Part shown: piece by piece, positions 1-55,764 of the stretch
Layout of the letters: each line of letters opens with the position of its first letter
Numbering within the stretch: the stretch's first letter is position 1
Assembly: GCA_035652955.1 (NCBI GenBank)
Contig: DASRCU010000238.1
Location: 1-55,764 of the forward strand
Reading direction: 5' to 3'
DNA: 55,764 nt
From: Verrucomicrobiia bacterium
GTDB lineage: Bacteria; Verrucomicrobiota; Verrucomicrobiia; Limisphaerales; UBA11358
Position numbers and translations under genes: made by a program
Notes under the pieces: model-generated
Told to the model about the DNA's origin: nothing
What the model saw: only the letters and a program-made list of their open reading frames with translations
Database searches by the model: none

Positions 1-1765
1 CCTGGTTGTAGGAGCCGGTGAATTCCACGCCATAAATCCGGCCCTTGGCATAGTTAAACGCCGACAGGATCAGCGTCTGGCCGAACAATCCGTCGTCAAG
101 CTGATCCTTGGCTGTCTTGTAATAACCGTCCACGCCCAGCCGCAGGTGCTTGGTGACTTGTTGAGAAATGCCGGCGTCGAAATAATTCGCGCGCTCGGCT
201 GCCACCGAACTGATCCCGTTGGTGATGGAGGAAGCGTTGGATGTGCCGTTAAACTGGTTCACTGTCTCGGTTGATATGTTTTCCAGTGGCGGCGGCGTGA
301 AGTAACGCGCGTAACCCGCGTGCAGCGTCGTCGAGTCCGTCGGCTTATAGACGATATTCACGCGCGGGCTGGGCTGGTTGCCTTTGTAGAACGAGGAATA
401 ATACTCGTCAAACCGCGCACCGTAATTGATGGTGACTTTGGGCAGAATCTTCCATTCGTCTTGCAAATACACGCCAGCAAACACGGCGTGCGAAACGCTG
501 CTGTCCGGAATTGGAAAGGCCGGTCCCGTCGGGTTCCCGCTGCCATCCACAGGGAAAACCATGGTGGTGCTGTCGGCGGACAGATATTCATCCAGCAACA
601 TCATGCCGGCGCGAATCGTGTGCTTGTCGCCAAGCGCGTAGCTGGCATCAGCTTGCAGACCGCCGGAATACAGGTCGCGCTTCACGTCGCTGGCTACGCC
701 GTTGAAGTAAAGGTCGCCGACCGGATCGGGCGTGAAATGGACGCCGCTCATCCGGCCGTAGGCGGCGACTTGATAATTCAAATCGCCCGTTGATTGCTGA
801 TAAGCCGCGATGCCGTAGTAATTTTGCTCGTTTTGATTTTCGTTCAGGTTCGCCGAATCGAAATTCGTTGTGGACATTTGCGATGACCATTGAGTGCTTC
901 CATCGGGCGAGGTTCCCGGCGGCAACCCGGGTGTGTTGGGCACTTGGTAATCGCTGTAATCCGCGCCACCCATGAAACTGATCCGGCTGGTGTCGGTCAG
1001 AATGCGCGACGCATAAACGAACGCCTTGTATTGTTCCGTCTGGTCATGGATGGCATTTTTGCTGGGCGTCGGGTTTTCGATGCCAAGACTGTTCTGGTCA
1101 TAAATGCCGTCCACGAAGTAATCCCACTTCCCTTGCCGGCCGCCGAAATCGAAGCTGGGCCGGAATGTGTCGTAACTTCCGCCATACAGATCAAAAACAC
1201 CGCCCGGCTCGAACGCGCCGGTCCGCGTGTGGATGTCCACCACGCCCGCCGTGCGGAAGCCGTATTCCGCCGGCAACGAGCCGGTGATGATCTGCATCGA
1301 GTCCACAAAGCGAGGGTCCAATTCCAGTCCGAAGCCGGTGATGCCCTCCGGCAGCAGCACGTCATTGATGCGATACTGCAAGTTCGCGTGCTCGCCACGC
1401 ACGTGCAGGTCGCCGTTCACCGCTGAATCCTGCGCCACACCCGGCGCACGCAGGATGAGTTCGTTGAACGGCGCATTGGCTCCCTGCGATTGGGCTTTGA
1501 TTTGCGTCTGATTGAGGGTATAGACCGTCGCGCCGATGGACGGCACGATTTGCTCGCGCGCCTGATTCAACCGGCCGATGACGGTGATGTTACCGAGGTT
1601 GGCAACATTCGTCGAACTGCCTGTCGCGTCGGCGTCTGCCGCCGGCACAGAATTCGCCTGCGCCAGTGCCGTCCCGCCACAGGACAGCGCCACGACCGAA
1701 ATAACTGCCAAATACAAACTGCGATTTCTATTGTCTCTCCATGGAAATTTTTCAATTGGTTTCAT
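1..1765 (-). CDS. TonB-dependent outer-membrane receptor; the C-terminal end runs off the left edge of the window
   Basis: Absent from the ORF track because it has no stop codon inside the window. The minus-strand frame is open from the ATG at 1765 to position 1. My own translation starts MKPIEKFPWRDNRNRSLYLAVISVVALSCGGTALAQ (signal peptide). It continues with plug-like ITVIGRLNQAREQIVPSIGATVYTL...GDLHVRGEHANLQYRINDVLLPEG and barrel-like ...YKTAKDQLDDGLFGQTLILSAFNYAKGRIYGVEFTGSYNQ at the window edge. Confidence 0.85.
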   Translation of the reverse strand, partial: MKPIEKFPWRDNRNRSLYLAVISVVALSCGGTALAQANSVPAADADATGSSTNVANLGNITVIGRLNQAREQIVPSIGATVYTLNQTQIKAQSQGANAPFNELILRAPGVAQDSAVNGDLHVRGEHANLQYRINDVLLPEGITGFGLELDPRFVDSMQIITGSLPAEYGFRTAGVVDIHTRTGAFEPGGVFDLYGGSYDTFRPSFDFGGRQGKWDYFVDGIYDQNSLGIENPTPSKNAIHDQTEQYKAFVYASRILTDTSRISFMGGADYSDYQVPNTPGLPPGTSPDGSTQWSSQMSTTNFDSANLNENQNEQNYYGIAAYQQSTGDLNYQVAAYGRMSGVHFTPDPVGDLYFNGVASDVKRDLYSGGLQADASYALGDKHTIRAGMMLLDEYLSADSTTMVFPVDGSGNPTGPAFPIPDSSVSHAVFAGVYLQDEWKILPKVTINYGARFDEYYSSFYKGNQPSPRVNIVYKPTDSTTLHAGYARYFTPPPLENISTETVNQFNGTSNASSITNGISSVAAERANYFDAGISQQVTKHLRLGVDGYYKTAKDQLDDGLFGQTLILSAFNYAKGRIYGVEFTGSYNQ

Positions 1766-1833
1766 TTTCTTCTCCTTGCGACACCGCACGCCAAGCGTGA
1801 GCGTTAACTCACTCTGGTTAATGCAAACGAAAT

Positions 1834-1855
1834 CCAGTCAGCCGAAGCTGACTGG
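1834..1855 (-). terminator. Perfect 9-bp stem / 4-nt loop hairpin directly after the stop of the small His/Cys protein gene
   Basis: CCAGTCAGC-CGAA-GCTGACTGG at 1834-1855. On the minus strand it is followed by ATTTCGTTTGC, a weak U-tract. It could be a terminator or an attenuator ahead of the TonB-dependent receptor gene. Confidence 0.4.
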
Positions 1856-1856
1856 C

Positions 1857-2183
1857 TTAGACTTGGGGAGAAGAAACTGCGGGCGGGGCGCGGCCTTGCG
1901 GAAGATTTTCGATGGCCGGACTGAAAGCGGAAATGATGAAGTGACGAGGCGCTTCAACTACCAAGGTCGGCGGCGGAATAATGATTTCACAGGTTGCGGC
2001 GCTTACTTTTCCGTGGGCGATCAGCGTGACTGCGCAATGGTGATCCGGTTTGTCCGCGTCCTTGTGAATCCATTCGTGCAGCGCGGGGCACGCCGCCATC
2101 GCGTCGAGGAACAAAATCATTCCTGCCAGCAACGCCGCGAGCGACGCCTTGCCGAAGCAAAAATGCTTTGGTGCACGTTTCAT
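1857..2183 (-). CDS. Small membrane-anchored His/Cys-rich hypothetical protein (108 aa)
   Basis: ORF with an ATG at 2183, only 6 nt downstream of the ZIP gene stop. Hydrophobic N-terminus (ASLAALLAGMILFL) followed by CPALHEWIHKDADKPDHHCAVTLIAHGK. I could not assign a family by eye. Confidence 0.55.
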   Translation of the reverse strand: MKRAPKHFCFGKASLAALLAGMILFLDAMAACPALHEWIHKDADKPDHHCAVTLIAHGKVSAATCEIIIPPPTLVVEAPRHFIISAFSPAIENLPQGRAPPAVSSPQV

Positions 2184-2189
2184 TTGCGC

Positions 2190-3038
2190 TTAACCGGTCT
2201 CAAATTGTCCGATGATGACGGCTACCGCAAGTCCCGCGAGCAAGGCGGCAGACAATTTGAACCGATCGTGCGAATGGAATTGCAGTTCCGGCAACAAATC
2301 GCTGCTGGCGATGCACAGGAAAGAACCGGCGCAAAAGGCCAGCGCGGCGCCGAGTACCGGCGTGCTGCCGGCGGCGAACCGCGCGGCGCCGGCATAAAAC
2401 AGCGCCGCCCCCAGCGGCGTGGCCAGCGCAAACAGGAGATTCAAGACGTGCCGTGAAAATCGGGAACTTCCCCCGGCGGCCATCAGGGTGGAAACCGCCA
2501 TCGCGTCGAACGGCTTGTGCAGGATCACCACCAGCGCCACTCCGAGGCCGGCAATCCGCGCGTTGCCCTGGCGGCCGGCTTCGACCGCCGCCGCGAGGGC
2601 GAGGCCGTCCAGCAGCGAGTGCAAGGTCAGACCCAGCGCCGTGCCGACCCAGGAAAGTTGTTTCGCCGATTTATCGGCCAGCGTGTGGGCATGCCCGTCG
2701 TCGGGATGAGGCGAGTGAGCGTGGCCGTGGCCGCAGCAATCTTCAGGATCGCCTTCCGGCAGATCGTGATGATGAAACTGGAAGAACCGCTGAATGAAAA
2801 ACATCGCCAAAAATCCGCCGAGCAACCATTCGGCGGTTTGGTCGAGCGAGTGCAGGTGCGCGTCGGCATCCGGCAGGAAATGCAGCAGCGCAATACCGAG
2901 CATCAGCCCGGCGACAAAACTGACGGCCATTTGCAGCCGCGGATGCGTCAGCCGCAGGAACAGCAAAAACCAGCCGCCGGCCAGAGACGCCAGCAGCACC
3001 AGCAGGCAATAAAGGGTCAGCAGCAGGGCCGGCGTCAT
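2190..3038 (-). CDS. ZIP-family divalent metal (zinc) transporter
   Basis: Multi-pass hydrophobic protein with a His-rich loop (HHHDLPEGDPEDCCGHGHAHSPHPDDGHAH). Carries ZIP signatures LHSLLDGLALAAA and ILHKPFDAMAVS. ATG at 3038. Confidence 0.9.
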   Translation of the reverse strand: MTPALLLTLYCLLVLLASLAGGWFLLFLRLTHPRLQMAVSFVAGLMLGIALLHFLPDADAHLHSLDQTAEWLLGGFLAMFFIQRFFQFHHHDLPEGDPEDCCGHGHAHSPHPDDGHAHTLADKSAKQLSWVGTALGLTLHSLLDGLALAAAVEAGRQGNARIAGLGVALVVILHKPFDAMAVSTLMAAGGSSRFSRHVLNLLFALATPLGAALFYAGAARFAAGSTPVLGAALAFCAGSFLCIASSDLLPELQFHSHDRFKLSAALLAGLAVAVIIGQFETG

Positions 3039-3097
3039 GATGCTTGGCGGTTTGCGAGGGACGAGCGGCGTGGTCCGAGGGATCGAAAAACGGGACC

Positions 3098-3108
3098 TGA
3101 ATCATTCA
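3098..3108. promoter_or_regulatory. Fur-family (Zur)-like inverted repeat upstream of the ZIP gene
   Basis: TGAAT-C-ATTCA is a perfect 5-1-5 palindrome. The extended form CCTGAAT-C-ATTCATG matches 6 of 7 positions. It lies 60-70 nt upstream of the ZIP start, in the 85-nt gap after secA. Confidence 0.3.
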
Positions 3109-3123
3109 TGGCCCAACGCCGGT

Positions 3124-6198
<3,075 letters not shown>

Positions 6199-6339
6199 GC
6201 GTGTCAAACCGAATAAATACGCTACGCGAGGATGGGCGCGGCGTCAAAGCCAATCCCGGCTGAAATGCGTGGAGGCGTCCGTTCCCCCAAGAAGACCCGC
6301 CGGCACGGCGATGGACGGACGCCGCAGGGCTGCGGGCCG

Positions 6340-7128
6340 TTACGGATGCGGCGTGAATTTCAAAGCGGCCAATGAGGCGGCAGGGATGCTCGAAAGGTCG
6401 TCCTGATAAAAATACCACAGGCGGGTGGAAGTGCTGTAGGTGGTGATTTCATAGAGGTCTTCGGCCCTGACCCAATGAACCGAGCCGTCCACCTGCAATT
6501 CATTGCCGCCGTCGGGAAACGCGCTCCCGTGGCGAAGATGAACCGGCTGCCATTTCGAGACGTCGGCCTGATAAACGACGTCTTCGGCCGCCAGCACCCA
6601 GCCCGGCCGGGCCGTGCCCAATTTGACGGGGCTCAGTGAAGCGAAGGTGCCCTGTTTGTTGACCCAGTTGGTTACGCCGCCCAGATACTGATAGCCGATC
6701 TGCCATTGGGGCGGCGTGGTGCTTCGGTTCAGACTGGCCAATCCGCCGTTGAGTTCCGGACAGACCCACACCGAGGGGGTGTTGGTTTTGGTGGGATCGA
6801 GGTTGACGGATTTGGATTCGGTGGCCGAATCGTCGTTCAAGGCATGCAGGTTGTAGTTGGCGCCGGCCTTGCGCGGCGAGAAGAGTCGTTCCTGGTTGTC
6901 GCCGGCGTAGATATTCAGTCCCACGCCGATCTGTTTCAAATTGCCGAGGCAGCGGATGCGTCGGGCTCGTTCCTTGGCGCTGGCCAGTGCCGGCAGCAGC
7001 AGCGCCGCCAGAATGGCGATGATGGCGATGACCACCAGCAGTTCAATGAGCGTAAATGCCGGCGCGGAATCCCCCCCGCAAGCGCGGCGTTTGGCGGCTC
7101 CGAATATCCGCTCGTGGAGGATCGCCAT
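6340..7128 (-). CDS. Prepilin-type N-terminal cleavage/methylation domain protein (pseudopilin-like, C-terminal DGSV motif), copy B
   Basis: The internal ATG at 7128 gives [24 protein letters not shown]|[25 protein letters not shown], with Glu at position +5. The C-terminus reads [12 protein letters not shown]. This start lies 8 nt after the stop of the upstream giant gene. The longer ORF-track start at 7263 would overlap that gene. Confidence 0.85.
6982..7056 (-). repeat. Conserved 75-nt segment encoding [25 protein letters not shown] (dispersed repeat, copy B)
   Basis: By eye it is nearly identical at DNA level to 12353-12427 and similar to 54611-54685. Confidence 0.7.
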
Positions 7129-7135
7129 GGCAATC

Positions 7136-10100
7136 TCAGGGCATTTGGATGATGAAAAACTCCTGCGGGGCGGCGCCGGGAACGTTGGTAAAACTGAAGG
7201 CGCCGTTGGCATCAAATTGGTTGGTGGCCACCGGCGTCCAATCGGCCAGCGGCGCCGCCACATTGGTGGACGTTAACAGGTAAAACGTTCCGCCCGCGCC
7301 GCCGCCGGTGACGCGGAAGGTGACGTGGCCGCCCGTGAGATTCACCTCACCCAACATCGGCGCCGGTGGCGCCGCGACGGTGACTTTGAGGATGCCGCTG
7401 GACAATTGCGAAGTGTCCCAGGCCAGCCCCGCGCCGGGCGCCGGCGGGACGATGTTGGTGAACGCCCCGGTAATGGCGCCGGCGGAAAACAACGTGACGC
7501 TGTCGCCGTTGGTCAGCACGTCGCCGGCAAGGTTTAATTGCAACGTGCCGCCGAGCGCCAGAGTCGTGACGTTCGTGATCAGGTCGCCGGTCAATACGCC
7601 GCCGGTTTTGTTCACATCCATGCGGCAGGTGCCGGCCAGGGTCAGCGGCCCGTTAATGACGAGTGTTCCGATGGCGTTGTCACCGGGCGACAACACGCCG
7701 TTGTTTTCCACCGTGACCGGCGCGTGAATGGAGCCGATGCCGGCCAGCGTGCCGCCCGCCACGTCCACGCCGCTGCCCCCCAGGCTGCCGTCCACCTGCA
7801 GCGTGCCGTTGCTGACGAGAGTCGCACCGGAATAGGTGTCGGCCCCGGACAAAATCAGCGTGGAACCGCCAGTTTTAATCAGGCCGCCGGCGCCGCTGAG
7901 GACGTTGTTGAAGGTGAAGGGGGCATTGACATTGAATGTGGCGTTGCCTTCCAGGGTGACCGGTCCGCTGACCGTGCTGGGGCCGTTATCGTTTTGAATC
8001 GCCGCGCCGTCTTGCAACACGATCACCTTGTTCAACGGCGAGGCGTCTCCGCCCAGATTGTAAGTTTCCAGCAGCGCTCCGGAATGCACGGTGAGGGTCC
8101 TGGTCGGATCGCCGAATCCGGCCAGTGCCACGGTGGTATTTTGGATGGCCAATTCCCCTTGCTGCACGTCCACGTTGCCCAGCGTGGGATCCACCGAGCA
8201 ATACACCAGCGCCACCTCGTTGCTGCCCACCTTGGTGAGGTTGTAGCCGCCGCCGTTGAGGTTGAGCAACGCCGGCGAGGTGCTGGAACCGCGAAGATCC
8301 CAACGGCCGGTGCCGCCGAAGGTGGTGTCGCCGGCCAGCGTCAGGGAAGCAAAGGCGTGGATTTGATCGGCGCCGCTGTTGACGAGAGCGCCGGTGCCGC
8401 CGGGACCCGCGCCCGAGGCCGTTATCGCAATCGAGGAAGCCGTCAGGTTTTGGCCGTTCACGTCCAGCGCGCCGCCGTTGGTCACGAACACGCCGCCGGC
8501 ATTTTCAACGGCGGTGATCGCGCCCACCTTGAGCGTTCCCTCAACCACGTTGATGGCCGAAGCCCAGCCGGTGTTGTTGCCGGACCAGGTGAGGGTGTTG
8601 GTGTTGGTCTTGATCAACGTGCCGTAACCGGCGACGGGCGTGGCGAACTCGGCATCCGCCGGCTGGTCGAAGATCAGCGAACCGTTGTTGAGGTAAATGC
8701 CCGGGCCGCCAAACGTGTTGACGTTTGTATTGGCGATGATGACCGAGCCGGTGCCCGAATATAACCCCACGAAAAGTCCGCCGGCGCTGAAGTTGGCGCT
8801 GCCGCCGGCAAAGGTCAGGCGGCCATTTTCGACATCAATGACGTTGAAATCATTGGTGCCGTCGTTGCGAATGGTCAAACTGCCGGTTCCGGCATTGGTC
8901 AGGCTGCCGCCGCCCAGCGCGCCGCTGCCGGCAAACACATATGCTTGAACGTTGTTGCTCATGGTGAGGGAACCGGGAATTACCGAGCCCGCCAGATTGA
9001 CCGCTGGCGACGCCGAGCCGGTGTCGTCGAAGACCACGTTGTCCAGATTATAAAACTTATCCGCCGTGGCGCCGTTCTTCCAATTGGCGCTGCTCTTGAG
9101 GTCCCAGGAATTGGTCAACCCGTCGCCGGCCCAAATCAAATTGGCCGGGCCGCTGCCGCCGACCTGGAGTTGGACGGCGCCGGGCGTGGCGGTGTTGAAG
9201 GTGAAGGTGTAACGACTCTGCGCTGCCGCGCCGGCGATCTGAAGATTCTCCGGACCGCCGGTCAGCCCGCCGGAGTAAGCAATCAGCGTGTAGGGGTTGA
9301 CCGTGTCGAACGCGCCGTTCAAGGCCGTGAGGCGCACGGCGTTGGTCCCCTGCAGCGTCAAATTGCCGGAAACTTGAAGCTGATCATTTCCCCCGAAGCC
9401 GGAGCTGGACAAATCCACCCGCAACGTGGCGTCATCCAACGTCAGGTTGTTGAGCAAATACAAAGGCGCGACGCCGCCGGATTCACCGGGGACCAGGACC
9501 GACCCGGGCGCCATTGTCAAATCGCCGTAGAACGAACCGGCGCCGGAAAGTTCATTGCTCACCCGCAGGCCGCCGGACAGGGCCGAAACATCCCACGTGG
9601 CCGTACCCGCCGCGCCCAGGTCAAAGACCTTCGGGCTGGCAATGATGCCGTTGTGGGTGATGACCAGGGAATTGGAGGCTTGCAGGACGTCCACGTTGGT
9701 GATCACGCCGCCGTCCACCGTCACCACGCCGGCGGGCAGCGACGAATGCGGCGGCAGATTCAGCAGGCCGTTAGTGACGTTGTAATTTTCCGAACCGCCG
9801 CCGTGCGTCAGTGTGCCCAGCACGTTGACGATGCCGCCGTTGATGTTGAGCGTGGCCGTGATACCCGCCGGGGAGCCGGCCGAATGGGCCATGTCCAGGT
9901 TGGAATACACGTTCACCACGGCGCCGGCATTGAACAAGCCGTTGCTGCCGACGGTGACCGTGCCGCTGACGGCGCCGACGGCGCTGGCAGAATTTTGGTA
10001 AGCGATTTCCAGCGTGTTGACGTTCAGCGTGCCCGCGCCCAGCGTCAGGAAGCCAGCCGAACCGCCGCCGCCGTTGCCGGTCTGGCCGCGGCCCAGATAA

Positions 10101-11041
10101 ATCGTATTGGCCAGAATGTCCGCCGTTCCGGCGCTCAGATCCACGTTGCCGCGGCTGGGATTGCCGCTGCCGCTTTGGGAAGAGTTGTCGCCGATGTCCC
10201 ATTCGGCCAGGGGGCTGAGGCCATCGCTGCCGCGCAGGTAAAGCGAGCCGCCCGGACTGCCCAGGGTCATGGCGCCGGAGCATTTCTGGCCGCCTATGCG
10301 GATGGTGTCGGCGAAAATGCGATTTTGAACCCCCAACGTCACGGCCGAGAGCGTGCTGTTACCGTTGTTGTTACCGTTGTTGTCGCTGACCAGCAGTTGC
10401 GGGGAGGCGCCCCACAACGTCAGGGTGTTGGTGCGGGCCAGAATGAGATTGCCCGTGGCGCGCCGCAACGTGGTGTTTCCCACTCCAACCTGCACGCGGC
10501 CCAGATTCGCCGTGAAGGTGTCCAGACCGGAGAGGTCGAGATTGGCTGAGTGCGAGCCGCTGTTGGCATGCGTCTGGCGAATGAGAAGATCCGCATTGGT
10601 GCTGTCAATCCTCAGCGTGCCGCCGGCGCCGGAGAGGGTGGCGTTGACCACTTCGGTGCTGGAAGGCTGGGTTTCGGTGCCCACCAACAGGGCGTGTCCC
10701 AGGCTGCTCGCGCCGCCCAGAGTCAGCGTAACGCCGGGAGCAATCTGCGTGTTGTGCACGCCGTTGGTCTGACCGTACCAGAGCGAATTGATGCTCAGGC
10801 TGCCCGAAACGATGTTGTTGATGGTGGAAGTGTCGCTGGCCGCACCGGTGTCGAAAAATTGCGCGTTGTCGGCGCCGCCGGGCGGCCCGGGCGGCGTCCA
10901 ATTGCCCGGCGTGGACCAGTTCAAATCGCTGCCGGCAGCTCCAGTCCAAGTGTAGTTGGTTTGAGCGGCAACGGAAAAAACTGCGGCGGGGACGAGAATC
11001 AAAGATACAACCGGCCGGAGAAGGGCAATCGCTTTTTTCAT
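7136..11041 (-). CDS. Giant secreted autotransporter-associated beta-strand-repeat protein (about 1302 aa)
   Basis: The ATG at 11041 gives [27 protein letters not shown] (signal peptide), then [23 protein letters not shown]. Many G/T/N/L-rich repeats follow, such as [34 protein letters not shown]. The C-terminal domain ends ...[11 protein letters not shown]. Confidence 0.85.
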
Positions 11042-11176
11042 AGGCTCCAACGAATTTCCATTTTGCCGAAACCTCTCCCTCGCCCAGCCGCGCGCAACGT
11101 GTGAACAAGCGGCCGTGCAGGTTTTTGTTTCGGCTTTTCGGAACCAGCTTAAAGCCGGAGCGGCGCACTGCCCATT

Positions 11177-11188
11177 GAACATTTGTTC
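11177..11188. promoter_or_regulatory. Palindromic motif copy S1, GAACATTTGTTC
   Basis: Perfect GAACA-TT-TGTTC. It lies 136 nt upstream of the giant-protein ATG (11041) and 28 nt past the stop of the frameshifted small gene. Confidence 0.5.
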
Positions 11189-11215
11189 TACCCCCAACCG
11201 CCGCCGTTCATTCCG

Positions 11216-11585
11216 TCAGGGCAGTTCCAGCCGATAAAATGAGGTCGCCGAACGTGGCGTCAGCCCGTTGCTGAACCGGAATTCGTCGCGGACATCAAAC
11301 AGGTTGGTGGCAGGTGTGCCCAGGCTGAAGGGGCGACGCCAGATTGGTGTTGGCGAGAACCAGGTTGGTGCCGGGGATGATCGCCGAATTGAACACCGAC
11401 CGGGCTCGTTACCGCGGCAACGCCGTTGGCAGAGGGCAAGGGAACCTGGCCACCGCTATAATCCGCGCCGGAGAAATGCAGCATCCGATTTCCCAGCGCA
11501 GCCGGTGATACAGCAGCCCGCCCGCTAAAAACGCCAGCGCTCAGCGCGAAGACCAAGTTGAGGGCATTTGCGTTTCACGTTTCAT
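11216..11585 (-). pseudogene. Frameshifted small secreted-protein gene
   Basis: A protein-like reading needs three minus-strand frames. These are MKRETQ.. (ATG at 11585), then ..LNLVFALSAGVFSGRAAVSPAALGNRMLHFSGADYSGGQVPLPSANGVAAVTSPVGVQF, then ..AIIPGTNLVLANTNLASPL. The last segment is ..FSLGTPATNLFDVRDEFRFSNGLTPRSATSFYRLELP, with its stop at 11216-11218. The ORF track only shows fragments (11260-11556 and the tail of 11541-11903). Confidence 0.4.
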
Positions 11586-11602
11586 GCCCGGCGCTTTGCG
11601 TT

Positions 11603-12493
11603 TTACCGCCAGCCCGGAAAGCGATAGCCCTGATGAATGTATTCGTAATCCGGGCCGGATGTTTTGGCTCCCGGCGGCCCGGAAGTGCTGGGGGCGGTCT
11701 GGCCGCTGGCAATTCTCTGGCCGTATTGAATGATGGCTGTGTCCAGCCATTTGTGGCCTTCGGCGTGCCCATCGGCGTAGCCAAAGGTGCCCACCGCGCC
11801 GTGATACATCGCCGGCGAATCCACCCACTGGAACGGCTGCCACCACGCGGCCAGATTCCAGCTCACCACCCAACTGCCGTTGTTGTAACCGCGCGAGTCG
11901 CAATCTTCAATGAACACAAAGGTCTGCGCCGCATTTTGAATGCCCGAAAGTTTGGTGTAGCACTGATTGATGCCCCAGTAATCGCCGCCATGCGGGTCGC
12001 CGGTGATGTTTTGCGTTTTGGAATAACTGTCGTAAGCCCAGTGATTGCCGGGCGCATTGCGGGTGCGCAGGTCGCCTGGGCAATGATACACCGCCGCGTG
12101 GCGGGCATAGGCCGCCAGCGGATTATTGGTGCCGTTCAACGCCGCCTGCACCAGCTTTTCCGCCGCGTCTTCCGAAATGCCGGACTGATTCCACGGCGCG
12201 GTGGCGCCATTGAGCACCGGATTCCAGAAACCGCCGGCCTTGCCGTAAGCGACGATCTGGTCGTTGTTATCGCCGGCATACATGACAAACGCCAGCAACA
12301 ACTGCCGCTGATTGCTCACGCACACCGCTTGCGTGCCTTTGAGCTTGGCCCGCGCCAGCGCCGGCAGCAGCAGCGCCGCCAGAATGGCAATGATGGCAAT
12401 GACTACCAACAGTTCAATCAGGGTGAACCCTGGCGACCGTTGCCGGTGGTCAAATCGCGCGCCGACATTTTCTGTGTGGCCTGGGCGGATCAT
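11603..12493 (-). CDS. Prepilin-type N-terminal cleavage/methylation domain protein (pseudopilin-like), copy A
   Basis: [22 protein letters not shown]|[29 protein letters not shown]-terminal [14 protein letters not shown] motif. ATG at 12493. Confidence 0.9.
12353..12427 (-). repeat. Conserved 75-nt segment encoding [25 protein letters not shown] (dispersed repeat, copy A)
   Basis: My own alignment of the reverse complements of copies A and B shows only a handful of third-position differences. Confidence 0.7.
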
Positions 12494-12547
12494 AATTTCT
12501 TGCCAGAGGTGTCGTCAGCTTGCCTCGCGCCGCCAAGTCTGGCTATC

Positions 12548-12559
12548 GAACGTTTGTTC
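12548..12559. promoter_or_regulatory. Palindromic motif copy S2, GAACGTTTGTTC
   Basis: Flanked as C-GAACGTTTGTTC-G. It sits in the 323-nt divergent region, 55 nt upstream of the pseudopilin-like copy A ATG (12493) and about 260 nt upstream of the 12817 gene. Confidence 0.5.
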
Positions 12560-12816
12560 GAGGGTCCCTCGACGCTGCGACGCTGCCGAGGCAGTTTTCT
12601 TGCGCGACAATTTCCATCACTCGGTTTCGCCAGGGCGCACTGCCGCTCGCGGAGAATGGATTGGCACAGAGGAACGGAGCAGGTTCAATGCGGCCGAACG
12701 GCTGGGCGGTTTCGGTGCGGGTAAAGGGCGGCGGAGCGTTTCTTTGAAATTGTCATTGGACGTGCCGGGCTGATTTGGTTTAATTCAACCATCCCGCCCC
12801 TGTGCGGGAACAAATT

Positions 12817-14709
12817 ATGAAAAAAATTTTCATCTCTCTGCTGGCGCTGGCGTTGGTTACCGTGGTGCGCGCGGCCATTCCGCCGGCGGAAAATTTGCTG
12901 CCGGAGGACACGTTGCTGGTGCTCACCGTGCCGGATTTCACCCGGATGAAAAGCGCGGCGCAGGAATCGCCGCAATGGCAGTTCTGGAACGACCCGGCGA
13001 TGAAACCGTTCCACGACAAATTCATGGCCAAATTCAAGGAAACCTTCGCCGGCGCGTTGGAACAGGACCTGGGGGTGAAACTGTCCGACTTCGAGAATTT
13101 GCCGCAAGGCCAACTGACACTGGCCCTCACCCGGAACGGCTGGACCGGCAGCGACGATACGCATCAGCCGGGCGTGCTCCTGTTGCTGGACGCCGGAAGC
13201 CAGAGCGCTCTGCTCAAGACGAATCTGGCCGGGGTGGAAAAAAAATGGCGCGAGGCCGGCAAACCGGTACACACAGAAACCGTTCGCGGCGTGCCCTTCA
13301 CCGTCGTGCCGTTTTCCAGCAATGGCGTGCCCGGTCCGCTGGCCAAACTGTTTCCGCCGCCGCCGGCCGGTTCCGGAGCTCCACCGGAAAAGCCCCGGCA
13401 ACTGGTTGTCGGCCAGTTTGAATCGCTGCTGATTGCCGGCAATTCTCTGGACGCGGTGGAACCGGTGGTGGCGCATCTCTCCGGCGGGGGCGCGCCGGCC
13501 CTGGCCGACAACGAACAGTTTGCCGCCGACAAACTCGCGCAGTTGCGCGACCGGCCGTTGTACTACGGCTGGTTCAACGCCCAAAACTTTTTCACGGCAC
13601 TGGCGCGGAGGCTCCAGCCGGCGTCCGATGACCAGTCCTCGCCGGGTTTCCAGCCGCCGTGGGACCGAATCATCGCCGCCGCCGGTTTGACCGGCGTCAA
13701 GTCGGTGTGCTTTTCTTACCGGCAAACTCCCGAAGGCGCGCAGACGGATTTTTACCTCGCCGTTCCGCAATCCAGCCGGCGAGGCCTGACCGCCGTTCTT
13801 TCCGCGGCCCATGAATCGGCGGCGCCGCCGCCATTTGTGCCGGCCGACGCCGTGAAATTTTCACGCTGGCGTGTGGACGGTCGCAAGACTTGGGATGCCC
13901 TGCAGAAGATGATCGGAGACATTTCACCGGCGGCGCTGGCCGGCCTGAATTCGGTCATTGACCTGGCCAATGCCGCCGGCCAGCAAAACGACCCCTCATT
14001 CGACATCCGCAAAAACTTCATCGGCAATCTCGGCGACGACTTCATCAGTTACCAGAAGGTTCCGTTGGGCAAGACGCTCCAGGATTTGAACAACCCTCCG
14101 TCGCTGTTCCTGATCGGGGTCAACAACGGCGATCAGGCGGCCGCTGCCCTCAACAGCCTGGCGGTGCTGGCTTTGGGCCGCGGACAGGAATCGCCCAAAC
14201 CGCGTGAATTCCAAGGCCACAAAATCTACACCATCCGCCTGCCACACCCCCCGGGGACCGCGACGGATGCAGACGGCGCGGGACCGCGCTCGCTGTATTG
14301 CGTCGCCGGCAACGGGTATCTGGCATTGACGACGGACGTGACGATGATTGAAGAATTTCTCCGCAGCGCCGGCAAGCCCCCCCAACCGTTGAGCGGCACG
14401 CCGGGATTGATTGACGCCGCGCAACACGTCGGCGGCACCGGAGGCGGCATCTTCGGCTACAACAATCAAAGCCAGATCATGCGCTCGGTGTTCGCCGCCC
14501 TCAAAAATTCGGCCGGCACGGATCATCCCCTTTCAGCCGGTCCGCTGGCGGCGTTGCCCAGGGATTTCCGCGACTGGCTGGATTTTTCGCTCCTGCCCGA
14601 CTACGACCAGGTGGCACGGTATTTTTCCTTTTCCGTGTATGGCGGCAGCGCCTCGGCCGACGGTTTCACGTTCAAACAATTCACCCCGCGCCCGCCGGGA
14701 TTGAATTGA
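12817..14709 (+). CDS. Secreted hypothetical protein (about 630 aa)
   Basis: The ATG at 12817 gives MKKIFISLLALALVTVVRAA (signal peptide), then IPPAENLLPEDTLLVLTVPDFTRMKSAAQESPQWQFWNDPAMKPF. No catalytic motif recognised. A resemblance to DUF3352-type proteins rests on memory only. The ORF track begins at a GTG at 12802. Confidence 0.7.
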   Translation: MKKIFISLLALALVTVVRAAIPPAENLLPEDTLLVLTVPDFTRMKSAAQESPQWQFWNDPAMKPFHDKFMAKFKETFAGALEQDLGVKLSDFENLPQGQLTLALTRNGWTGSDDTHQPGVLLLLDAGSQSALLKTNLAGVEKKWREAGKPVHTETVRGVPFTVVPFSSNGVPGPLAKLFPPPPAGSGAPPEKPRQLVVGQFESLLIAGNSLDAVEPVVAHLSGGGAPALADNEQFAADKLAQLRDRPLYYGWFNAQNFFTALARRLQPASDDQSSPGFQPPWDRIIAAAGLTGVKSVCFSYRQTPEGAQTDFYLAVPQSSRRGLTAVLSAAHESAAPPPFVPADAVKFSRWRVDGRKTWDALQKMIGDISPAALAGLNSVIDLANAAGQQNDPSFDIRKNFIGNLGDDFISYQKVPLGKTLQDLNNPPSLFLIGVNNGDQAAAALNSLAVLALGRGQESPKPREFQGHKIYTIRLPHPPGTATDADGAGPRSLYCVAGNGYLALTTDVTMIEEFLRSAGKPPQPLSGTPGLIDAAQHVGGTGGGIFGYNNQSQIMRSVFAALKNSAGTDHPLSAGPLAALPRDFRDWLDFSLLPDYDQVARYFSFSVYGGSASADGFTFKQFTPRPPGLN

Positions 14710-14712
14710 ACT

Positions 14713-16488
14713 TCATTTCACCGGCAAGGTGATGCATACCGTCGTCCCGCGGCGGGGTTGCGAACGGACGCGGAGGGTTCCGTGATGCGTTTCGATGATG
14801 CGCCCGACGATGGCCAGGCCCAAACCGGTTCCTTTGGGTTTGGACGTGCTCAAGAGGGCCTTGAAGGCGCGGCGCTGGATTTCCTCACTCATGCCGCCGC
14901 CGGTGTCTTTGAATTCCACCGCCACCTGCGCCGGACTGACGACGCGGGTTTTGACGGTGAGGGTGCCGCCGTGGGGCATGGCTTCGGCCGCGTTGAGAAT
15001 GAGGTTCAAAAACGCCTGTTCCAATTGCGGCGCGTCCCCCATCACCGCCGGCAGCTCAGGTTGCAAATCGCGCACAAACCGGATGTGTTGGTGAGCCAGC
15101 TTGTGCCGCACGAGTAACCCCAGTTCATCAATGAGTTCGTTCAAATTCACCGGTGCCGGCTGCGGTTCGGTGGTGCGCGCAAAATCCAGAATCCGTTCAA
15201 CGATTTTGTTCAGATGATCAATTTTTTCGCCGAGGATGCGGGCATCGCGGGCGCGCGGGTCGCCGGCGGGAAATTTCAGGTTCAGCGAGTGGTACAGCAG
15301 CTTCATCACCGTGAGCGGATTGCGGATTTCGTGAGCGACTTCGGCGGCCAGCAGGCCGAGCGCGGACAGTTTTTCGTTCTGCCGCAATTGCTCCTCCACA
15401 TCCACCGCGCGTTCGTAAAGCTGTGCTCGTTGCAGGGCAATGGCCGACAATTCCGCCAGCGCGCTTAAAATGCGGATTTCCTCGTTTGAAAAATGGTAGG
15501 GCCGGCTGGTGTACACATTGAGCGCGCCGAGCGCCTCGCCGGCAAACAACAAAGGGACGCTCAACAGGGAAATCAACCCTTCGCGCCGGGCCACGTCCAC
15601 ATTCTGATAGCGGGTGTCCACCTGCACGTTGGGCACCTGCAGCGGTTTTTTCCGGCGCACGACGACGCCGAGCAGGCTTTCCTCCACGCTCAGGCGCGGT
15701 TTTTTCAAATACGCCCCGCCCGCGCCGTGGCTGGCGCGCAAATCCAGCCACTGGCGGCTTTCATCGAGCATCAGCAGGGAACACATTTTGGCGCGCATCA
15801 GACGGCAGGCTTCGCGCGTGATGGCCCGCAACGCCTCGTCGAGGTTCAGGGTGGAATTGATGGTCCGGCTCACGTTGATCAGCGATTCGAAGAGGCTGGC
15901 CTTCACGCGCAACTGTTCGTACCGCCAGGTGTGATGAATGACCATGGCAGCCTGCGCGGCCAGTTCCTGAAGCAGTTCCTCATCTTCAGCGCTGAAGGCG
16001 TCCGGGCGGTCCGAATCCACATTGAGCACGCCGCGGATTTCGCCGCCGACCTCCAGCGGCACGGCCAGTTCGGATCTTACGCCGCGCCGCACAGCGACAT
16101 AGCGCGCATCCCGCGCGACATCCCCCACCCGCGCCGGCCGGCCCGTGCGGACCACCCAGCCGGTAAGGCCCTCGCCCAGGTGCAATTTCAGTTTTGCCGC
16201 CGCCGCGGGCAGATTTTGTGAGGCGTGAATTTCCAGCAGGCCGGTGGTGGGGTTGAGCAGCGCGACCGAGCCGGAGGAGGCGCGCACCGCCCGCACGGCT
16301 TCGCGAACGATCCGTTGCAACGCCTCCTGCGGCTCCAGCGTCGAATGAATGACCTTGCTTACCTGATAGAGCAATTGCAGCCGTTCCAGACGCGAATCCA
16401 GACGGGTCGGAATGTCGTTCACCGTTTTCCTTTCCGATTTCAATTTTTTCGCCGCAGGCCACCGCCGGTTTGGACGCGAGCTTCGCAT
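14713..16488 (-). CDS. Cytoplasmic sensor histidine kinase with two GAF domains
   Basis: Two GAF-like blocks (one reads ALLNPTTGLLEIHASQNL...GLTGWVVRTGRPARVGD...ELAVPLEVGGEIRGVLNVD; a second similar block follows). H-box AAEVAHEIRNPLT. HATPase G-boxes DTGGGM and GTGLGLAIVGRIIETHHGTLRV. No transmembrane segment and no adjacent response regulator. Confidence 0.85.
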   Translation of the reverse strand: MRSSRPNRRWPAAKKLKSERKTVNDIPTRLDSRLERLQLLYQVSKVIHSTLEPQEALQRIVREAVRAVRASSGSVALLNPTTGLLEIHASQNLPAAAAKLKLHLGEGLTGWVVRTGRPARVGDVARDARYVAVRRGVRSELAVPLEVGGEIRGVLNVDSDRPDAFSAEDEELLQELAAQAAMVIHHTWRYEQLRVKASLFESLINVSRTINSTLNLDEALRAITREACRLMRAKMCSLLMLDESRQWLDLRASHGAGGAYLKKPRLSVEESLLGVVVRRKKPLQVPNVQVDTRYQNVDVARREGLISLLSVPLLFAGEALGALNVYTSRPYHFSNEEIRILSALAELSAIALQRAQLYERAVDVEEQLRQNEKLSALGLLAAEVAHEIRNPLTVMKLLYHSLNLKFPAGDPRARDARILGEKIDHLNKIVERILDFARTTEPQPAPVNLNELIDELGLLVRHKLAHQHIRFVRDLQPELPAVMGDAPQLEQAFLNLILNAAEAMPHGGTLTVKTRVVSPAQVAVEFKDTGGGMSEEIQRRAFKALLSTSKPKGTGLGLAIVGRIIETHHGTLRVRSQPRRGTTVCITLPVK

Positions 16489-16501
16489 CGAAAATCAGAA
16501 C

Positions 16502-17647
16502 TCATCTGACCCGCGCCGTGAGCCACAGGCCGGCCAGTCCAAAGATCAAATTCGGCAGCCACGCCGCCAGCCAGCCGGGCAGATGCCCGCCGGCGCCGAG
16601 CGCGTAAGCCACCTTCTGAACCACAAAAAAGGCGAAGCAGATGAACAGGCTGCCCGCCACGCCGGCAAACAAATTCCGGCGGCCCGACGCGGCGCCAAAC
16701 GGAATGGCCATCAGCACCACCACCAGGCAGGTCCACGGCGCCGCCAGCCGCGTGTGCAGTTCCGTCAACAGCCAGCCCGAATCCCCGCGCGCCCCGGCGC
16801 CGTCTCCAGTAAACTGCAGATGCGACAGAATGTCCGCAATCGAAATATCCGCCTTGTGTTTGCCGAGGCTCTCATAGGCGCTGATCTTCATTTCCACGGT
16901 AATCTGGCGCGGCGTTTCCCGGAAGGCCGGCAGGGTCAGGACGTTGGTTTCCGGCCGGGGCACAAAGGGGGACCGCTCATTGGCCTGGACGAATTCCTGC
17001 GCGTGATAAAACGTCCACTGGCCGTTGGTCCAGACCGCCCGCGCCGCTCGCAACACCCATTGCGAGCCGTCGGGCAGGGTTTGAATGACTTCCGGCGCGA
17101 TCAGTTCGGCGGCAGCGGGGCGAAATTCGTCAAACTTCCAAACGCGGCGCGCCGGGACGTTAACGAAGCCGTGAAACTGGCGGCGCATCGAAAAATCATC
17201 CGGCTTTTGCACGTAACGCTGCAAAATTTCTCGCGCCCAATCCGTGCTGCGCGGCACCACGTATTCGTTCAGCGTGAATACCGCCGCGCCGGCGACCAAT
17301 CCCACCAGGAAATACGGCGCGCAAATGCGCCAGAGGCTCACCCCCGCGGCGCGCATGGCGGTGAGTTCCTGATGGCGGGCATGATGGGTGAGCGCGAACA
17401 ACAGGGCCAGCAACAGTGCGATGGGCAGAATGGTCGCCAGAAATTCAGGCGTCATCGCCGCGACATATTCCAGCACGTCCGGCAGATGCAGTTTGCGCTC
17501 CTGCATTTCCTGAAGTTCGTTGAAGAGGTCCCACGAAATCCAGAACACCAGGAAACCGCCCAGAGCGTAGCCCAGCGGGGTGAGCAATTCGCGCAGCACG
17601 TATCGGTCCAACAACCGCATCGCGCCAGCGTAGTCGGGGCGGCTCAT
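16502..17647 (-). CDS. LptF/LptG-family (YjgP/YjgQ) LPS export permease
   Basis: MSRPDYAGAMRLLDRYVLRELLTPLGYALGGFLVFWISWDLF... shows the typical N-terminus and a six-transmembrane layout with a periplasmic middle domain. Confidence 0.8.
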   Translation of the reverse strand: MSRPDYAGAMRLLDRYVLRELLTPLGYALGGFLVFWISWDLFNELQEMQERKLHLPDVLEYVAAMTPEFLATILPIALLLALLFALTHHARHQELTAMRAAGVSLWRICAPYFLVGLVAGAAVFTLNEYVVPRSTDWAREILQRYVQKPDDFSMRRQFHGFVNVPARRVWKFDEFRPAAAELIAPEVIQTLPDGSQWVLRAARAVWTNGQWTFYHAQEFVQANERSPFVPRPETNVLTLPAFRETPRQITVEMKISAYESLGKHKADISIADILSHLQFTGDGAGARGDSGWLLTELHTRLAAPWTCLVVVLMAIPFGAASGRRNLFAGVAGSLFICFAFFVVQKVAYALGAGGHLPGWLAAWLPNLIFGLAGLWLTARVR

Positions 17648-17778
17648 GGCGGCGAATCAAAAGTTGCCTGCCCGAATCCCAGGCGCATCCACGATGGTTT
17701 TACGGACCGGGGCGATCGGCGGGTGAAACCTCGCAGCCGTTTTTGTGGTGTCCCGGCTTTCGTTCGGCCGGTTCTGGT

Positions 17779-20490
17779 TCAGCCGGGGCGTTCGCCGGTG
17801 CTGGAGGAGGCCGGTTTTACCAATTCAATCTTGACCAACTCCGCGCTGTGCGGGGCGACCGGCATGGAAAATTCGTTCCGGAATTTCCCCAAATCCTTCT
17901 GACGCCACAAATCGCGGACGATGTGTTCGCCGGAAATTTTCAGGTCGCTCCATTTGGCGGTGACGGTGAGAGTTCCATTCGTGCCGGTGTTGAACAGACC
18001 CACGGCGATTGAACCGTCTTGAAGCGGCTTGGCATAGACGCGCCAATCCTCGCCCCTGGCCACGCAGACGCCCGGTTGGCCGAGGGCATCCTGGTCCACG
18101 GCGAGCACTTCGGCGTTTTCCAGCAGATTCAAGGTGAAGGCGTCCAGACGGGTCAGGTCGTTGCCCAGCAGCAGCGGCGCCGAATCCAGGCACCAGAGCG
18201 TCAGGTGCGTGTATTCCTCGTCGGGCGTCAGACCGGGCTGACCGCGTTCGGCGTTGGCGATTTCAAGCATGTCCGGGTCGTTCCAATGACCGGGCCGGCA
18301 GAAACGCCTCCATTTTTCCTGGTCGAAGCCGTGAGTAATCATGGAGTGCCAGTTGGCCTTGATGTCCCCGGTGGTGCGCCAGCAGTTGGCCAGCGGGGTG
18401 ACGGCCGGGGCATTGGTGATGTTCAGGTTGTTGGACAGGCTGAAGACGATGTCACGTCCGCAATGCCGCAAGGCGTCGTACATTTCTTTGGTTTCGGGAT
18501 ATTCAATCGGGTTCCAGTCGTATTTCAAATAATCCACGCCCCAGGCGGCCCACTGTGTGGCGTCGTGGGTGGCGAAGTGATATGGGCCGATGGCCCAGGG
18601 CAGTTCCTTTTTGTTGAGGTGTCCGCGTTTGGGAATTGTCGGCGGCGACCACGCGCCATCGGGGTTTTCCGAACTGCCGCCGACGTGGTTGGCGTAGGAC
18701 GTCGTCCACGGCGTGGAGTAGATGCCGATTTTCAAACCCAGCGCGTGGACGGCGTCGCACAATTTTTTCATGTCGGGAAATTTTTCGTTGGGCTGGATGG
18801 CGTGGAAGGGTCCGCCGCGCCGGCCCTGCCAGGTGTCGTCAATGTTCACGTAAGTCCAACCGTAATTGATGAGGCCGGAGGAAACCATCGCCTGAGCATT
18901 GGCCAACACGATGGCCTGATTCACGCGGCCGGCGTAATGGTTCCAACTGTTCCAGCCCATCGGCGGCGTGAGGGCGATGGTTTCGCCAACGATGATCCGG
19001 AATTTCTTCTGATCCTCGCCCAGGGCGTTTTGCGCGCGCAGGGTGACCCGGTAATCCCCCGGCCGGGACAACATGCCGGTGATTTGACCGCTCTGCGGAT
19101 CCAGTTGCAAACCGGCCGGCAACCCGTCGGCGGAAAAAGTCATCGGCCGGTCGCCCGTCGCGGGAATGTGGTAAAGGAAGGGATGGTCCGGCCGGACGCC
19201 GAAGACATCCGGGCCGTTGATCCGGGGCGTGTGCGGGGCCGGCGGCGTGCGGATTTCCGCGGGTCGCGGGAAATCGCCGGAAGACACAGCAGAGGAGTTG
19301 GGGGGTGGATCAGCCGAAAATGGAAACCACAAAACAGGTTGCGTGATGGCGGTGTTGCGGCGCACTTCGGGATTGGACACATCGGCGGAAAGACTTTTCC
19401 AAAGGTTGAGATATTTGGGTTCGTGATAAGCCAGGCCGGCAAATAACAGACAGGGTTCTTGTCGCGGCCAACCGTTCCACGCCTGCACGTCTTTGGAATG
19501 GCCGTCGGCCAGCCATTTGTTCTTGTCTGCCAAATAGGGATACAAAAATTCCATCGCCCGTTTCATGCCGCGCCCGTCGGGCAGGGTGAAGGTCCACAAA
19601 TCGTTGGTGGCGGTCGAGAGCACCTGGCACAGCGTCGCCAGGTTGTCAAGTTGGAAAATGGAATAGCCGTAGGGTTTGGTGCGGGCCAGTTCGCGCGGAA
19701 AACTGCCGTCCAGCGCCATCTGATCCGGGAGGAAAACCTCCTGGAACCGGCGCCGGCATTCGGCCAGCGCGGCCTCGTCGCCGGTGAACTGAGCGAACAC
19801 CGCCACTTGCAGCCAGAAGGCCACGGCGTGATTGTTTTTGGCATTGGCTTCCTCGCGGCCGTTTTTGCTGGTCTGCATCCAGTGCAAATAATCGGCAAAC
19901 CATTTTTTCAGGCCGGCCAGCACCTCCGGCGGAAACGCCGGAGATTTTTCCATTGCCTCAATCGCGCGGGGCACTTCGATCAAATGCAACGTGTCAATGA
20001 TGCCAATGCCGCGGCCCGGTGACACGCCGGGAATGGCCTGGGCAAATTGCAGGTTGGGATTCATCCGCGTCTTGGGGTCCAGGAAAAACACGTGTAGCAG
20101 CTCAACGGCTTTGGTCACGTAACGGTCGTCGCCGGTGATTTGATAGGCGGCGCCGAGGGCGGCCACCGCCTCGTGCAGTTCGTGCAGGCACCGCCGGTGG
20201 GCGTTGAAATTGGCCGGGTTGGAATAGCCGTCGCGGCGGATGTACGGCAGGCCGTTGCTCGTGTTCGGATTGGGCCACCAGTAATCGCCGTTGGAGTAGT
20301 AATCGTTCGGGCCGCCCTCGCTCAACGGGGCGCGATATTTCGTGATGGTCAGGGGCGGCTGTTTCAACGCGGCGGCGGCGGCCTGCAAAATGCGAGGCCG
20401 CTCCTCCGCCGCCACATCCGGCGGCAGTGCAGCCGGTGCGGGCGGCAAACACCCAGAGACCAGTGCAACAAGCATGATGGCGGTTTTCAT
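17779..20490 (-). CDS. Secreted multidomain enzyme: polysaccharide-lyase-like (alginate-lyase type) N-terminal domain, Ig-like linker, and GH27 alpha-galactosidase-like C-terminal domain
   Basis: The ATG at 20490 gives MKTAIMLVALVSGC. The N-terminal domain carries NDYYSNGDYWWPNPNTSNGLPYIRRDGYSNP. The middle region carries PMTFSADGLPAGLQLDPQSGQITG. The C-terminal domain carries GWNSWNHYAGRVNQ...YGWTYVNIDDTWQ...GVDYLKYDWNP. Confidence 0.75.
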   Translation of the reverse strand: MKTAIMLVALVSGCLPPAPAALPPDVAAEERPRILQAAAAALKQPPLTITKYRAPLSEGGPNDYYSNGDYWWPNPNTSNGLPYIRRDGYSNPANFNAHRRCLHELHEAVAALGAAYQITGDDRYVTKAVELLHVFFLDPKTRMNPNLQFAQAIPGVSPGRGIGIIDTLHLIEVPRAIEAMEKSPAFPPEVLAGLKKWFADYLHWMQTSKNGREEANAKNNHAVAFWLQVAVFAQFTGDEAALAECRRRFQEVFLPDQMALDGSFPRELARTKPYGYSIFQLDNLATLCQVLSTATNDLWTFTLPDGRGMKRAMEFLYPYLADKNKWLADGHSKDVQAWNGWPRQEPCLLFAGLAYHEPKYLNLWKSLSADVSNPEVRRNTAITQPVLWFPFSADPPPNSSAVSSGDFPRPAEIRTPPAPHTPRINGPDVFGVRPDHPFLYHIPATGDRPMTFSADGLPAGLQLDPQSGQITGMLSRPGDYRVTLRAQNALGEDQKKFRIIVGETIALTPPMGWNSWNHYAGRVNQAIVLANAQAMVSSGLINYGWTYVNIDDTWQGRRGGPFHAIQPNEKFPDMKKLCDAVHALGLKIGIYSTPWTTSYANHVGGSSENPDGAWSPPTIPKRGHLNKKELPWAIGPYHFATHDATQWAAWGVDYLKYDWNPIEYPETKEMYDALRHCGRDIVFSLSNNLNITNAPAVTPLANCWRTTGDIKANWHSMITHGFDQEKWRRFCRPGHWNDPDMLEIANAERGQPGLTPDEEYTHLTLWCLDSAPLLLGNDLTRLDAFTLNLLENAEVLAVDQDALGQPGVCVARGEDWRVYAKPLQDGSIAVGLFNTGTNGTLTVTAKWSDLKISGEHIVRDLWRQKDLGKFRNEFSMPVAPHSAELVKIELVKPASSSTGERPG

Positions 20491-20536
20491 GCGCGAAACG
20501 CCCTCACCGTAAGGATTGTCGTGCAGCGCAGCCATT

Positions 20537-20548
20537 GAACAAACGTTC
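20537..20548. promoter_or_regulatory. Palindromic motif copy S3, GAACAAACGTTC
   Basis: In the divergent spacer between the lyase/GH27 gene (ATG at 20490) and the GH29 gene (ATG at 20610). Flanked as ATT-GAACAAACGTTC-AGG. Confidence 0.5.
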
Positions 20549-20609
20549 AGGTGGGGAAAGCTTGACCGGATCGTGCGCGTCGGTTTGATTGGATTCCACC
20601 AGCATTGTT

Positions 20610-22013
20610 ATGAAACAATTCATCATCTCCGGATTTTGCTTTTCGGCGGTTTTGATTCCGGCCGCCGCGCTTTGGTTTTCCGCGGCGGCTTCGCCAGCCG
20701 CGGACACGAATGACCCGGCCTATGAACTGTGGCGGCAGGAATACGGCCCGACACACGAGCAGCGCATGCAATGGTGGCGCGACGCCAAATTCGGCCTGTT
20801 CATTCACTGGGGCATTTATGCCGTCCCCGCCGGTACCTACCACGGCCAGCAATCCCAACACATTGGCGAATGGATCATGCGCGACTTCAACATTCCCGTC
20901 GCCGAATACGCCCAATACGCCGAACAATTCGATCCGACCAATTTCAACGCCGAACAATGGGTGCGGCTCGCTAAAGACGCCGGCATGAAATACATCGTCA
21001 TCACTGCCAAACACCACGACGGCTTCGCCATGTTTCACACGCGCGTGGACCGCTACAACGTCTATGACGCCACGCCGTGGCACCACGATCCCCTGGCTGA
21101 ATTGGCCGCCGCCTGCCGTCGGGAAGGCCTCCGGCTCGGCTTCTATTATTCTGAGGCTCAGGACTGGCATCATCCCGGCGGTGTCGCGGCCAACAAACAT
21201 CCCGAAGCGGACGTGGACGCCCAGCATCACTGGGACAAGGCGCAGGAAGGCAGCATGGATGATTACCTTCAAACGGTCGCCGTGCCGCAAATCCGGGAGC
21301 TCTTGACCGATTACGGCCCCGACGTCCCGGCCGTTCTCTGGTTTGACACGCCCATTGGCATGACCGACGAACGCGTGGAGAAAATTCTGCCGCTGCTGAA
21401 ATTGAAACCGGACCTCATCATCAACAATCGTCTGGACTCGCATCATCTCATTGGCGATTACCAGACGCCCGAACAACACATCCCCGCCAACGGCCTGCCC
21501 GGCGATTGGGAAACCTGCATGACCATCAACAACACCTGGGGTTACAAAAGTTTCGACCACCACTGGAAGAGCACTGAGACGCTCATCCACAATCTCATTG
21601 ACATCGCCAGCAAAGGCGGCAATTACCTGCTCAACGTCGGACCGACCGCCACCGGGGTGATTCCGCAACCCGAAGTGGAGCGGCTGGAACAAATCGGCGC
21701 CTGGATGAAAGTCAACGGCCAGGCCATCTACGGCACCACCAAAAGCCCGCTCCCCTCCCCGCCGCCGTGGGGCCGCGTCACCCAAAAAGGCCGCACGCTT
21801 TACCTGCATGTCTGGAACTGGCCCGCCGACGGCAAATTGCTCGTGCCGGGGTTGAAAAACAAGGTGCAATCCGCCGAACTGCTGGCCACCGGCGAAAAAC
21901 TCAAAGCCGTTTCCGCAGCCGACGGCATCACCGTTTCCGTGCCCGCCGATGCGCCGGACAGGATTTCCTCGACGATTGTTCTGAACATGACAGGCGCGCC
22001 GGAAGTCCAGTAA
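20610..22013 (+). CDS. GH29 alpha-L-fucosidase
   Basis: Signal peptide MKQFIISGFCFSAVLIPAAALWFSAAASPA. Followed by WWRDAKFGLFIHWGIYAVPAGTYHG, AKDAGMKYIVITAKHHDGFAMFHT and LWFDTP. The ORF track starts at a TTG at 20589. Confidence 0.92.
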   Translation: MKQFIISGFCFSAVLIPAAALWFSAAASPAADTNDPAYELWRQEYGPTHEQRMQWWRDAKFGLFIHWGIYAVPAGTYHGQQSQHIGEWIMRDFNIPVAEYAQYAEQFDPTNFNAEQWVRLAKDAGMKYIVITAKHHDGFAMFHTRVDRYNVYDATPWHHDPLAELAAACRREGLRLGFYYSEAQDWHHPGGVAANKHPEADVDAQHHWDKAQEGSMDDYLQTVAVPQIRELLTDYGPDVPAVLWFDTPIGMTDERVEKILPLLKLKPDLIINNRLDSHHLIGDYQTPEQHIPANGLPGDWETCMTINNTWGYKSFDHHWKSTETLIHNLIDIASKGGNYLLNVGPTATGVIPQPEVERLEQIGAWMKVNGQAIYGTTKSPLPSPPPWGRVTQKGRTLYLHVWNWPADGKLLVPGLKNKVQSAELLATGEKLKAVSAADGITVSVPADAPDRISSTIVLNMTGAPEVQ

Positions 22014-22294
22014 AACGTGCAACAGAGGAGGAGTTTGACGGCCCTTTTCTCCGCGCCGTTTTTGCAGGCCAGTGGTTTGGTGGTCTTCGTTAAATCGCCA
22101 CTGCTCACGATGATATTTCCGTTGTCCGCCTCAACAACAGGTCCTTCGGTTGATAAACCGCAAGGCGGATTCGGCGGCGGGCAACAGGGCGGTGCCTGCT
22201 GAAGCCAGTCCCAGCCATCGTGGCCGCGAAAAATTTGTCCGTCGGAGTCAGACATCGTTTTGTATTTTCCCAAAGTTGCCTCGCGTGGGGAATT

Positions 22295-22306
22295 GAATGT
22301 TTGTTC
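22295..22306. promoter_or_regulatory. Palindromic motif copy S4 (one mismatch), GAATGTTTGTTC
   Basis: 70 nt upstream of the GH2-like gene ATG. It is inverted relative to S5, which starts 29 nt downstream. Confidence 0.45.
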
Positions 22307-22323
22307 GCTCGCGGCCCGGGCTA

Positions 22324-22335
22324 GAACAAACGTTC
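22324..22335. promoter_or_regulatory. Palindromic motif copy S5, GAACAAACGTTC
   Basis: 41 nt upstream of the GH2-like gene ATG (22376). Confidence 0.5.
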
Positions 22336-22375
22336 AGTAGCCGGTGGGGCTGTTCGCGGCAACCATGAGGCGAAA

Positions 22376-25300
22376 ATGAGTTGTCGTGAATCAGGTCGGC
22401 ACGGGCGAGTTCCGGGGAAATTTTTTCTTGGAGCGCTGTGCGCCGTCTTGTTGCCCGGATGGCACAGCGCGGCTGCCGGGCGGCTGACGCTCAATTTCGA
22501 TCCGGACTGGAAGTTCCTCAAGGCCGACCCGCCCGGTGCGCAGGAGCCGGGTTTTGACGACCGTCGTTGGGCCACGGTGTCTGTGCCGCATACTTACGAT
22601 GAGGACGATTCGTTCAATGCGCTTTCGCCGGGCCGGATGCTCGGTGAGACCAATCTCTGGTCGGGGCGCACGTGGTATCGCAAGACGTTCACCCTGCCGG
22701 ACGATTTCAAAGGCAAAAAAATTTACGTGGAATTCGAGGCAGTGCGGCAGGTCGCCGAGGTTTATTGCAACGGCCACTTTCTCGGCGCGTGCAAAAACGG
22801 GTTCCTGCCCTTTGGCTTTGACCTGACGCCCTACCTGCGCTTCGGCCAATCGAACGTGCTGGCGGTGATGTGCGACAACCGCTTCATGATCAGCCAGGTC
22901 GGTGCCGGCGCCGGCGATCCGCCGGGAACCAACGAGACCTTGTCCGCCTACGAAAGGCGCGTGAATGCCTCGTTGCCCGAGGGCGTGGACGAAATTCAAG
23001 CCGACCAGATTCCCTGGAACAATCCCCAGTGGCATCCGCCGCTGGGAGGCATTTACCGCAACGTGCGGCTTTACGTGACGGATCCGCTGCACCTTTCGCT
23101 GCCGCTTTACGATTTTCTCCAAACCACCGGTCCTTACGTTTACGCCACGGAAATTTCCTCCCGCTCCGCGAACATCGGCGTGACAGTGCCCGTGGAAAAC
23201 GGACGCGCGACAGGCGAAAAAATCCAGGTCAGCGCGAAAATTCTGGATGGCGAGGGCCAACCCGTGCTCACGTTGGCTCAAACCAACGAAATCGCCGCCG
23301 GTGCGCAGAAACAATTCCAGCTTTCCGGCACGCTGGAACATCCGCAACTGTGGGAGCCGGATTATCCCTGTCTTTACCGCGTGATTTGCTCGGTCAGCGT
23401 CGGTGGTCAAATCGTGGATTCATGCGAAATTCCACTGGGCATCCGCGCCGTGCATTGGGACGTGAAAACCGGCTTCTGGATCAACGGCCATCCGCTCCGC
23501 CTGCACGGCTGGGGTCAGCGCCCGACGGATGAATGGCCCGGCCTCGGCTCGGCGCAGCCGGATTGGCTCCATTTTTACACCCTCTGGCTGATGAAAAATG
23601 CCGGCGGCAATTTCATTCGCTGGGGCCATTGCGCCGGCGGACCGGCCATGATTCGCGCCGCCGATGAACTGGGGCTGATTACCGACCAGCCGGGCGTGGA
23701 CGGCGAATCCGACACCGTCGGCGCGGCCTGGAAAATTCGCGCCGCGGCATTCCGCGACGCGCTGATTTACTTCCGCAACGACCCGTCAATTCTGATCTGG
23801 GAAGGCGGCAACCAGAAAGTCACCCGCGCTCATGCCGCCGAATTGCGCCGCCTCGTGGAAACGTACGATCCCCACGGCGGACGCGCCCTCACCTTTCGCC
23901 GCGCCGACGCCGTTACCGGTCAATTCATGGACATTACCCTCGGCACCGAAGGCAGCCACGAAGTCCCGCGCCTGCCACTCGTCGAAGGGGAATACGACCG
24001 CGAAGAATCGCCGCGCCGGGTGTGGGACGATTTTTCGCCGCCGGATTTCGGCTACCCGCAGGCCCAAGGCCAGACTTATGATCTGCCCGCCGAGCAATAC
24101 GCCGTCAGCGAAATTCGGCAATACGTGGACAAAGTGTGGTCCAATCCCGGCAGTTGTGGCGGCGCCAACTGGATTTTTTCCGACTCCACCAGCGGCGGTC
24201 GCAACACCATCGAAGTGGCCCGCGCCAGCGGCGAAGTGGACGGCGTGCGGCTGCCAAAGGAGGCGTATTATGTCTGTCAAACCCTGTTCCGCGCCGATCC
24301 GCAGGTGCACATCATCGGGCACTGGAATTATCCGCCAGGCACGAAAAAAACAATTTACGTCGTGTCCAACTGCCGGGAGGTGGAATTGTTCGTGAACGGG
24401 AAATCGCTCGGTCGCGGCCGGCGCTCCGACGAATTTCTCTTTACGTTTCCCGACGTGGCCTGGGCGCCGGGCGAAATCAAAGCCGTCGCCAGCAACGACG
24501 GTGTGCCTCTGGCCACTAACGCCATTCATACCGCCGGACCGCCGGTGGCACTGCGGCTCACCTCCATCACCGGGCCGGACGGTTTGCTGGCCGATGGTTC
24601 GGACGTGGCGCTGATTGACGTGGAAGCGGTGGACGCCGCCGGCCAGCGCTGTCCCACCTTTCAGCGCCGCGTGGATTTCACCTGCACCGGCCCGGCTGTT
24701 TGGCGCGGCGGTTACAACAGCGGTCTGGCCGGTTCCATCGGCCAAAATCACCTGGAACTGGAATGCGGCATCAACCGGGTGGCGGTGCGCTCCACACTGG
24801 CGCCCGGCAGAATCATCGTAACGGCCACTTGTCCCGGCCTGAAAACCGGCCGCGTTGAAATTTTGTCCCATGCATTTCCGCTGACCGGCGGTTATTCACG
24901 CACGCCGCCGCCGCTGCCGGCCGTTACCCTCCCGGCGGTTCCGCCCGATTGGAGTCGTTTGACCACCGCGGTTCCGCCGATGACGGTGACCCCGGCGCCC
25001 GTCACGGCGGCCCGGGCCGGCCGATTTACCGAAACCTTCAGCTACTCCGGCCCGACCGAACGGGTCCACGTGGAGCTTAACGCCGCCGACGGCCGAACTG
25101 TTTATTGCGACCGCGATTACACCTTTGTGGATTTGCCCAGGGAATTGCAGGGCGCCGACTGGGTGCAGGCGGCTCAGGACGACCGGCTTTACAGTGCCGC
25201 CGACTTGATGCAGCTTGCCGCCCCGGCCGGCACCACGATTTATGTGGCGCACGACGCGCGGTTGCCGTGGCCGGAATGGTTACGACGGCAGTTCCAACCC

Positions 25301-25474
25301 ACGAAGGAAAACGTGGCGATCAACGGGCAGCCGATGAAATTGTTCAAACGCCGGTTGCAAAATGAGGAAAGCCTGACGCTCGGCTCCAATACCGACGATG
25401 TTCCGATTCCGCGTGGCAACATGTATGTCGTTTTTTTGAAAGGCGCCGGCCCGGCGTTGAGCGCCAGCCGATGA
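22376..25474 (+). CDS. GH2-fold glycoside hydrolase-like protein with a C-terminal accessory domain
   Basis: GH2 sugar-binding-domain signature DDRRWATVSVPHTYDED...WYRKTFTLPDDFKGKKIYVEFEAVRQVAEVYCNGHFLG. A TIM-barrel-like region with non-canonical motifs follows (see findings). 1032 aa. Confidence 0.8.
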   Translation: MSCRESGRHGRVPGKFFLGALCAVLLPGWHSAAAGRLTLNFDPDWKFLKADPPGAQEPGFDDRRWATVSVPHTYDEDDSFNALSPGRMLGETNLWSGRTWYRKTFTLPDDFKGKKIYVEFEAVRQVAEVYCNGHFLGACKNGFLPFGFDLTPYLRFGQSNVLAVMCDNRFMISQVGAGAGDPPGTNETLSAYERRVNASLPEGVDEIQADQIPWNNPQWHPPLGGIYRNVRLYVTDPLHLSLPLYDFLQTTGPYVYATEISSRSANIGVTVPVENGRATGEKIQVSAKILDGEGQPVLTLAQTNEIAAGAQKQFQLSGTLEHPQLWEPDYPCLYRVICSVSVGGQIVDSCEIPLGIRAVHWDVKTGFWINGHPLRLHGWGQRPTDEWPGLGSAQPDWLHFYTLWLMKNAGGNFIRWGHCAGGPAMIRAADELGLITDQPGVDGESDTVGAAWKIRAAAFRDALIYFRNDPSILIWEGGNQKVTRAHAAELRRLVETYDPHGGRALTFRRADAVTGQFMDITLGTEGSHEVPRLPLVEGEYDREESPRRVWDDFSPPDFGYPQAQGQTYDLPAEQYAVSEIRQYVDKVWSNPGSCGGANWIFSDSTSGGRNTIEVARASGEVDGVRLPKEAYYVCQTLFRADPQVHIIGHWNYPPGTKKTIYVVSNCREVELFVNGKSLGRGRRSDEFLFTFPDVAWAPGEIKAVASNDGVPLATNAIHTAGPPVALRLTSITGPDGLLADGSDVALIDVEAVDAAGQRCPTFQRRVDFTCTGPAVWRGGYNSGLAGSIGQNHLELECGINRVAVRSTLAPGRIIVTATCPGLKTGRVEILSHAFPLTGGYSRTPPPLPAVTLPAVPPDWSRLTTAVPPMTVTPAPVTAARAGRFTETFSYSGPTERVHVELNAADGRTVYCDRDYTFVDLPRELQGADWVQAAQDDRLYSAADLMQLAAPAGTTIYVAHDARLPWPEWLRRQFQPTKENVAINGQPMKLFKRRLQNEESLTLGSNTDDVPIPRGNMYVVFLKGAGPALSASR

Positions 25475-25489
25475 GGCCGGCACGCTATC

Positions 25490-25526
25490 CAGCAGGCCCG
25501 CCGGAGGCCGGTGCTGCCCGCTTTTC
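25490..25526 (+). terminator. Candidate rho-independent terminator after the GH2-like gene
   Basis: CAGCAGGCC-CGCCGGA-GGCC(GG)TGCTG forms a 9-bp stem with a 2-nt bulge, followed by CCCGCTTTTC. Confidence 0.35.
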
Positions 25527-25575
25527 ATTCGAGGACGTGGTTGAAAACGCCGCCGTGGAAATTTACTCTTGAATC

Positions 25576-28500
25576 GTGGCCGCCTCGTTTCTTCACCGCG
25601 CAGGATTCCTGGCCGGAGGGCTGATGGCACTGGCGCTTTCGGCCAACGGCGCCGATTCCCTCTGGTATGAACGCGCCTGGCAATCCGCCGAAGGGTTGCC
25701 GGACAACAGCGTCAGCGGCGTGGCGCAAACGCCCGACGGTTTTTTGTGGGTGGGCACCGCCGGCGGCCTGATGCGCTTCGACGGCGTGCGCTTCGAGGAA
25801 TTTCCGCTGGTGACCCTCGACGGCGTGCCCAATCACGTCGTACGCGCCCTGTTGCTGGACGCGCACGGCCGCCTTTGGCTGGGCATGGATCGCGGCCCCA
25901 TCGTGTGCCTTGCGCCCCATGCGGTGCAGGTGTTCACCAACGTGCCCGATGCCCGGGCTTCTTATCTGGCCGAAGACGCCGCCGGCGCCGTCTGGGTCAC
26001 CTACACCGACGGCGGCCTGATTCGCGTCCGGGACGGACAAGTGACGGTTTTCAACAGCGCCTCCGGCTGGCCGGAATCGGGTCTGTCCTCCCTGACCAGC
26101 GACCGCGATGGCCGGCTTTGGTTTGGCAAGGGGAATCGGGTGGGCATTTTCCAGCAGGGCAAGTTTCAAACGCTCTTGACATTTCCCGAAACGGTTTGGT
26201 GCCTGGCCCGGCGCCGAGCCGGCGGCATCTGGCTGTGCGCCGGACACCGCTTGTTGAGTTACGATGGGGGCGGAACACCACGCCAGTTCGGCGAGTTGCC
26301 CGTCCGCCCGTCCGGTATCGAAGTCACGGTGCTGTTCGAGGATTCCTCCGGCGCGTTGTGGATTGGCACGGCGGCCAACGGTCTGTTCCGCTGCGACGGC
26401 ACAAACACCACCGCCGTGCCGACCTCCTATCGCAGCATTGCCTGCCTGGCTCAGGACCGCGAGGGCAATCTCTGGGTAGGCACCGGCGGCGGCGGCCTGG
26501 ATCGGTTGCGACCGCGCATCATCGGTCTGCTGGGCACTGACACCGGCCTGCCGTACGAATCCGTCCGCTCCATTTGCGAAGACACCGCGGGCGCCATCTG
26601 GGTGACGATGCAAAACGGACTGTTGGCGCGCTGGCAGAGCAATGTTTGGAGTCAATTCCCTGAAAATCCCGGAGCTCCGACGGGTTTCTTCTCCTGTGTG
26701 GCAGCCGACCCGCATGGCGGATTGTGGATTGGCACCCGCGACCACGGATTTTATCACTGGCGCGACGGAGAATGCCGGAACTGGCGACAAGCCGACGGGC
26801 TGGGCAGCGACGACGTGCGCTGCATCCTCCAAACCCGGAACGGGGATGTGTACATTTCCACCGACGCGCCGTCGCATCCCTCGCCATTCATCCGCGAGGC
26901 GGTGGTCTCTTCGGGATTCAGCGCCCGGCTGCAACGGTTGCGGGACGGCCGTCTGCAACCCCTGGCGATGTCTTTGCAAACCCGCTCCCTTCGCGCCCTG
27001 GTTGAGGACGCCGCGGGGCGCGTCTGGGCGGGCAGCGCCGACGGCCGCCTGCTGCGCGTGGACGGCGACCGGCTGGTGGACGAAACCCCCGGAGTAACCA
27101 ACCGGTTACTTTCAATTCGCTGCCTGTGCGCCACCCTCGACGGCAGCCTGTGGATCGGTTACGCCGGCTGGGGCCTGGGCTGGCTCAAGGACGGCCATTT
27201 TGCCCGGATCACCTCCGAACAAGGTCTGTATGACGATTACGTCTCGCAACTGGTGGACGACGGCCGCGGCTGGCTGTGGTGCGCCGGCAACCACGGCATT
27301 TTTGAAGTGAAACTGGAACAACTCCGCGCCGTGGCGGAAGGACGCCAAAACCGCGTGCGTTCCCTGGCCTACAGCCGCGGCGAAGGCTTTCCGAATCTGC
27401 AACCCAATTATGAAAACGTGCCGGGCGCGCTGCGCAGCCGGGACGGCCGGCTCTGGTTCCCCATGCACACCGGTCTGGCCGTCATTCATCCCGATCGCGT
27501 TCCCAGCGGCGCCCCTCCGCCGCCAGTGCGGATCGAACAGGTCACAGTGGACGGTCGCGTCGTCGCCCGTGACGATCGTTACCTGCCGTCCGCCACGGAT
27601 CGGGAGTCCGCGCCGCTTGATCTGAGTTCATCCAACGTCGTGCTGCGTCTTCCGCCCCGGTTCCGGAAACTGGATTTCGTTTTCACCGCGCTCAGTTTCA
27701 CGGCGCCGGAAAACGTGGAGTTTGAATACCGCCTGCGCGGCCTGGACGATAACTGGGTCGAAGGCGGCACGGCGCGCGGCGTCAGTTATCCGCATCTGCC
27801 GCCGGGCAACTACCGCTTTGAAGTGCGCGCCGCCAGTCTCACCGATCAGTGGAGTCCGCAAAGCGCGGCGCTGAACTTTGTGGTGCGGCCGTTTTTCTGG
27901 CAAACCTGGTGGTTCCGCGCCGGCGGCGTGGTCATGTTCACGTTGAGCGTGGCCGGTCTGGTGCGCTACGTTTCCTTCCGGCGGTTGCATCGCCGGTTGC
28001 GTGCCCTGGAACAGCAGGCCGCGCTGCAGCGGGAGCGCGCCCGGATCGCCAAGGATATCCACGACGACCTCGGCGCTCATTTGACGCAAATCGCTTATCT
28101 GGGGGAGTTGGCCCAGCAGGACTTGATGGGGAAATCCCGACCGGCGGCCGATTCCGGCGCTTCGGCCGCTGAAAACGGGTGGCACGCGCAAACGCTGGAG
28201 CGCATCGGAAAAATTTCCGCCACCGCCCGGCAGGCCGTCCGCGCGCTCGATGAAATCGTCTGGGCGGTCAACCCGCGCAACGATACGCCGGCCCATTTGA
28301 TTGATTACGCCGGACAATTTGCCCTGGATTACCTGCGCACCGCCGGCATCCGCTGCCGCCTGGATTTTCCCGAACAAAGTCCGGCGCGCGAACTGTCCAC
28401 CGACCTGCGTCACAATTTGTTCCTGGTTATCAAGGAAGCGTTGCACAACATCGTCAAACACGCGCACGCCACGGAGGTTTGGCTGCGCGCCCGGTTCGAT

Positions 28501-28719
28501 CTCCGGGGATTGGAAATGGTCATCGAAGATAACGGCTGCGGTTTTGAGCATGCGCCTGACGACGCGCTGGCCGACGGTTTGCGCAACATGCAGCAGCGCA
28601 TGAACGATATCGGCGGCGATTGCCGGTGGGAAAGTCAATCTGGCCGCGGCACGCGGGTGACACTCCATCTGCCCTGGCCGGAGGAGCACCCGGCGCCAAA
28701 CATTATCCGTGAAACGTGA
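25576..28719 (+). CDS. Sensor histidine kinase with a periplasmic two-component-regulator-propeller (Reg_prop) and Y_Y_Y domain, and a HisKA_3 plus HATPase_c core
   Basis: GTG start. Repeated propeller units (AEGLPDNSVSGVAQTPDGFLWVGTAGGLMRFDG and others). Y_Y_Y block FEYRLRGLDDNWVEGGTARGVSYPHLPPGNYRFEVRA. Transmembrane segment WWFRAGGVVMFTLSVAGLV. H-box RERARIAKDIHDDLGAHLTQI. ATPase region VIEDNGCGF...GRGTRVTLHLP. Confidence 0.9.
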   Translation: MAASFLHRAGFLAGGLMALALSANGADSLWYERAWQSAEGLPDNSVSGVAQTPDGFLWVGTAGGLMRFDGVRFEEFPLVTLDGVPNHVVRALLLDAHGRLWLGMDRGPIVCLAPHAVQVFTNVPDARASYLAEDAAGAVWVTYTDGGLIRVRDGQVTVFNSASGWPESGLSSLTSDRDGRLWFGKGNRVGIFQQGKFQTLLTFPETVWCLARRRAGGIWLCAGHRLLSYDGGGTPRQFGELPVRPSGIEVTVLFEDSSGALWIGTAANGLFRCDGTNTTAVPTSYRSIACLAQDREGNLWVGTGGGGLDRLRPRIIGLLGTDTGLPYESVRSICEDTAGAIWVTMQNGLLARWQSNVWSQFPENPGAPTGFFSCVAADPHGGLWIGTRDHGFYHWRDGECRNWRQADGLGSDDVRCILQTRNGDVYISTDAPSHPSPFIREAVVSSGFSARLQRLRDGRLQPLAMSLQTRSLRALVEDAAGRVWAGSADGRLLRVDGDRLVDETPGVTNRLLSIRCLCATLDGSLWIGYAGWGLGWLKDGHFARITSEQGLYDDYVSQLVDDGRGWLWCAGNHGIFEVKLEQLRAVAEGRQNRVRSLAYSRGEGFPNLQPNYENVPGALRSRDGRLWFPMHTGLAVIHPDRVPSGAPPPPVRIEQVTVDGRVVARDDRYLPSATDRESAPLDLSSSNVVLRLPPRFRKLDFVFTALSFTAPENVEFEYRLRGLDDNWVEGGTARGVSYPHLPPGNYRFEVRAASLTDQWSPQSAALNFVVRPFFWQTWWFRAGGVVMFTLSVAGLVRYVSFRRLHRRLRALEQQAALQRERARIAKDIHDDLGAHLTQIAYLGELAQQDLMGKSRPAADSGASAAENGWHAQTLERIGKISATARQAVRALDEIVWAVNPRNDTPAHLIDYAGQFALDYLRTAGIRCRLDFPEQSPARELSTDLRHNLFLVIKEALHNIVKHAHATEVWLRARFDLRGLEMVIEDNGCGFEHAPDDALADGLRNMQQRMNDIGGDCRWESQSGRGTRVTLHLPWPEEHPAPNIIRET

Positions 28720-28766
28720 CGGGTTTCGGCCTCAATCAAATTTGCGTGGCGGGATTTGTGCGGGCT

Positions 28767-28778
28767 GAACATTTGTTC
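28767..28778. promoter_or_regulatory. Palindromic motif copy S6, GAACATTTGTTC
   Basis: In the 89-nt gap between the sensor kinase stop (28719) and the regulator ATG (28809). The extended form is CTGAACATTTGTTCAAT. Confidence 0.5.
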
Positions 28779-28808
28779 AATGGCGGCGCGAGCGGCAGGC
28801 GATACTTT

Positions 28809-29453
28809 ATGAAAACAAGTCCGATGCGGATCAAGGTTGCCATTGTGGAAGACAATCGCGGCACGCGCGAGAGCCTGGTGGAATTGCTCAACCGGGCCGG
28901 GAGCCTGCGCTGCGTGGGGGCGTACCCCACCGGCGAAGAAGCCCTCGCCCGAATCCCCGACGAACAGCCGGATGTGGTGTTGATGGACATCAATTTGCCG
29001 CGGATGAGCGGCATCGAATGCGTCGCCCGCTTGAAGGCCCAAATGCCCAAACTGCAGGTGTTGATGCTGACCACTTACGAGGAAAGCGACTTGATTTTCG
29101 ATTCCCTGCGCAAAGGCGCCAGCGGTTATTTGCTCAAAAACGCCGCTCCGGCCGAACTGATTCAGGCCGTTGAACAGGTCCACGCCGGCGGCGCGCCGAT
29201 GTCCATGCAGATTGCCCGCAAGGTGGTCAATCACTTCCAGCAGATCAAACAGCCGCAGTCCGAAGTCGAGCAGTTAACCAAACGCGAACAGGAAATTCTG
29301 GCCCTGCTGGCCAAGGGATATTTCTACAAGGAAATCGCCGATCATCTGGGCATCACCCTCAGCACGGTGCGCGCGCACCTGCACGCCGTTTATGAAAAAC
29401 TGCACGTCCAATCGCGCACCGAAGCGGTGGTCAAATATCTGGGGCGCGATTGA
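28809..29453 (+). CDS. NarL/LuxR-family response regulator (REC plus HTH_LuxR)
   Basis: MKTSPMRIKVAIVEDNRGTRESL...PDVVLMDINLPRMSGIE...LTKREQEILALLAKGYFYKEIADHLGITLSTVRAHLHAVYEKLHV. The ORF track extends upstream to a GTG at 28716, overlapping the kinase stop. Confidence 0.92.
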   Translation: MKTSPMRIKVAIVEDNRGTRESLVELLNRAGSLRCVGAYPTGEEALARIPDEQPDVVLMDINLPRMSGIECVARLKAQMPKLQVLMLTTYEESDLIFDSLRKGASGYLLKNAAPAELIQAVEQVHAGGAPMSMQIARKVVNHFQQIKQPQSEVEQLTKREQEILALLAKGYFYKEIADHLGITLSTVRAHLHAVYEKLHVQSRTEAVVKYLGRD

Positions 29454-29522
29454 AGCGGGCCCCTCGCCGGCGCCTCATGGCCGGCGGTTGCGGCAACGCT
29501 TCACGCTCCGGCTTTTGCCGGG

Positions 29523-30506
29523 TTACCGGCCAAACTTGGAGGCTGCCGGCAATCCGGCGGACGGCGCGTGTTTCGTCAACACCGGCGGATCGAGGTAGCG
29601 GTAGGGATTGTTCGGGTTGTCCGCCGAATAGGCGAAGGCCTCGCGGTGGTCGAGGAAATTTTTCACCAGCTCGACGGGAATGGCAAAGCCGAGACCTTCG
29701 CCGAAAAGAATTTTCATATTCGTGACGCCCACGACTTCGCCGGCCATGTTGAACAGCGGACCGCCACTGTTACCGGGGTTGATCTGCGCGGTGGTCTGCA
29801 GGTAAAGCTCCCCTTCCAATTCACGCGTTTTGGTGCTGATGATGCCTTGCGTAACAGTGCGTTCCAAGCCCATCGGGCTGCCGATGGCAAACACCGGGTC
29901 GCCCACCGCCAGCGCGTCCGAACTGCCCAACGAAACGTATTTAAACTTCGGGGCGTTCTTGTCCTCAATGTGCAACAGCGCCAGGTCGTGAAATTTGTTA
30001 ATGGCCACGATGCGCACCCGCCGGTAGACATCGCGCTGGAGCTGCCCGTCGGTCTGACGATACACTTCCACCGAAATTTCCGTTTCGCCCTCGATGACGT
30101 GGAAGTCGGTGATGAGATAACCATCCGGATTGATGAAAAATCCGGAGCCCAGCCCACTCGGCGTGCGAACCTGGACCACGGCTTCACCAATTTGCTTGAC
30201 AAGGTCGGACACGTCGCGGGCCGGTGAAACCGGCACGTTGGCGGTGTAAAAGGACGGCGGGTTCACGCTGCCGGCCGGCGCGACCGGTGGCGTTTTGATC
30301 CGTGCATCTGTCAGGCGCGCGATGATGTCCTTGCGCGGAATCACCAGCACGGTATAACCGATGTCCACCACCAGCGCATCGGGCTTGACCGCCAGCACCT
30401 TGCCGGTGACGGCGGCTTGATCTTTGAGCTGGATGGTGTCGGCAAAGGCTCCGGCCGCCGCAGCGCTCATCAACAACATGAAAACGGCAAATTTCTTCAA
30501 CGACAT
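29523..30506 (-). CDS. Secreted trypsin-like serine protease (S1C/HtrA-type catalytic domain, no PDZ domain seen)
   Basis: Signal peptide MSLKKFAVFMLLMSAAAAGAFA. Catalytic triad context GSGFFINPDGYLITDFHV, FHDLALLHI and NPGNSGGPLF. At 327 aa there is no room for a PDZ domain. Confidence 0.85.
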   Translation of the reverse strand: MSLKKFAVFMLLMSAAAAGAFADTIQLKDQAAVTGKVLAVKPDALVVDIGYTVLVIPRKDIIARLTDARIKTPPVAPAGSVNPPSFYTANVPVSPARDVSDLVKQIGEAVVQVRTPSGLGSGFFINPDGYLITDFHVIEGETEISVEVYRQTDGQLQRDVYRRVRIVAINKFHDLALLHIEDKNAPKFKYVSLGSSDALAVGDPVFAIGSPMGLERTVTQGIISTKTRELEGELYLQTTAQINPGNSGGPLFNMAGEVVGVTNMKILFGEGLGFAIPVELVKNFLDHREAFAYSADNPNNPYRYLDPPVLTKHAPSAGLPAASKFGR

Positions 30507-30642
30507 TGCCAGACCATAACCGAACCGACGGCGTTTGACAAGTGACCGGCATGGCCTTCCCCCGCGAAACAGCCGTCACCGGCTGCCGGTGCTTCCGGCG
30601 CGTGAGAAGGCGGAACATTAGCCGGGGCGGCCGCCTGCTTTT

Positions 30643-31623
30643 CTACGGCACCGGAACGTTATTCAAAATTTGCTTGACAATGATATCGGAAGTCACTGTC
30701 TGCGCCTCGGCTTCGTAGGTCAGAATGAGGCGATGGCGCAGGACATCCAGCGCAATGCTCTTGACATCCTCGGGAATCACGTAATCGCGACCCTGAAGCA
30801 GCGCCCAGACCCGGGCGCCGAGGGTTAGATAAATCGTCGCCCGCGGCGAAGCGCCGAACTGGATAAAATGCTTCAAGTCCAGCTTGAAATCCTGCGGCTG
30901 ACGTGTGGCGAAAACGATCTTGACGATGTAATCGCGGATTTTTTCGTCCACGTGAATCTGATCCACCAGCCGGCGGGCGTGAAGAATTTCGTCCAGTTGA
31001 ATGACGGGGTTGACCGAGATGTCAGCGCTGGTGAACGCCATGCGGTCAAGAATTTTCCGCTCTTCCGCCTCGTTCGGATAATCCAGCAGCACCTTGAACA
31101 TGAAGCGATCCACCTGGGCTTCGGGCAATGGATAGGTGCCCTCCTGCTCAATGGGATTTTCCGTGGCCAGCACCAGAAACGGCGAGGGCAGTTTCATGGT
31201 TTCGCCGCCCAAGGTGACCTGTCGCTCCTGCATGGCTTCCAGCAATGCAGATTGAACCTTGGCCGGGGCACGATTGATTTCGTCGGCTAGAACAAAGTTG
31301 GCGAAAACAGGGCCGCGCGTGGCGTGATATTTGCCGTCCTGCGGGTTGTAGATAAGTGTGCCAACGATGTCCGCTGGCAGCAAATCGGGCGTGAATTGGA
31401 TGCGATGAAAATTGCCGCGCACGGCGGCAGCCAGAGTGCGTACCGAGAGCGTTTTGGCCAGTCCCGGCACCCCTTCCAGCAGCACATGACCGTTGGCCAA
31501 CAACCCCACTAAAAGGCGCTCAATGAGCGGTTCCTGGCCCACGATAACACGGGCGATTTCATTGCGTAACTTGTTCACCCACCCGGTAACTTCTGCAACC
31601 TGCTCTTTGAGCGAAGCGTTCAT
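30643..31623 (-). CDS. MoxR-family AAA+ ATPase
   Basis: LLVGLLANGHVLLEGVPGLAKT (Walker A), FANFVLADEINRAPAKVQSALLEAMQE (Walker B) and VLATENPIEQEGTYPLPEAQVDRF. Confidence 0.92.
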   Translation of the reverse strand: MNASLKEQVAEVTGWVNKLRNEIARVIVGQEPLIERLLVGLLANGHVLLEGVPGLAKTLSVRTLAAAVRGNFHRIQFTPDLLPADIVGTLIYNPQDGKYHATRGPVFANFVLADEINRAPAKVQSALLEAMQERQVTLGGETMKLPSPFLVLATENPIEQEGTYPLPEAQVDRFMFKVLLDYPNEAEERKILDRMAFTSADISVNPVIQLDEILHARRLVDQIHVDEKIRDYIVKIVFATRQPQDFKLDLKHFIQFGASPRATIYLTLGARVWALLQGRDYVIPEDVKSIALDVLRHRLILTYEAEAQTVTSDIIVKQILNNVPVP

Positions 31624-31912
31624 GCGGGCAATTTAGGTGGCGCCCCGAGCTGACTCAAGGCGGGATTCTGATTCCTCTATGGAGCCATCGGTTGAGCGGT
31701 TTTTCAACCGGCCGGAGGTGACGAATAAACAAATTGCTTGCAGCGTTGTTGGTCGGGCGCATAATTAAGACGCGATGATTTTCAAGAGGCCACGGTGCCG
31801 GCGGTGCGGTTTGTTTTCGCTGGATTCGTGGGTGCCAAGTATGGCTGACCACCCAAACGGGGCGGACGGTGATAACGCCGCCCTTGTCAGAAATAAATTT
31901 CAGAATAAAAGT

Positions 31913-31986
31913 TGTCCGGTGGTGTAACGGTAGCACAAGGCCCTTTGGAGGCTTTTGTCCTGGTTCGAATCCAGGCCGGACAGCCA
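31913..31986 (+). tRNA. tRNA-Gln (anticodon UUG), with encoded CCA
   Basis: Hand-folded cloverleaf. Acceptor stem TGTCCGG/CCGGACA, D stem GTGT/GCAC, anticodon stem AGGCC/GGCTT with loop CTTTGGA, and T arm CCTGG-TTCGAAT-CCAGG. Discriminator G followed by CCA. Confidence 0.9.
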
Positions 31987-31987
31987 A

Positions 31988-33952
31988 TTATTGGTCAACC
32001 TCCATTTCGCAAGAGTCATCCGTTCGGATGTTTGGGGTTTCGGTCTTTTTACCGTTCGCCGCCCCCCAGCGTTTCAAGTAAACCAGCAAAATGCTGATAT
32101 CCGCCGGCGATACACCGGAAATGCGAGCTGCCTGTCCCACTGTGGTGGGACGAATTTGAGAAAGTTTTTGCCGTGCCTCCAAACGCAGGCTCGGTACAGC
32201 GGAAAAATCGAAGGTATCGGGAATGACTTTGTCTTCCAGAGCCTTGAATCGTTCCACCTCGTTTTGCTGGCGTTCGATGTAACCGGCGTATTTGATGGCA
32301 ATTTCCACTTGCTGAATTATCTCCTCGGATAGAGCTTCATTGCGGTTCGGCAAATCTTTGTAATGAATTTCTGGCCTCGAGAGAATTTTAGCTAGAGAAT
32401 CTGAGTTGTAATATGTTTTATATAAACGACTTATTTCAAATTCTATGACTTCTTGTTTGGCTCGGAATTTTTGGAAGTTGCGCTTTGGCAACAAACCGAT
32501 GTTGTAGCCGATTTCGGACAACCGCAGGTCGGCATTGTCCTGTCGTAGTAAAAGCCGGTACTCAGCGCGCGAAGTGAACATCCGATAAGGTTCAGCAGTG
32601 CCTTTGGTAATCAAATCGTCAATCAAAACGCCGATGTAGGCTTGATCGCGGCGTAAAACAATTGGTGCCAATCCTTGCACCCTCCTGGCAGCGTTAATTC
32701 CTGCCATAATACCTTGAGCAGCAGCTTCTTCATAGCCAGAAGTCCCATTAATTTGCCCTGCCAGAAACAGATTTTGACAGACTTTTGTTTCCAAGGAAGG
32801 AAGTAATTGTGTTGGAAACACGAAGTCGTACTCAACGGCGTAAGCAGGGCGCATAATTTCGGCATTTTCACATCCTATAATCGTGCGAACGAGCTCCACC
32901 TGTACTTCAAATGGCAGGCTTGTAGAAAAACCGTTCACATAAAACTCGTCCGTTTGAATGCCTTCAGGTTCCAAAAAAATCTGATGTCGTTCTTTATCAG
33001 GAAATTTCACGATCTTATCCTCAATCGAAGGACAGTACCGGGGGCCAATACCCTCGATTAAGCCCGAATAAAGGGGCGATTTGTGGAGGTTTTGACGAAT
33101 AATCTCAGCAGTCTTTGCCGTAGTAAACGTGACATAACAGGGCAACTGGCCGTTGATTCGTTCCAGAATAGAACCGGGGGGGTATTTTCGGTTTGATTGG
33201 TCGAGTTTTATTGCCGCCGTCTGACATTTTGAGTGTTCCACGTGGAACAAATCATCCTTCCAGAATGTAAAAAATGGAACCGGCTCATCACCGGGTTGAA
33301 TTTCGGTTTTTGAAAAGTCAATGGTACGTCTCAAAAGGCGCGGAGGAGTTCCTGTTTTCAAACGACCAAGTTCCAGGCCGAGTTCTTTGAGCGAAGAGGA
33401 AAGAGCCATGGCCGCAGTATCACCGGCACGACCTCCTGTTTGCTGATTTTGGCCGATATGCATCAAACCGCGCAAGAACGTTCCAGTGGTGATCACGATT
33501 GTTTTTCCAAAGTATTGCACTCTCAGCGTGGTTTCGACGCCAAACACGACGCCGTTTTTGTGTAAAATTTTTGTGGTCTGTCCTTGTTTCACGTCCAAGT
33601 TCGGTTCTGATTCACATACCCATTTCAGTCGAAATTGATAAGCTTTCTTGTCGCATTGAGCGCGTGGCGCCCAGACAGCGGGCCCTTTTTTAGTGTTCAG
33701 CATGCGAAATTGCAGCCCGGTCATATCAGTTGCCTTACCCATTTCGCCCCCCAATGCATCAACTTCTCTAACCAAATGTCCCTTGCCCAAGCCACCAATC
33801 GCTGGATTGCAGGACATTTGACCGATCGTATCAGCATTCATCGTCAAAAGCAGTGTTTGGCAGCCCATCCTGGCTGACGCCAATGCCGCCTCAATTCCAG
33901 CATGGCCGCCACCAACGACAATTACGTCGTATTTTTTGGGGTAAATAAACAT
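31988..33952 (-). CDS. mnmG: tRNA uridine 5-carboxymethylaminomethyl modification enzyme MnmG (GidA)
   Basis: YDVIVVGGGHAGIEAALASARMG...CNPAIGGLGKGHLVREVDALGG...GPRYCPSIEDK...FLAGQINGTSGYEEAAAQG. 654 aa. Confidence 0.95.
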   Translation of the reverse strand: MFIYPKKYDVIVVGGGHAGIEAALASARMGCQTLLLTMNADTIGQMSCNPAIGGLGKGHLVREVDALGGEMGKATDMTGLQFRMLNTKKGPAVWAPRAQCDKKAYQFRLKWVCESEPNLDVKQGQTTKILHKNGVVFGVETTLRVQYFGKTIVITTGTFLRGLMHIGQNQQTGGRAGDTAAMALSSSLKELGLELGRLKTGTPPRLLRRTIDFSKTEIQPGDEPVPFFTFWKDDLFHVEHSKCQTAAIKLDQSNRKYPPGSILERINGQLPCYVTFTTAKTAEIIRQNLHKSPLYSGLIEGIGPRYCPSIEDKIVKFPDKERHQIFLEPEGIQTDEFYVNGFSTSLPFEVQVELVRTIIGCENAEIMRPAYAVEYDFVFPTQLLPSLETKVCQNLFLAGQINGTSGYEEAAAQGIMAGINAARRVQGLAPIVLRRDQAYIGVLIDDLITKGTAEPYRMFTSRAEYRLLLRQDNADLRLSEIGYNIGLLPKRNFQKFRAKQEVIEFEISRLYKTYYNSDSLAKILSRPEIHYKDLPNRNEALSEEIIQQVEIAIKYAGYIERQQNEVERFKALEDKVIPDTFDFSAVPSLRLEARQKLSQIRPTTVGQAARISGVSPADISILLVYLKRWGAANGKKTETPNIRTDDSCEMEVDQ

Positions 33953-34137
33953 CAGTTTTTCAATGTAATGTGCCTTGGTTAAAATTTCAGCGTGTCGTTA
34001 GCCATTTCAACAAACAGCCGACAAGGTGCAATCATCTCCGCTACATTGAATTTTCACCAAAACAGATTCGTGTTAATGATACTCGATCGGACCGCACTGT
34101 GACCGACAGGCAGAGCGCTCAACAAACTCTTTCGAGT

Positions 34138-35739
34138 TTATTGTTGAGAAAAGGCATATTTGGCATCAAGGGCTGACTTGCCGGGGGTTTTTTGGATATT
34201 TCGTTCTGGGTTGGCCGCCAGGTGTTCGCAGATTTTGAAAACAGATTCAATCTCTTGTGAACATTTAATCTCGCTTGCAATTTCCTCCGCTGAAAAACGT
34301 TGGTTGGCGTGACGGGTTAAAAATTCCAGAATTAATTTCTGGATTCTAATAATGTTAGTCGCCGCTCGTTTACCCGCTTCGACACCAGGCTGGTGATAGG
34401 CGTTGATGTTAATTAAGGAAGCATAGAAGCCAACTGCCCGCTCAAAAAGTGCAATCAAAACGCCAACACTAAAAGGCGAAATTCTTTTGACGGTGATTGT
34501 CAGCGATTCGCGTCCCTTTTCCGCAAGAGCTTCGCGTGTGCCCAAGAAGAAACCATGAAGAAAATCTCCGCTAGTGGCTTGATCTTCAACTAGCAACGAT
34601 TTGTTTTTCTTATCTTCTAAAACTTCAATAAAAGTTACAAAGAAATTGTTTAATCCGTCTCTAAGTTGCTGAATATAAGAATGTTGGTCTGTTGAGCCTT
34701 TGTTTCCAAATACTGAAATACCTTGATTTACGATTTTCCCAGACAAGTCTTTTTCTTTGCCCAAGGATTCCATTATCAACTGTTGGAGGTATTTTGAAAA
34801 CAGTTCTAAACGATCTTTGTAGGGCAAAACGACCATATTTTTGTCTCCTTTACCGTTACCGGAACGATACCACGCCAATGAAAGCTGGGCGGCTGGATTG
34901 GATTTGACGTTGTTTTTTCTAGTGACTTCATCGCACGCACGAGCGCCAGCGAGCAAACTGTCAATATCGAATCCCTGAAGTGCTGCCGGCAACAAACCAA
35001 CGGCAGACAATTCGCTCGTTCGGCCGCCTACCCAATCCCACATCGGAAAACACGCCAGAAATTTATTCTCGGTGGCAAACTTGTGGAGCTCACTTTCTGG
35101 ACTGGTCACGGCGACGGCGTGTTGACCAAAGAACAAGCCGTTTGTTTCGAACGCGGCTTTGGCTTCCAACATCCCGTTGCGTGTTTCCTTCGTGCCGCCG
35201 GATTTGGAAACGACAATACACAAGGTGCGATTCAATTCCGAGCCGATGGTGGCCAGGATACGATCCATGCCGTCGGGATCGGTGTTGTCGAAGAAAAAGG
35301 GTTTCAACCGGTCCCGGTGCGGGTCACCCAGCGCATGAGCTACAAATTGAGGTCCCAGGGCAGAGCCGCCGATGCCGATGAGCAGATAATTTTTGAAATT
35401 TCCGCCGGCGCCGCGAATTTCGCCCAGGTGAATTTTCTCGACGAACCTTTTAATTTGGGCGGTCGTCTCTTCGATTGCCGTGCGGATTTGGGGCGTGGGG
35501 GCCAATGCTGGATTGCGCAGCCAATAGTGACCGACCATTCGATTTTCGTCCGGATTGGCAATGGCGCCCTTTTCAAGTGCAGCCATATCGGCAAAGGCCT
35601 TTTGCATCTGCGGTTCCATCTGCGCAAAAAACGGGGCATCTATGTTCATGCGGCTCAGGTCCACCGCCAGTTCGATTTCCGGGAATTCGGAATAAAACGT
35701 TTGGAACCGCTTCCACCATTCAAGTTTGGAGTCATTCAT
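34138..35739 (-). CDS. pgi: Glucose-6-phosphate isomerase
   Basis: [14 protein letters not shown]...[15 protein letters not shown]...[14 protein letters not shown]...[17 protein letters not shown]...[14 protein letters not shown]. 533 aa. Confidence 0.93.
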
Positions 35740-35917
35740 ATCCTGTCAAATAAGTCTCGCACCGGGACAAAAGAAAAAATAGCACAGTGAATCTCCTTTA
35801 CAATGCCATATTCCAACCAGGTACCGGGGGAGTTTATCCTCCGGTTGGCGGGGAACAGATACGCCGGCAGCCTCCTGCCGCAAACAGCGGCACCAGCGAA
35901 GAGAAAATCAGGAGACG

Positions 35918-37060
35918 TTAAGGGGAAAGTTCCTGAGCGTCGGCGGATAAAATCGAAGGGCCTGTCGTCTCCGGCGGCGTTTTGGCAAACCCAATCTCGG
36001 CTGCCGTTGGCAGAAAATCCCAAGCCGACCATCGAAAGCCGCTGACCAGACCGGCGGGGACATGCCCCGGCCAAAAGAGGATCATGGGTACGCGCAGGTC
36101 ATTGGTCGAAATGTTGCTGTGAAAAAACGCCGGGTCCATGCCGCCGCTTTTTCGTGCGGGAGTGTCGCTGGTGAAAAAAATTGCGACGTTGTTGGTCATC
36201 CCCAGCTTGTCCAATTGCCCGCGAATCTGGCCCACGTAATTATCCAGTCGCGCAATCATGGCTGCCCGATTGCGTTCGGCCTGGGGCCACGGTTCTTCAG
36301 AATAGGGCGCGTCCGTCGGCACTTGGCCGAGGCCGTTGCCGGGGATTTTATAATTGAGCACCAGAAAAAAGGGGCGGTAATGATTGAACCAGTCGGGCTG
36401 GTTGTTTTTCATGAAATTCAACGCGGCTTTGGTGAGCAAGCTGGGGAGGAACTCGCCCCTGCGTCCACCGGTGTTCCCATAGAGCATTTCCCGTCCGATG
36501 AAGGCGTTGAATTGGCGGTTGGTGCCGTCAAAAGTCACGTACGGCGCATAACGGAAGAGATAATCGGCGTAGAAATTTTCCGCGTCCTCGGCGTTCAAAT
36601 AGCCGGCAAATTCGTCGAATCCTTTTTTCCACGGCGCGTTGGGGGAGTGTTCATCGCCCAGATTCCATTCGCCGATCAGGCCGGTGTGATAACCGGCGCG
36701 TTGAAGAATTTGCGCCACCGTAAGTTCAGGCGCCATCCGCTGCCCGCGACTGCCCGTCTCGCGGCCCAGCATCAAGGCCGCCCAGGCGGCGACCGGATTT
36801 GTGGCACCGGCGAAATAATTCGTGAATCGAACGCCCTCGGCCGCCAGTTTGTCCAGGTTTGGCGTTTGAAATTGTCTCTGGCCGTAGCAACTCAAATCGC
36901 CATAACCCAAACCATCGGCGACGATCAGGATGATGCTGGAGCGGCGCGGAAGGGCCGGCGGGTGGGCTGCGGCGGCAGGCAGCGATTGCGCCGGCGCTGA
37001 AAATTTCCACAGGACAGCCAGCGCCGCCAGGCCAATCAAATTGCAAGACCGGACGTTCAT
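35918..37060 (-). CDS. Secreted sulfatase-fold (alkaline-phosphatase superfamily) protein lacking the canonical catalytic motifs
   Basis: The ATG at 37060 gives MNVRSCNLIGLAALAVLWKFSAPAQS, then IILIVADGLGYGDLSCYGQRQFQTPNLDKLAAEGVRFTNYF. The C/S-x-P-x-R position reads PVAAW. Confidence 0.75.
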   Translation of the reverse strand: MNVRSCNLIGLAALAVLWKFSAPAQSLPAAAAHPPALPRRSSIILIVADGLGYGDLSCYGQRQFQTPNLDKLAAEGVRFTNYFAGATNPVAAWAALMLGRETGSRGQRMAPELTVAQILQRAGYHTGLIGEWNLGDEHSPNAPWKKGFDEFAGYLNAEDAENFYADYLFRYAPYVTFDGTNRQFNAFIGREMLYGNTGGRRGEFLPSLLTKAALNFMKNNQPDWFNHYRPFFLVLNYKIPGNGLGQVPTDAPYSEEPWPQAERNRAAMIARLDNYVGQIRGQLDKLGMTNNVAIFFTSDTPARKSGGMDPAFFHSNISTNDLRVPMILFWPGHVPAGLVSGFRWSAWDFLPTAAEIGFAKTPPETTGPSILSADAQELSP

Positions 37061-37266
37061 GTGAACTTGGATTCTGGAAGGAACGGCGCGTTCAAAGCAA
37101 ACGTTTTCGTCGCCTGCCGAGGCGTTCCCGCGGTTCACAAGGGATTCCGGTTGTCAAGATAATTTCGTTGTCAGAGCCGAAACGGGGATGCCCGCCTCTG
37201 CCGGCGCCTCAAGGCCGGCGGCGAACAACGGTCCACGCCGCAGCTTTTCGGGACCGGTTGGGGGCT

Positions 37267-38106
37267 TCAGGCGTTTTCGCCGACCTGGAAGCGCACGAAA
37301 CGGCGGATGGTGATTTCGTCACCGAGTTGTTTGCCGACTTCGGCGACGTGTTCCCGGACACTGACTTCTGAATTTCGCTTGACAAAGCCCTGATCCACCA
37401 GGCAGTAGGTCTGGTAGAATTTCTCCAGAATCCCCTGCAGGATTTTTTCCATCGCCTGCGGGGGCTTGCCTTTGAAGCGATCGGATTGAGCGGCGATCTC
37501 GCGTTCCTTGGCGATAACCTCAGCCGGCACCTGTTCGCGCGAGACGGCGTGGGGATGGCCGGCGGCAATTTGCAGCGTGATGTCTTTGACCAGTTGTTTG
37601 AATTCGTCCCTGGCCACTGTTTCGGCCTTGCCGGCGCCGACTTCGACGAGCACGCCCACCTTGGCGCCGGTGTGGATGTAGCCGGCAATCAGGCCGTTGC
37701 CGTTCACTTCCATTCTGGCGTGGCGGGCGATTTTGATGTTTTCGCGGATTTTGCCGACGAGGGCCTGGCGCTCGGCTTCCAAATCGGGATGAGGGTCGGT
37801 GGCGTAGCGCCTGGCCACTTCATCGCAGAAGGCGCGGAAGGTCTCGTTGCGAGCGACAAAATCGGTTTCGCTGTTGACTTCGACCAGCACGCCGAGTTTG
37901 CCGCCGGGGGCGATGTATTGGGCGATGGCGCCTTCCTTGGCCTCGCGCGCGGCTTTGACGGACGCCGTAGCGGCGCCTTTTTTGCGAAGAATGTCCACCG
38001 CCTTGTCCAGGTCGCCGCCGGCCTCGGTCAGCGCTTTTTTACAATCCATCATGCCGGCACCGGTCATTTCCCGGAGCCGGGCGACGTTTGCAGCCGTGAT
38101 TTCCAT
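37267..38106 (-). CDS. tsf: Translation elongation factor Ts
   Basis: The ATG at 38106 gives MEITAANVARLREMTGAGMMDCKKALTEAGGDLDKAVDILRKKG. The rest of the protein has typical EF-Ts dimerisation regions. Confidence 0.95.
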   Translation of the reverse strand: MEITAANVARLREMTGAGMMDCKKALTEAGGDLDKAVDILRKKGAATASVKAAREAKEGAIAQYIAPGGKLGVLVEVNSETDFVARNETFRAFCDEVARRYATDPHPDLEAERQALVGKIRENIKIARHARMEVNGNGLIAGYIHTGAKVGVLVEVGAGKAETVARDEFKQLVKDITLQIAAGHPHAVSREQVPAEVIAKEREIAAQSDRFKGKPPQAMEKILQGILEKFYQTYCLVDQGFVKRNSEVSVREHVAEVGKQLGDEITIRRFVRFQVGENA

Positions 38107-38199
38107 AGAATTTTGTGCGTTGAGTTTTGAGTGGCGAATTTTGGCAAATCGTGAAGGAAGCGGTTCCACTTGGCATTCAAAATCCGAACTTGAGCCAAG

Positions 38200-39003
38200 T
38201 CAGGTCGCGGAGCTTTCCGGCGGGGAGGACGCGGTGGCGGGGAGGGCCTCCGCCGTTTCGGGGGATGCCGGTTTTTCCGGCGCCTGCTCCGCATCCGGTT
38301 TGCGCGACCGTTTGGCCTCGAACTCCGCCAGCCCCTGGGTGATGGCCTGACTGACGGTGGCGGTGATCAGCCGCACCGACCGAATGGCGTCGTCGTTGGC
38401 TGCGATCGGATAATCCACCAGATCGGGATCGCAATTGGTATCCACGAGTGCAACGATAGGGATTTTTAATTTGCGCGCTTCGGCTATGGCGTTGTGTTCG
38501 CGCCGGATGTCCACCACAAACATGGCGGCGGGCAATTTGTCCATCGCGCGGATGCCGTCAAAATACTTGTGCAGGCGCGACGCTTCGCGGCGCAGGGCGG
38601 CCTGTTCCTGTTTGCCGTAACCGGCCAGTACGCCGTCGGCTTCCATCTTTTCGATTTCGCGCAGGCGTTTGACCGAATTTTTGATGGTGTGAAAATTGGT
38701 GAGCGTGCCGCCGAGCCAGCGTTCCGTCACATAAAACTGGCCGCATTCCCTGGCGACATCTTTGATGCATTGCTGCGCCTGTTTTTTGGTGCCCACAAAA
38801 ATGATCCTGCCGCCCTGGCGGACAGTGGCAGCCAGAAATTCGCAGGCCGCTTCGAGCTGCGCCAGCGTTTTGGAGAGGTCAATGATGTGAATGCCGTTCC
38901 GGGCGTCGAAAACATACGGCTTCATCTTGGGATTCCAACGCCGGGTTTGATGCCCGAAATGCACGCCCGCATCGAGTAATTCTTTGATGCCAATGCTTAA
39001 CAT
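38200..39003 (-). CDS. rpsB: 30S ribosomal protein S2, with an acidic Pro/Ala/Ser-rich C-terminal tail
   Basis: The ATG at 39003 gives MLSIGIKELLDAGVHFGHQTRRWNPKMKPYVF...IIFVGTKKQAQ...VVDIRREHNAIAEARKLKIPIVALVDTNCDPD. The 136-codon upstream extension in the ORF track does not look like protein. Confidence 0.95.
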   Translation of the reverse strand: MLSIGIKELLDAGVHFGHQTRRWNPKMKPYVFDARNGIHIIDLSKTLAQLEAACEFLAATVRQGGRIIFVGTKKQAQQCIKDVARECGQFYVTERWLGGTLTNFHTIKNSVKRLREIEKMEADGVLAGYGKQEQAALRREASRLHKYFDGIRAMDKLPAAMFVVDIRREHNAIAEARKLKIPIVALVDTNCDPDLVDYPIAANDDAIRSVRLITATVSQAITQGLAEFEAKRSRKPDAEQAPEKPASPETAEALPATASSPPESSAT

Positions 39004-39474
39004 GTTTCCTTTGGTTGAAATCGCCGGAGTATCCCGGCGACATCCCGCGGAACACGGGATTGCTGTTTGATGTTGTTGTGGTTCGGCGTTGCGCACCGGC
39101 GCAACCGCCCGCATCCACTCGATGCGAAATGAACCGTTTCTCTCCCGCCGTTTCTGGCGAAAGAAGCGCCAGAATACCAGAAAAACCGCCGGTGGCAACC
39201 GCTTTTTGCCGCCTGGAAGGCAGATGCCCACACCGCCGCCCAAGGGAACGGCCGGATGGCTGCGTCGTGTTGGGGGATTATTTGGGCTGGAGTAACGCCG
39301 TGCCGGCAGGAGGAGACGGTTTTGCGGAAGACCGGCCGGGCCGCAAATCGGCTCCATCGGTCGGCTTGGGGCTGCGGCAGCAGGCATGGAGTCACCCGCT
39401 GGCGCTGGCATTTCACAAATTGTTTTATTCCTGAACGAAATCGGTTAGATTAAGTCCAATTTGGGTCAACAACC

Positions 39475-41868
39475 ATGAGCCGTTTACAAAAACGAATTGT
39501 CGCGGCCGCCGTGCTTGCCGGGCTGGGCGGATTTTTCATCATCGCCGGCTGCACGTCCGTCACAAAGACTCCCGCTCCGCCGCCGGCCAGTTCGGCATCG
39601 GCGCCGGCGCCGGCGCGCCTGGAACCCGGACCCAATGACGCGCGCATCGCCTACATCACCGCGCGGCTGATGGAAGACATGCAGTACTCGCACCAGCCGC
39701 TTGATCAGGAAATGTCCAAAAAGTTTTTCGACGATTACCTCAACGCCCTGGACCCGCGCCATGAAATTTTTTTGCAATCGGACCTGGACGAATTTAGCGA
39801 TTATCGGACAAATCTGGACCGACTCACTCTGGGTGAAGACCGCCGCGCGGATTTGACTCCGGCCTTTGTGATTTTCAAGCGATTCGAGCAACGGCTGCAG
39901 GAACGCACGGCCTACGTGGACCAATTGCTCAGGGAAGACCGCTTCCATCTCAATGCCGAGGAATCCATTCAACTGGACCGCCGCCACGCGCCGTGGCCGA
40001 AGGATTTGGCCCAGGCGCGGCAGCTCTGGCGCCAGGAAGTGGAGTACCGTTTTTTGCAGGAAAAATTGGACCGGGAAGTATCGCCTACCAACAGCCGCGT
40101 CGTGCTGCCGGTCTCGCGAAGCGCCGAGGAAGAGATCGCCGGGCATCTGATAAAAAATTACGACTGGACCCTGCGCCAGTTCACCAACTGGGATGGCGAG
40201 AACGTACTTTCCGCCTGGCTCAACGCCCTCACCCATGCTTATGACCCCCATTCGGATTATTTGAATCCGGAGAATGCCCAGACCTTCTCCATCACCATGA
40301 GCCTGTCGCTGTTCGGCATCGGGGCGACGCTCGGGGAGGATGACGGCTATTGCACCATTCAATCGCTGGTACCGGGCGGCCCGGCTGACAAAAGCAAACA
40401 GCTTCATCCCAAGGATCGCATCGTGGCTGTGGCGCAAAGCAACCAGCCCCCCGTCAACGTGGTGGATATGGAACTGCCGCGGGTGGTGGAAATGATCCGC
40501 GGCCCCAAAGGCACGCAGGTGCGGTTGACCATTATTCCCGCCAGCGATCCGACGACTCGCCGGGTCGTCACCCTGGTGCGGGATGAAATCAAACTCGAAG
40601 ATCAGGAAGCCAAGGCCGAACTGATCGAACGGCCCGATGGCCAGGGAGGCACCCACCGGCTGGGCATCATTGATTTGCCGTCGTTTTATGCCACCATCCC
40701 GCTGCCAGGCAACGAAGGCCATTCCTCGCCCAAATTCACCAGCGTGGATGTGGCCCGACTGATCAAAAAACTCGAACAGGAAAAAGTGGACGGCCTCATT
40801 CTGGATTTGCGCAACAATCCCGGCGGTTCACTGGAAGAGGCCATCCGCTTCACCGGCCTGTTCCTCAAGGACGGGCCGGTGGTGGTGGTCAAATCCTCCG
40901 ATGGAAACATTGACGTTAAACAGACCGCCACTTCCACTCCGCTATATTCCGGGCCGCTGGTGGTGCTGGTCAACCGGTTCAGCGCCTCCGCCGCGGAAAT
41001 CGTCGCCGCCGCACTGCAGGATTACGGCCGGGCGGTCATCGTGGGCGACAAATCCACCCATGGCAAGGGCACGGTGCAAAACCTCACTCCGCTGCGTCCT
41101 TTTCTTTCGCTGGCCAAACCAGCGGCCACCAATGATCCGGGCACACTCAAAATTACCATCAGCAAATTCTACCGCGTCACCGGCGCTTCCACGCAGTTGA
41201 AAGGGGTCGTCCCGGACATTGTGCTGCCGGATTTGCTGAACTACCTGCCGGGCATTGGCGAAAGCGCGCTCGAAAATCCATTGCCTTGGGACACCATTCC
41301 CAGTGCCAATTACACGCCACTGAACGAAGTGGCGCCTTACCTGGCCCTGCTCCGGCAATTGTCAGACGCGCGCGTGGCCACCAACCAGGACTTCATTTAT
41401 ATCCGGCAGGACATCGAGCGGTTTGAAAAACGGCATGAGGACAAAATCGCCACGCTCAATGAAGCCGAGGCGATCCGGCAACGTCAGGCCGACAACGCCC
41501 GCAGAGATGCGCGCCAGGCCGAAATCGCCGTGCGGCCATTGCCTGACGAACGCATTTACGACATCACCGTGGAAAATGCCGACCAGCCCGGTTTACCGCC
41601 GCCGGTGCCGTTGACGACCACCAACGAAATCATCGCCGTGATCTCGACCAACGCCAACGGCAGCATTTCGGCACTGACCACCAACCGCGATTTCGTCGTC
41701 GGCCTTCCGTTGAAGCTGCCCGGTCTGACCACCGCGCCGCCGGCACTGCCTTTTAATGCCGTCATCACCCGGCCCGATCCGGATCCGCTGCTGGCGGAGA
41801 CCGAACGCATTTTGGAGGATTATGCCGTCGCGATGAAAAAAAATGCCGCCTTGATGGTGAATCAGTAA
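39475..41868 (+). CDS. prc: Tail-specific (carboxy-terminal processing) protease, S41 family
   Basis: Lipoprotein-like N-terminus (IIAGC). PDZ domain (GIGATLGEDDGYCTIQSLVPGGPADKS). S41 core (LILDLRNNPGGSLEEA, NRFSASAAEIVAAALQDYGRAVIVGDKSTHGKGTVQ). 797 aa. Confidence 0.9.
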   Translation: MSRLQKRIVAAAVLAGLGGFFIIAGCTSVTKTPAPPPASSASAPAPARLEPGPNDARIAYITARLMEDMQYSHQPLDQEMSKKFFDDYLNALDPRHEIFLQSDLDEFSDYRTNLDRLTLGEDRRADLTPAFVIFKRFEQRLQERTAYVDQLLREDRFHLNAEESIQLDRRHAPWPKDLAQARQLWRQEVEYRFLQEKLDREVSPTNSRVVLPVSRSAEEEIAGHLIKNYDWTLRQFTNWDGENVLSAWLNALTHAYDPHSDYLNPENAQTFSITMSLSLFGIGATLGEDDGYCTIQSLVPGGPADKSKQLHPKDRIVAVAQSNQPPVNVVDMELPRVVEMIRGPKGTQVRLTIIPASDPTTRRVVTLVRDEIKLEDQEAKAELIERPDGQGGTHRLGIIDLPSFYATIPLPGNEGHSSPKFTSVDVARLIKKLEQEKVDGLILDLRNNPGGSLEEAIRFTGLFLKDGPVVVVKSSDGNIDVKQTATSTPLYSGPLVVLVNRFSASAAEIVAAALQDYGRAVIVGDKSTHGKGTVQNLTPLRPFLSLAKPAATNDPGTLKITISKFYRVTGASTQLKGVVPDIVLPDLLNYLPGIGESALENPLPWDTIPSANYTPLNEVAPYLALLRQLSDARVATNQDFIYIRQDIERFEKRHEDKIATLNEAEAIRQRQADNARRDARQAEIAVRPLPDERIYDITVENADQPGLPPPVPLTTTNEIIAVISTNANGSISALTTNRDFVVGLPLKLPGLTTAPPALPFNAVITRPDPDPLLAETERILEDYAVAMKKNAALMVNQ

Positions 41869-41927
41869 CCGACAAAACAAATTCGTGTGCCGCGGCGCCG
41901 CGGTGGCGCGGCCGCCGGCGGCCAGGA

Positions 41928-42155
41928 ATGGCTCCGGTGAGGCTTATGAAACGGAAAGAACGCCGCATCATTGCCTGCCCCACTTGCAAAAAACGGGGCG
42001 ACTGGTTTGCAGGAAAATACGGTCCGTTTTGCTCGCAGCGCTGCAAACTGATTGACCTGGGCAAATGGCTCGGCGGCGAACACGTGATTTCCGAGCCGCT
42101 GCTCCCGGAGCATGTCGAAAAATGGAGTGATGAATTCACGGAAACGGAGAATTGA
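41928..42155 (+). CDS. yacG: DNA gyrase inhibitor YacG (zinc-binding)
   Basis: [10 protein letters not shown]...[23 protein letters not shown]. 75 aa, or 69 aa if translation starts at the second Met. Confidence 0.8.
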
Positions 42156-42844
42156 AATTGAACATCGCGAACCGACCCTCTCGCCCAGCCGGCCTCCGAA
42201 CAGGGCCCCGGACAGCTTTCTTGACCGCTCGAGGCCGGGCGTGTGTGGCGGGGTGGTTTTTCGTTGTTTGCACCCTTGCCCAACCAACTAATGCCATGAA
42301 CACAAACCAGGTTGAAATTGCCGATCTGGGCGGCGGCTGCTTCTGGTGCATGGAAGCGGTCTTTGAACGGCTGCCCGGCGTCATTTCTGTCACCAGCGGC
42401 TTTGCCGGCGGCCACACCGAGAACCCAACCTACGAGCAGGTCTGCACCGGAACGACCGGCCACGCCGAAGTGACCGAAATTGTCTTTGACCCGTCGAAAA
42501 TTTCCTACGCGAAACTGCTCGATGTTTTCTGGCAGGCGCACGACCCTACCACGCTCAACCGTCAGGGCGCGGATGTGGGCACGCAGTACCGCTCCATCAT
42601 TTTGTATCGCAACGAAAAGCAGAAACTCCAAGCCGAGCAGTCAAAGCTCCAGGCCCAAAAGCATTTCAAGCATCCCATCGTGACGGAGATTGTGCCGTTG
42701 AAAAAATTTTATCCCGCCGAAGATTACCACCAGAAATATTACGATCGGAACACCGCCGCGCCTTACTGCCGGGTGGTGATTGCCCCCAAACTGGAAAAGC
42801 TGGAGAAAGAAAAGTTGATTCAACCGGCGCCGCAGACCCGGTGA
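42152..42844 (+). CDS. msrA: Peptide methionine (S)-sulfoxide reductase MsrA; the start codon is uncertain
   Basis: Catalytic domain [18 protein letters not shown]...[12 protein letters not shown]...[11 protein letters not shown]. Candidate starts are the TTG at 42152 (overlaps the yacG stop), the TTG at 42221 (gives a signal-peptide-like [25 protein letters not shown]) and the ATG at 42296 (cytoplasmic form). Confidence 0.88.
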
Positions 42845-42895
42845 ATCTGAGCGTCAGTTTGCGCGCCAAATTTATTGCCGTCGCGGCGCGGGAGG

Positions 42896-42925
42896 TAAAA
42901 AGGCGGCCCGTTGCCGGACCGCCTT
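42896..42925 (-). terminator. Rho-independent terminator downstream of gap
   Basis: Plus strand reads AAAAAGGCGGCCCGTTGCCGGACCGCCTT. On the minus strand the AAGGCGG(T)CCG...CGG(G)CCGCCTT hairpin is followed by TTTTT. It lies 25 nt after the gap stop and is also positioned after msrA on the plus strand. Confidence 0.6.
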
Positions 42926-42949
42926 GAAAAGTCACCGGCCGCTTAAATG

Positions 42950-44026
<1,077 letters not shown>

Positions 44027-44348
44027 TCAGCGAACCGAGCCCACAATCTAGCGCCTGCGCGCGGCCCGTCAATGACGATTTCAGGAATAAAATTGTCAAA
44101 CGCAAACTGTTTTTTGCGCGAGACGTTCGCCCAACGGCAGCGGCCCCGGCGGCAAACGAATTCCTGCACCAGCGGCGGCGCCTTTTGAATTGCCGCCAGG
44201 TCAACCGGATCGCCAATCCGTGCCGGCCGGTGGCAGGCGCGACAATTTCCTGCGGCACGAAGGCATTTTGGAATTGAAAAGCCGCCGCCGGTAAGTTGCA
44301 ATGACGCCTCCGGTCTGCTCGCCGAGGTGAACGGACCGGGCGATTTCC

Positions 44349-45464
44349 ATGAGTACCGCCGAATTACGCCAGGCCGCCGCCGACAAACTGGAAGCCGCCG
44401 CCGGCCGCATTCCCCGCCTGACCGCCTTTCTCGGCTTCGACGGTTTTGTGGATGAAATTTTGCACGTGGTGGACAAGCGCGAGTCGGCGGAAACTTTCTC
44501 CCGCGTGACGACGATTGCCAAGTTTGCCGAGCGCATTGCCGCCGCTGCCGGCCGCAGCACCAACATCGAAATCGTCCACCGGCAAACCAAACTCGGCGGC
44601 AACGGCCCCATCATGGCCAACACCCTGGCCCGGTTCGGTCTGGAGGTGACTTATCTGGGCAGTTTGGGTTTCCCGACCATTCATCCGGCGTTTGACGAAT
44701 TTGCGCGGCGCGCGCGAGTGCATTCGCTGGCCGAGCCGGGCTTCACCAAGGCGCTGGAGTTTGAAGACGGCAAAATCATGCTTGGCCAGATCGAATCCCT
44801 CAAGGAAATCAACTGGCCAAACATCCAAACCCGGTTTGGCCGAGAAAAATTCACCGCTGCCTTTCAAACCGCCGCCCTGGTGGCACTGGTGAACTGGACC
44901 ATGCTGCCACACATGAGTTCGATCTGGGAAACACTCCAACGTGAGCTGTGTCCCACCCTCAACGGCCCCCGCCGGAAATTGTTCTTTGACTTGGCCGACC
45001 CGGAGAAGCGCCGGCCGGAGGACATTCGGCGCGCGCTGGAATTAATCGCCGCCTTTGAAAAATGGTTCGACGTCATCCTGGGGCTCAACGAAAAGGAAGC
45101 CGGCGAGATTGGGCGCGTGCTGGGATTGGAAACGGCGGATTCTTCCCGCAACGGTTTGATCCGGCTGGCGCAGGATATTCAAGGACGGGTGCCGATCAGC
45201 ACGCTCGTCGTCCATCCGGTGGCTTGGGCGCTGGCGGTCAGCCGCGGGGCGGTGTCGGCGGTGGACGGCCCGTTCACTCCCCAGCCGCTCCTCACCACCG
45301 GCGCGGGCGATCATTTCAACGCCGGATTCTGTCTGGGCAAGTTGCTGGGATTTGACGACTCAACCAGTCTGCTGTGCGGCGTGGGCACCAGCGGCTTTTA
45401 CGTGCGCACCGCGCAAAGCCCCGGCGTGCGCGACCTGGCCGATTTTTTGCGCACCTGGAAGTGA
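44349..45464 (+). CDS. Ribokinase-superfamily sugar kinase resembling ADP-dependent glucokinase/phosphofructokinase
   Basis: TKLGGNGPIMANTLARFG, ILGLNEKEAGEI (NExE-type motif) and the C-terminal TTGAGDHFNAGFCLG. Divergent from gap. Confidence 0.55.
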   Translation: MSTAELRQAAADKLEAAAGRIPRLTAFLGFDGFVDEILHVVDKRESAETFSRVTTIAKFAERIAAAAGRSTNIEIVHRQTKLGGNGPIMANTLARFGLEVTYLGSLGFPTIHPAFDEFARRARVHSLAEPGFTKALEFEDGKIMLGQIESLKEINWPNIQTRFGREKFTAAFQTAALVALVNWTMLPHMSSIWETLQRELCPTLNGPRRKLFFDLADPEKRRPEDIRRALELIAAFEKWFDVILGLNEKEAGEIGRVLGLETADSSRNGLIRLAQDIQGRVPISTLVVHPVAWALAVSRGAVSAVDGPFTPQPLLTTGAGDHFNAGFCLGKLLGFDDSTSLLCGVGTSGFYVRTAQSPGVRDLADFLRTWK

Positions 45465-46033
45465 AATCGCCGCTCGTTGCGTTGTTCATTATGCCGGGTG
45501 GACGCGCATTTTGGACCTCCCGGCTTGACGCTTTGAAAAAATTCCGCGGGATGGCATCGCCTGGAGAGAATGCGCCGCTGCAAACTTTGTTTCCGTAGAA
45601 AAACGACGCCCTGCCGGTTCACTCTGCCGAGCGGTTTGTCCTCACAAACCCGACGCATGAACGTACCGTTGGGTAAAAAGCCGGGAGATGTTGGAGAATT
45701 TTGGAGGCGGAGCTGGCGAAGCGGGCGGTCGGAGACCATGTTCATCGGCTTACTGGTTGAGTTGAGGAGTGGATGATTTGGAGAAAGGGCTTTGCGGCAG
45801 CAAGGTCCTTTTTGGTTTGCTGCTCTTGTTTCTTCGGCCTTGGCGAGTTTGCCGCTTGGCTTGGGCCAGAAGGTCGGGACAGAGGAGTAGCCTGCCAGCG
45901 GCAGTACCTCTTGGAGAAGTTCGAAGAAGTGCCACGGTCTCCGACTATTCAGAAGTTTCTTTCATTTTTCGTTGGTTTTTACGCGGACGGCGAGTTAGAA
46001 TGAGGCTGCAACCAAGGCAACCACAGCGCGCTT

Positions 46034-46534
46034 ATGGAAATCATTTTCAATTGCCCGCATTGTGATCAGGAATTGTCAGTGGACAGCGAGGGTGCCGGCA
46101 CGCAAATCCCCTGTCCCACCTGCGGCGAAACCATCACCATTCCGTCTCAGGGCAAAGTCACCACCGGCTCGCTTCCGGCGACGCCGCCGGCTTCGGGGCC
46201 GAATCCCATTGCGGCTTCGGCAGCGGCCAAGGTGCCGATGCATTTGAAAGTGCCGGTGCGTTCCACCCCCGCCGAAAGCCTCATTCAAAAACCGCCGGTG
46301 CCGCTGGACGCCGTGGCCAAAGGCGCCGACCGGCAGATTCACGTCAAAACCATTCGCCATGCCCAATGCTTCGAGGTGGGCCACGATAAATTTGACGAGG
46401 TGGTCTCAAAATTCCTGGCGCAAGTGGGCGAGCAAAACATCATCAGCATCCATCCCATCAATTACGAGCACTTCGACGTCCAGACGCAAAAGGTGATGAC
46501 GGATTTCGGCTTGACGATTATCTATCGCGGTTGA
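46034..46534 (+). CDS. Zinc-ribbon hypothetical protein (166 aa)
   Basis: MEIIFNCPHCDQELSVDSEGAGTQIPCPTCGETITIP (CxxC...CxxC), then a Pro/Ala-rich linker and a small C-terminal alpha/beta-looking domain (IHVKTIRH...NIISIHPINYEHFD...GLTIIYRG). Confidence 0.65.
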   Translation: MEIIFNCPHCDQELSVDSEGAGTQIPCPTCGETITIPSQGKVTTGSLPATPPASGPNPIAASAAAKVPMHLKVPVRSTPAESLIQKPPVPLDAVAKGADRQIHVKTIRHAQCFEVGHDKFDEVVSKFLAQVGEQNIISIHPINYEHFDVQTQKVMTDFGLTIIYRG

Positions 46535-46609
46535 AGGCGGCCGGCAAAGCGGCGGCGGCGTTCGGCAGGCGGCATTTTCGGTTGGGACCAGAGGTCGGGC
46601 GCCGGGCGC

Positions 46610-48004
46610 CTAATCTTCCGCCCGCTCGCCACCCGGCGCCATTTTCACCAGCCGGGGCTTGAACTCGCCCAGCACAGTGACCAAATCCTTTTGCGCCGCC
46701 ATCACGTCGTGGATGTTTTTGTAGGCCATAGGCACTTCATCCAGACCGGCGCTGAGCAGCGTGACTCCTTGCTCCTGGAGAAAGCGGTTCACGTCTTTCC
46801 AGTTAAATTTCCCGGTGGCGGCCCGGCGACTCATGGCGCGACCGGCGCCATGCGCCGCCGAGTGGAGTGATTGGGGATTGCCCTTGCCACACACGACAAA
46901 GCCCGGCGCGGCCATGGAGCCGGGGATGATGCCCAGCATGCCGGGAGCCGCCGGCGTGGCACCTTTGCGATGCACGATGACTTCGCGTTCCACGCCGCCG
47001 ACGAGGTGTTTTTCTTTCCAGGCGAAATTATGGTGGTTTTCCAGGTCCAGCAGGACCTGTGCGCCGAGATGTTGAGCGATGTGCCGGTGGATGCAGGCGT
47101 GGTTCGCTGCCGCGTAGCGGCCCATCAATTCCATTGCCTGCCAATATTCCTGTCCTTCCGGTGAATCCAGCGGCAGCCAGGCAAGCCGCTGCAATTCCCG
47201 GGGCAATTCCGGGTGCTTCTTTATGGCCAGCTTGCTGTAATAATCACACACCGCCGCGCCGGTGCCGCGACTGCCGCTGTGGGACAACAGCGCCACATAA
47301 GTTCCCGGCTCCAGTTCCTTGATGCGGGTGTGCGCGGTGAACAGGCCGAATTCGACAAAATGGTTCCCGCTGCCGCTGGTGCCCAGTTGTGCCCAGGCGC
47401 GATCCTTGTTCTGTCGGGTGACCGGGCTGACCGACCAATCGGCATCCATCACTTCGTGCTCGCGGCGTTTGTGGAAGGTGGCACCCACGCCAAAGCGGGT
47501 TTCGGTTTCAATGGCGCGTCGAAACCGATCCTGGTACCGTTCCCAATCGCGCACGGGAATATCCAGCACCGTCATTTTCATCCGGCAGGCGATGTCCACC
47601 CCCACCGCAAAGGGAATCACCGCGTTGTCCGTGGCCAGCACGCCGCCAATCGGCAGCCCGTAACCCACGTGGGCATCCGGCATCAACGCCCCCGCCACGG
47701 AAACCGGCAATTGACACGCTTGTTCCATTTGCCTGACTGCCTGGCGGTCCAAGTCGCTGCCCCACTGATGGAACTTGACTGGTCCGGTGTGCGCCGGCGG
47801 GAGGGCCTCCAGCAACGCCCGCGCGAAGTCGCCGCGCAACGGATCGTCTGCAAACGCCGCGGGATGGGCGACGATGGCCGCCACCTCTTCGCGCAGCCGC
47901 GACGGGTCGCCACCGCCCTGCACGAAACGGGAAACAAAATCGGCCGCCCGCCGCGCGGCTTCGCCCGGCGGCACACCCCATTCCTCAAAATCCTTTGCGT
48001 TCAT
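46610..48004 (-). CDS. rtcB: RNA 3'-phosphate/5'-OH ligase RtcB
   Basis: PDAHVGYGLPIGGV, SGSGNHFVEF, LSHSGSRGTGAAV, HHNFAW and AAHGAGR motifs. 464 aa. Confidence 0.93.
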   Translation of the reverse strand: MNAKDFEEWGVPPGEAARRAADFVSRFVQGGGDPSRLREEVAAIVAHPAAFADDPLRGDFARALLEALPPAHTGPVKFHQWGSDLDRQAVRQMEQACQLPVSVAGALMPDAHVGYGLPIGGVLATDNAVIPFAVGVDIACRMKMTVLDIPVRDWERYQDRFRRAIETETRFGVGATFHKRREHEVMDADWSVSPVTRQNKDRAWAQLGTSGSGNHFVEFGLFTAHTRIKELEPGTYVALLSHSGSRGTGAAVCDYYSKLAIKKHPELPRELQRLAWLPLDSPEGQEYWQAMELMGRYAAANHACIHRHIAQHLGAQVLLDLENHHNFAWKEKHLVGGVEREVIVHRKGATPAAPGMLGIIPGSMAAPGFVVCGKGNPQSLHSAAHGAGRAMSRRAATGKFNWKDVNRFLQEQGVTLLSAGLDEVPMAYKNIHDVMAAQKDLVTVLGEFKPRLVKMAPGGERAED

Positions 48005-48173
48005 GGTGGAACATTCCCGGATAAGGTAACCTCCTGCGCCGCGACGTAAAGGGGAGGAGGTTGTTTTCAGCAGCCGTCAGAGAGAGAAGTGCAGCGGGGC
48101 GGAGGCCGCCTCGCGGAGCGGGGAATTTCCGGCGGCGGGCCATTGCCAGGCGTGGGCCGGTTTACCGGAAGAT

Positions 48174-49316
48174 TCACACTTTCACCCATTTGCCTTTGGC
48201 AGATGACTCTTCCACGGCCGCCAGGACGCGCTGGTTTTTCAGACCATCCTCAAACGTCGGCGGCACCGGTTTGCCTTCGGCGCAGGCGTTCACAAAATCC
48301 GCCACGGTGTGGATGAAGGTGTGTTCGTAGCCCAGGCCGTGGCCTGGCGGCCACCAGCGGTCCACGTAGGGATGCACACCGTCGCGCTCGGTCACGAGAA
48401 TGTCGCGGAAACCGCGGCGGTCGGCGGGATCGGCGCCATTGTAAAATTTCAGACGATTCATGTCCTCGAAATCGAAATAAATCGAGCCTTGGCCGCCGTT
48501 GATTTCGATCTCAATGTGATTTTTCCGGCCGGAAGCGTAGCGGGTGGCTTCGAGGTTCGCCAGCACGCCGCCGTCCATCCAGCCCAGAAAGGCCGAGACG
48601 TCCGGCACATTCACCTGGCCCATTTTGCGCGGACCTTTGGCCGGCGAATCGGCTACTGGCCGTTCGGGAACAAAGGTATGGACCAGGCCGAGCACCTCGC
48701 TGAATTCGCCGATGAGATAGCGTCCCAGATCAATCACGTGCGAGCCGATGTCGCTGTGCACGCCGCTGCCGCTGGTTTCTTTTCGCAGGCGCCAGTCCAA
48801 CGGAAAATCCGGGTCAGCCAGCCGGTCCTGCGCGTAGCGGGCGCGGAAATGGTAAAGCCGGCCCAGCGCGCCCTCGGCGATGATGCGCCTGGCCAGCGCC
48901 AAGGCCGGGATGCGTCGGTAATTGTGGCAGACCATGTGGACGATCCGGGCCTTTTGCGCGGCGGCGAGCATTTGTTCGGCCTGTTTGACGTTCAGCGCGA
49001 AAACTTTTTCGCACAAAACATGTTTGCCGTGCTGCGCGGCGGCAATGGCGATCTCGGCGTGCAAGTGAGGCGGAGCGGCAATGTCCACGATGTCAATCAG
49101 CGGCGATTCCACCACGTCGCGCCAATCAGTGACGGCATGTTGCCAGCCGAGAGTCGCGCGGGCGGCCTGCACGGCAGCGGCATCGCGTCCGCAAAGCGTG
49201 TGCAACTCGATATGGGCTTTGAGGTTGAAGAAGCGGGGCGCCTGCCGCCAGGCATTGGAATGGGCACGGCCCATGAAACGATAGCCGATCAGTCCAATGC
49301 GAAAGGTTTTGGCCAT
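48174..49316 (-). CDS. Gfo/Idh/MocA-family NAD(P)-dependent oxidoreductase
   Basis: The ATG at 49316 gives [23 protein letters not shown] (Rossmann GxGxxG-like), followed by EKVFALN and a C-terminal alpha/beta domain. Confidence 0.88.
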
Positions 49317-49380
49317 AAAACTTAAGGTTGAACTGGATTGGCTGGTCTTTATAGTGAGCCGCGGGAACCAAGTCAAACAA

Positions 49381-50394
49381 ATGCCTTTCACCACCGCCGA
49401 AATCGCAAAATTGATAGACGGCGAAGTCGTTGGAGACCCCTCCGCCGTGCTCCGGAATTTTGCCCCCGCCGAAAGCGCTCAAGCCGGTGACCTGACGTTT
49501 GCCGAGAACGAGGATTATTTCGCGCGTGCCGAACAAAGCGCCGCCACCGCCATCATCGCCGAGAAACGATTTTCCTCCGCCACCAAAACGCTGATTCACG
49601 TGCCCAACGCGCGCGTGGCCTTTGCCCGGGCGCTGGCCCTGTTTTTTCCGGAACAGAAATCTCCCCCCGGCGTTCATCCCACGGCGGTGATCGCCAGCTC
49701 CGCGCAAATTGATCCCAGCGCGCACATTGGACCGCATTGCGTGGTAGGCGAGCGCGTGAAAATCGGCGCCCGCACCGTTCTGCAGGCCGGCTGCTGTGTG
49801 GGCGACGATTCACGGCTTGGCGAGGACGTGAAGGTGTTCCCGAACGTGACGATTTATCCGCGCACGGAAATCGGCCATCGCGTCCGCATTCACGCCGGCA
49901 CGGTAGTGGGGGCGGACGGTTTTGGTTATGTGCTGGACAACGGCGCGCATCGCAAGGTGCCGCAAATTGGCAACGTGGTGATCGGCGACGACGTGGAAAT
50001 TGGGGCCAACGTGACGATTGACCGCGGCGCGCTCGGCTCAACGGTCATCGGCAAAGGCACGAAGATTGACAACCTGGTGCAGATTGCGCACAACGTCGAA
50101 ATCGGCGAACACAGCATCATTGTCGCGCAGGTGGGCATTTCCGGCAGCACCAGGTTGGGCAAAGGAGTGATTCTGGCCGGCCAGGTTGGTTTGGCCGGAC
50201 ATTTGAAAATTGGCAATCAGGTGACCATTGCCGCCAAGTCCGGCGTGATGCACGACATTCCCGATGGCGAAAAGTGGCTGGGCATTCCCGCCCAGCCGGA
50301 CAAGGACTTCAAACGCCAGGTCGTTGCCCTGCGCAAACTGCCTGAATTGCTCCGGCGCGTGGCCGAATTGGAAAAAAAACTCGGCAGCGCGTGA
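49381..50394 (+). CDS. lpxD: UDP-3-O-acylglucosamine N-acyltransferase
   Basis: The ATG at 49381 gives [40 protein letters not shown]. Long hexapeptide-repeat region ([45 protein letters not shown]) and a C-terminal helix. Confidence 0.93.
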
Positions 50395-50406
50395 GGAGGA
50401 ACACCT

Positions 50407-50431
50407 CCGCACCGAGGACGGTGCGGCTTTC
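50407..50431 (+). terminator. Candidate terminator hairpin after lpxD
   Basis: CCGCACCG-AGGA-CGGTGCGG is a perfect 8-bp stem, followed by CTTTC. It begins 13 nt after the lpxD stop. Confidence 0.45.
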
Positions 50432-50694
50432 AGGTGATCCGCGCTGCCGCGAAGGAACACCGTGCTGCGGTGCCGCCGGACGGCTTGTTCCCATCCCAAA
50501 ACGGCCACCTGCAAATCGGCCTGGGCGATTAGGCTCCGGCCGCAAAAGCAAACAAAGAGTGGAGCCGCTGCCAATGCTGGGTGCCTGCCGCAAAAAGGTA
50601 GCGACAGGGTCGGATTCGCAGTAAGTTTTCAGAAACCGGCAAAAACGCCGCGGATGGTGGCGTTTGGAAACGCTGGGGCAGAGCTGTCATTTGA

Positions 50695-53600
50695 ATGCGC
50701 ACGTGGCTGGTCATCGGATGGTTGGCCGTGATGGAAACGCCCGCGTTCTGCGCCGGGGAAAGCTGCCGGCTCACCAATGTCTCCCAGCTTCAAAGCGCCG
50801 CCCGCCAAGCCGGCCCGACCAACTGTTGCTTCCGATTGGAAGGCACCGTGTGGTGGGCCGATCCGGCGGGCAATGAACTGATTTTACACGATGCCTCCGG
50901 CACGGCAAAGGTGGAGATGGATTTGCAGGGTCGAAGCGTGCGCGCCGGGCAAGTGGTGTGCATCGAGGGCTGCGGCACGGTGATACGCGTCGGCAACGGT
51001 TTCCGGCTCGGCGTAATCGGCCCGGTGGTGGATAACAACGGCATTCATGCCCTGTCTGAAAAAACCGGATCGGTTTATCTGCCGGCGGGACGACAGCCGT
51101 TGCGGCTGGACTGGTTCAATGACACCTATGAATACGGTCTGCAGGTGGAATGGCAGGGGCCGGGATTGCCGCGCCAAAAAATTCCCAACGCCGTTTTGTT
51201 CCGCCAGCCAACGGGTTCGGCGCCGGGGCTGAATTTTGCGGTCTATGACGCGCCGGGCGAAGTGCTGCCGGATTTCAGCCGGCTGTCGCCTGTTCAATCC
51301 GGCGTGGTTTCCAATTTCGATTTGAGTATTTTACCCCGCACGGAGCACGTGGCGGTGCGTTTTGCCGGCGAACTGGCCGTGCCGCGCGCAGGGCTTTACA
51401 CTTTTTTCACCGAGTCGGATGATGGCAGCCAGTTGTTCGTCGGCTCGCCGTCGGTGTTCCTCTCCGTCGTTGGCCCAGGCGCGTTCCCGCCGCCCCGACG
51501 GATTGTGCCCGGTCAGACGGTCCCGGAAACGGAAGATTTTCAATGGGCGACTGCCGAAGGGACGATCACCTTTGCCGGTGAAACCGGGCGCGGGTGGGAA
51601 TGGGATTTAAGCTCCGATCTCGGCCATCTTCGGGTGATAATGAGCGGGCGGACCCCATTGCCCGCGGGAGGGGCGTTGGGCCGGCAGGTTCGCGTGACCG
51701 GCGTTTGCGAGAGCGCGCGCACGGCGGACGGCCAGCAGGTGGCGGACACGTTGCTGGTTCCCGGGACGAACGCAATTGAATGGATCCCGCCGCTGCCGCC
51801 GGTCGTTCCCAACGGGGAAAACTCCGCGGCGCATTTGCCGGTGCTGACCACGGCGGCGGCGGTGCATCGCTTGAGCCGCGAAGAAGCTCAGCGCGGCTAC
51901 CCCGTGAAAATCCAGGGCGTGGTCACCTGCGTGCTGCCGGAACACCAGGCTTTTACCGTGCAGGACGCCACGCGGGGGATTTACGTGGAAGATCATTCCA
52001 CCAGTCGCGCCTTCCTGCCGCAAATTGGAGAATTTCTGGACATTGAAGGCACGACCGATCCCAGCCTGTTTGCACCCATTGTCAAGGCCCGGTCGTTTCG
52101 GAGCCTGGGCGCCGGGCGTTTGCCGGACCCGATCCGGCCCACCTGGGACCAATTGTTGAACGGCAGCCTGGACGCCCAATATGTCGAATTGGAGGGTATC
52201 ATCACCACCGTGACCGATACCAACGTGACGTTGCTGACGCGGGACGGGCGCATCACTGCCGAATTGCGGCTGATCGGCGGCCCGACGGCGACCCTCGCCC
52301 GCTATGAAGATGCGCTGGTGCGCATCCGCGGCTGTCTGTTTGCCAACTGGGATTACGTAACGCACGAAGTAAAGGCGGGCGAAGTGCGGATTTACGGCGC
52401 CGCCCTTTCCGTTGAGCAACCCGTGCCCCGGGATTTATTTGCCTTGCCGGACAAAACCGTGGCGGACCTGTTGCGGTTCGATCCGCAGGCCGGGGTGTTT
52501 CAACGGGTCAAAGTGTCCGGCCAGATTGTCCACGCCAGCAATCCGGAATTTTATCTGACCGACGGCCGAAACGCCCTGCGGTTCATCACCCGCCAGCCGG
52601 AGGATTTGCAGGCGGGCGATCGGGTGGAGGTGGTGGGATTCCCCGACTGGAGCGGCGCGTCGCCGCTGTTGCGCGAGGCCGTGGCCCGCAAAACCGGCCA
52701 CGCCCCGCTGCCGCCGGCCCGTCTCCTGACCGCGGACGATCTGGGGCGACCGGATTACGACGCGCTGCGGGTGCGGGTCGAGGGCAAACTGGCCGACGTG
52801 CGCGACACCGGCCGGGAGCGGATTCTGGAAATTCAAAGCGGCGTGCGCACGTTCGCCGCGCGGTTGCCGCTGCTTTCCCCGCCGCCGCCGGCGCCGCCAC
52901 TGGGCAGCCGCGTGGAATTGACCGGCGTGTATGCCGTTCTGGACATGAACCGGGCCGCGGCGCAGAACGTTTCCACCTTTGAATTGTTGCTCAATTCAGC
53001 CCAGGACCTTCGGGTGCTGGCGCGACCGCCGTGGTGGACGCTGGAACGGCTGCTGGTCATCGTTGGCGCGCTGATGTGCGGTCTGGCCGTAACGCTGCTC
53101 TGGATCACGCAGCTTCGCCGGCAGGTGGAACAGCGCACCGCCGAACTGGCGGCCCAAATCCGGCAGCGCCAGCGTGTGGAACAACAGCACGCCATGGAAC
53201 AGGAACGCGCGCGGGTGGCGCGGGATTTGCACGACGAGCTGGGGTCCAGTCTCACGGAAATTAGCATGCTCGGCGCCCGCGCCCGCGCCGCGGCGGCCTC
53301 CGAAGAGAAACGAACATTTTATCTGGAACAAATGACCGAAAAGGCGCGCGAGGCGGTGGCGGCGCTGGACGAAATTGTCTGGGCCATGAATCCGCGTCAT
53401 GATTCGCTCGCCTCGCTGGTCAGTTATTTCTGCCTGTTTGCCGACCGTTTTCTGGGGCTGGCCAACATCGCCTGGCGACTGGAGGAAGCGCCGGCGGCGC
53501 CGGATTGCGCGGTGGATTTCCGCCACCGCCATCAATTGTTCCTGGCGTTCAAGGAGGCATTGACAAACATTGTCCGGCATTCCCGGGCCACGGAAGTGCG

Positions 53601-53829
53601 CTGGAGCATCCGCCGCCAAGGCGATGAAATGTGCTTGACCATTGCCGACAACGGTCGCGGCCTGCCGTCCTCCCTCCGCGCGGAGGCCGCCGACGGCCTG
53701 GCCAACATGCGCACGCGGCTGGAGAAACTGGGCGGGCGGTTGGAAATCGCCAGTGAATCCGGCCGCGGCACCACGGTGAAGTTTTATTTTCCCGCCAACG
53801 GAAACCATGACGACGCTCGCCATTGTTGA
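50695..53829 (+). CDS. Sensor histidine kinase with a large extracytoplasmic region (PA14-like domain plus five repeated beta-rich modules) and a HisKA_3 plus HATPase_c core
   Basis: PA14-like block YEYGLQVEWQGPGLPRQKIPNAVLF...VAVRFAGELAVPRAGLYTFFTESDDGSQLFVG. Repeated modules such as VKIQGVVTCVLPEHQAFTVQDATRGIYVED. Transmembrane segment LLVIVGALMCGLAVTLLWI. H-box ERARVARDLHDELGSSLTEI. ATPase region IADNGRGL...GRGTTVKFYFP. Confidence 0.88.
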   Translation: MRTWLVIGWLAVMETPAFCAGESCRLTNVSQLQSAARQAGPTNCCFRLEGTVWWADPAGNELILHDASGTAKVEMDLQGRSVRAGQVVCIEGCGTVIRVGNGFRLGVIGPVVDNNGIHALSEKTGSVYLPAGRQPLRLDWFNDTYEYGLQVEWQGPGLPRQKIPNAVLFRQPTGSAPGLNFAVYDAPGEVLPDFSRLSPVQSGVVSNFDLSILPRTEHVAVRFAGELAVPRAGLYTFFTESDDGSQLFVGSPSVFLSVVGPGAFPPPRRIVPGQTVPETEDFQWATAEGTITFAGETGRGWEWDLSSDLGHLRVIMSGRTPLPAGGALGRQVRVTGVCESARTADGQQVADTLLVPGTNAIEWIPPLPPVVPNGENSAAHLPVLTTAAAVHRLSREEAQRGYPVKIQGVVTCVLPEHQAFTVQDATRGIYVEDHSTSRAFLPQIGEFLDIEGTTDPSLFAPIVKARSFRSLGAGRLPDPIRPTWDQLLNGSLDAQYVELEGIITTVTDTNVTLLTRDGRITAELRLIGGPTATLARYEDALVRIRGCLFANWDYVTHEVKAGEVRIYGAALSVEQPVPRDLFALPDKTVADLLRFDPQAGVFQRVKVSGQIVHASNPEFYLTDGRNALRFITRQPEDLQAGDRVEVVGFPDWSGASPLLREAVARKTGHAPLPPARLLTADDLGRPDYDALRVRVEGKLADVRDTGRERILEIQSGVRTFAARLPLLSPPPPAPPLGSRVELTGVYAVLDMNRAAAQNVSTFELLLNSAQDLRVLARPPWWTLERLLVIVGALMCGLAVTLLWITQLRRQVEQRTAELAAQIRQRQRVEQQHAMEQERARVARDLHDELGSSLTEISMLGARARAAAASEEKRTFYLEQMTEKAREAVAALDEIVWAMNPRHDSLASLVSYFCLFADRFLGLANIAWRLEEAPAAPDCAVDFRHRHQLFLAFKEALTNIVRHSRATEVRWSIRRQGDEMCLTIADNGRGLPSSLRAEAADGLANMRTRLEKLGGRLEIASESGRGTTVKFYFPANGNHDDARHC

Positions 53830-54439
53830 AGACAACAAAACCATTCGCGAAAGTCTGGCCGAATTTGCCCAGACCGATCCGGAATGCCGCTGCGTTTGCA
53901 CCTGCGCCACAGCCGAGGAAGCGCTGAAAGTGATCCCGAAACATCGCCCGGACCTGGTGCTGATGGATATTCAATTGCCGAATCTTTCGGGGATTGAATG
54001 TTGCGCCCAGCTCAAGCAATTGCTGCCGTCAGTCCAAATCCTGATGGTCACGGTCTATGAGGACACCGACCGGATTTTCCGGGCGTTGCGGGCGGGCGCC
54101 TGCGGTTATCTGCTCAAACGGTGCACGCCGGAAGAATTGGTGGCGGCCATCCGCGAAGTCCGCCAGGGCGGTGCGCCCATGTCGCGGGAAATCGCCCGCA
54201 AAGTCATCGCCTCGTTTCAAGAGCCTGTCCTCACGGCGGCGGCCGTGGAAGACCTTTCGCGGCGGGAACGGGAGATTCTGGAATTGGTGGCCGCCGGCCT
54301 GCCCAACAAAATTATCGCCGACCGGCTGGGGTTGACCGACGGGACGGTGCGTTGGCATCTGCGGCACGTCTATCACAAGCTTCATGTGCGTTCGCGCACC
54401 GAAGCGGCGTTGAAATTCCACTCCGCCAAAACGACTTGA
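53807..54439 (+). CDS. NarL/LuxR-family response regulator, a paralogue of the 28809 gene
   Basis: MTTLAIVEDNKTIRESL...PDLVLMDIQLPNLSGIE...LSRREREILELVAAGLPNKIIADRLGLTDGTVRWHLRHVYHKLHV. Overlaps the kinase 3' end by 23 nt. Confidence 0.92.
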   Translation: MTTLAIVEDNKTIRESLAEFAQTDPECRCVCTCATAEEALKVIPKHRPDLVLMDIQLPNLSGIECCAQLKQLLPSVQILMVTVYEDTDRIFRALRAGACGYLLKRCTPEELVAAIREVRQGGAPMSREIARKVIASFQEPVLTAAAVEDLSRREREILELVAAGLPNKIIADRLGLTDGTVRWHLRHVYHKLHVRSRTEAALKFHSAKTT

Positions 54440-54553
54440 ACCGCGCGCTCTCAGCCGAGAGCCGCAGCGGCGCCACCCGGCGAACGGGATCAAAAACCAC
54501 ACAATTGTGAGGCTGGCCATCCGAAAGGCTCGGCGGATAGTGAACAGGTTCCA

Positions 54554-55363
54554 ATGAGAAGGATTGTGCAACGGTGGGGAGATTCCCGCCACCCGCGGCG
54601 GAGGGGCGGTTTTACCTTGATCGAGTTGTTGGTGGTAATTGCCATCATCGCCGTCCTGGCGGCGTTGTTGTTGCCGGCGCTGGCCGCGGCGAAGTTCAAG
54701 GCCAAAGTGGCCGCCTGCACTTCAAATTACCGTCAATGGGGGGTCGTCGCCAATCTCTACGCTGGCGACGATGTGCAGAATCGCCTGCCGTCCTGGCCGG
54801 TGGCTTCGGGCCAAAAAGAGCCGTGGGATGTCTCGACGAACATGGTGCTGCAATTGGTGCCGCTGGGAGCGACCATTCCCATCTGGTTCTGTCCGGTGCG
54901 GGCCGATGAATTCCAGTTCGTCAGCCGCGAGTTTACCAGCACTTACGGTCACGCCCTGACCACGGCGAACGATTTGATGAACGCCTTGAAGCTGCCGCAC
55001 AGTCCGGGTGCGCCCAGCACGGCCTTTCCGGTTTTGTATCATTGCTGGTGGGTGCCGCGGTTGTTCAACATCTATTCCACTGTGACGTTTCCGTCGCCGG
55101 CGTCCGGCGTTTGCCGCACGGCGGATGGCTGGCCGGTCAAAACGACAGACCGCATCGCCGGCTATCAACCGATCATCAGCGATTATTGCTATTCGAGCGG
55201 CGGCGCCGGCGACACCAACGTGGCCCATTGCCTGGCCGGCCATTCCCTGAACAACACCCTGCGTTCGGTGAACGTCACCTACGGGGACGGCCATGTCGAA
55301 ACGCATCCCCGCGCGCAGATTCAATGGCAGTATTCCGGCGGCAATGGAACCGCGTTTTATTGA
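54554..55363 (+). CDS. Prepilin-type N-terminal cleavage/methylation domain protein (pseudopilin-like), copy C
   Basis: MRRIVQRWGDSRHPRRRGG|[29 protein letters not shown]-terminal NVTYGDGHVETHP. Confidence 0.9.
   Translation: MRRIVQRWGDSRHPRRRGGFTLIELLVVIAIIAVLAALLLPALAAAKFKAKVAACTSNYRQWGVVANLYAGDDVQNRLPSWPVASGQKEPWDVSTNMVLQLVPLGATIPIWFCPVRADEFQFVSREFTSTYGHALTTANDLMNALKLPHSPGAPSTAFPVLYHCWWVPRLFNIYSTVTFPSPASGVCRTADGWPVKTTDRIAGYQPIISDYCYSSGGAGDTNVAHCLAGHSLNNTLRSVNVTYGDGHVETHPRAQIQWQYSGGNGTAFY
54611..54685 (+). repeat. Conserved 75-nt segment encoding [25 protein letters not shown] (dispersed repeat, copy C)
   Basis: Same peptide as copies A and B apart from one I-to-V change. The DNA is more diverged at third codon positions. 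Confidence 0.6.
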
Positions 55364-55395
55364 AACAAAATTTTCAAACCTGCCTCAACCCACAC

Positions 55396-55764
55396 AAACA
55401 AAGTTATGAAAAGTCTCCGACATCCACTCATTCTGGCCGCCGCCGCACTGGCGGGAACGCTCGCCATCGCCTCCGCCGATCCGGTGGTTTTCAACGTCAA
55501 CATGTCCGTGCAAACTGCCCTGGGCAACTTCAACGCCGGCAATGGCGACACGGTGCGGTTGCTCGGGCTGAACGGCGACTGGAGCACCGGCGTGGCCATG
55601 GTGCCGTCCGTGGCCGACACAAACATCTGGACGGTCACCAACGACCTGGCGGCGGGAAGCTGGCCGAATTACAAATTCGTGATCGCCCCTGCCGCCGGCT
55701 CCTGGATTTGGGAAAGCCCGGCGAGTTTTGGGGGCGGGAACCGCTACTTCCAGGTGCCGGCCGG
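55396..55764 (+). CDS. Secreted protein with an N-terminal carbohydrate-binding-module-like (CBM20-type) beta-sandwich; the 3' end runs off the window
   Basis: Absent from the ORF track because it has no stop in the window. My own translation is MKSLRHPLILAAAALAGTLAIASA DPVVFNVNMSVQTALGNFNAGNGDTVRLLGLNGDWSTGVAMVPSVADTNIWTVTNDLAAGSWPNYKFVIAPAAGSWIWESPASFGGGNRYFQVPA. Confidence 0.65.

Follow-up and report, generated by a model that had tools for sequence, protein, structure and literature searches.

The window, a stretch of 55,764 nucleotides (55.8 kb, about 91% coding) from a Verrucomicrobiia bacterium, most likely a soil or freshwater Verrucomicrobium, carries the following genes, assigned by Pfam.

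6340..11041, minus strand, giant PATR-repeat surface protein (7136-11041, refined start) and a second N_methyl/DUF1559-like gene (6340 to about 7100); proposed targets
11603..12493, minus strand, pseudopilin-like protein A with a prepilin N-methylation motif; proposed target
17779..20490, minus strand, lyase/GH27 lipoprotein (alginate-lyase-fold and GH27 domains; refined start, lipoprotein signal); proposed target
20610..22013, plus strand, GH29 alpha-L-fucosidase (start refined to MKQFIISGF); proposed target
22376..25474, plus strand, GH2-family glycosidase; proposed target
25576..28719, plus strand, HK1, putative cognate sensor kinase (periplasmic Reg_prop beta-propeller and Y_Y_Y, then HisKA_3 and HATPase)
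28809..29453, plus strand, RR1, NarL/VraR-class response regulator (REC and GerE HTH; recognition helix LSTVRAHLH)

The closest solved homologues of RR1 are VraR, DevR, NarL and DesR (E-values 1e-34 to 1e-25). The kinase core of HK1 matches DevS, VraS and DesK; for its sensor part the matches are periplasmic domains from hybrid two-component systems of Bacteroides (4a2l, 3v9f, 3va6). The order of kinase gene followed by regulator gene is seen in nearly all of 80 related loci, and systems of the HK1/RR1 type occur as many paralogues per genome.

A 12-bp palindrome recurs upstream of these genes. Exact matches to GAACRTTTGTTC lie at 11177(+), 12548(+), 20537(-), 22324(-) and 28767(+); dinucleotide-preserving shuffles contain 0.05 on average, and none of 100 shuffles reaches five. 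There are two one-mismatch copies in the window, an intergenic one at 22295 (GAATGTTTGTTC) and one at 48966 (GAGCATTTGTTC); the latter lies within an oxidoreductase gene, is absent from the preliminary description and could be due to chance, as 0.73 one-mismatch matches are expected. The five exact copies and the one at 22295, which that description had listed as non-coding and upstream of start codons, are confirmed: all six in this 11-29 kb cluster are non-coding and upstream of genes, at 30-135 nt from the start codons once gene starts were refined. The sites and the promoter elements next to them are as follows.

11175..11190 (core 11177-11188), minus strand, site 1, exact match, intergenic; reads taGAACAAATGTTCaatggg towards the giant PATR gene, 135 nt from its ATG at 11041
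11146..11151, minus strand, -10-like hexamer TAAGCT, 25 nt after site 1; predicted transcription start ~11139, leader ~98 nt to the ATG at 11041
12546..12561 (core 12548-12559), minus strand, site 2, exact match; reads tcGAACAAACGTTCgatagc towards pseudopilin-like gene A, 54 nt from its ATG at 12493
12517..12522, minus strand, -10-like hexamer CAAGCT, 25 nt after site 2; predicted transcription start ~12510
20535..20550 (core 20537-20548), no strand assigned, site 3, exact match; common to the divergent lyase/GH27 gene (ATG 20490, 46 nt) and GH29 gene (ATG 20610, 61 nt)
20506..20511, minus strand, -10-like hexamer TACGGT on the lyase/GH27 side, 25 nt after site 3; predicted transcription start ~20499
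20562..20567, plus strand, -35-like TTGACC on the GH29 side, 13 nt after site 3
22295..22306, minus strand, site 4, distal, one mismatch; -10-like GAAAAT (22264-22269) points away from GH2
22322..22337 (core 22324-22335), plus strand, site 5, exact match; reads taGAACAAACGTTCagtagc towards GH2
22361..22366, plus strand, -10-like hexamer AACCAT, 25 nt after site 5; predicted transcription start ~22373
28765..28780 (core 28767-28778), plus strand, site 6, exact match between HK1 and RR1, putatively autoregulatory; reads ctGAACATTTGTTCaatggc, 30 nt from the RR1 ATG at 28809 and 45 nt from a second Met at 28824
28803..28808, plus strand, -10-like hexamer TACTTT, 24 nt after site 6; predicted transcription start ~28815

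It is probable that the giant PATR gene and the second N_methyl/DUF1559-like gene form one operon driven from site 1. The GH2 start codon (ATG 22376) lies 40 nt from the proximal site 5 and 69 nt from the distal site 4; its predicted transcription start falls 3 nt before the ATG, which predicts an mRNA with no leader or almost none. The predicted start for RR1 falls past the first ATG at 28809, which suggests that translation begins at the second, 28824. The distal site 4 probably does not belong to GH2 and is instead a relic of the divergent promoter of a lost gene. On its side the window holds only a gene remnant (22014-22255), and the same variant elsewhere drives a divergent GH3-like gene in locus L091 and also lies upstream of GH2 in L131.

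The flanking extension beyond the 12-mer noted earlier is real: in 51 non-ascertained sites the full site is the 16-bp palindrome T(T/A)GAAC-RWWY-GTTCAA, followed on one side only by T-R-G-C, so that the promoter-side flank A-A-T-R-G-C is directional. The likeness between copies stops within about 20 bp, so the motif is not a REP-like repeat, the generic family whose possibility the preliminary description had raised; no longer hairpin-prone unit and no Rfam match were found. The palindrome is a real regulatory DNA site, conserved in evolution, as shown below.

The promoter geometry of these sites is regular. In 95 of 99 sites a -10-like hexamer begins 24-26 nt beyond the motif (background 0.18 per side); it is assigned by the minimal pattern nAnnnT, with promoter rules for Verrucomicrobiota still provisional. 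After de-duplication the sites still peak sharply at offset 25, which holds 30 of them, while other offsets hold about 3 each. With this spacing the motif is centred at about -43.5 relative to the predicted start of transcription, and it directly abuts the degenerate -35 region (T-R-G-C). On the GH29 side, the TTGACC 13 nt after site 3 gives a centre of about -54.5 instead. A search for consensus sigma-70 promoters found none at the motif-bearing genes, as would be expected if these promoters are activator-dependent. The preliminary description had regarded the sites as operators; their regulatory nature stands, and the fixed distance to the -10-like hexamer argues for an activator site within a promoter architecture rather than a generic operator. 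LuxR at the lux box, a class II activator, is an example of this geometry.

The same geometry bears on two other readings. RR1 could bind the same site as a repressor, with the site as a classical operator and the genes de-repressed when the kinase is inactive or the regulator dephosphorylated; most start codons lie only 30-60 nt from the sites, which is also typical of repressor operators, and the transcription starts are predictions. We nevertheless consider repression unlikely, because repressor operators are as a rule variable in position, with overlap of the -10 element or the start site, whereas here the spacing is fixed, the site abuts the -35 region and good -35 hexamers are absent. 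The displacement of the GH29-side site by one helical turn upstream also suggests activation. In the second reading an alternative sigma factor would recognise the motif as part of its promoter (GAAC as an ECF-type -35, or TGGC as a sigma-54 -24), or the motif would be a generic REP/MITE-like repeat. GAAC does resemble ECF -35 elements, TGGC occurs within the promoter-side flank and the distance to the downstream hexamer is fixed; yet the core is two-fold symmetric, with its central AA or TT unlinked to the direction of transcription (28 AA and 23 TT in the 51 non-ascertained sites), and 25 nt to the -10-like hexamer is a longer gap than a -35 element would allow. There is no conserved GC 10 nt after TGGC and no conserved CGTC-type -10, the loci lack a gene for a sigma factor or enhancer-binding protein, and the repeat version is at odds with the short extent of similarity between copies. 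Such an origin is therefore highly improbable.

The motif is conserved in related Verrucomicrobiota whose sensor kinases are only about 50% identical, with gene orthology checked by blastp. Alignments of the regions upstream of orthologous pseudopilin-like, GH2 and regulator genes show no conserved block other than the motif, which also lies upstream of the orthologues of the divergent lyase/GH27-GH29 pair and of the giant PATR gene. The equivalent of site 1 is GAACGAATGTTC or a one-mismatch variant upstream of the giant genes in L005, L066 and L056. Site 2 is the sole conserved block in the alignment with L005, L066, L056 and L060, and is present upstream of the pseudopilin-like A orthologues of L005 and L066, which are 48-49% identical. 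The layout of site 3 is repeated at 1936 of L005, between an orthologous lyase (72% identical) and GH29 (60% identical), as well as in L091, L104 and L129, and in all four the GH29-side TTGAC(C/G) is kept at the same offset. Site 5 is retained in L005, L066 and L012, where the GH2 orthologues that follow it are 56-60% identical. A metagenome scan added about 50 loci of Verrucomicrobia type in which the site precedes members of these gene families: GH2 (24 sites, counted over all loci), pseudopilin-like (about 22), lyase/GH27 (8), the regulator (6) and giant PATR genes (at least 11, with a few more among unannotated downstream ORFs).

To which protein the motif belongs is indicated by its distribution over 80 loci (1.31 Mb) picked solely by homology to the neighboring sensor kinase. 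GAAC-RWWY-GTTC matches 13 times in this kinase-anchored sample, all within 7 loci; 12 of the matches fall in intergenic or 5'-end sequence, which makes up 18% of the bases, and the thirteenth at a kinase-regulator junction, so that both the enrichment and the restriction to non-coding DNA found in the window hold here as well. All 7 motif-bearing loci encode an adjacent regulator with the same recognition helix, LSTVR(A/T)HLH, and none of the roughly 65 paralogue loci of the sample has a match, despite similar cassettes of pseudopilin and giant-protein genes. Regulator-adjacent sites are confined to loci whose regulator shares at least 67% identity with RR1 and has this helix (10 of 10 such loci, window included), a co-occurrence that partly reflects shared ancestry inside one orthologous group. 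The site between kinase and regulator genes is kept in at least nine loci, even where the neighboring genes differ, reading GAAC-RTTY-GT(T/C)C in L056, L006, L003, L012 and L060, and likewise present in L090, L113 and L124. A paralogous group of regulators with a different helix is accompanied by GGCA-RWWT-TGCC, a palindrome with other arms and the same geometry, which is also found upstream of the group's own regulator gene. Both NarL-type regulators of the window had been put forward as candidates; RR1 at 28.8 kb is associated with the motif across genomes and the motif tracks its helix, whereas RR2 has a different helix and no such site and is unassociated.

The co-localisation of motif and RR1 is not universal, because in several long metagenome loci the GH2, giant or pseudopilin-like genes have upstream sites but lack an HK1/RR1 homologue within about 10 kb, and because the site in L107 is near a paralogous regulator with a different helix. 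These cases would fit a different transcription factor encoded elsewhere, for instance a global carbohydrate regulator, with the HK1/RR1 association being cluster synteny only, and the inspection covered only fragments of each genome. Such a factor seems doubtful in view of the sites directly upstream of the regulator gene, the empty paralogue loci and the paralogous helix-palindrome pairing, and RR1 is the sole DNA-binding protein common to the orthologous loci.

A resemblance of another kind is to the SOS system. GAAC-N4-GTTC is the LexA box consensus of Firmicutes and related groups (Cheo box), and the core found here is identical to it, an identity on which the preliminary description is silent; the only occurrences of the exact 12-mers in the literature are SOS boxes, from Bacillus phage SPbeta and Staphylococcus aureus. 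The LexA explanation is rejected because of the gene context: none of the roughly 100 downstream genes is an SOS gene, these being instead GH2, GH29, lyase/GH27, pseudopilin-like, PATR and response-regulator genes. Neither lexA nor recA is present in the window, the distribution of the motif follows a NarL-type regulator, and the fixed promoter geometry is of the activator rather than the repressor-operator type. The LexA motif of Verrucomicrobia, as reportedly described by Erill and colleagues in 2016, would be TGTTC-N4-GAACA, with the arms the other way round. LexA binding is thus barely credible, and the resemblance is best read as coincidence.

Footprints and co-occurrence with RR1-type regulators thus support the earlier suggestion of a site for a dimeric regulator of glycan-degradation and surface-protein genes. 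The motif is most likely the docking site of the response regulator encoded next to it, and we consider it reasonably probable that a phosphorylated RR1 dimer binds it for class II-type activation of these genes. We infer RR1 as the binder, activation as the effect and an oligosaccharide as the signal. It is proposed that HK1, whose periplasmic beta-propeller and Y_Y_Y domains are like the glycan-sensing domains of Bacteroides hybrid two-component systems, senses the oligosaccharide and acts as the partner of RR1, the phosphorylated dimer of which would bind the 16-bp palindrome. Most likely RR1~P at about -43.5 then recruits RNA polymerase to otherwise weak promoters, with the site placed one helical turn further upstream for GH29. 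In this way the GH2, lyase/GH27, GH29 fucosidase and pseudopilin-like genes, together with the giant PATR gene and the second pseudopilin-like gene, would be switched on, and RR1 would also switch on its own gene in positive autoregulation.

Among regulators of the LuxR/FixJ/NarL family, some act on palindromes that overlap the -35 element; the lux box of LuxR and the tra box of TraR are both centred at -42.5, in class II activation. RR1 shares with them a GerE-type HTH, a dimer-sized palindrome and a predicted centre at about -43.5 abutting a weak -35; it differs in being a phosphorylation-controlled response regulator and not a quorum-sensing receptor, and its motif is 16 bp rather than 18-20 bp, of other sequence and positioned from predicted transcription starts. 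VraR/LiaR, DevR (DosR), NarL and DesR resemble RR1 in their REC and GerE domains and HisKA_3 kinases, and their systems are autoregulated operons with inverted-repeat sites. Those known sites, such as the NarL heptamers TACYYMT and the 20-bp DosR box, are unlike GAAC-N4-GTTC, and their kinases have small or membrane-embedded sensors for cell-envelope stress, redox state, nitrate or temperature, whereas HK1 has a periplasmic beta-propeller domain of about 750 residues. That sensor architecture is shared with the Bacteroides hybrid two-component systems of polysaccharide utilization loci (e.g. BT4663), and as in those systems HK1 and RR1 adjoin the glycoside hydrolase and lyase genes they apparently control and have many paralogues per genome. 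The hybrid systems fuse kinase, receiver and an AraC-type DNA-binding domain and are accompanied by SusC/SusD pairs, whereas here a HisKA_3 kinase works with a separate NarL-type regulator, and pseudopilin-like and giant PATR proteins are found instead.

An exact pattern scan of the window for GAACRTTTGTTC returned five copies, at 11177 (+), 12548 (+), 20537 (-), 22324 (-) and 28767 (+), against a mean of 0.05 in dinucleotide-preserving shuffles, none of which (0 of 100) held five. Because the scan and the shuffle counts agree with them, the coordinates and statistics that the preliminary description gave for this 12-bp palindrome, GAAC(A/G)TTTGTTC, are correct. A one-mismatch scan added two further copies, with 0.73 such matches expected by chance: one at 22295 (GAATGTTTGTTC) is intergenic and the other at 48966 (GAGCATTTGTTC) falls within an oxidoreductase gene. 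The latter is rejected as a real site and regarded as a chance match, given its coding location and the altered base in its GAAC core. All six copies of the cluster between 11 and 29 kb, that is the five exact copies and the one at 22295, lie outside coding sequence, which takes up about 91% of the window; this bears out the proposed restriction to non-coding DNA, and a gene starts downstream of every one of them with the sole exception of the distal copy at 22295. Over-representation and confinement to non-coding upstream DNA are what is expected of a cis element. The genes concerned were mapped by Pfam annotation, with start codons refined by translation, as follows:

6340 to about 7100, minus strand: N_methyl/DUF1559-like gene (Pfam)
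7136-11041, minus strand: giant PATR-repeat protein, a repeat-rich surface protein (Pfam)
11603-12493, minus strand: pseudopilin-like gene A (Pfam)
12802-14709, plus strand: unknown gene
14713-16488, minus strand: GAF histidine kinase (Pfam)
16502-17647, minus strand: LptF/G (Pfam)
17779-20490, minus strand: alginate-lyase-fold/GH27 lipoprotein (Pfam)
20610-22013, plus strand: GH29 fucosidase (Pfam)
22376-25474, plus strand: GH2 (Pfam)
25576-28719, plus strand: sensor kinase HK1, with Reg_prop propeller, Y_Y_Y, HisKA_3 and HATPase domains (Pfam)
28809 or 28824 to 29453, plus strand: NarL-type regulator RR1, REC plus GerE (Pfam)
50.7-54.4 kb: second system, comprising kinase HK2 (PA14, HisKA_3), regulator RR2, then pseudopilin-like gene B and a CBM20 protein

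The window is verrucomicrobial. Verrucomicrobiota MAGs, for the most part Limisphaerales/Pedosphaera-like or 'subdivision 3', are the source of all 80 loci related to HK1. Several other features of the map deserve mention. A low-GC island at 31913-35739 (43-48% G+C versus 60% in the window), with mnmG/gidA at 31988-33952 and pgi at 34138-35739, directly follows tRNA-Gln(ttg) (31913-31986), the only tRNA gene of the window, and could be a horizontally replaced segment integrated beside it. The ribosomal protein S2 ORF (38200-39411) has about 144 residues ahead of the Pfam S2 domain, so that either its N-terminus is unusually extended or its start was called too far upstream. The spacer between GH2 and HK1 (25475-25575), read by eye, holds a GC-rich hairpin followed by a T-run, plus TTGAAA-N17-TACTCT, and may thus contain a terminator and, after it, an independent constitutive promoter driving HK1. 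The stretch 49395-50037 falls inside a 365-aa plus-strand ORF (49297-50394), and a 178-aa minus-strand ORF at 50038-50574, which has no Pfam match, may be spurious.

For comparison with relatives we used a kinase-anchored sample, in which a search with HK1, taking one genome per species, gave the 80 loci; the motif played no part in their selection. Identity to HK1 is at most 51%, and many paralogues occur per genome. The exact 12-mer is found seven times in this sample, confined to four loci (L005, L066, L060 and L056), for a rough uniform-composition expectation of about 0.3 matches per 1.3 Mb. The broader pattern GAAC-RWWY-GTTC has 13 matches in 1.31 Mb, all in seven loci; 12 of them fall in intergenic DNA or no more than 90 nt from a gene start, sequence that makes up 18% of the bases, and the thirteenth sits at a kinase-regulator junction. 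Equal frequency in coding DNA, which would have spoken against an operator, is thus not what this sample shows. The orthology of the genes behind the sites was confirmed by blastp against the genes of the window. In L005 the lyase gene (72% identical) and the GH29 gene (60% identical) are divergent with a site in between; GH2 orthologues (56-60% identical) in L005, L066 and L012 have a site just upstream; and in L005 and L066 the pseudopilin-like gene (48-49% identical) and the giant gene carry one site each. When the regions upstream of the pseudopilin-like, GH2 and regulator genes are aligned, the motif is the sole conserved block. Conservation upstream of orthologues amid diverging surroundings is therefore seen in three alignments, in the blastp comparison and in about 50 metagenome loci, and the possibility that the motif is not kept in relatives falls away.

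The metagenome loci come from a scan with the 19-mer TAGAACAAACGTTCARTRG, which returned 59 contigs, about 50 of them of verrucomicrobial composition; five low-GC contigs look like chance matches. The verrucomicrobial contigs, often with two to four sites each, carry them 5' of GH2, lyase/GH27, pseudopilin-like and giant PATR genes, and pseudopilin arrays show one site per gene, spaced about 1.0-1.15 kb. Tandem sites occur at 4790, 5945 and 6999 in L097, at 1269, 2405 and 3410 in L116, and at 1091 and 2143 in L128, where both precede genes whose products bear a signal peptide or a prepilin motif; such genes seem to be arranged in tandem, each with a site of its own. One 8.3-kb public metagenome contig (Ga0209581_1006707, L109) is 99.87% identical to window positions 19906-28233; it is the window's own population and the only trace of it in searchable collections.

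The anatomy of the element was read from 51 unique sites that had not been selected by the search pattern. T-(T/A) before the core and A-A after it form symmetric flanks, and the whole is a 16-bp palindrome, T(T/A)GAAC-RWWY-GTTCAA. The central dinucleotide takes either orientation relative to transcription (AA in 28 sites, TT in 23), and T-R-G-C adjoins the palindrome on the gene-proximal side only. A -10-like nAnnnT hexamer begins 24-26 nt past the motif: once near-identical sequences are removed, it stands at offset 25 in 30 of 58 sites, compared with about three per offset elsewhere, and 95 of 99 sites have it at 24-26 nt on at least one side (background 0.18 per side). All six window sites obey this rule. 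A REP- or MITE-like interspersed repeat, whose REP-like form the preliminary description had named as a way for its proposal to fail, should show a longer conserved unit, and none is present, the likeness between aligned copies stopping within about 20 bp; the fixed distance to the -10-like element also argues against such a repeat, as does the Rfam search of the window, which found only tRNA-Gln and gave no match for the motif. This reading is rejected, and so is that of the motif as an alternative sigma promoter, with GAAC and TGGC taken as sigma-54 or ECF elements, which spacing and symmetry rule out. We conclude that the motif is a genuine cis-regulatory element under conservation.

If the hexamer is the -10 element, the motif would span about -49 to -38 with its centre near -43.5, and T-R-G would then lie at -35 to -33, where the sigma-70 -35 hexamer has TTG. 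In the window the transcription starts so predicted are at about 11139 (-), 12510 (-), 20499 (-), 22373 (+) and 28815 (+). Fixed spacing and the degenerate -35 element T-R-G-C, taken with predicted transcription starts, could fit a class II arrangement (centre -41.5 to -43.5, weak or absent -35). LuxR-type proteins bind sites centred on -42.5, which is comparable to the predicted position of the motif. Towards GH29, conserved TTGAC(C/G) is found 13 nt past the motif of the shared site, which would put the motif centre there one helical turn farther upstream, at about -54.5. A consensus sigma-70 promoter scan found none at the motif-bearing genes, a result compatible with activator dependence and not evidence on its own. 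Judged by predicted transcription starts, these promoters would be activator-dependent ones bearing a class II-type site. RR1 would be translated from the second ATG, at 28824, and GH2 mRNAs are predicted to be leaderless or nearly so: at 24 sites upstream of GH2 orthologues (L005, L066, L091, L131 and others) the ATG lies within about 3 nt of the predicted start, the corresponding start region in the window being 22361-22378. Most other leaders are predicted to be short, 7-20 nt. For promoters of the lineage the motif suggests an nAnnnT -10 and a degenerate -35 and, possibly, GH2 mRNAs that lack a leader.

The position upstream of gene starts claimed for all copies holds for every one except the distal copy at 22295, whose -10-like hexamer is directed away from GH2. 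L091, the closest relative, has this one-mismatch variant 5' of a divergent GH3-like gene which the window lacks, and in L131 the variant is found upstream of GH2. The minus-strand spacer 22014-22255 between GH29 and GH2 resembles the C-terminus of a minus-strand gene in L091 and L131. Because of the away-facing hexamer, the divergent gene in L091 and this gene remnant, the 22295 copy is probably the relic of a divergent promoter left by a deletion that removed the GH3-like gene; an auxiliary role at the GH2 promoter is possible. A 152-aa minus-strand ORF at 21800-22255 was considered as a target gene and rejected: its only similarities are to antisense GH29 translations and to a C-terminal fragment of the L091/L131 gene, and we read it as a remnant.

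The regulator associated with the motif is RR1, a receiver joined to a GerE/LuxR-type HTH (Pfam Response_reg, 4.6e-26; GerE, 8.8e-17), whose best PDB matches are VraR, DevR and NarL, with DesR also among the closest solved relatives. The adjacent HK1 bears HisKA_3 and HATPase_c domains, its kinase core matching the DevS, VraS and DesK class, and in nearly all 80 related loci a NarL-type regulator gene adjoins the kinase gene and follows it. Beside the regulator gene, GAAC-N4-GTTC sites are restricted to loci whose regulator shares 67% identity or more with RR1. These regulators, from ten loci when the window is counted, all have the recognition helix LSTVR(A/T)HLH, and all ten loci carry a site, compared with none of about 65 paralogue loci having that helix or the motif. 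The same helix is found in the RR1 orthologues of four metagenome contigs (L099, L111, L113 and L124); RR2 has the helix DGTVRWHLR and no GAAC-N4-GTTC site beside it. In the window, L056, L006, L003, L012 and L060 the gap between kinase and regulator genes holds a site immediately 5' of the regulator gene, and it is also found there in the metagenome contigs L090, L113 and L124, i.e. in at least nine loci. In comparative genomics, autoregulated factors are usually recognised by such a site ahead of their own gene. The motif thus both co-occurs with the regulator and stands before its gene, and no DNA-binding gene other than RR1 was found to be common to the motif loci in the window and the orthologous loci.

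Three alternatives were weighed against this linkage. GAAC-N4-GTTC is the Firmicutes LexA consensus, and the exact 12-mers are themselves published SOS boxes of Firmicutes and their phages; an SOS box is rejected on gene context, the downstream genes being those for glycosidases, lyases, pseudopilin-like and PATR proteins and response regulators, with not one SOS gene (lexA, recA, uvr or imuA-type) among them, and the motif tracks a NarL-type regulator. A different trans-acting factor might be suspected because several long contigs have motif-bearing genes with no HK1 or RR1 homologue nearby and because L107 has one motif site near a paralogous regulator. These loci lead us to regard the regulon as dispersed, and another factor, encoded elsewhere, is possible yet disfavoured by the co-occurrence of helix and motif and by the autoregulatory site. 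RR1, proposed by this co-occurrence, is most likely the protein that binds the motif. It could act as a repressor rather than an activator, a possibility we disfavour given the fixed position beside the -35 element; the motif is most likely an activator site of RR1.

The GAAC palindrome may further be one instance of a family-wide Verrucomicrobiota design of 'one sensor, one palindrome, one cassette', a tentative proposal to which we would give slightly less than an even chance. Dozens of paralogous sensors (beta-propeller plus Y_Y_Y, or PA14) would each be paired with a NarL-type regulator that recognises a 4-(A/T-rich 4)-4 palindrome of its own, placed at about -43.5, and drives its own cassette of pseudopilin-like genes, giant PATR surface proteins and CAZymes. 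Among the paralogue groups only one is convincing. The group with the helix YSTVHTHIE has ATCGGCA-RWWT-TGCCGAT sites in four of six loci (L016 12971; L073 6555 and 7505; L076 6454 and 7471; L078 1291), with the same -10 spacing as the GAAC motif in all but L076 6454; the palindrome precedes the group's own regulator gene in L016, and about 700-aa signal-peptide proteins and a 313-aa protein in L073, L076 and L078. Within the window, the stretch from RR2 to pseudopilin-like gene B contains a perfect palindrome, CACAATTGTG, at 54500-54509; a GATAGT hexamer follows it by 25-26 nt, the geometry seen for the GAAC motif. Its single occurrence, compared with 2.2 expected at up to one mismatch, is not significant alone, and CACAATTGTG is a possible RR2 site and a lead only. 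L026 has two TCAATTGA palindromes past its regulator gene. When all paralogues were searched without supervision, the excess was only modest, at 14 loci versus five in the control, eight of the 14 belonging to the RR1 group. The family-wide picture is plausible, not established.

To our knowledge, glycan sensing and import without SusC/SusD machinery is poorly understood in Verrucomicrobiota, and almost nothing is known of transcriptional regulation in this phylum. Full-text literature searches found neither the motif nor the regulon described, the 12-mers appearing only as Firmicutes LexA boxes, and nothing was found on regulators of Verrucomicrobial glycan loci. The present analysis links a sensor kinase of hybrid two-component type in its sensor, together with its NarL-type partner, to fucosidase, GH2, lyase/GH27, pseudopilin-like and giant PATR genes, and this regulon link predicts that the abundant paralogous surface proteins belong to a glycan-capture apparatus. 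An alginate-upregulated gene cluster of Verruconatronum includes a pulG-like pseudopilin that has 67 homologous proteins in the genome (PMC13274419), and fucose-rich glycans in Akkermansiaceae are linked with a type IV-like pilus system (PMC13174399); both studies fit a glycan-capture role of the surface proteins. The motif offers a simple handle for annotating such regulons in soil, peat and freshwater MAGs and a first look at the promoter architecture of the lineage. Its interest lies in the understanding of an understudied phylum rather than in a new mechanism.

A known system for comparison is the hybrid two-component system of Bacteroides, in which sensor, kinase, receiver and an AraC-type HTH form a single polypeptide. 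HK1 resembles it in the periplasmic sensor domain only, which matches the Bacteroides sensor domains 4a2l, 3v9f and 3va6. Unlike the hybrid proteins, HK1 ends after the HATPase domain, with receiver and HTH on a separate NarL-type protein; HK1 and RR1 are therefore not a hybrid system of the Bacteroides type, kinase and HTH residing on separate proteins. Should the family-wide design hold, it would give Verrucomicrobiota their equivalent of the Bacteroidetes PUL/HTCS paradigm, and its recognition code would be legible from helix residues to arm bases.
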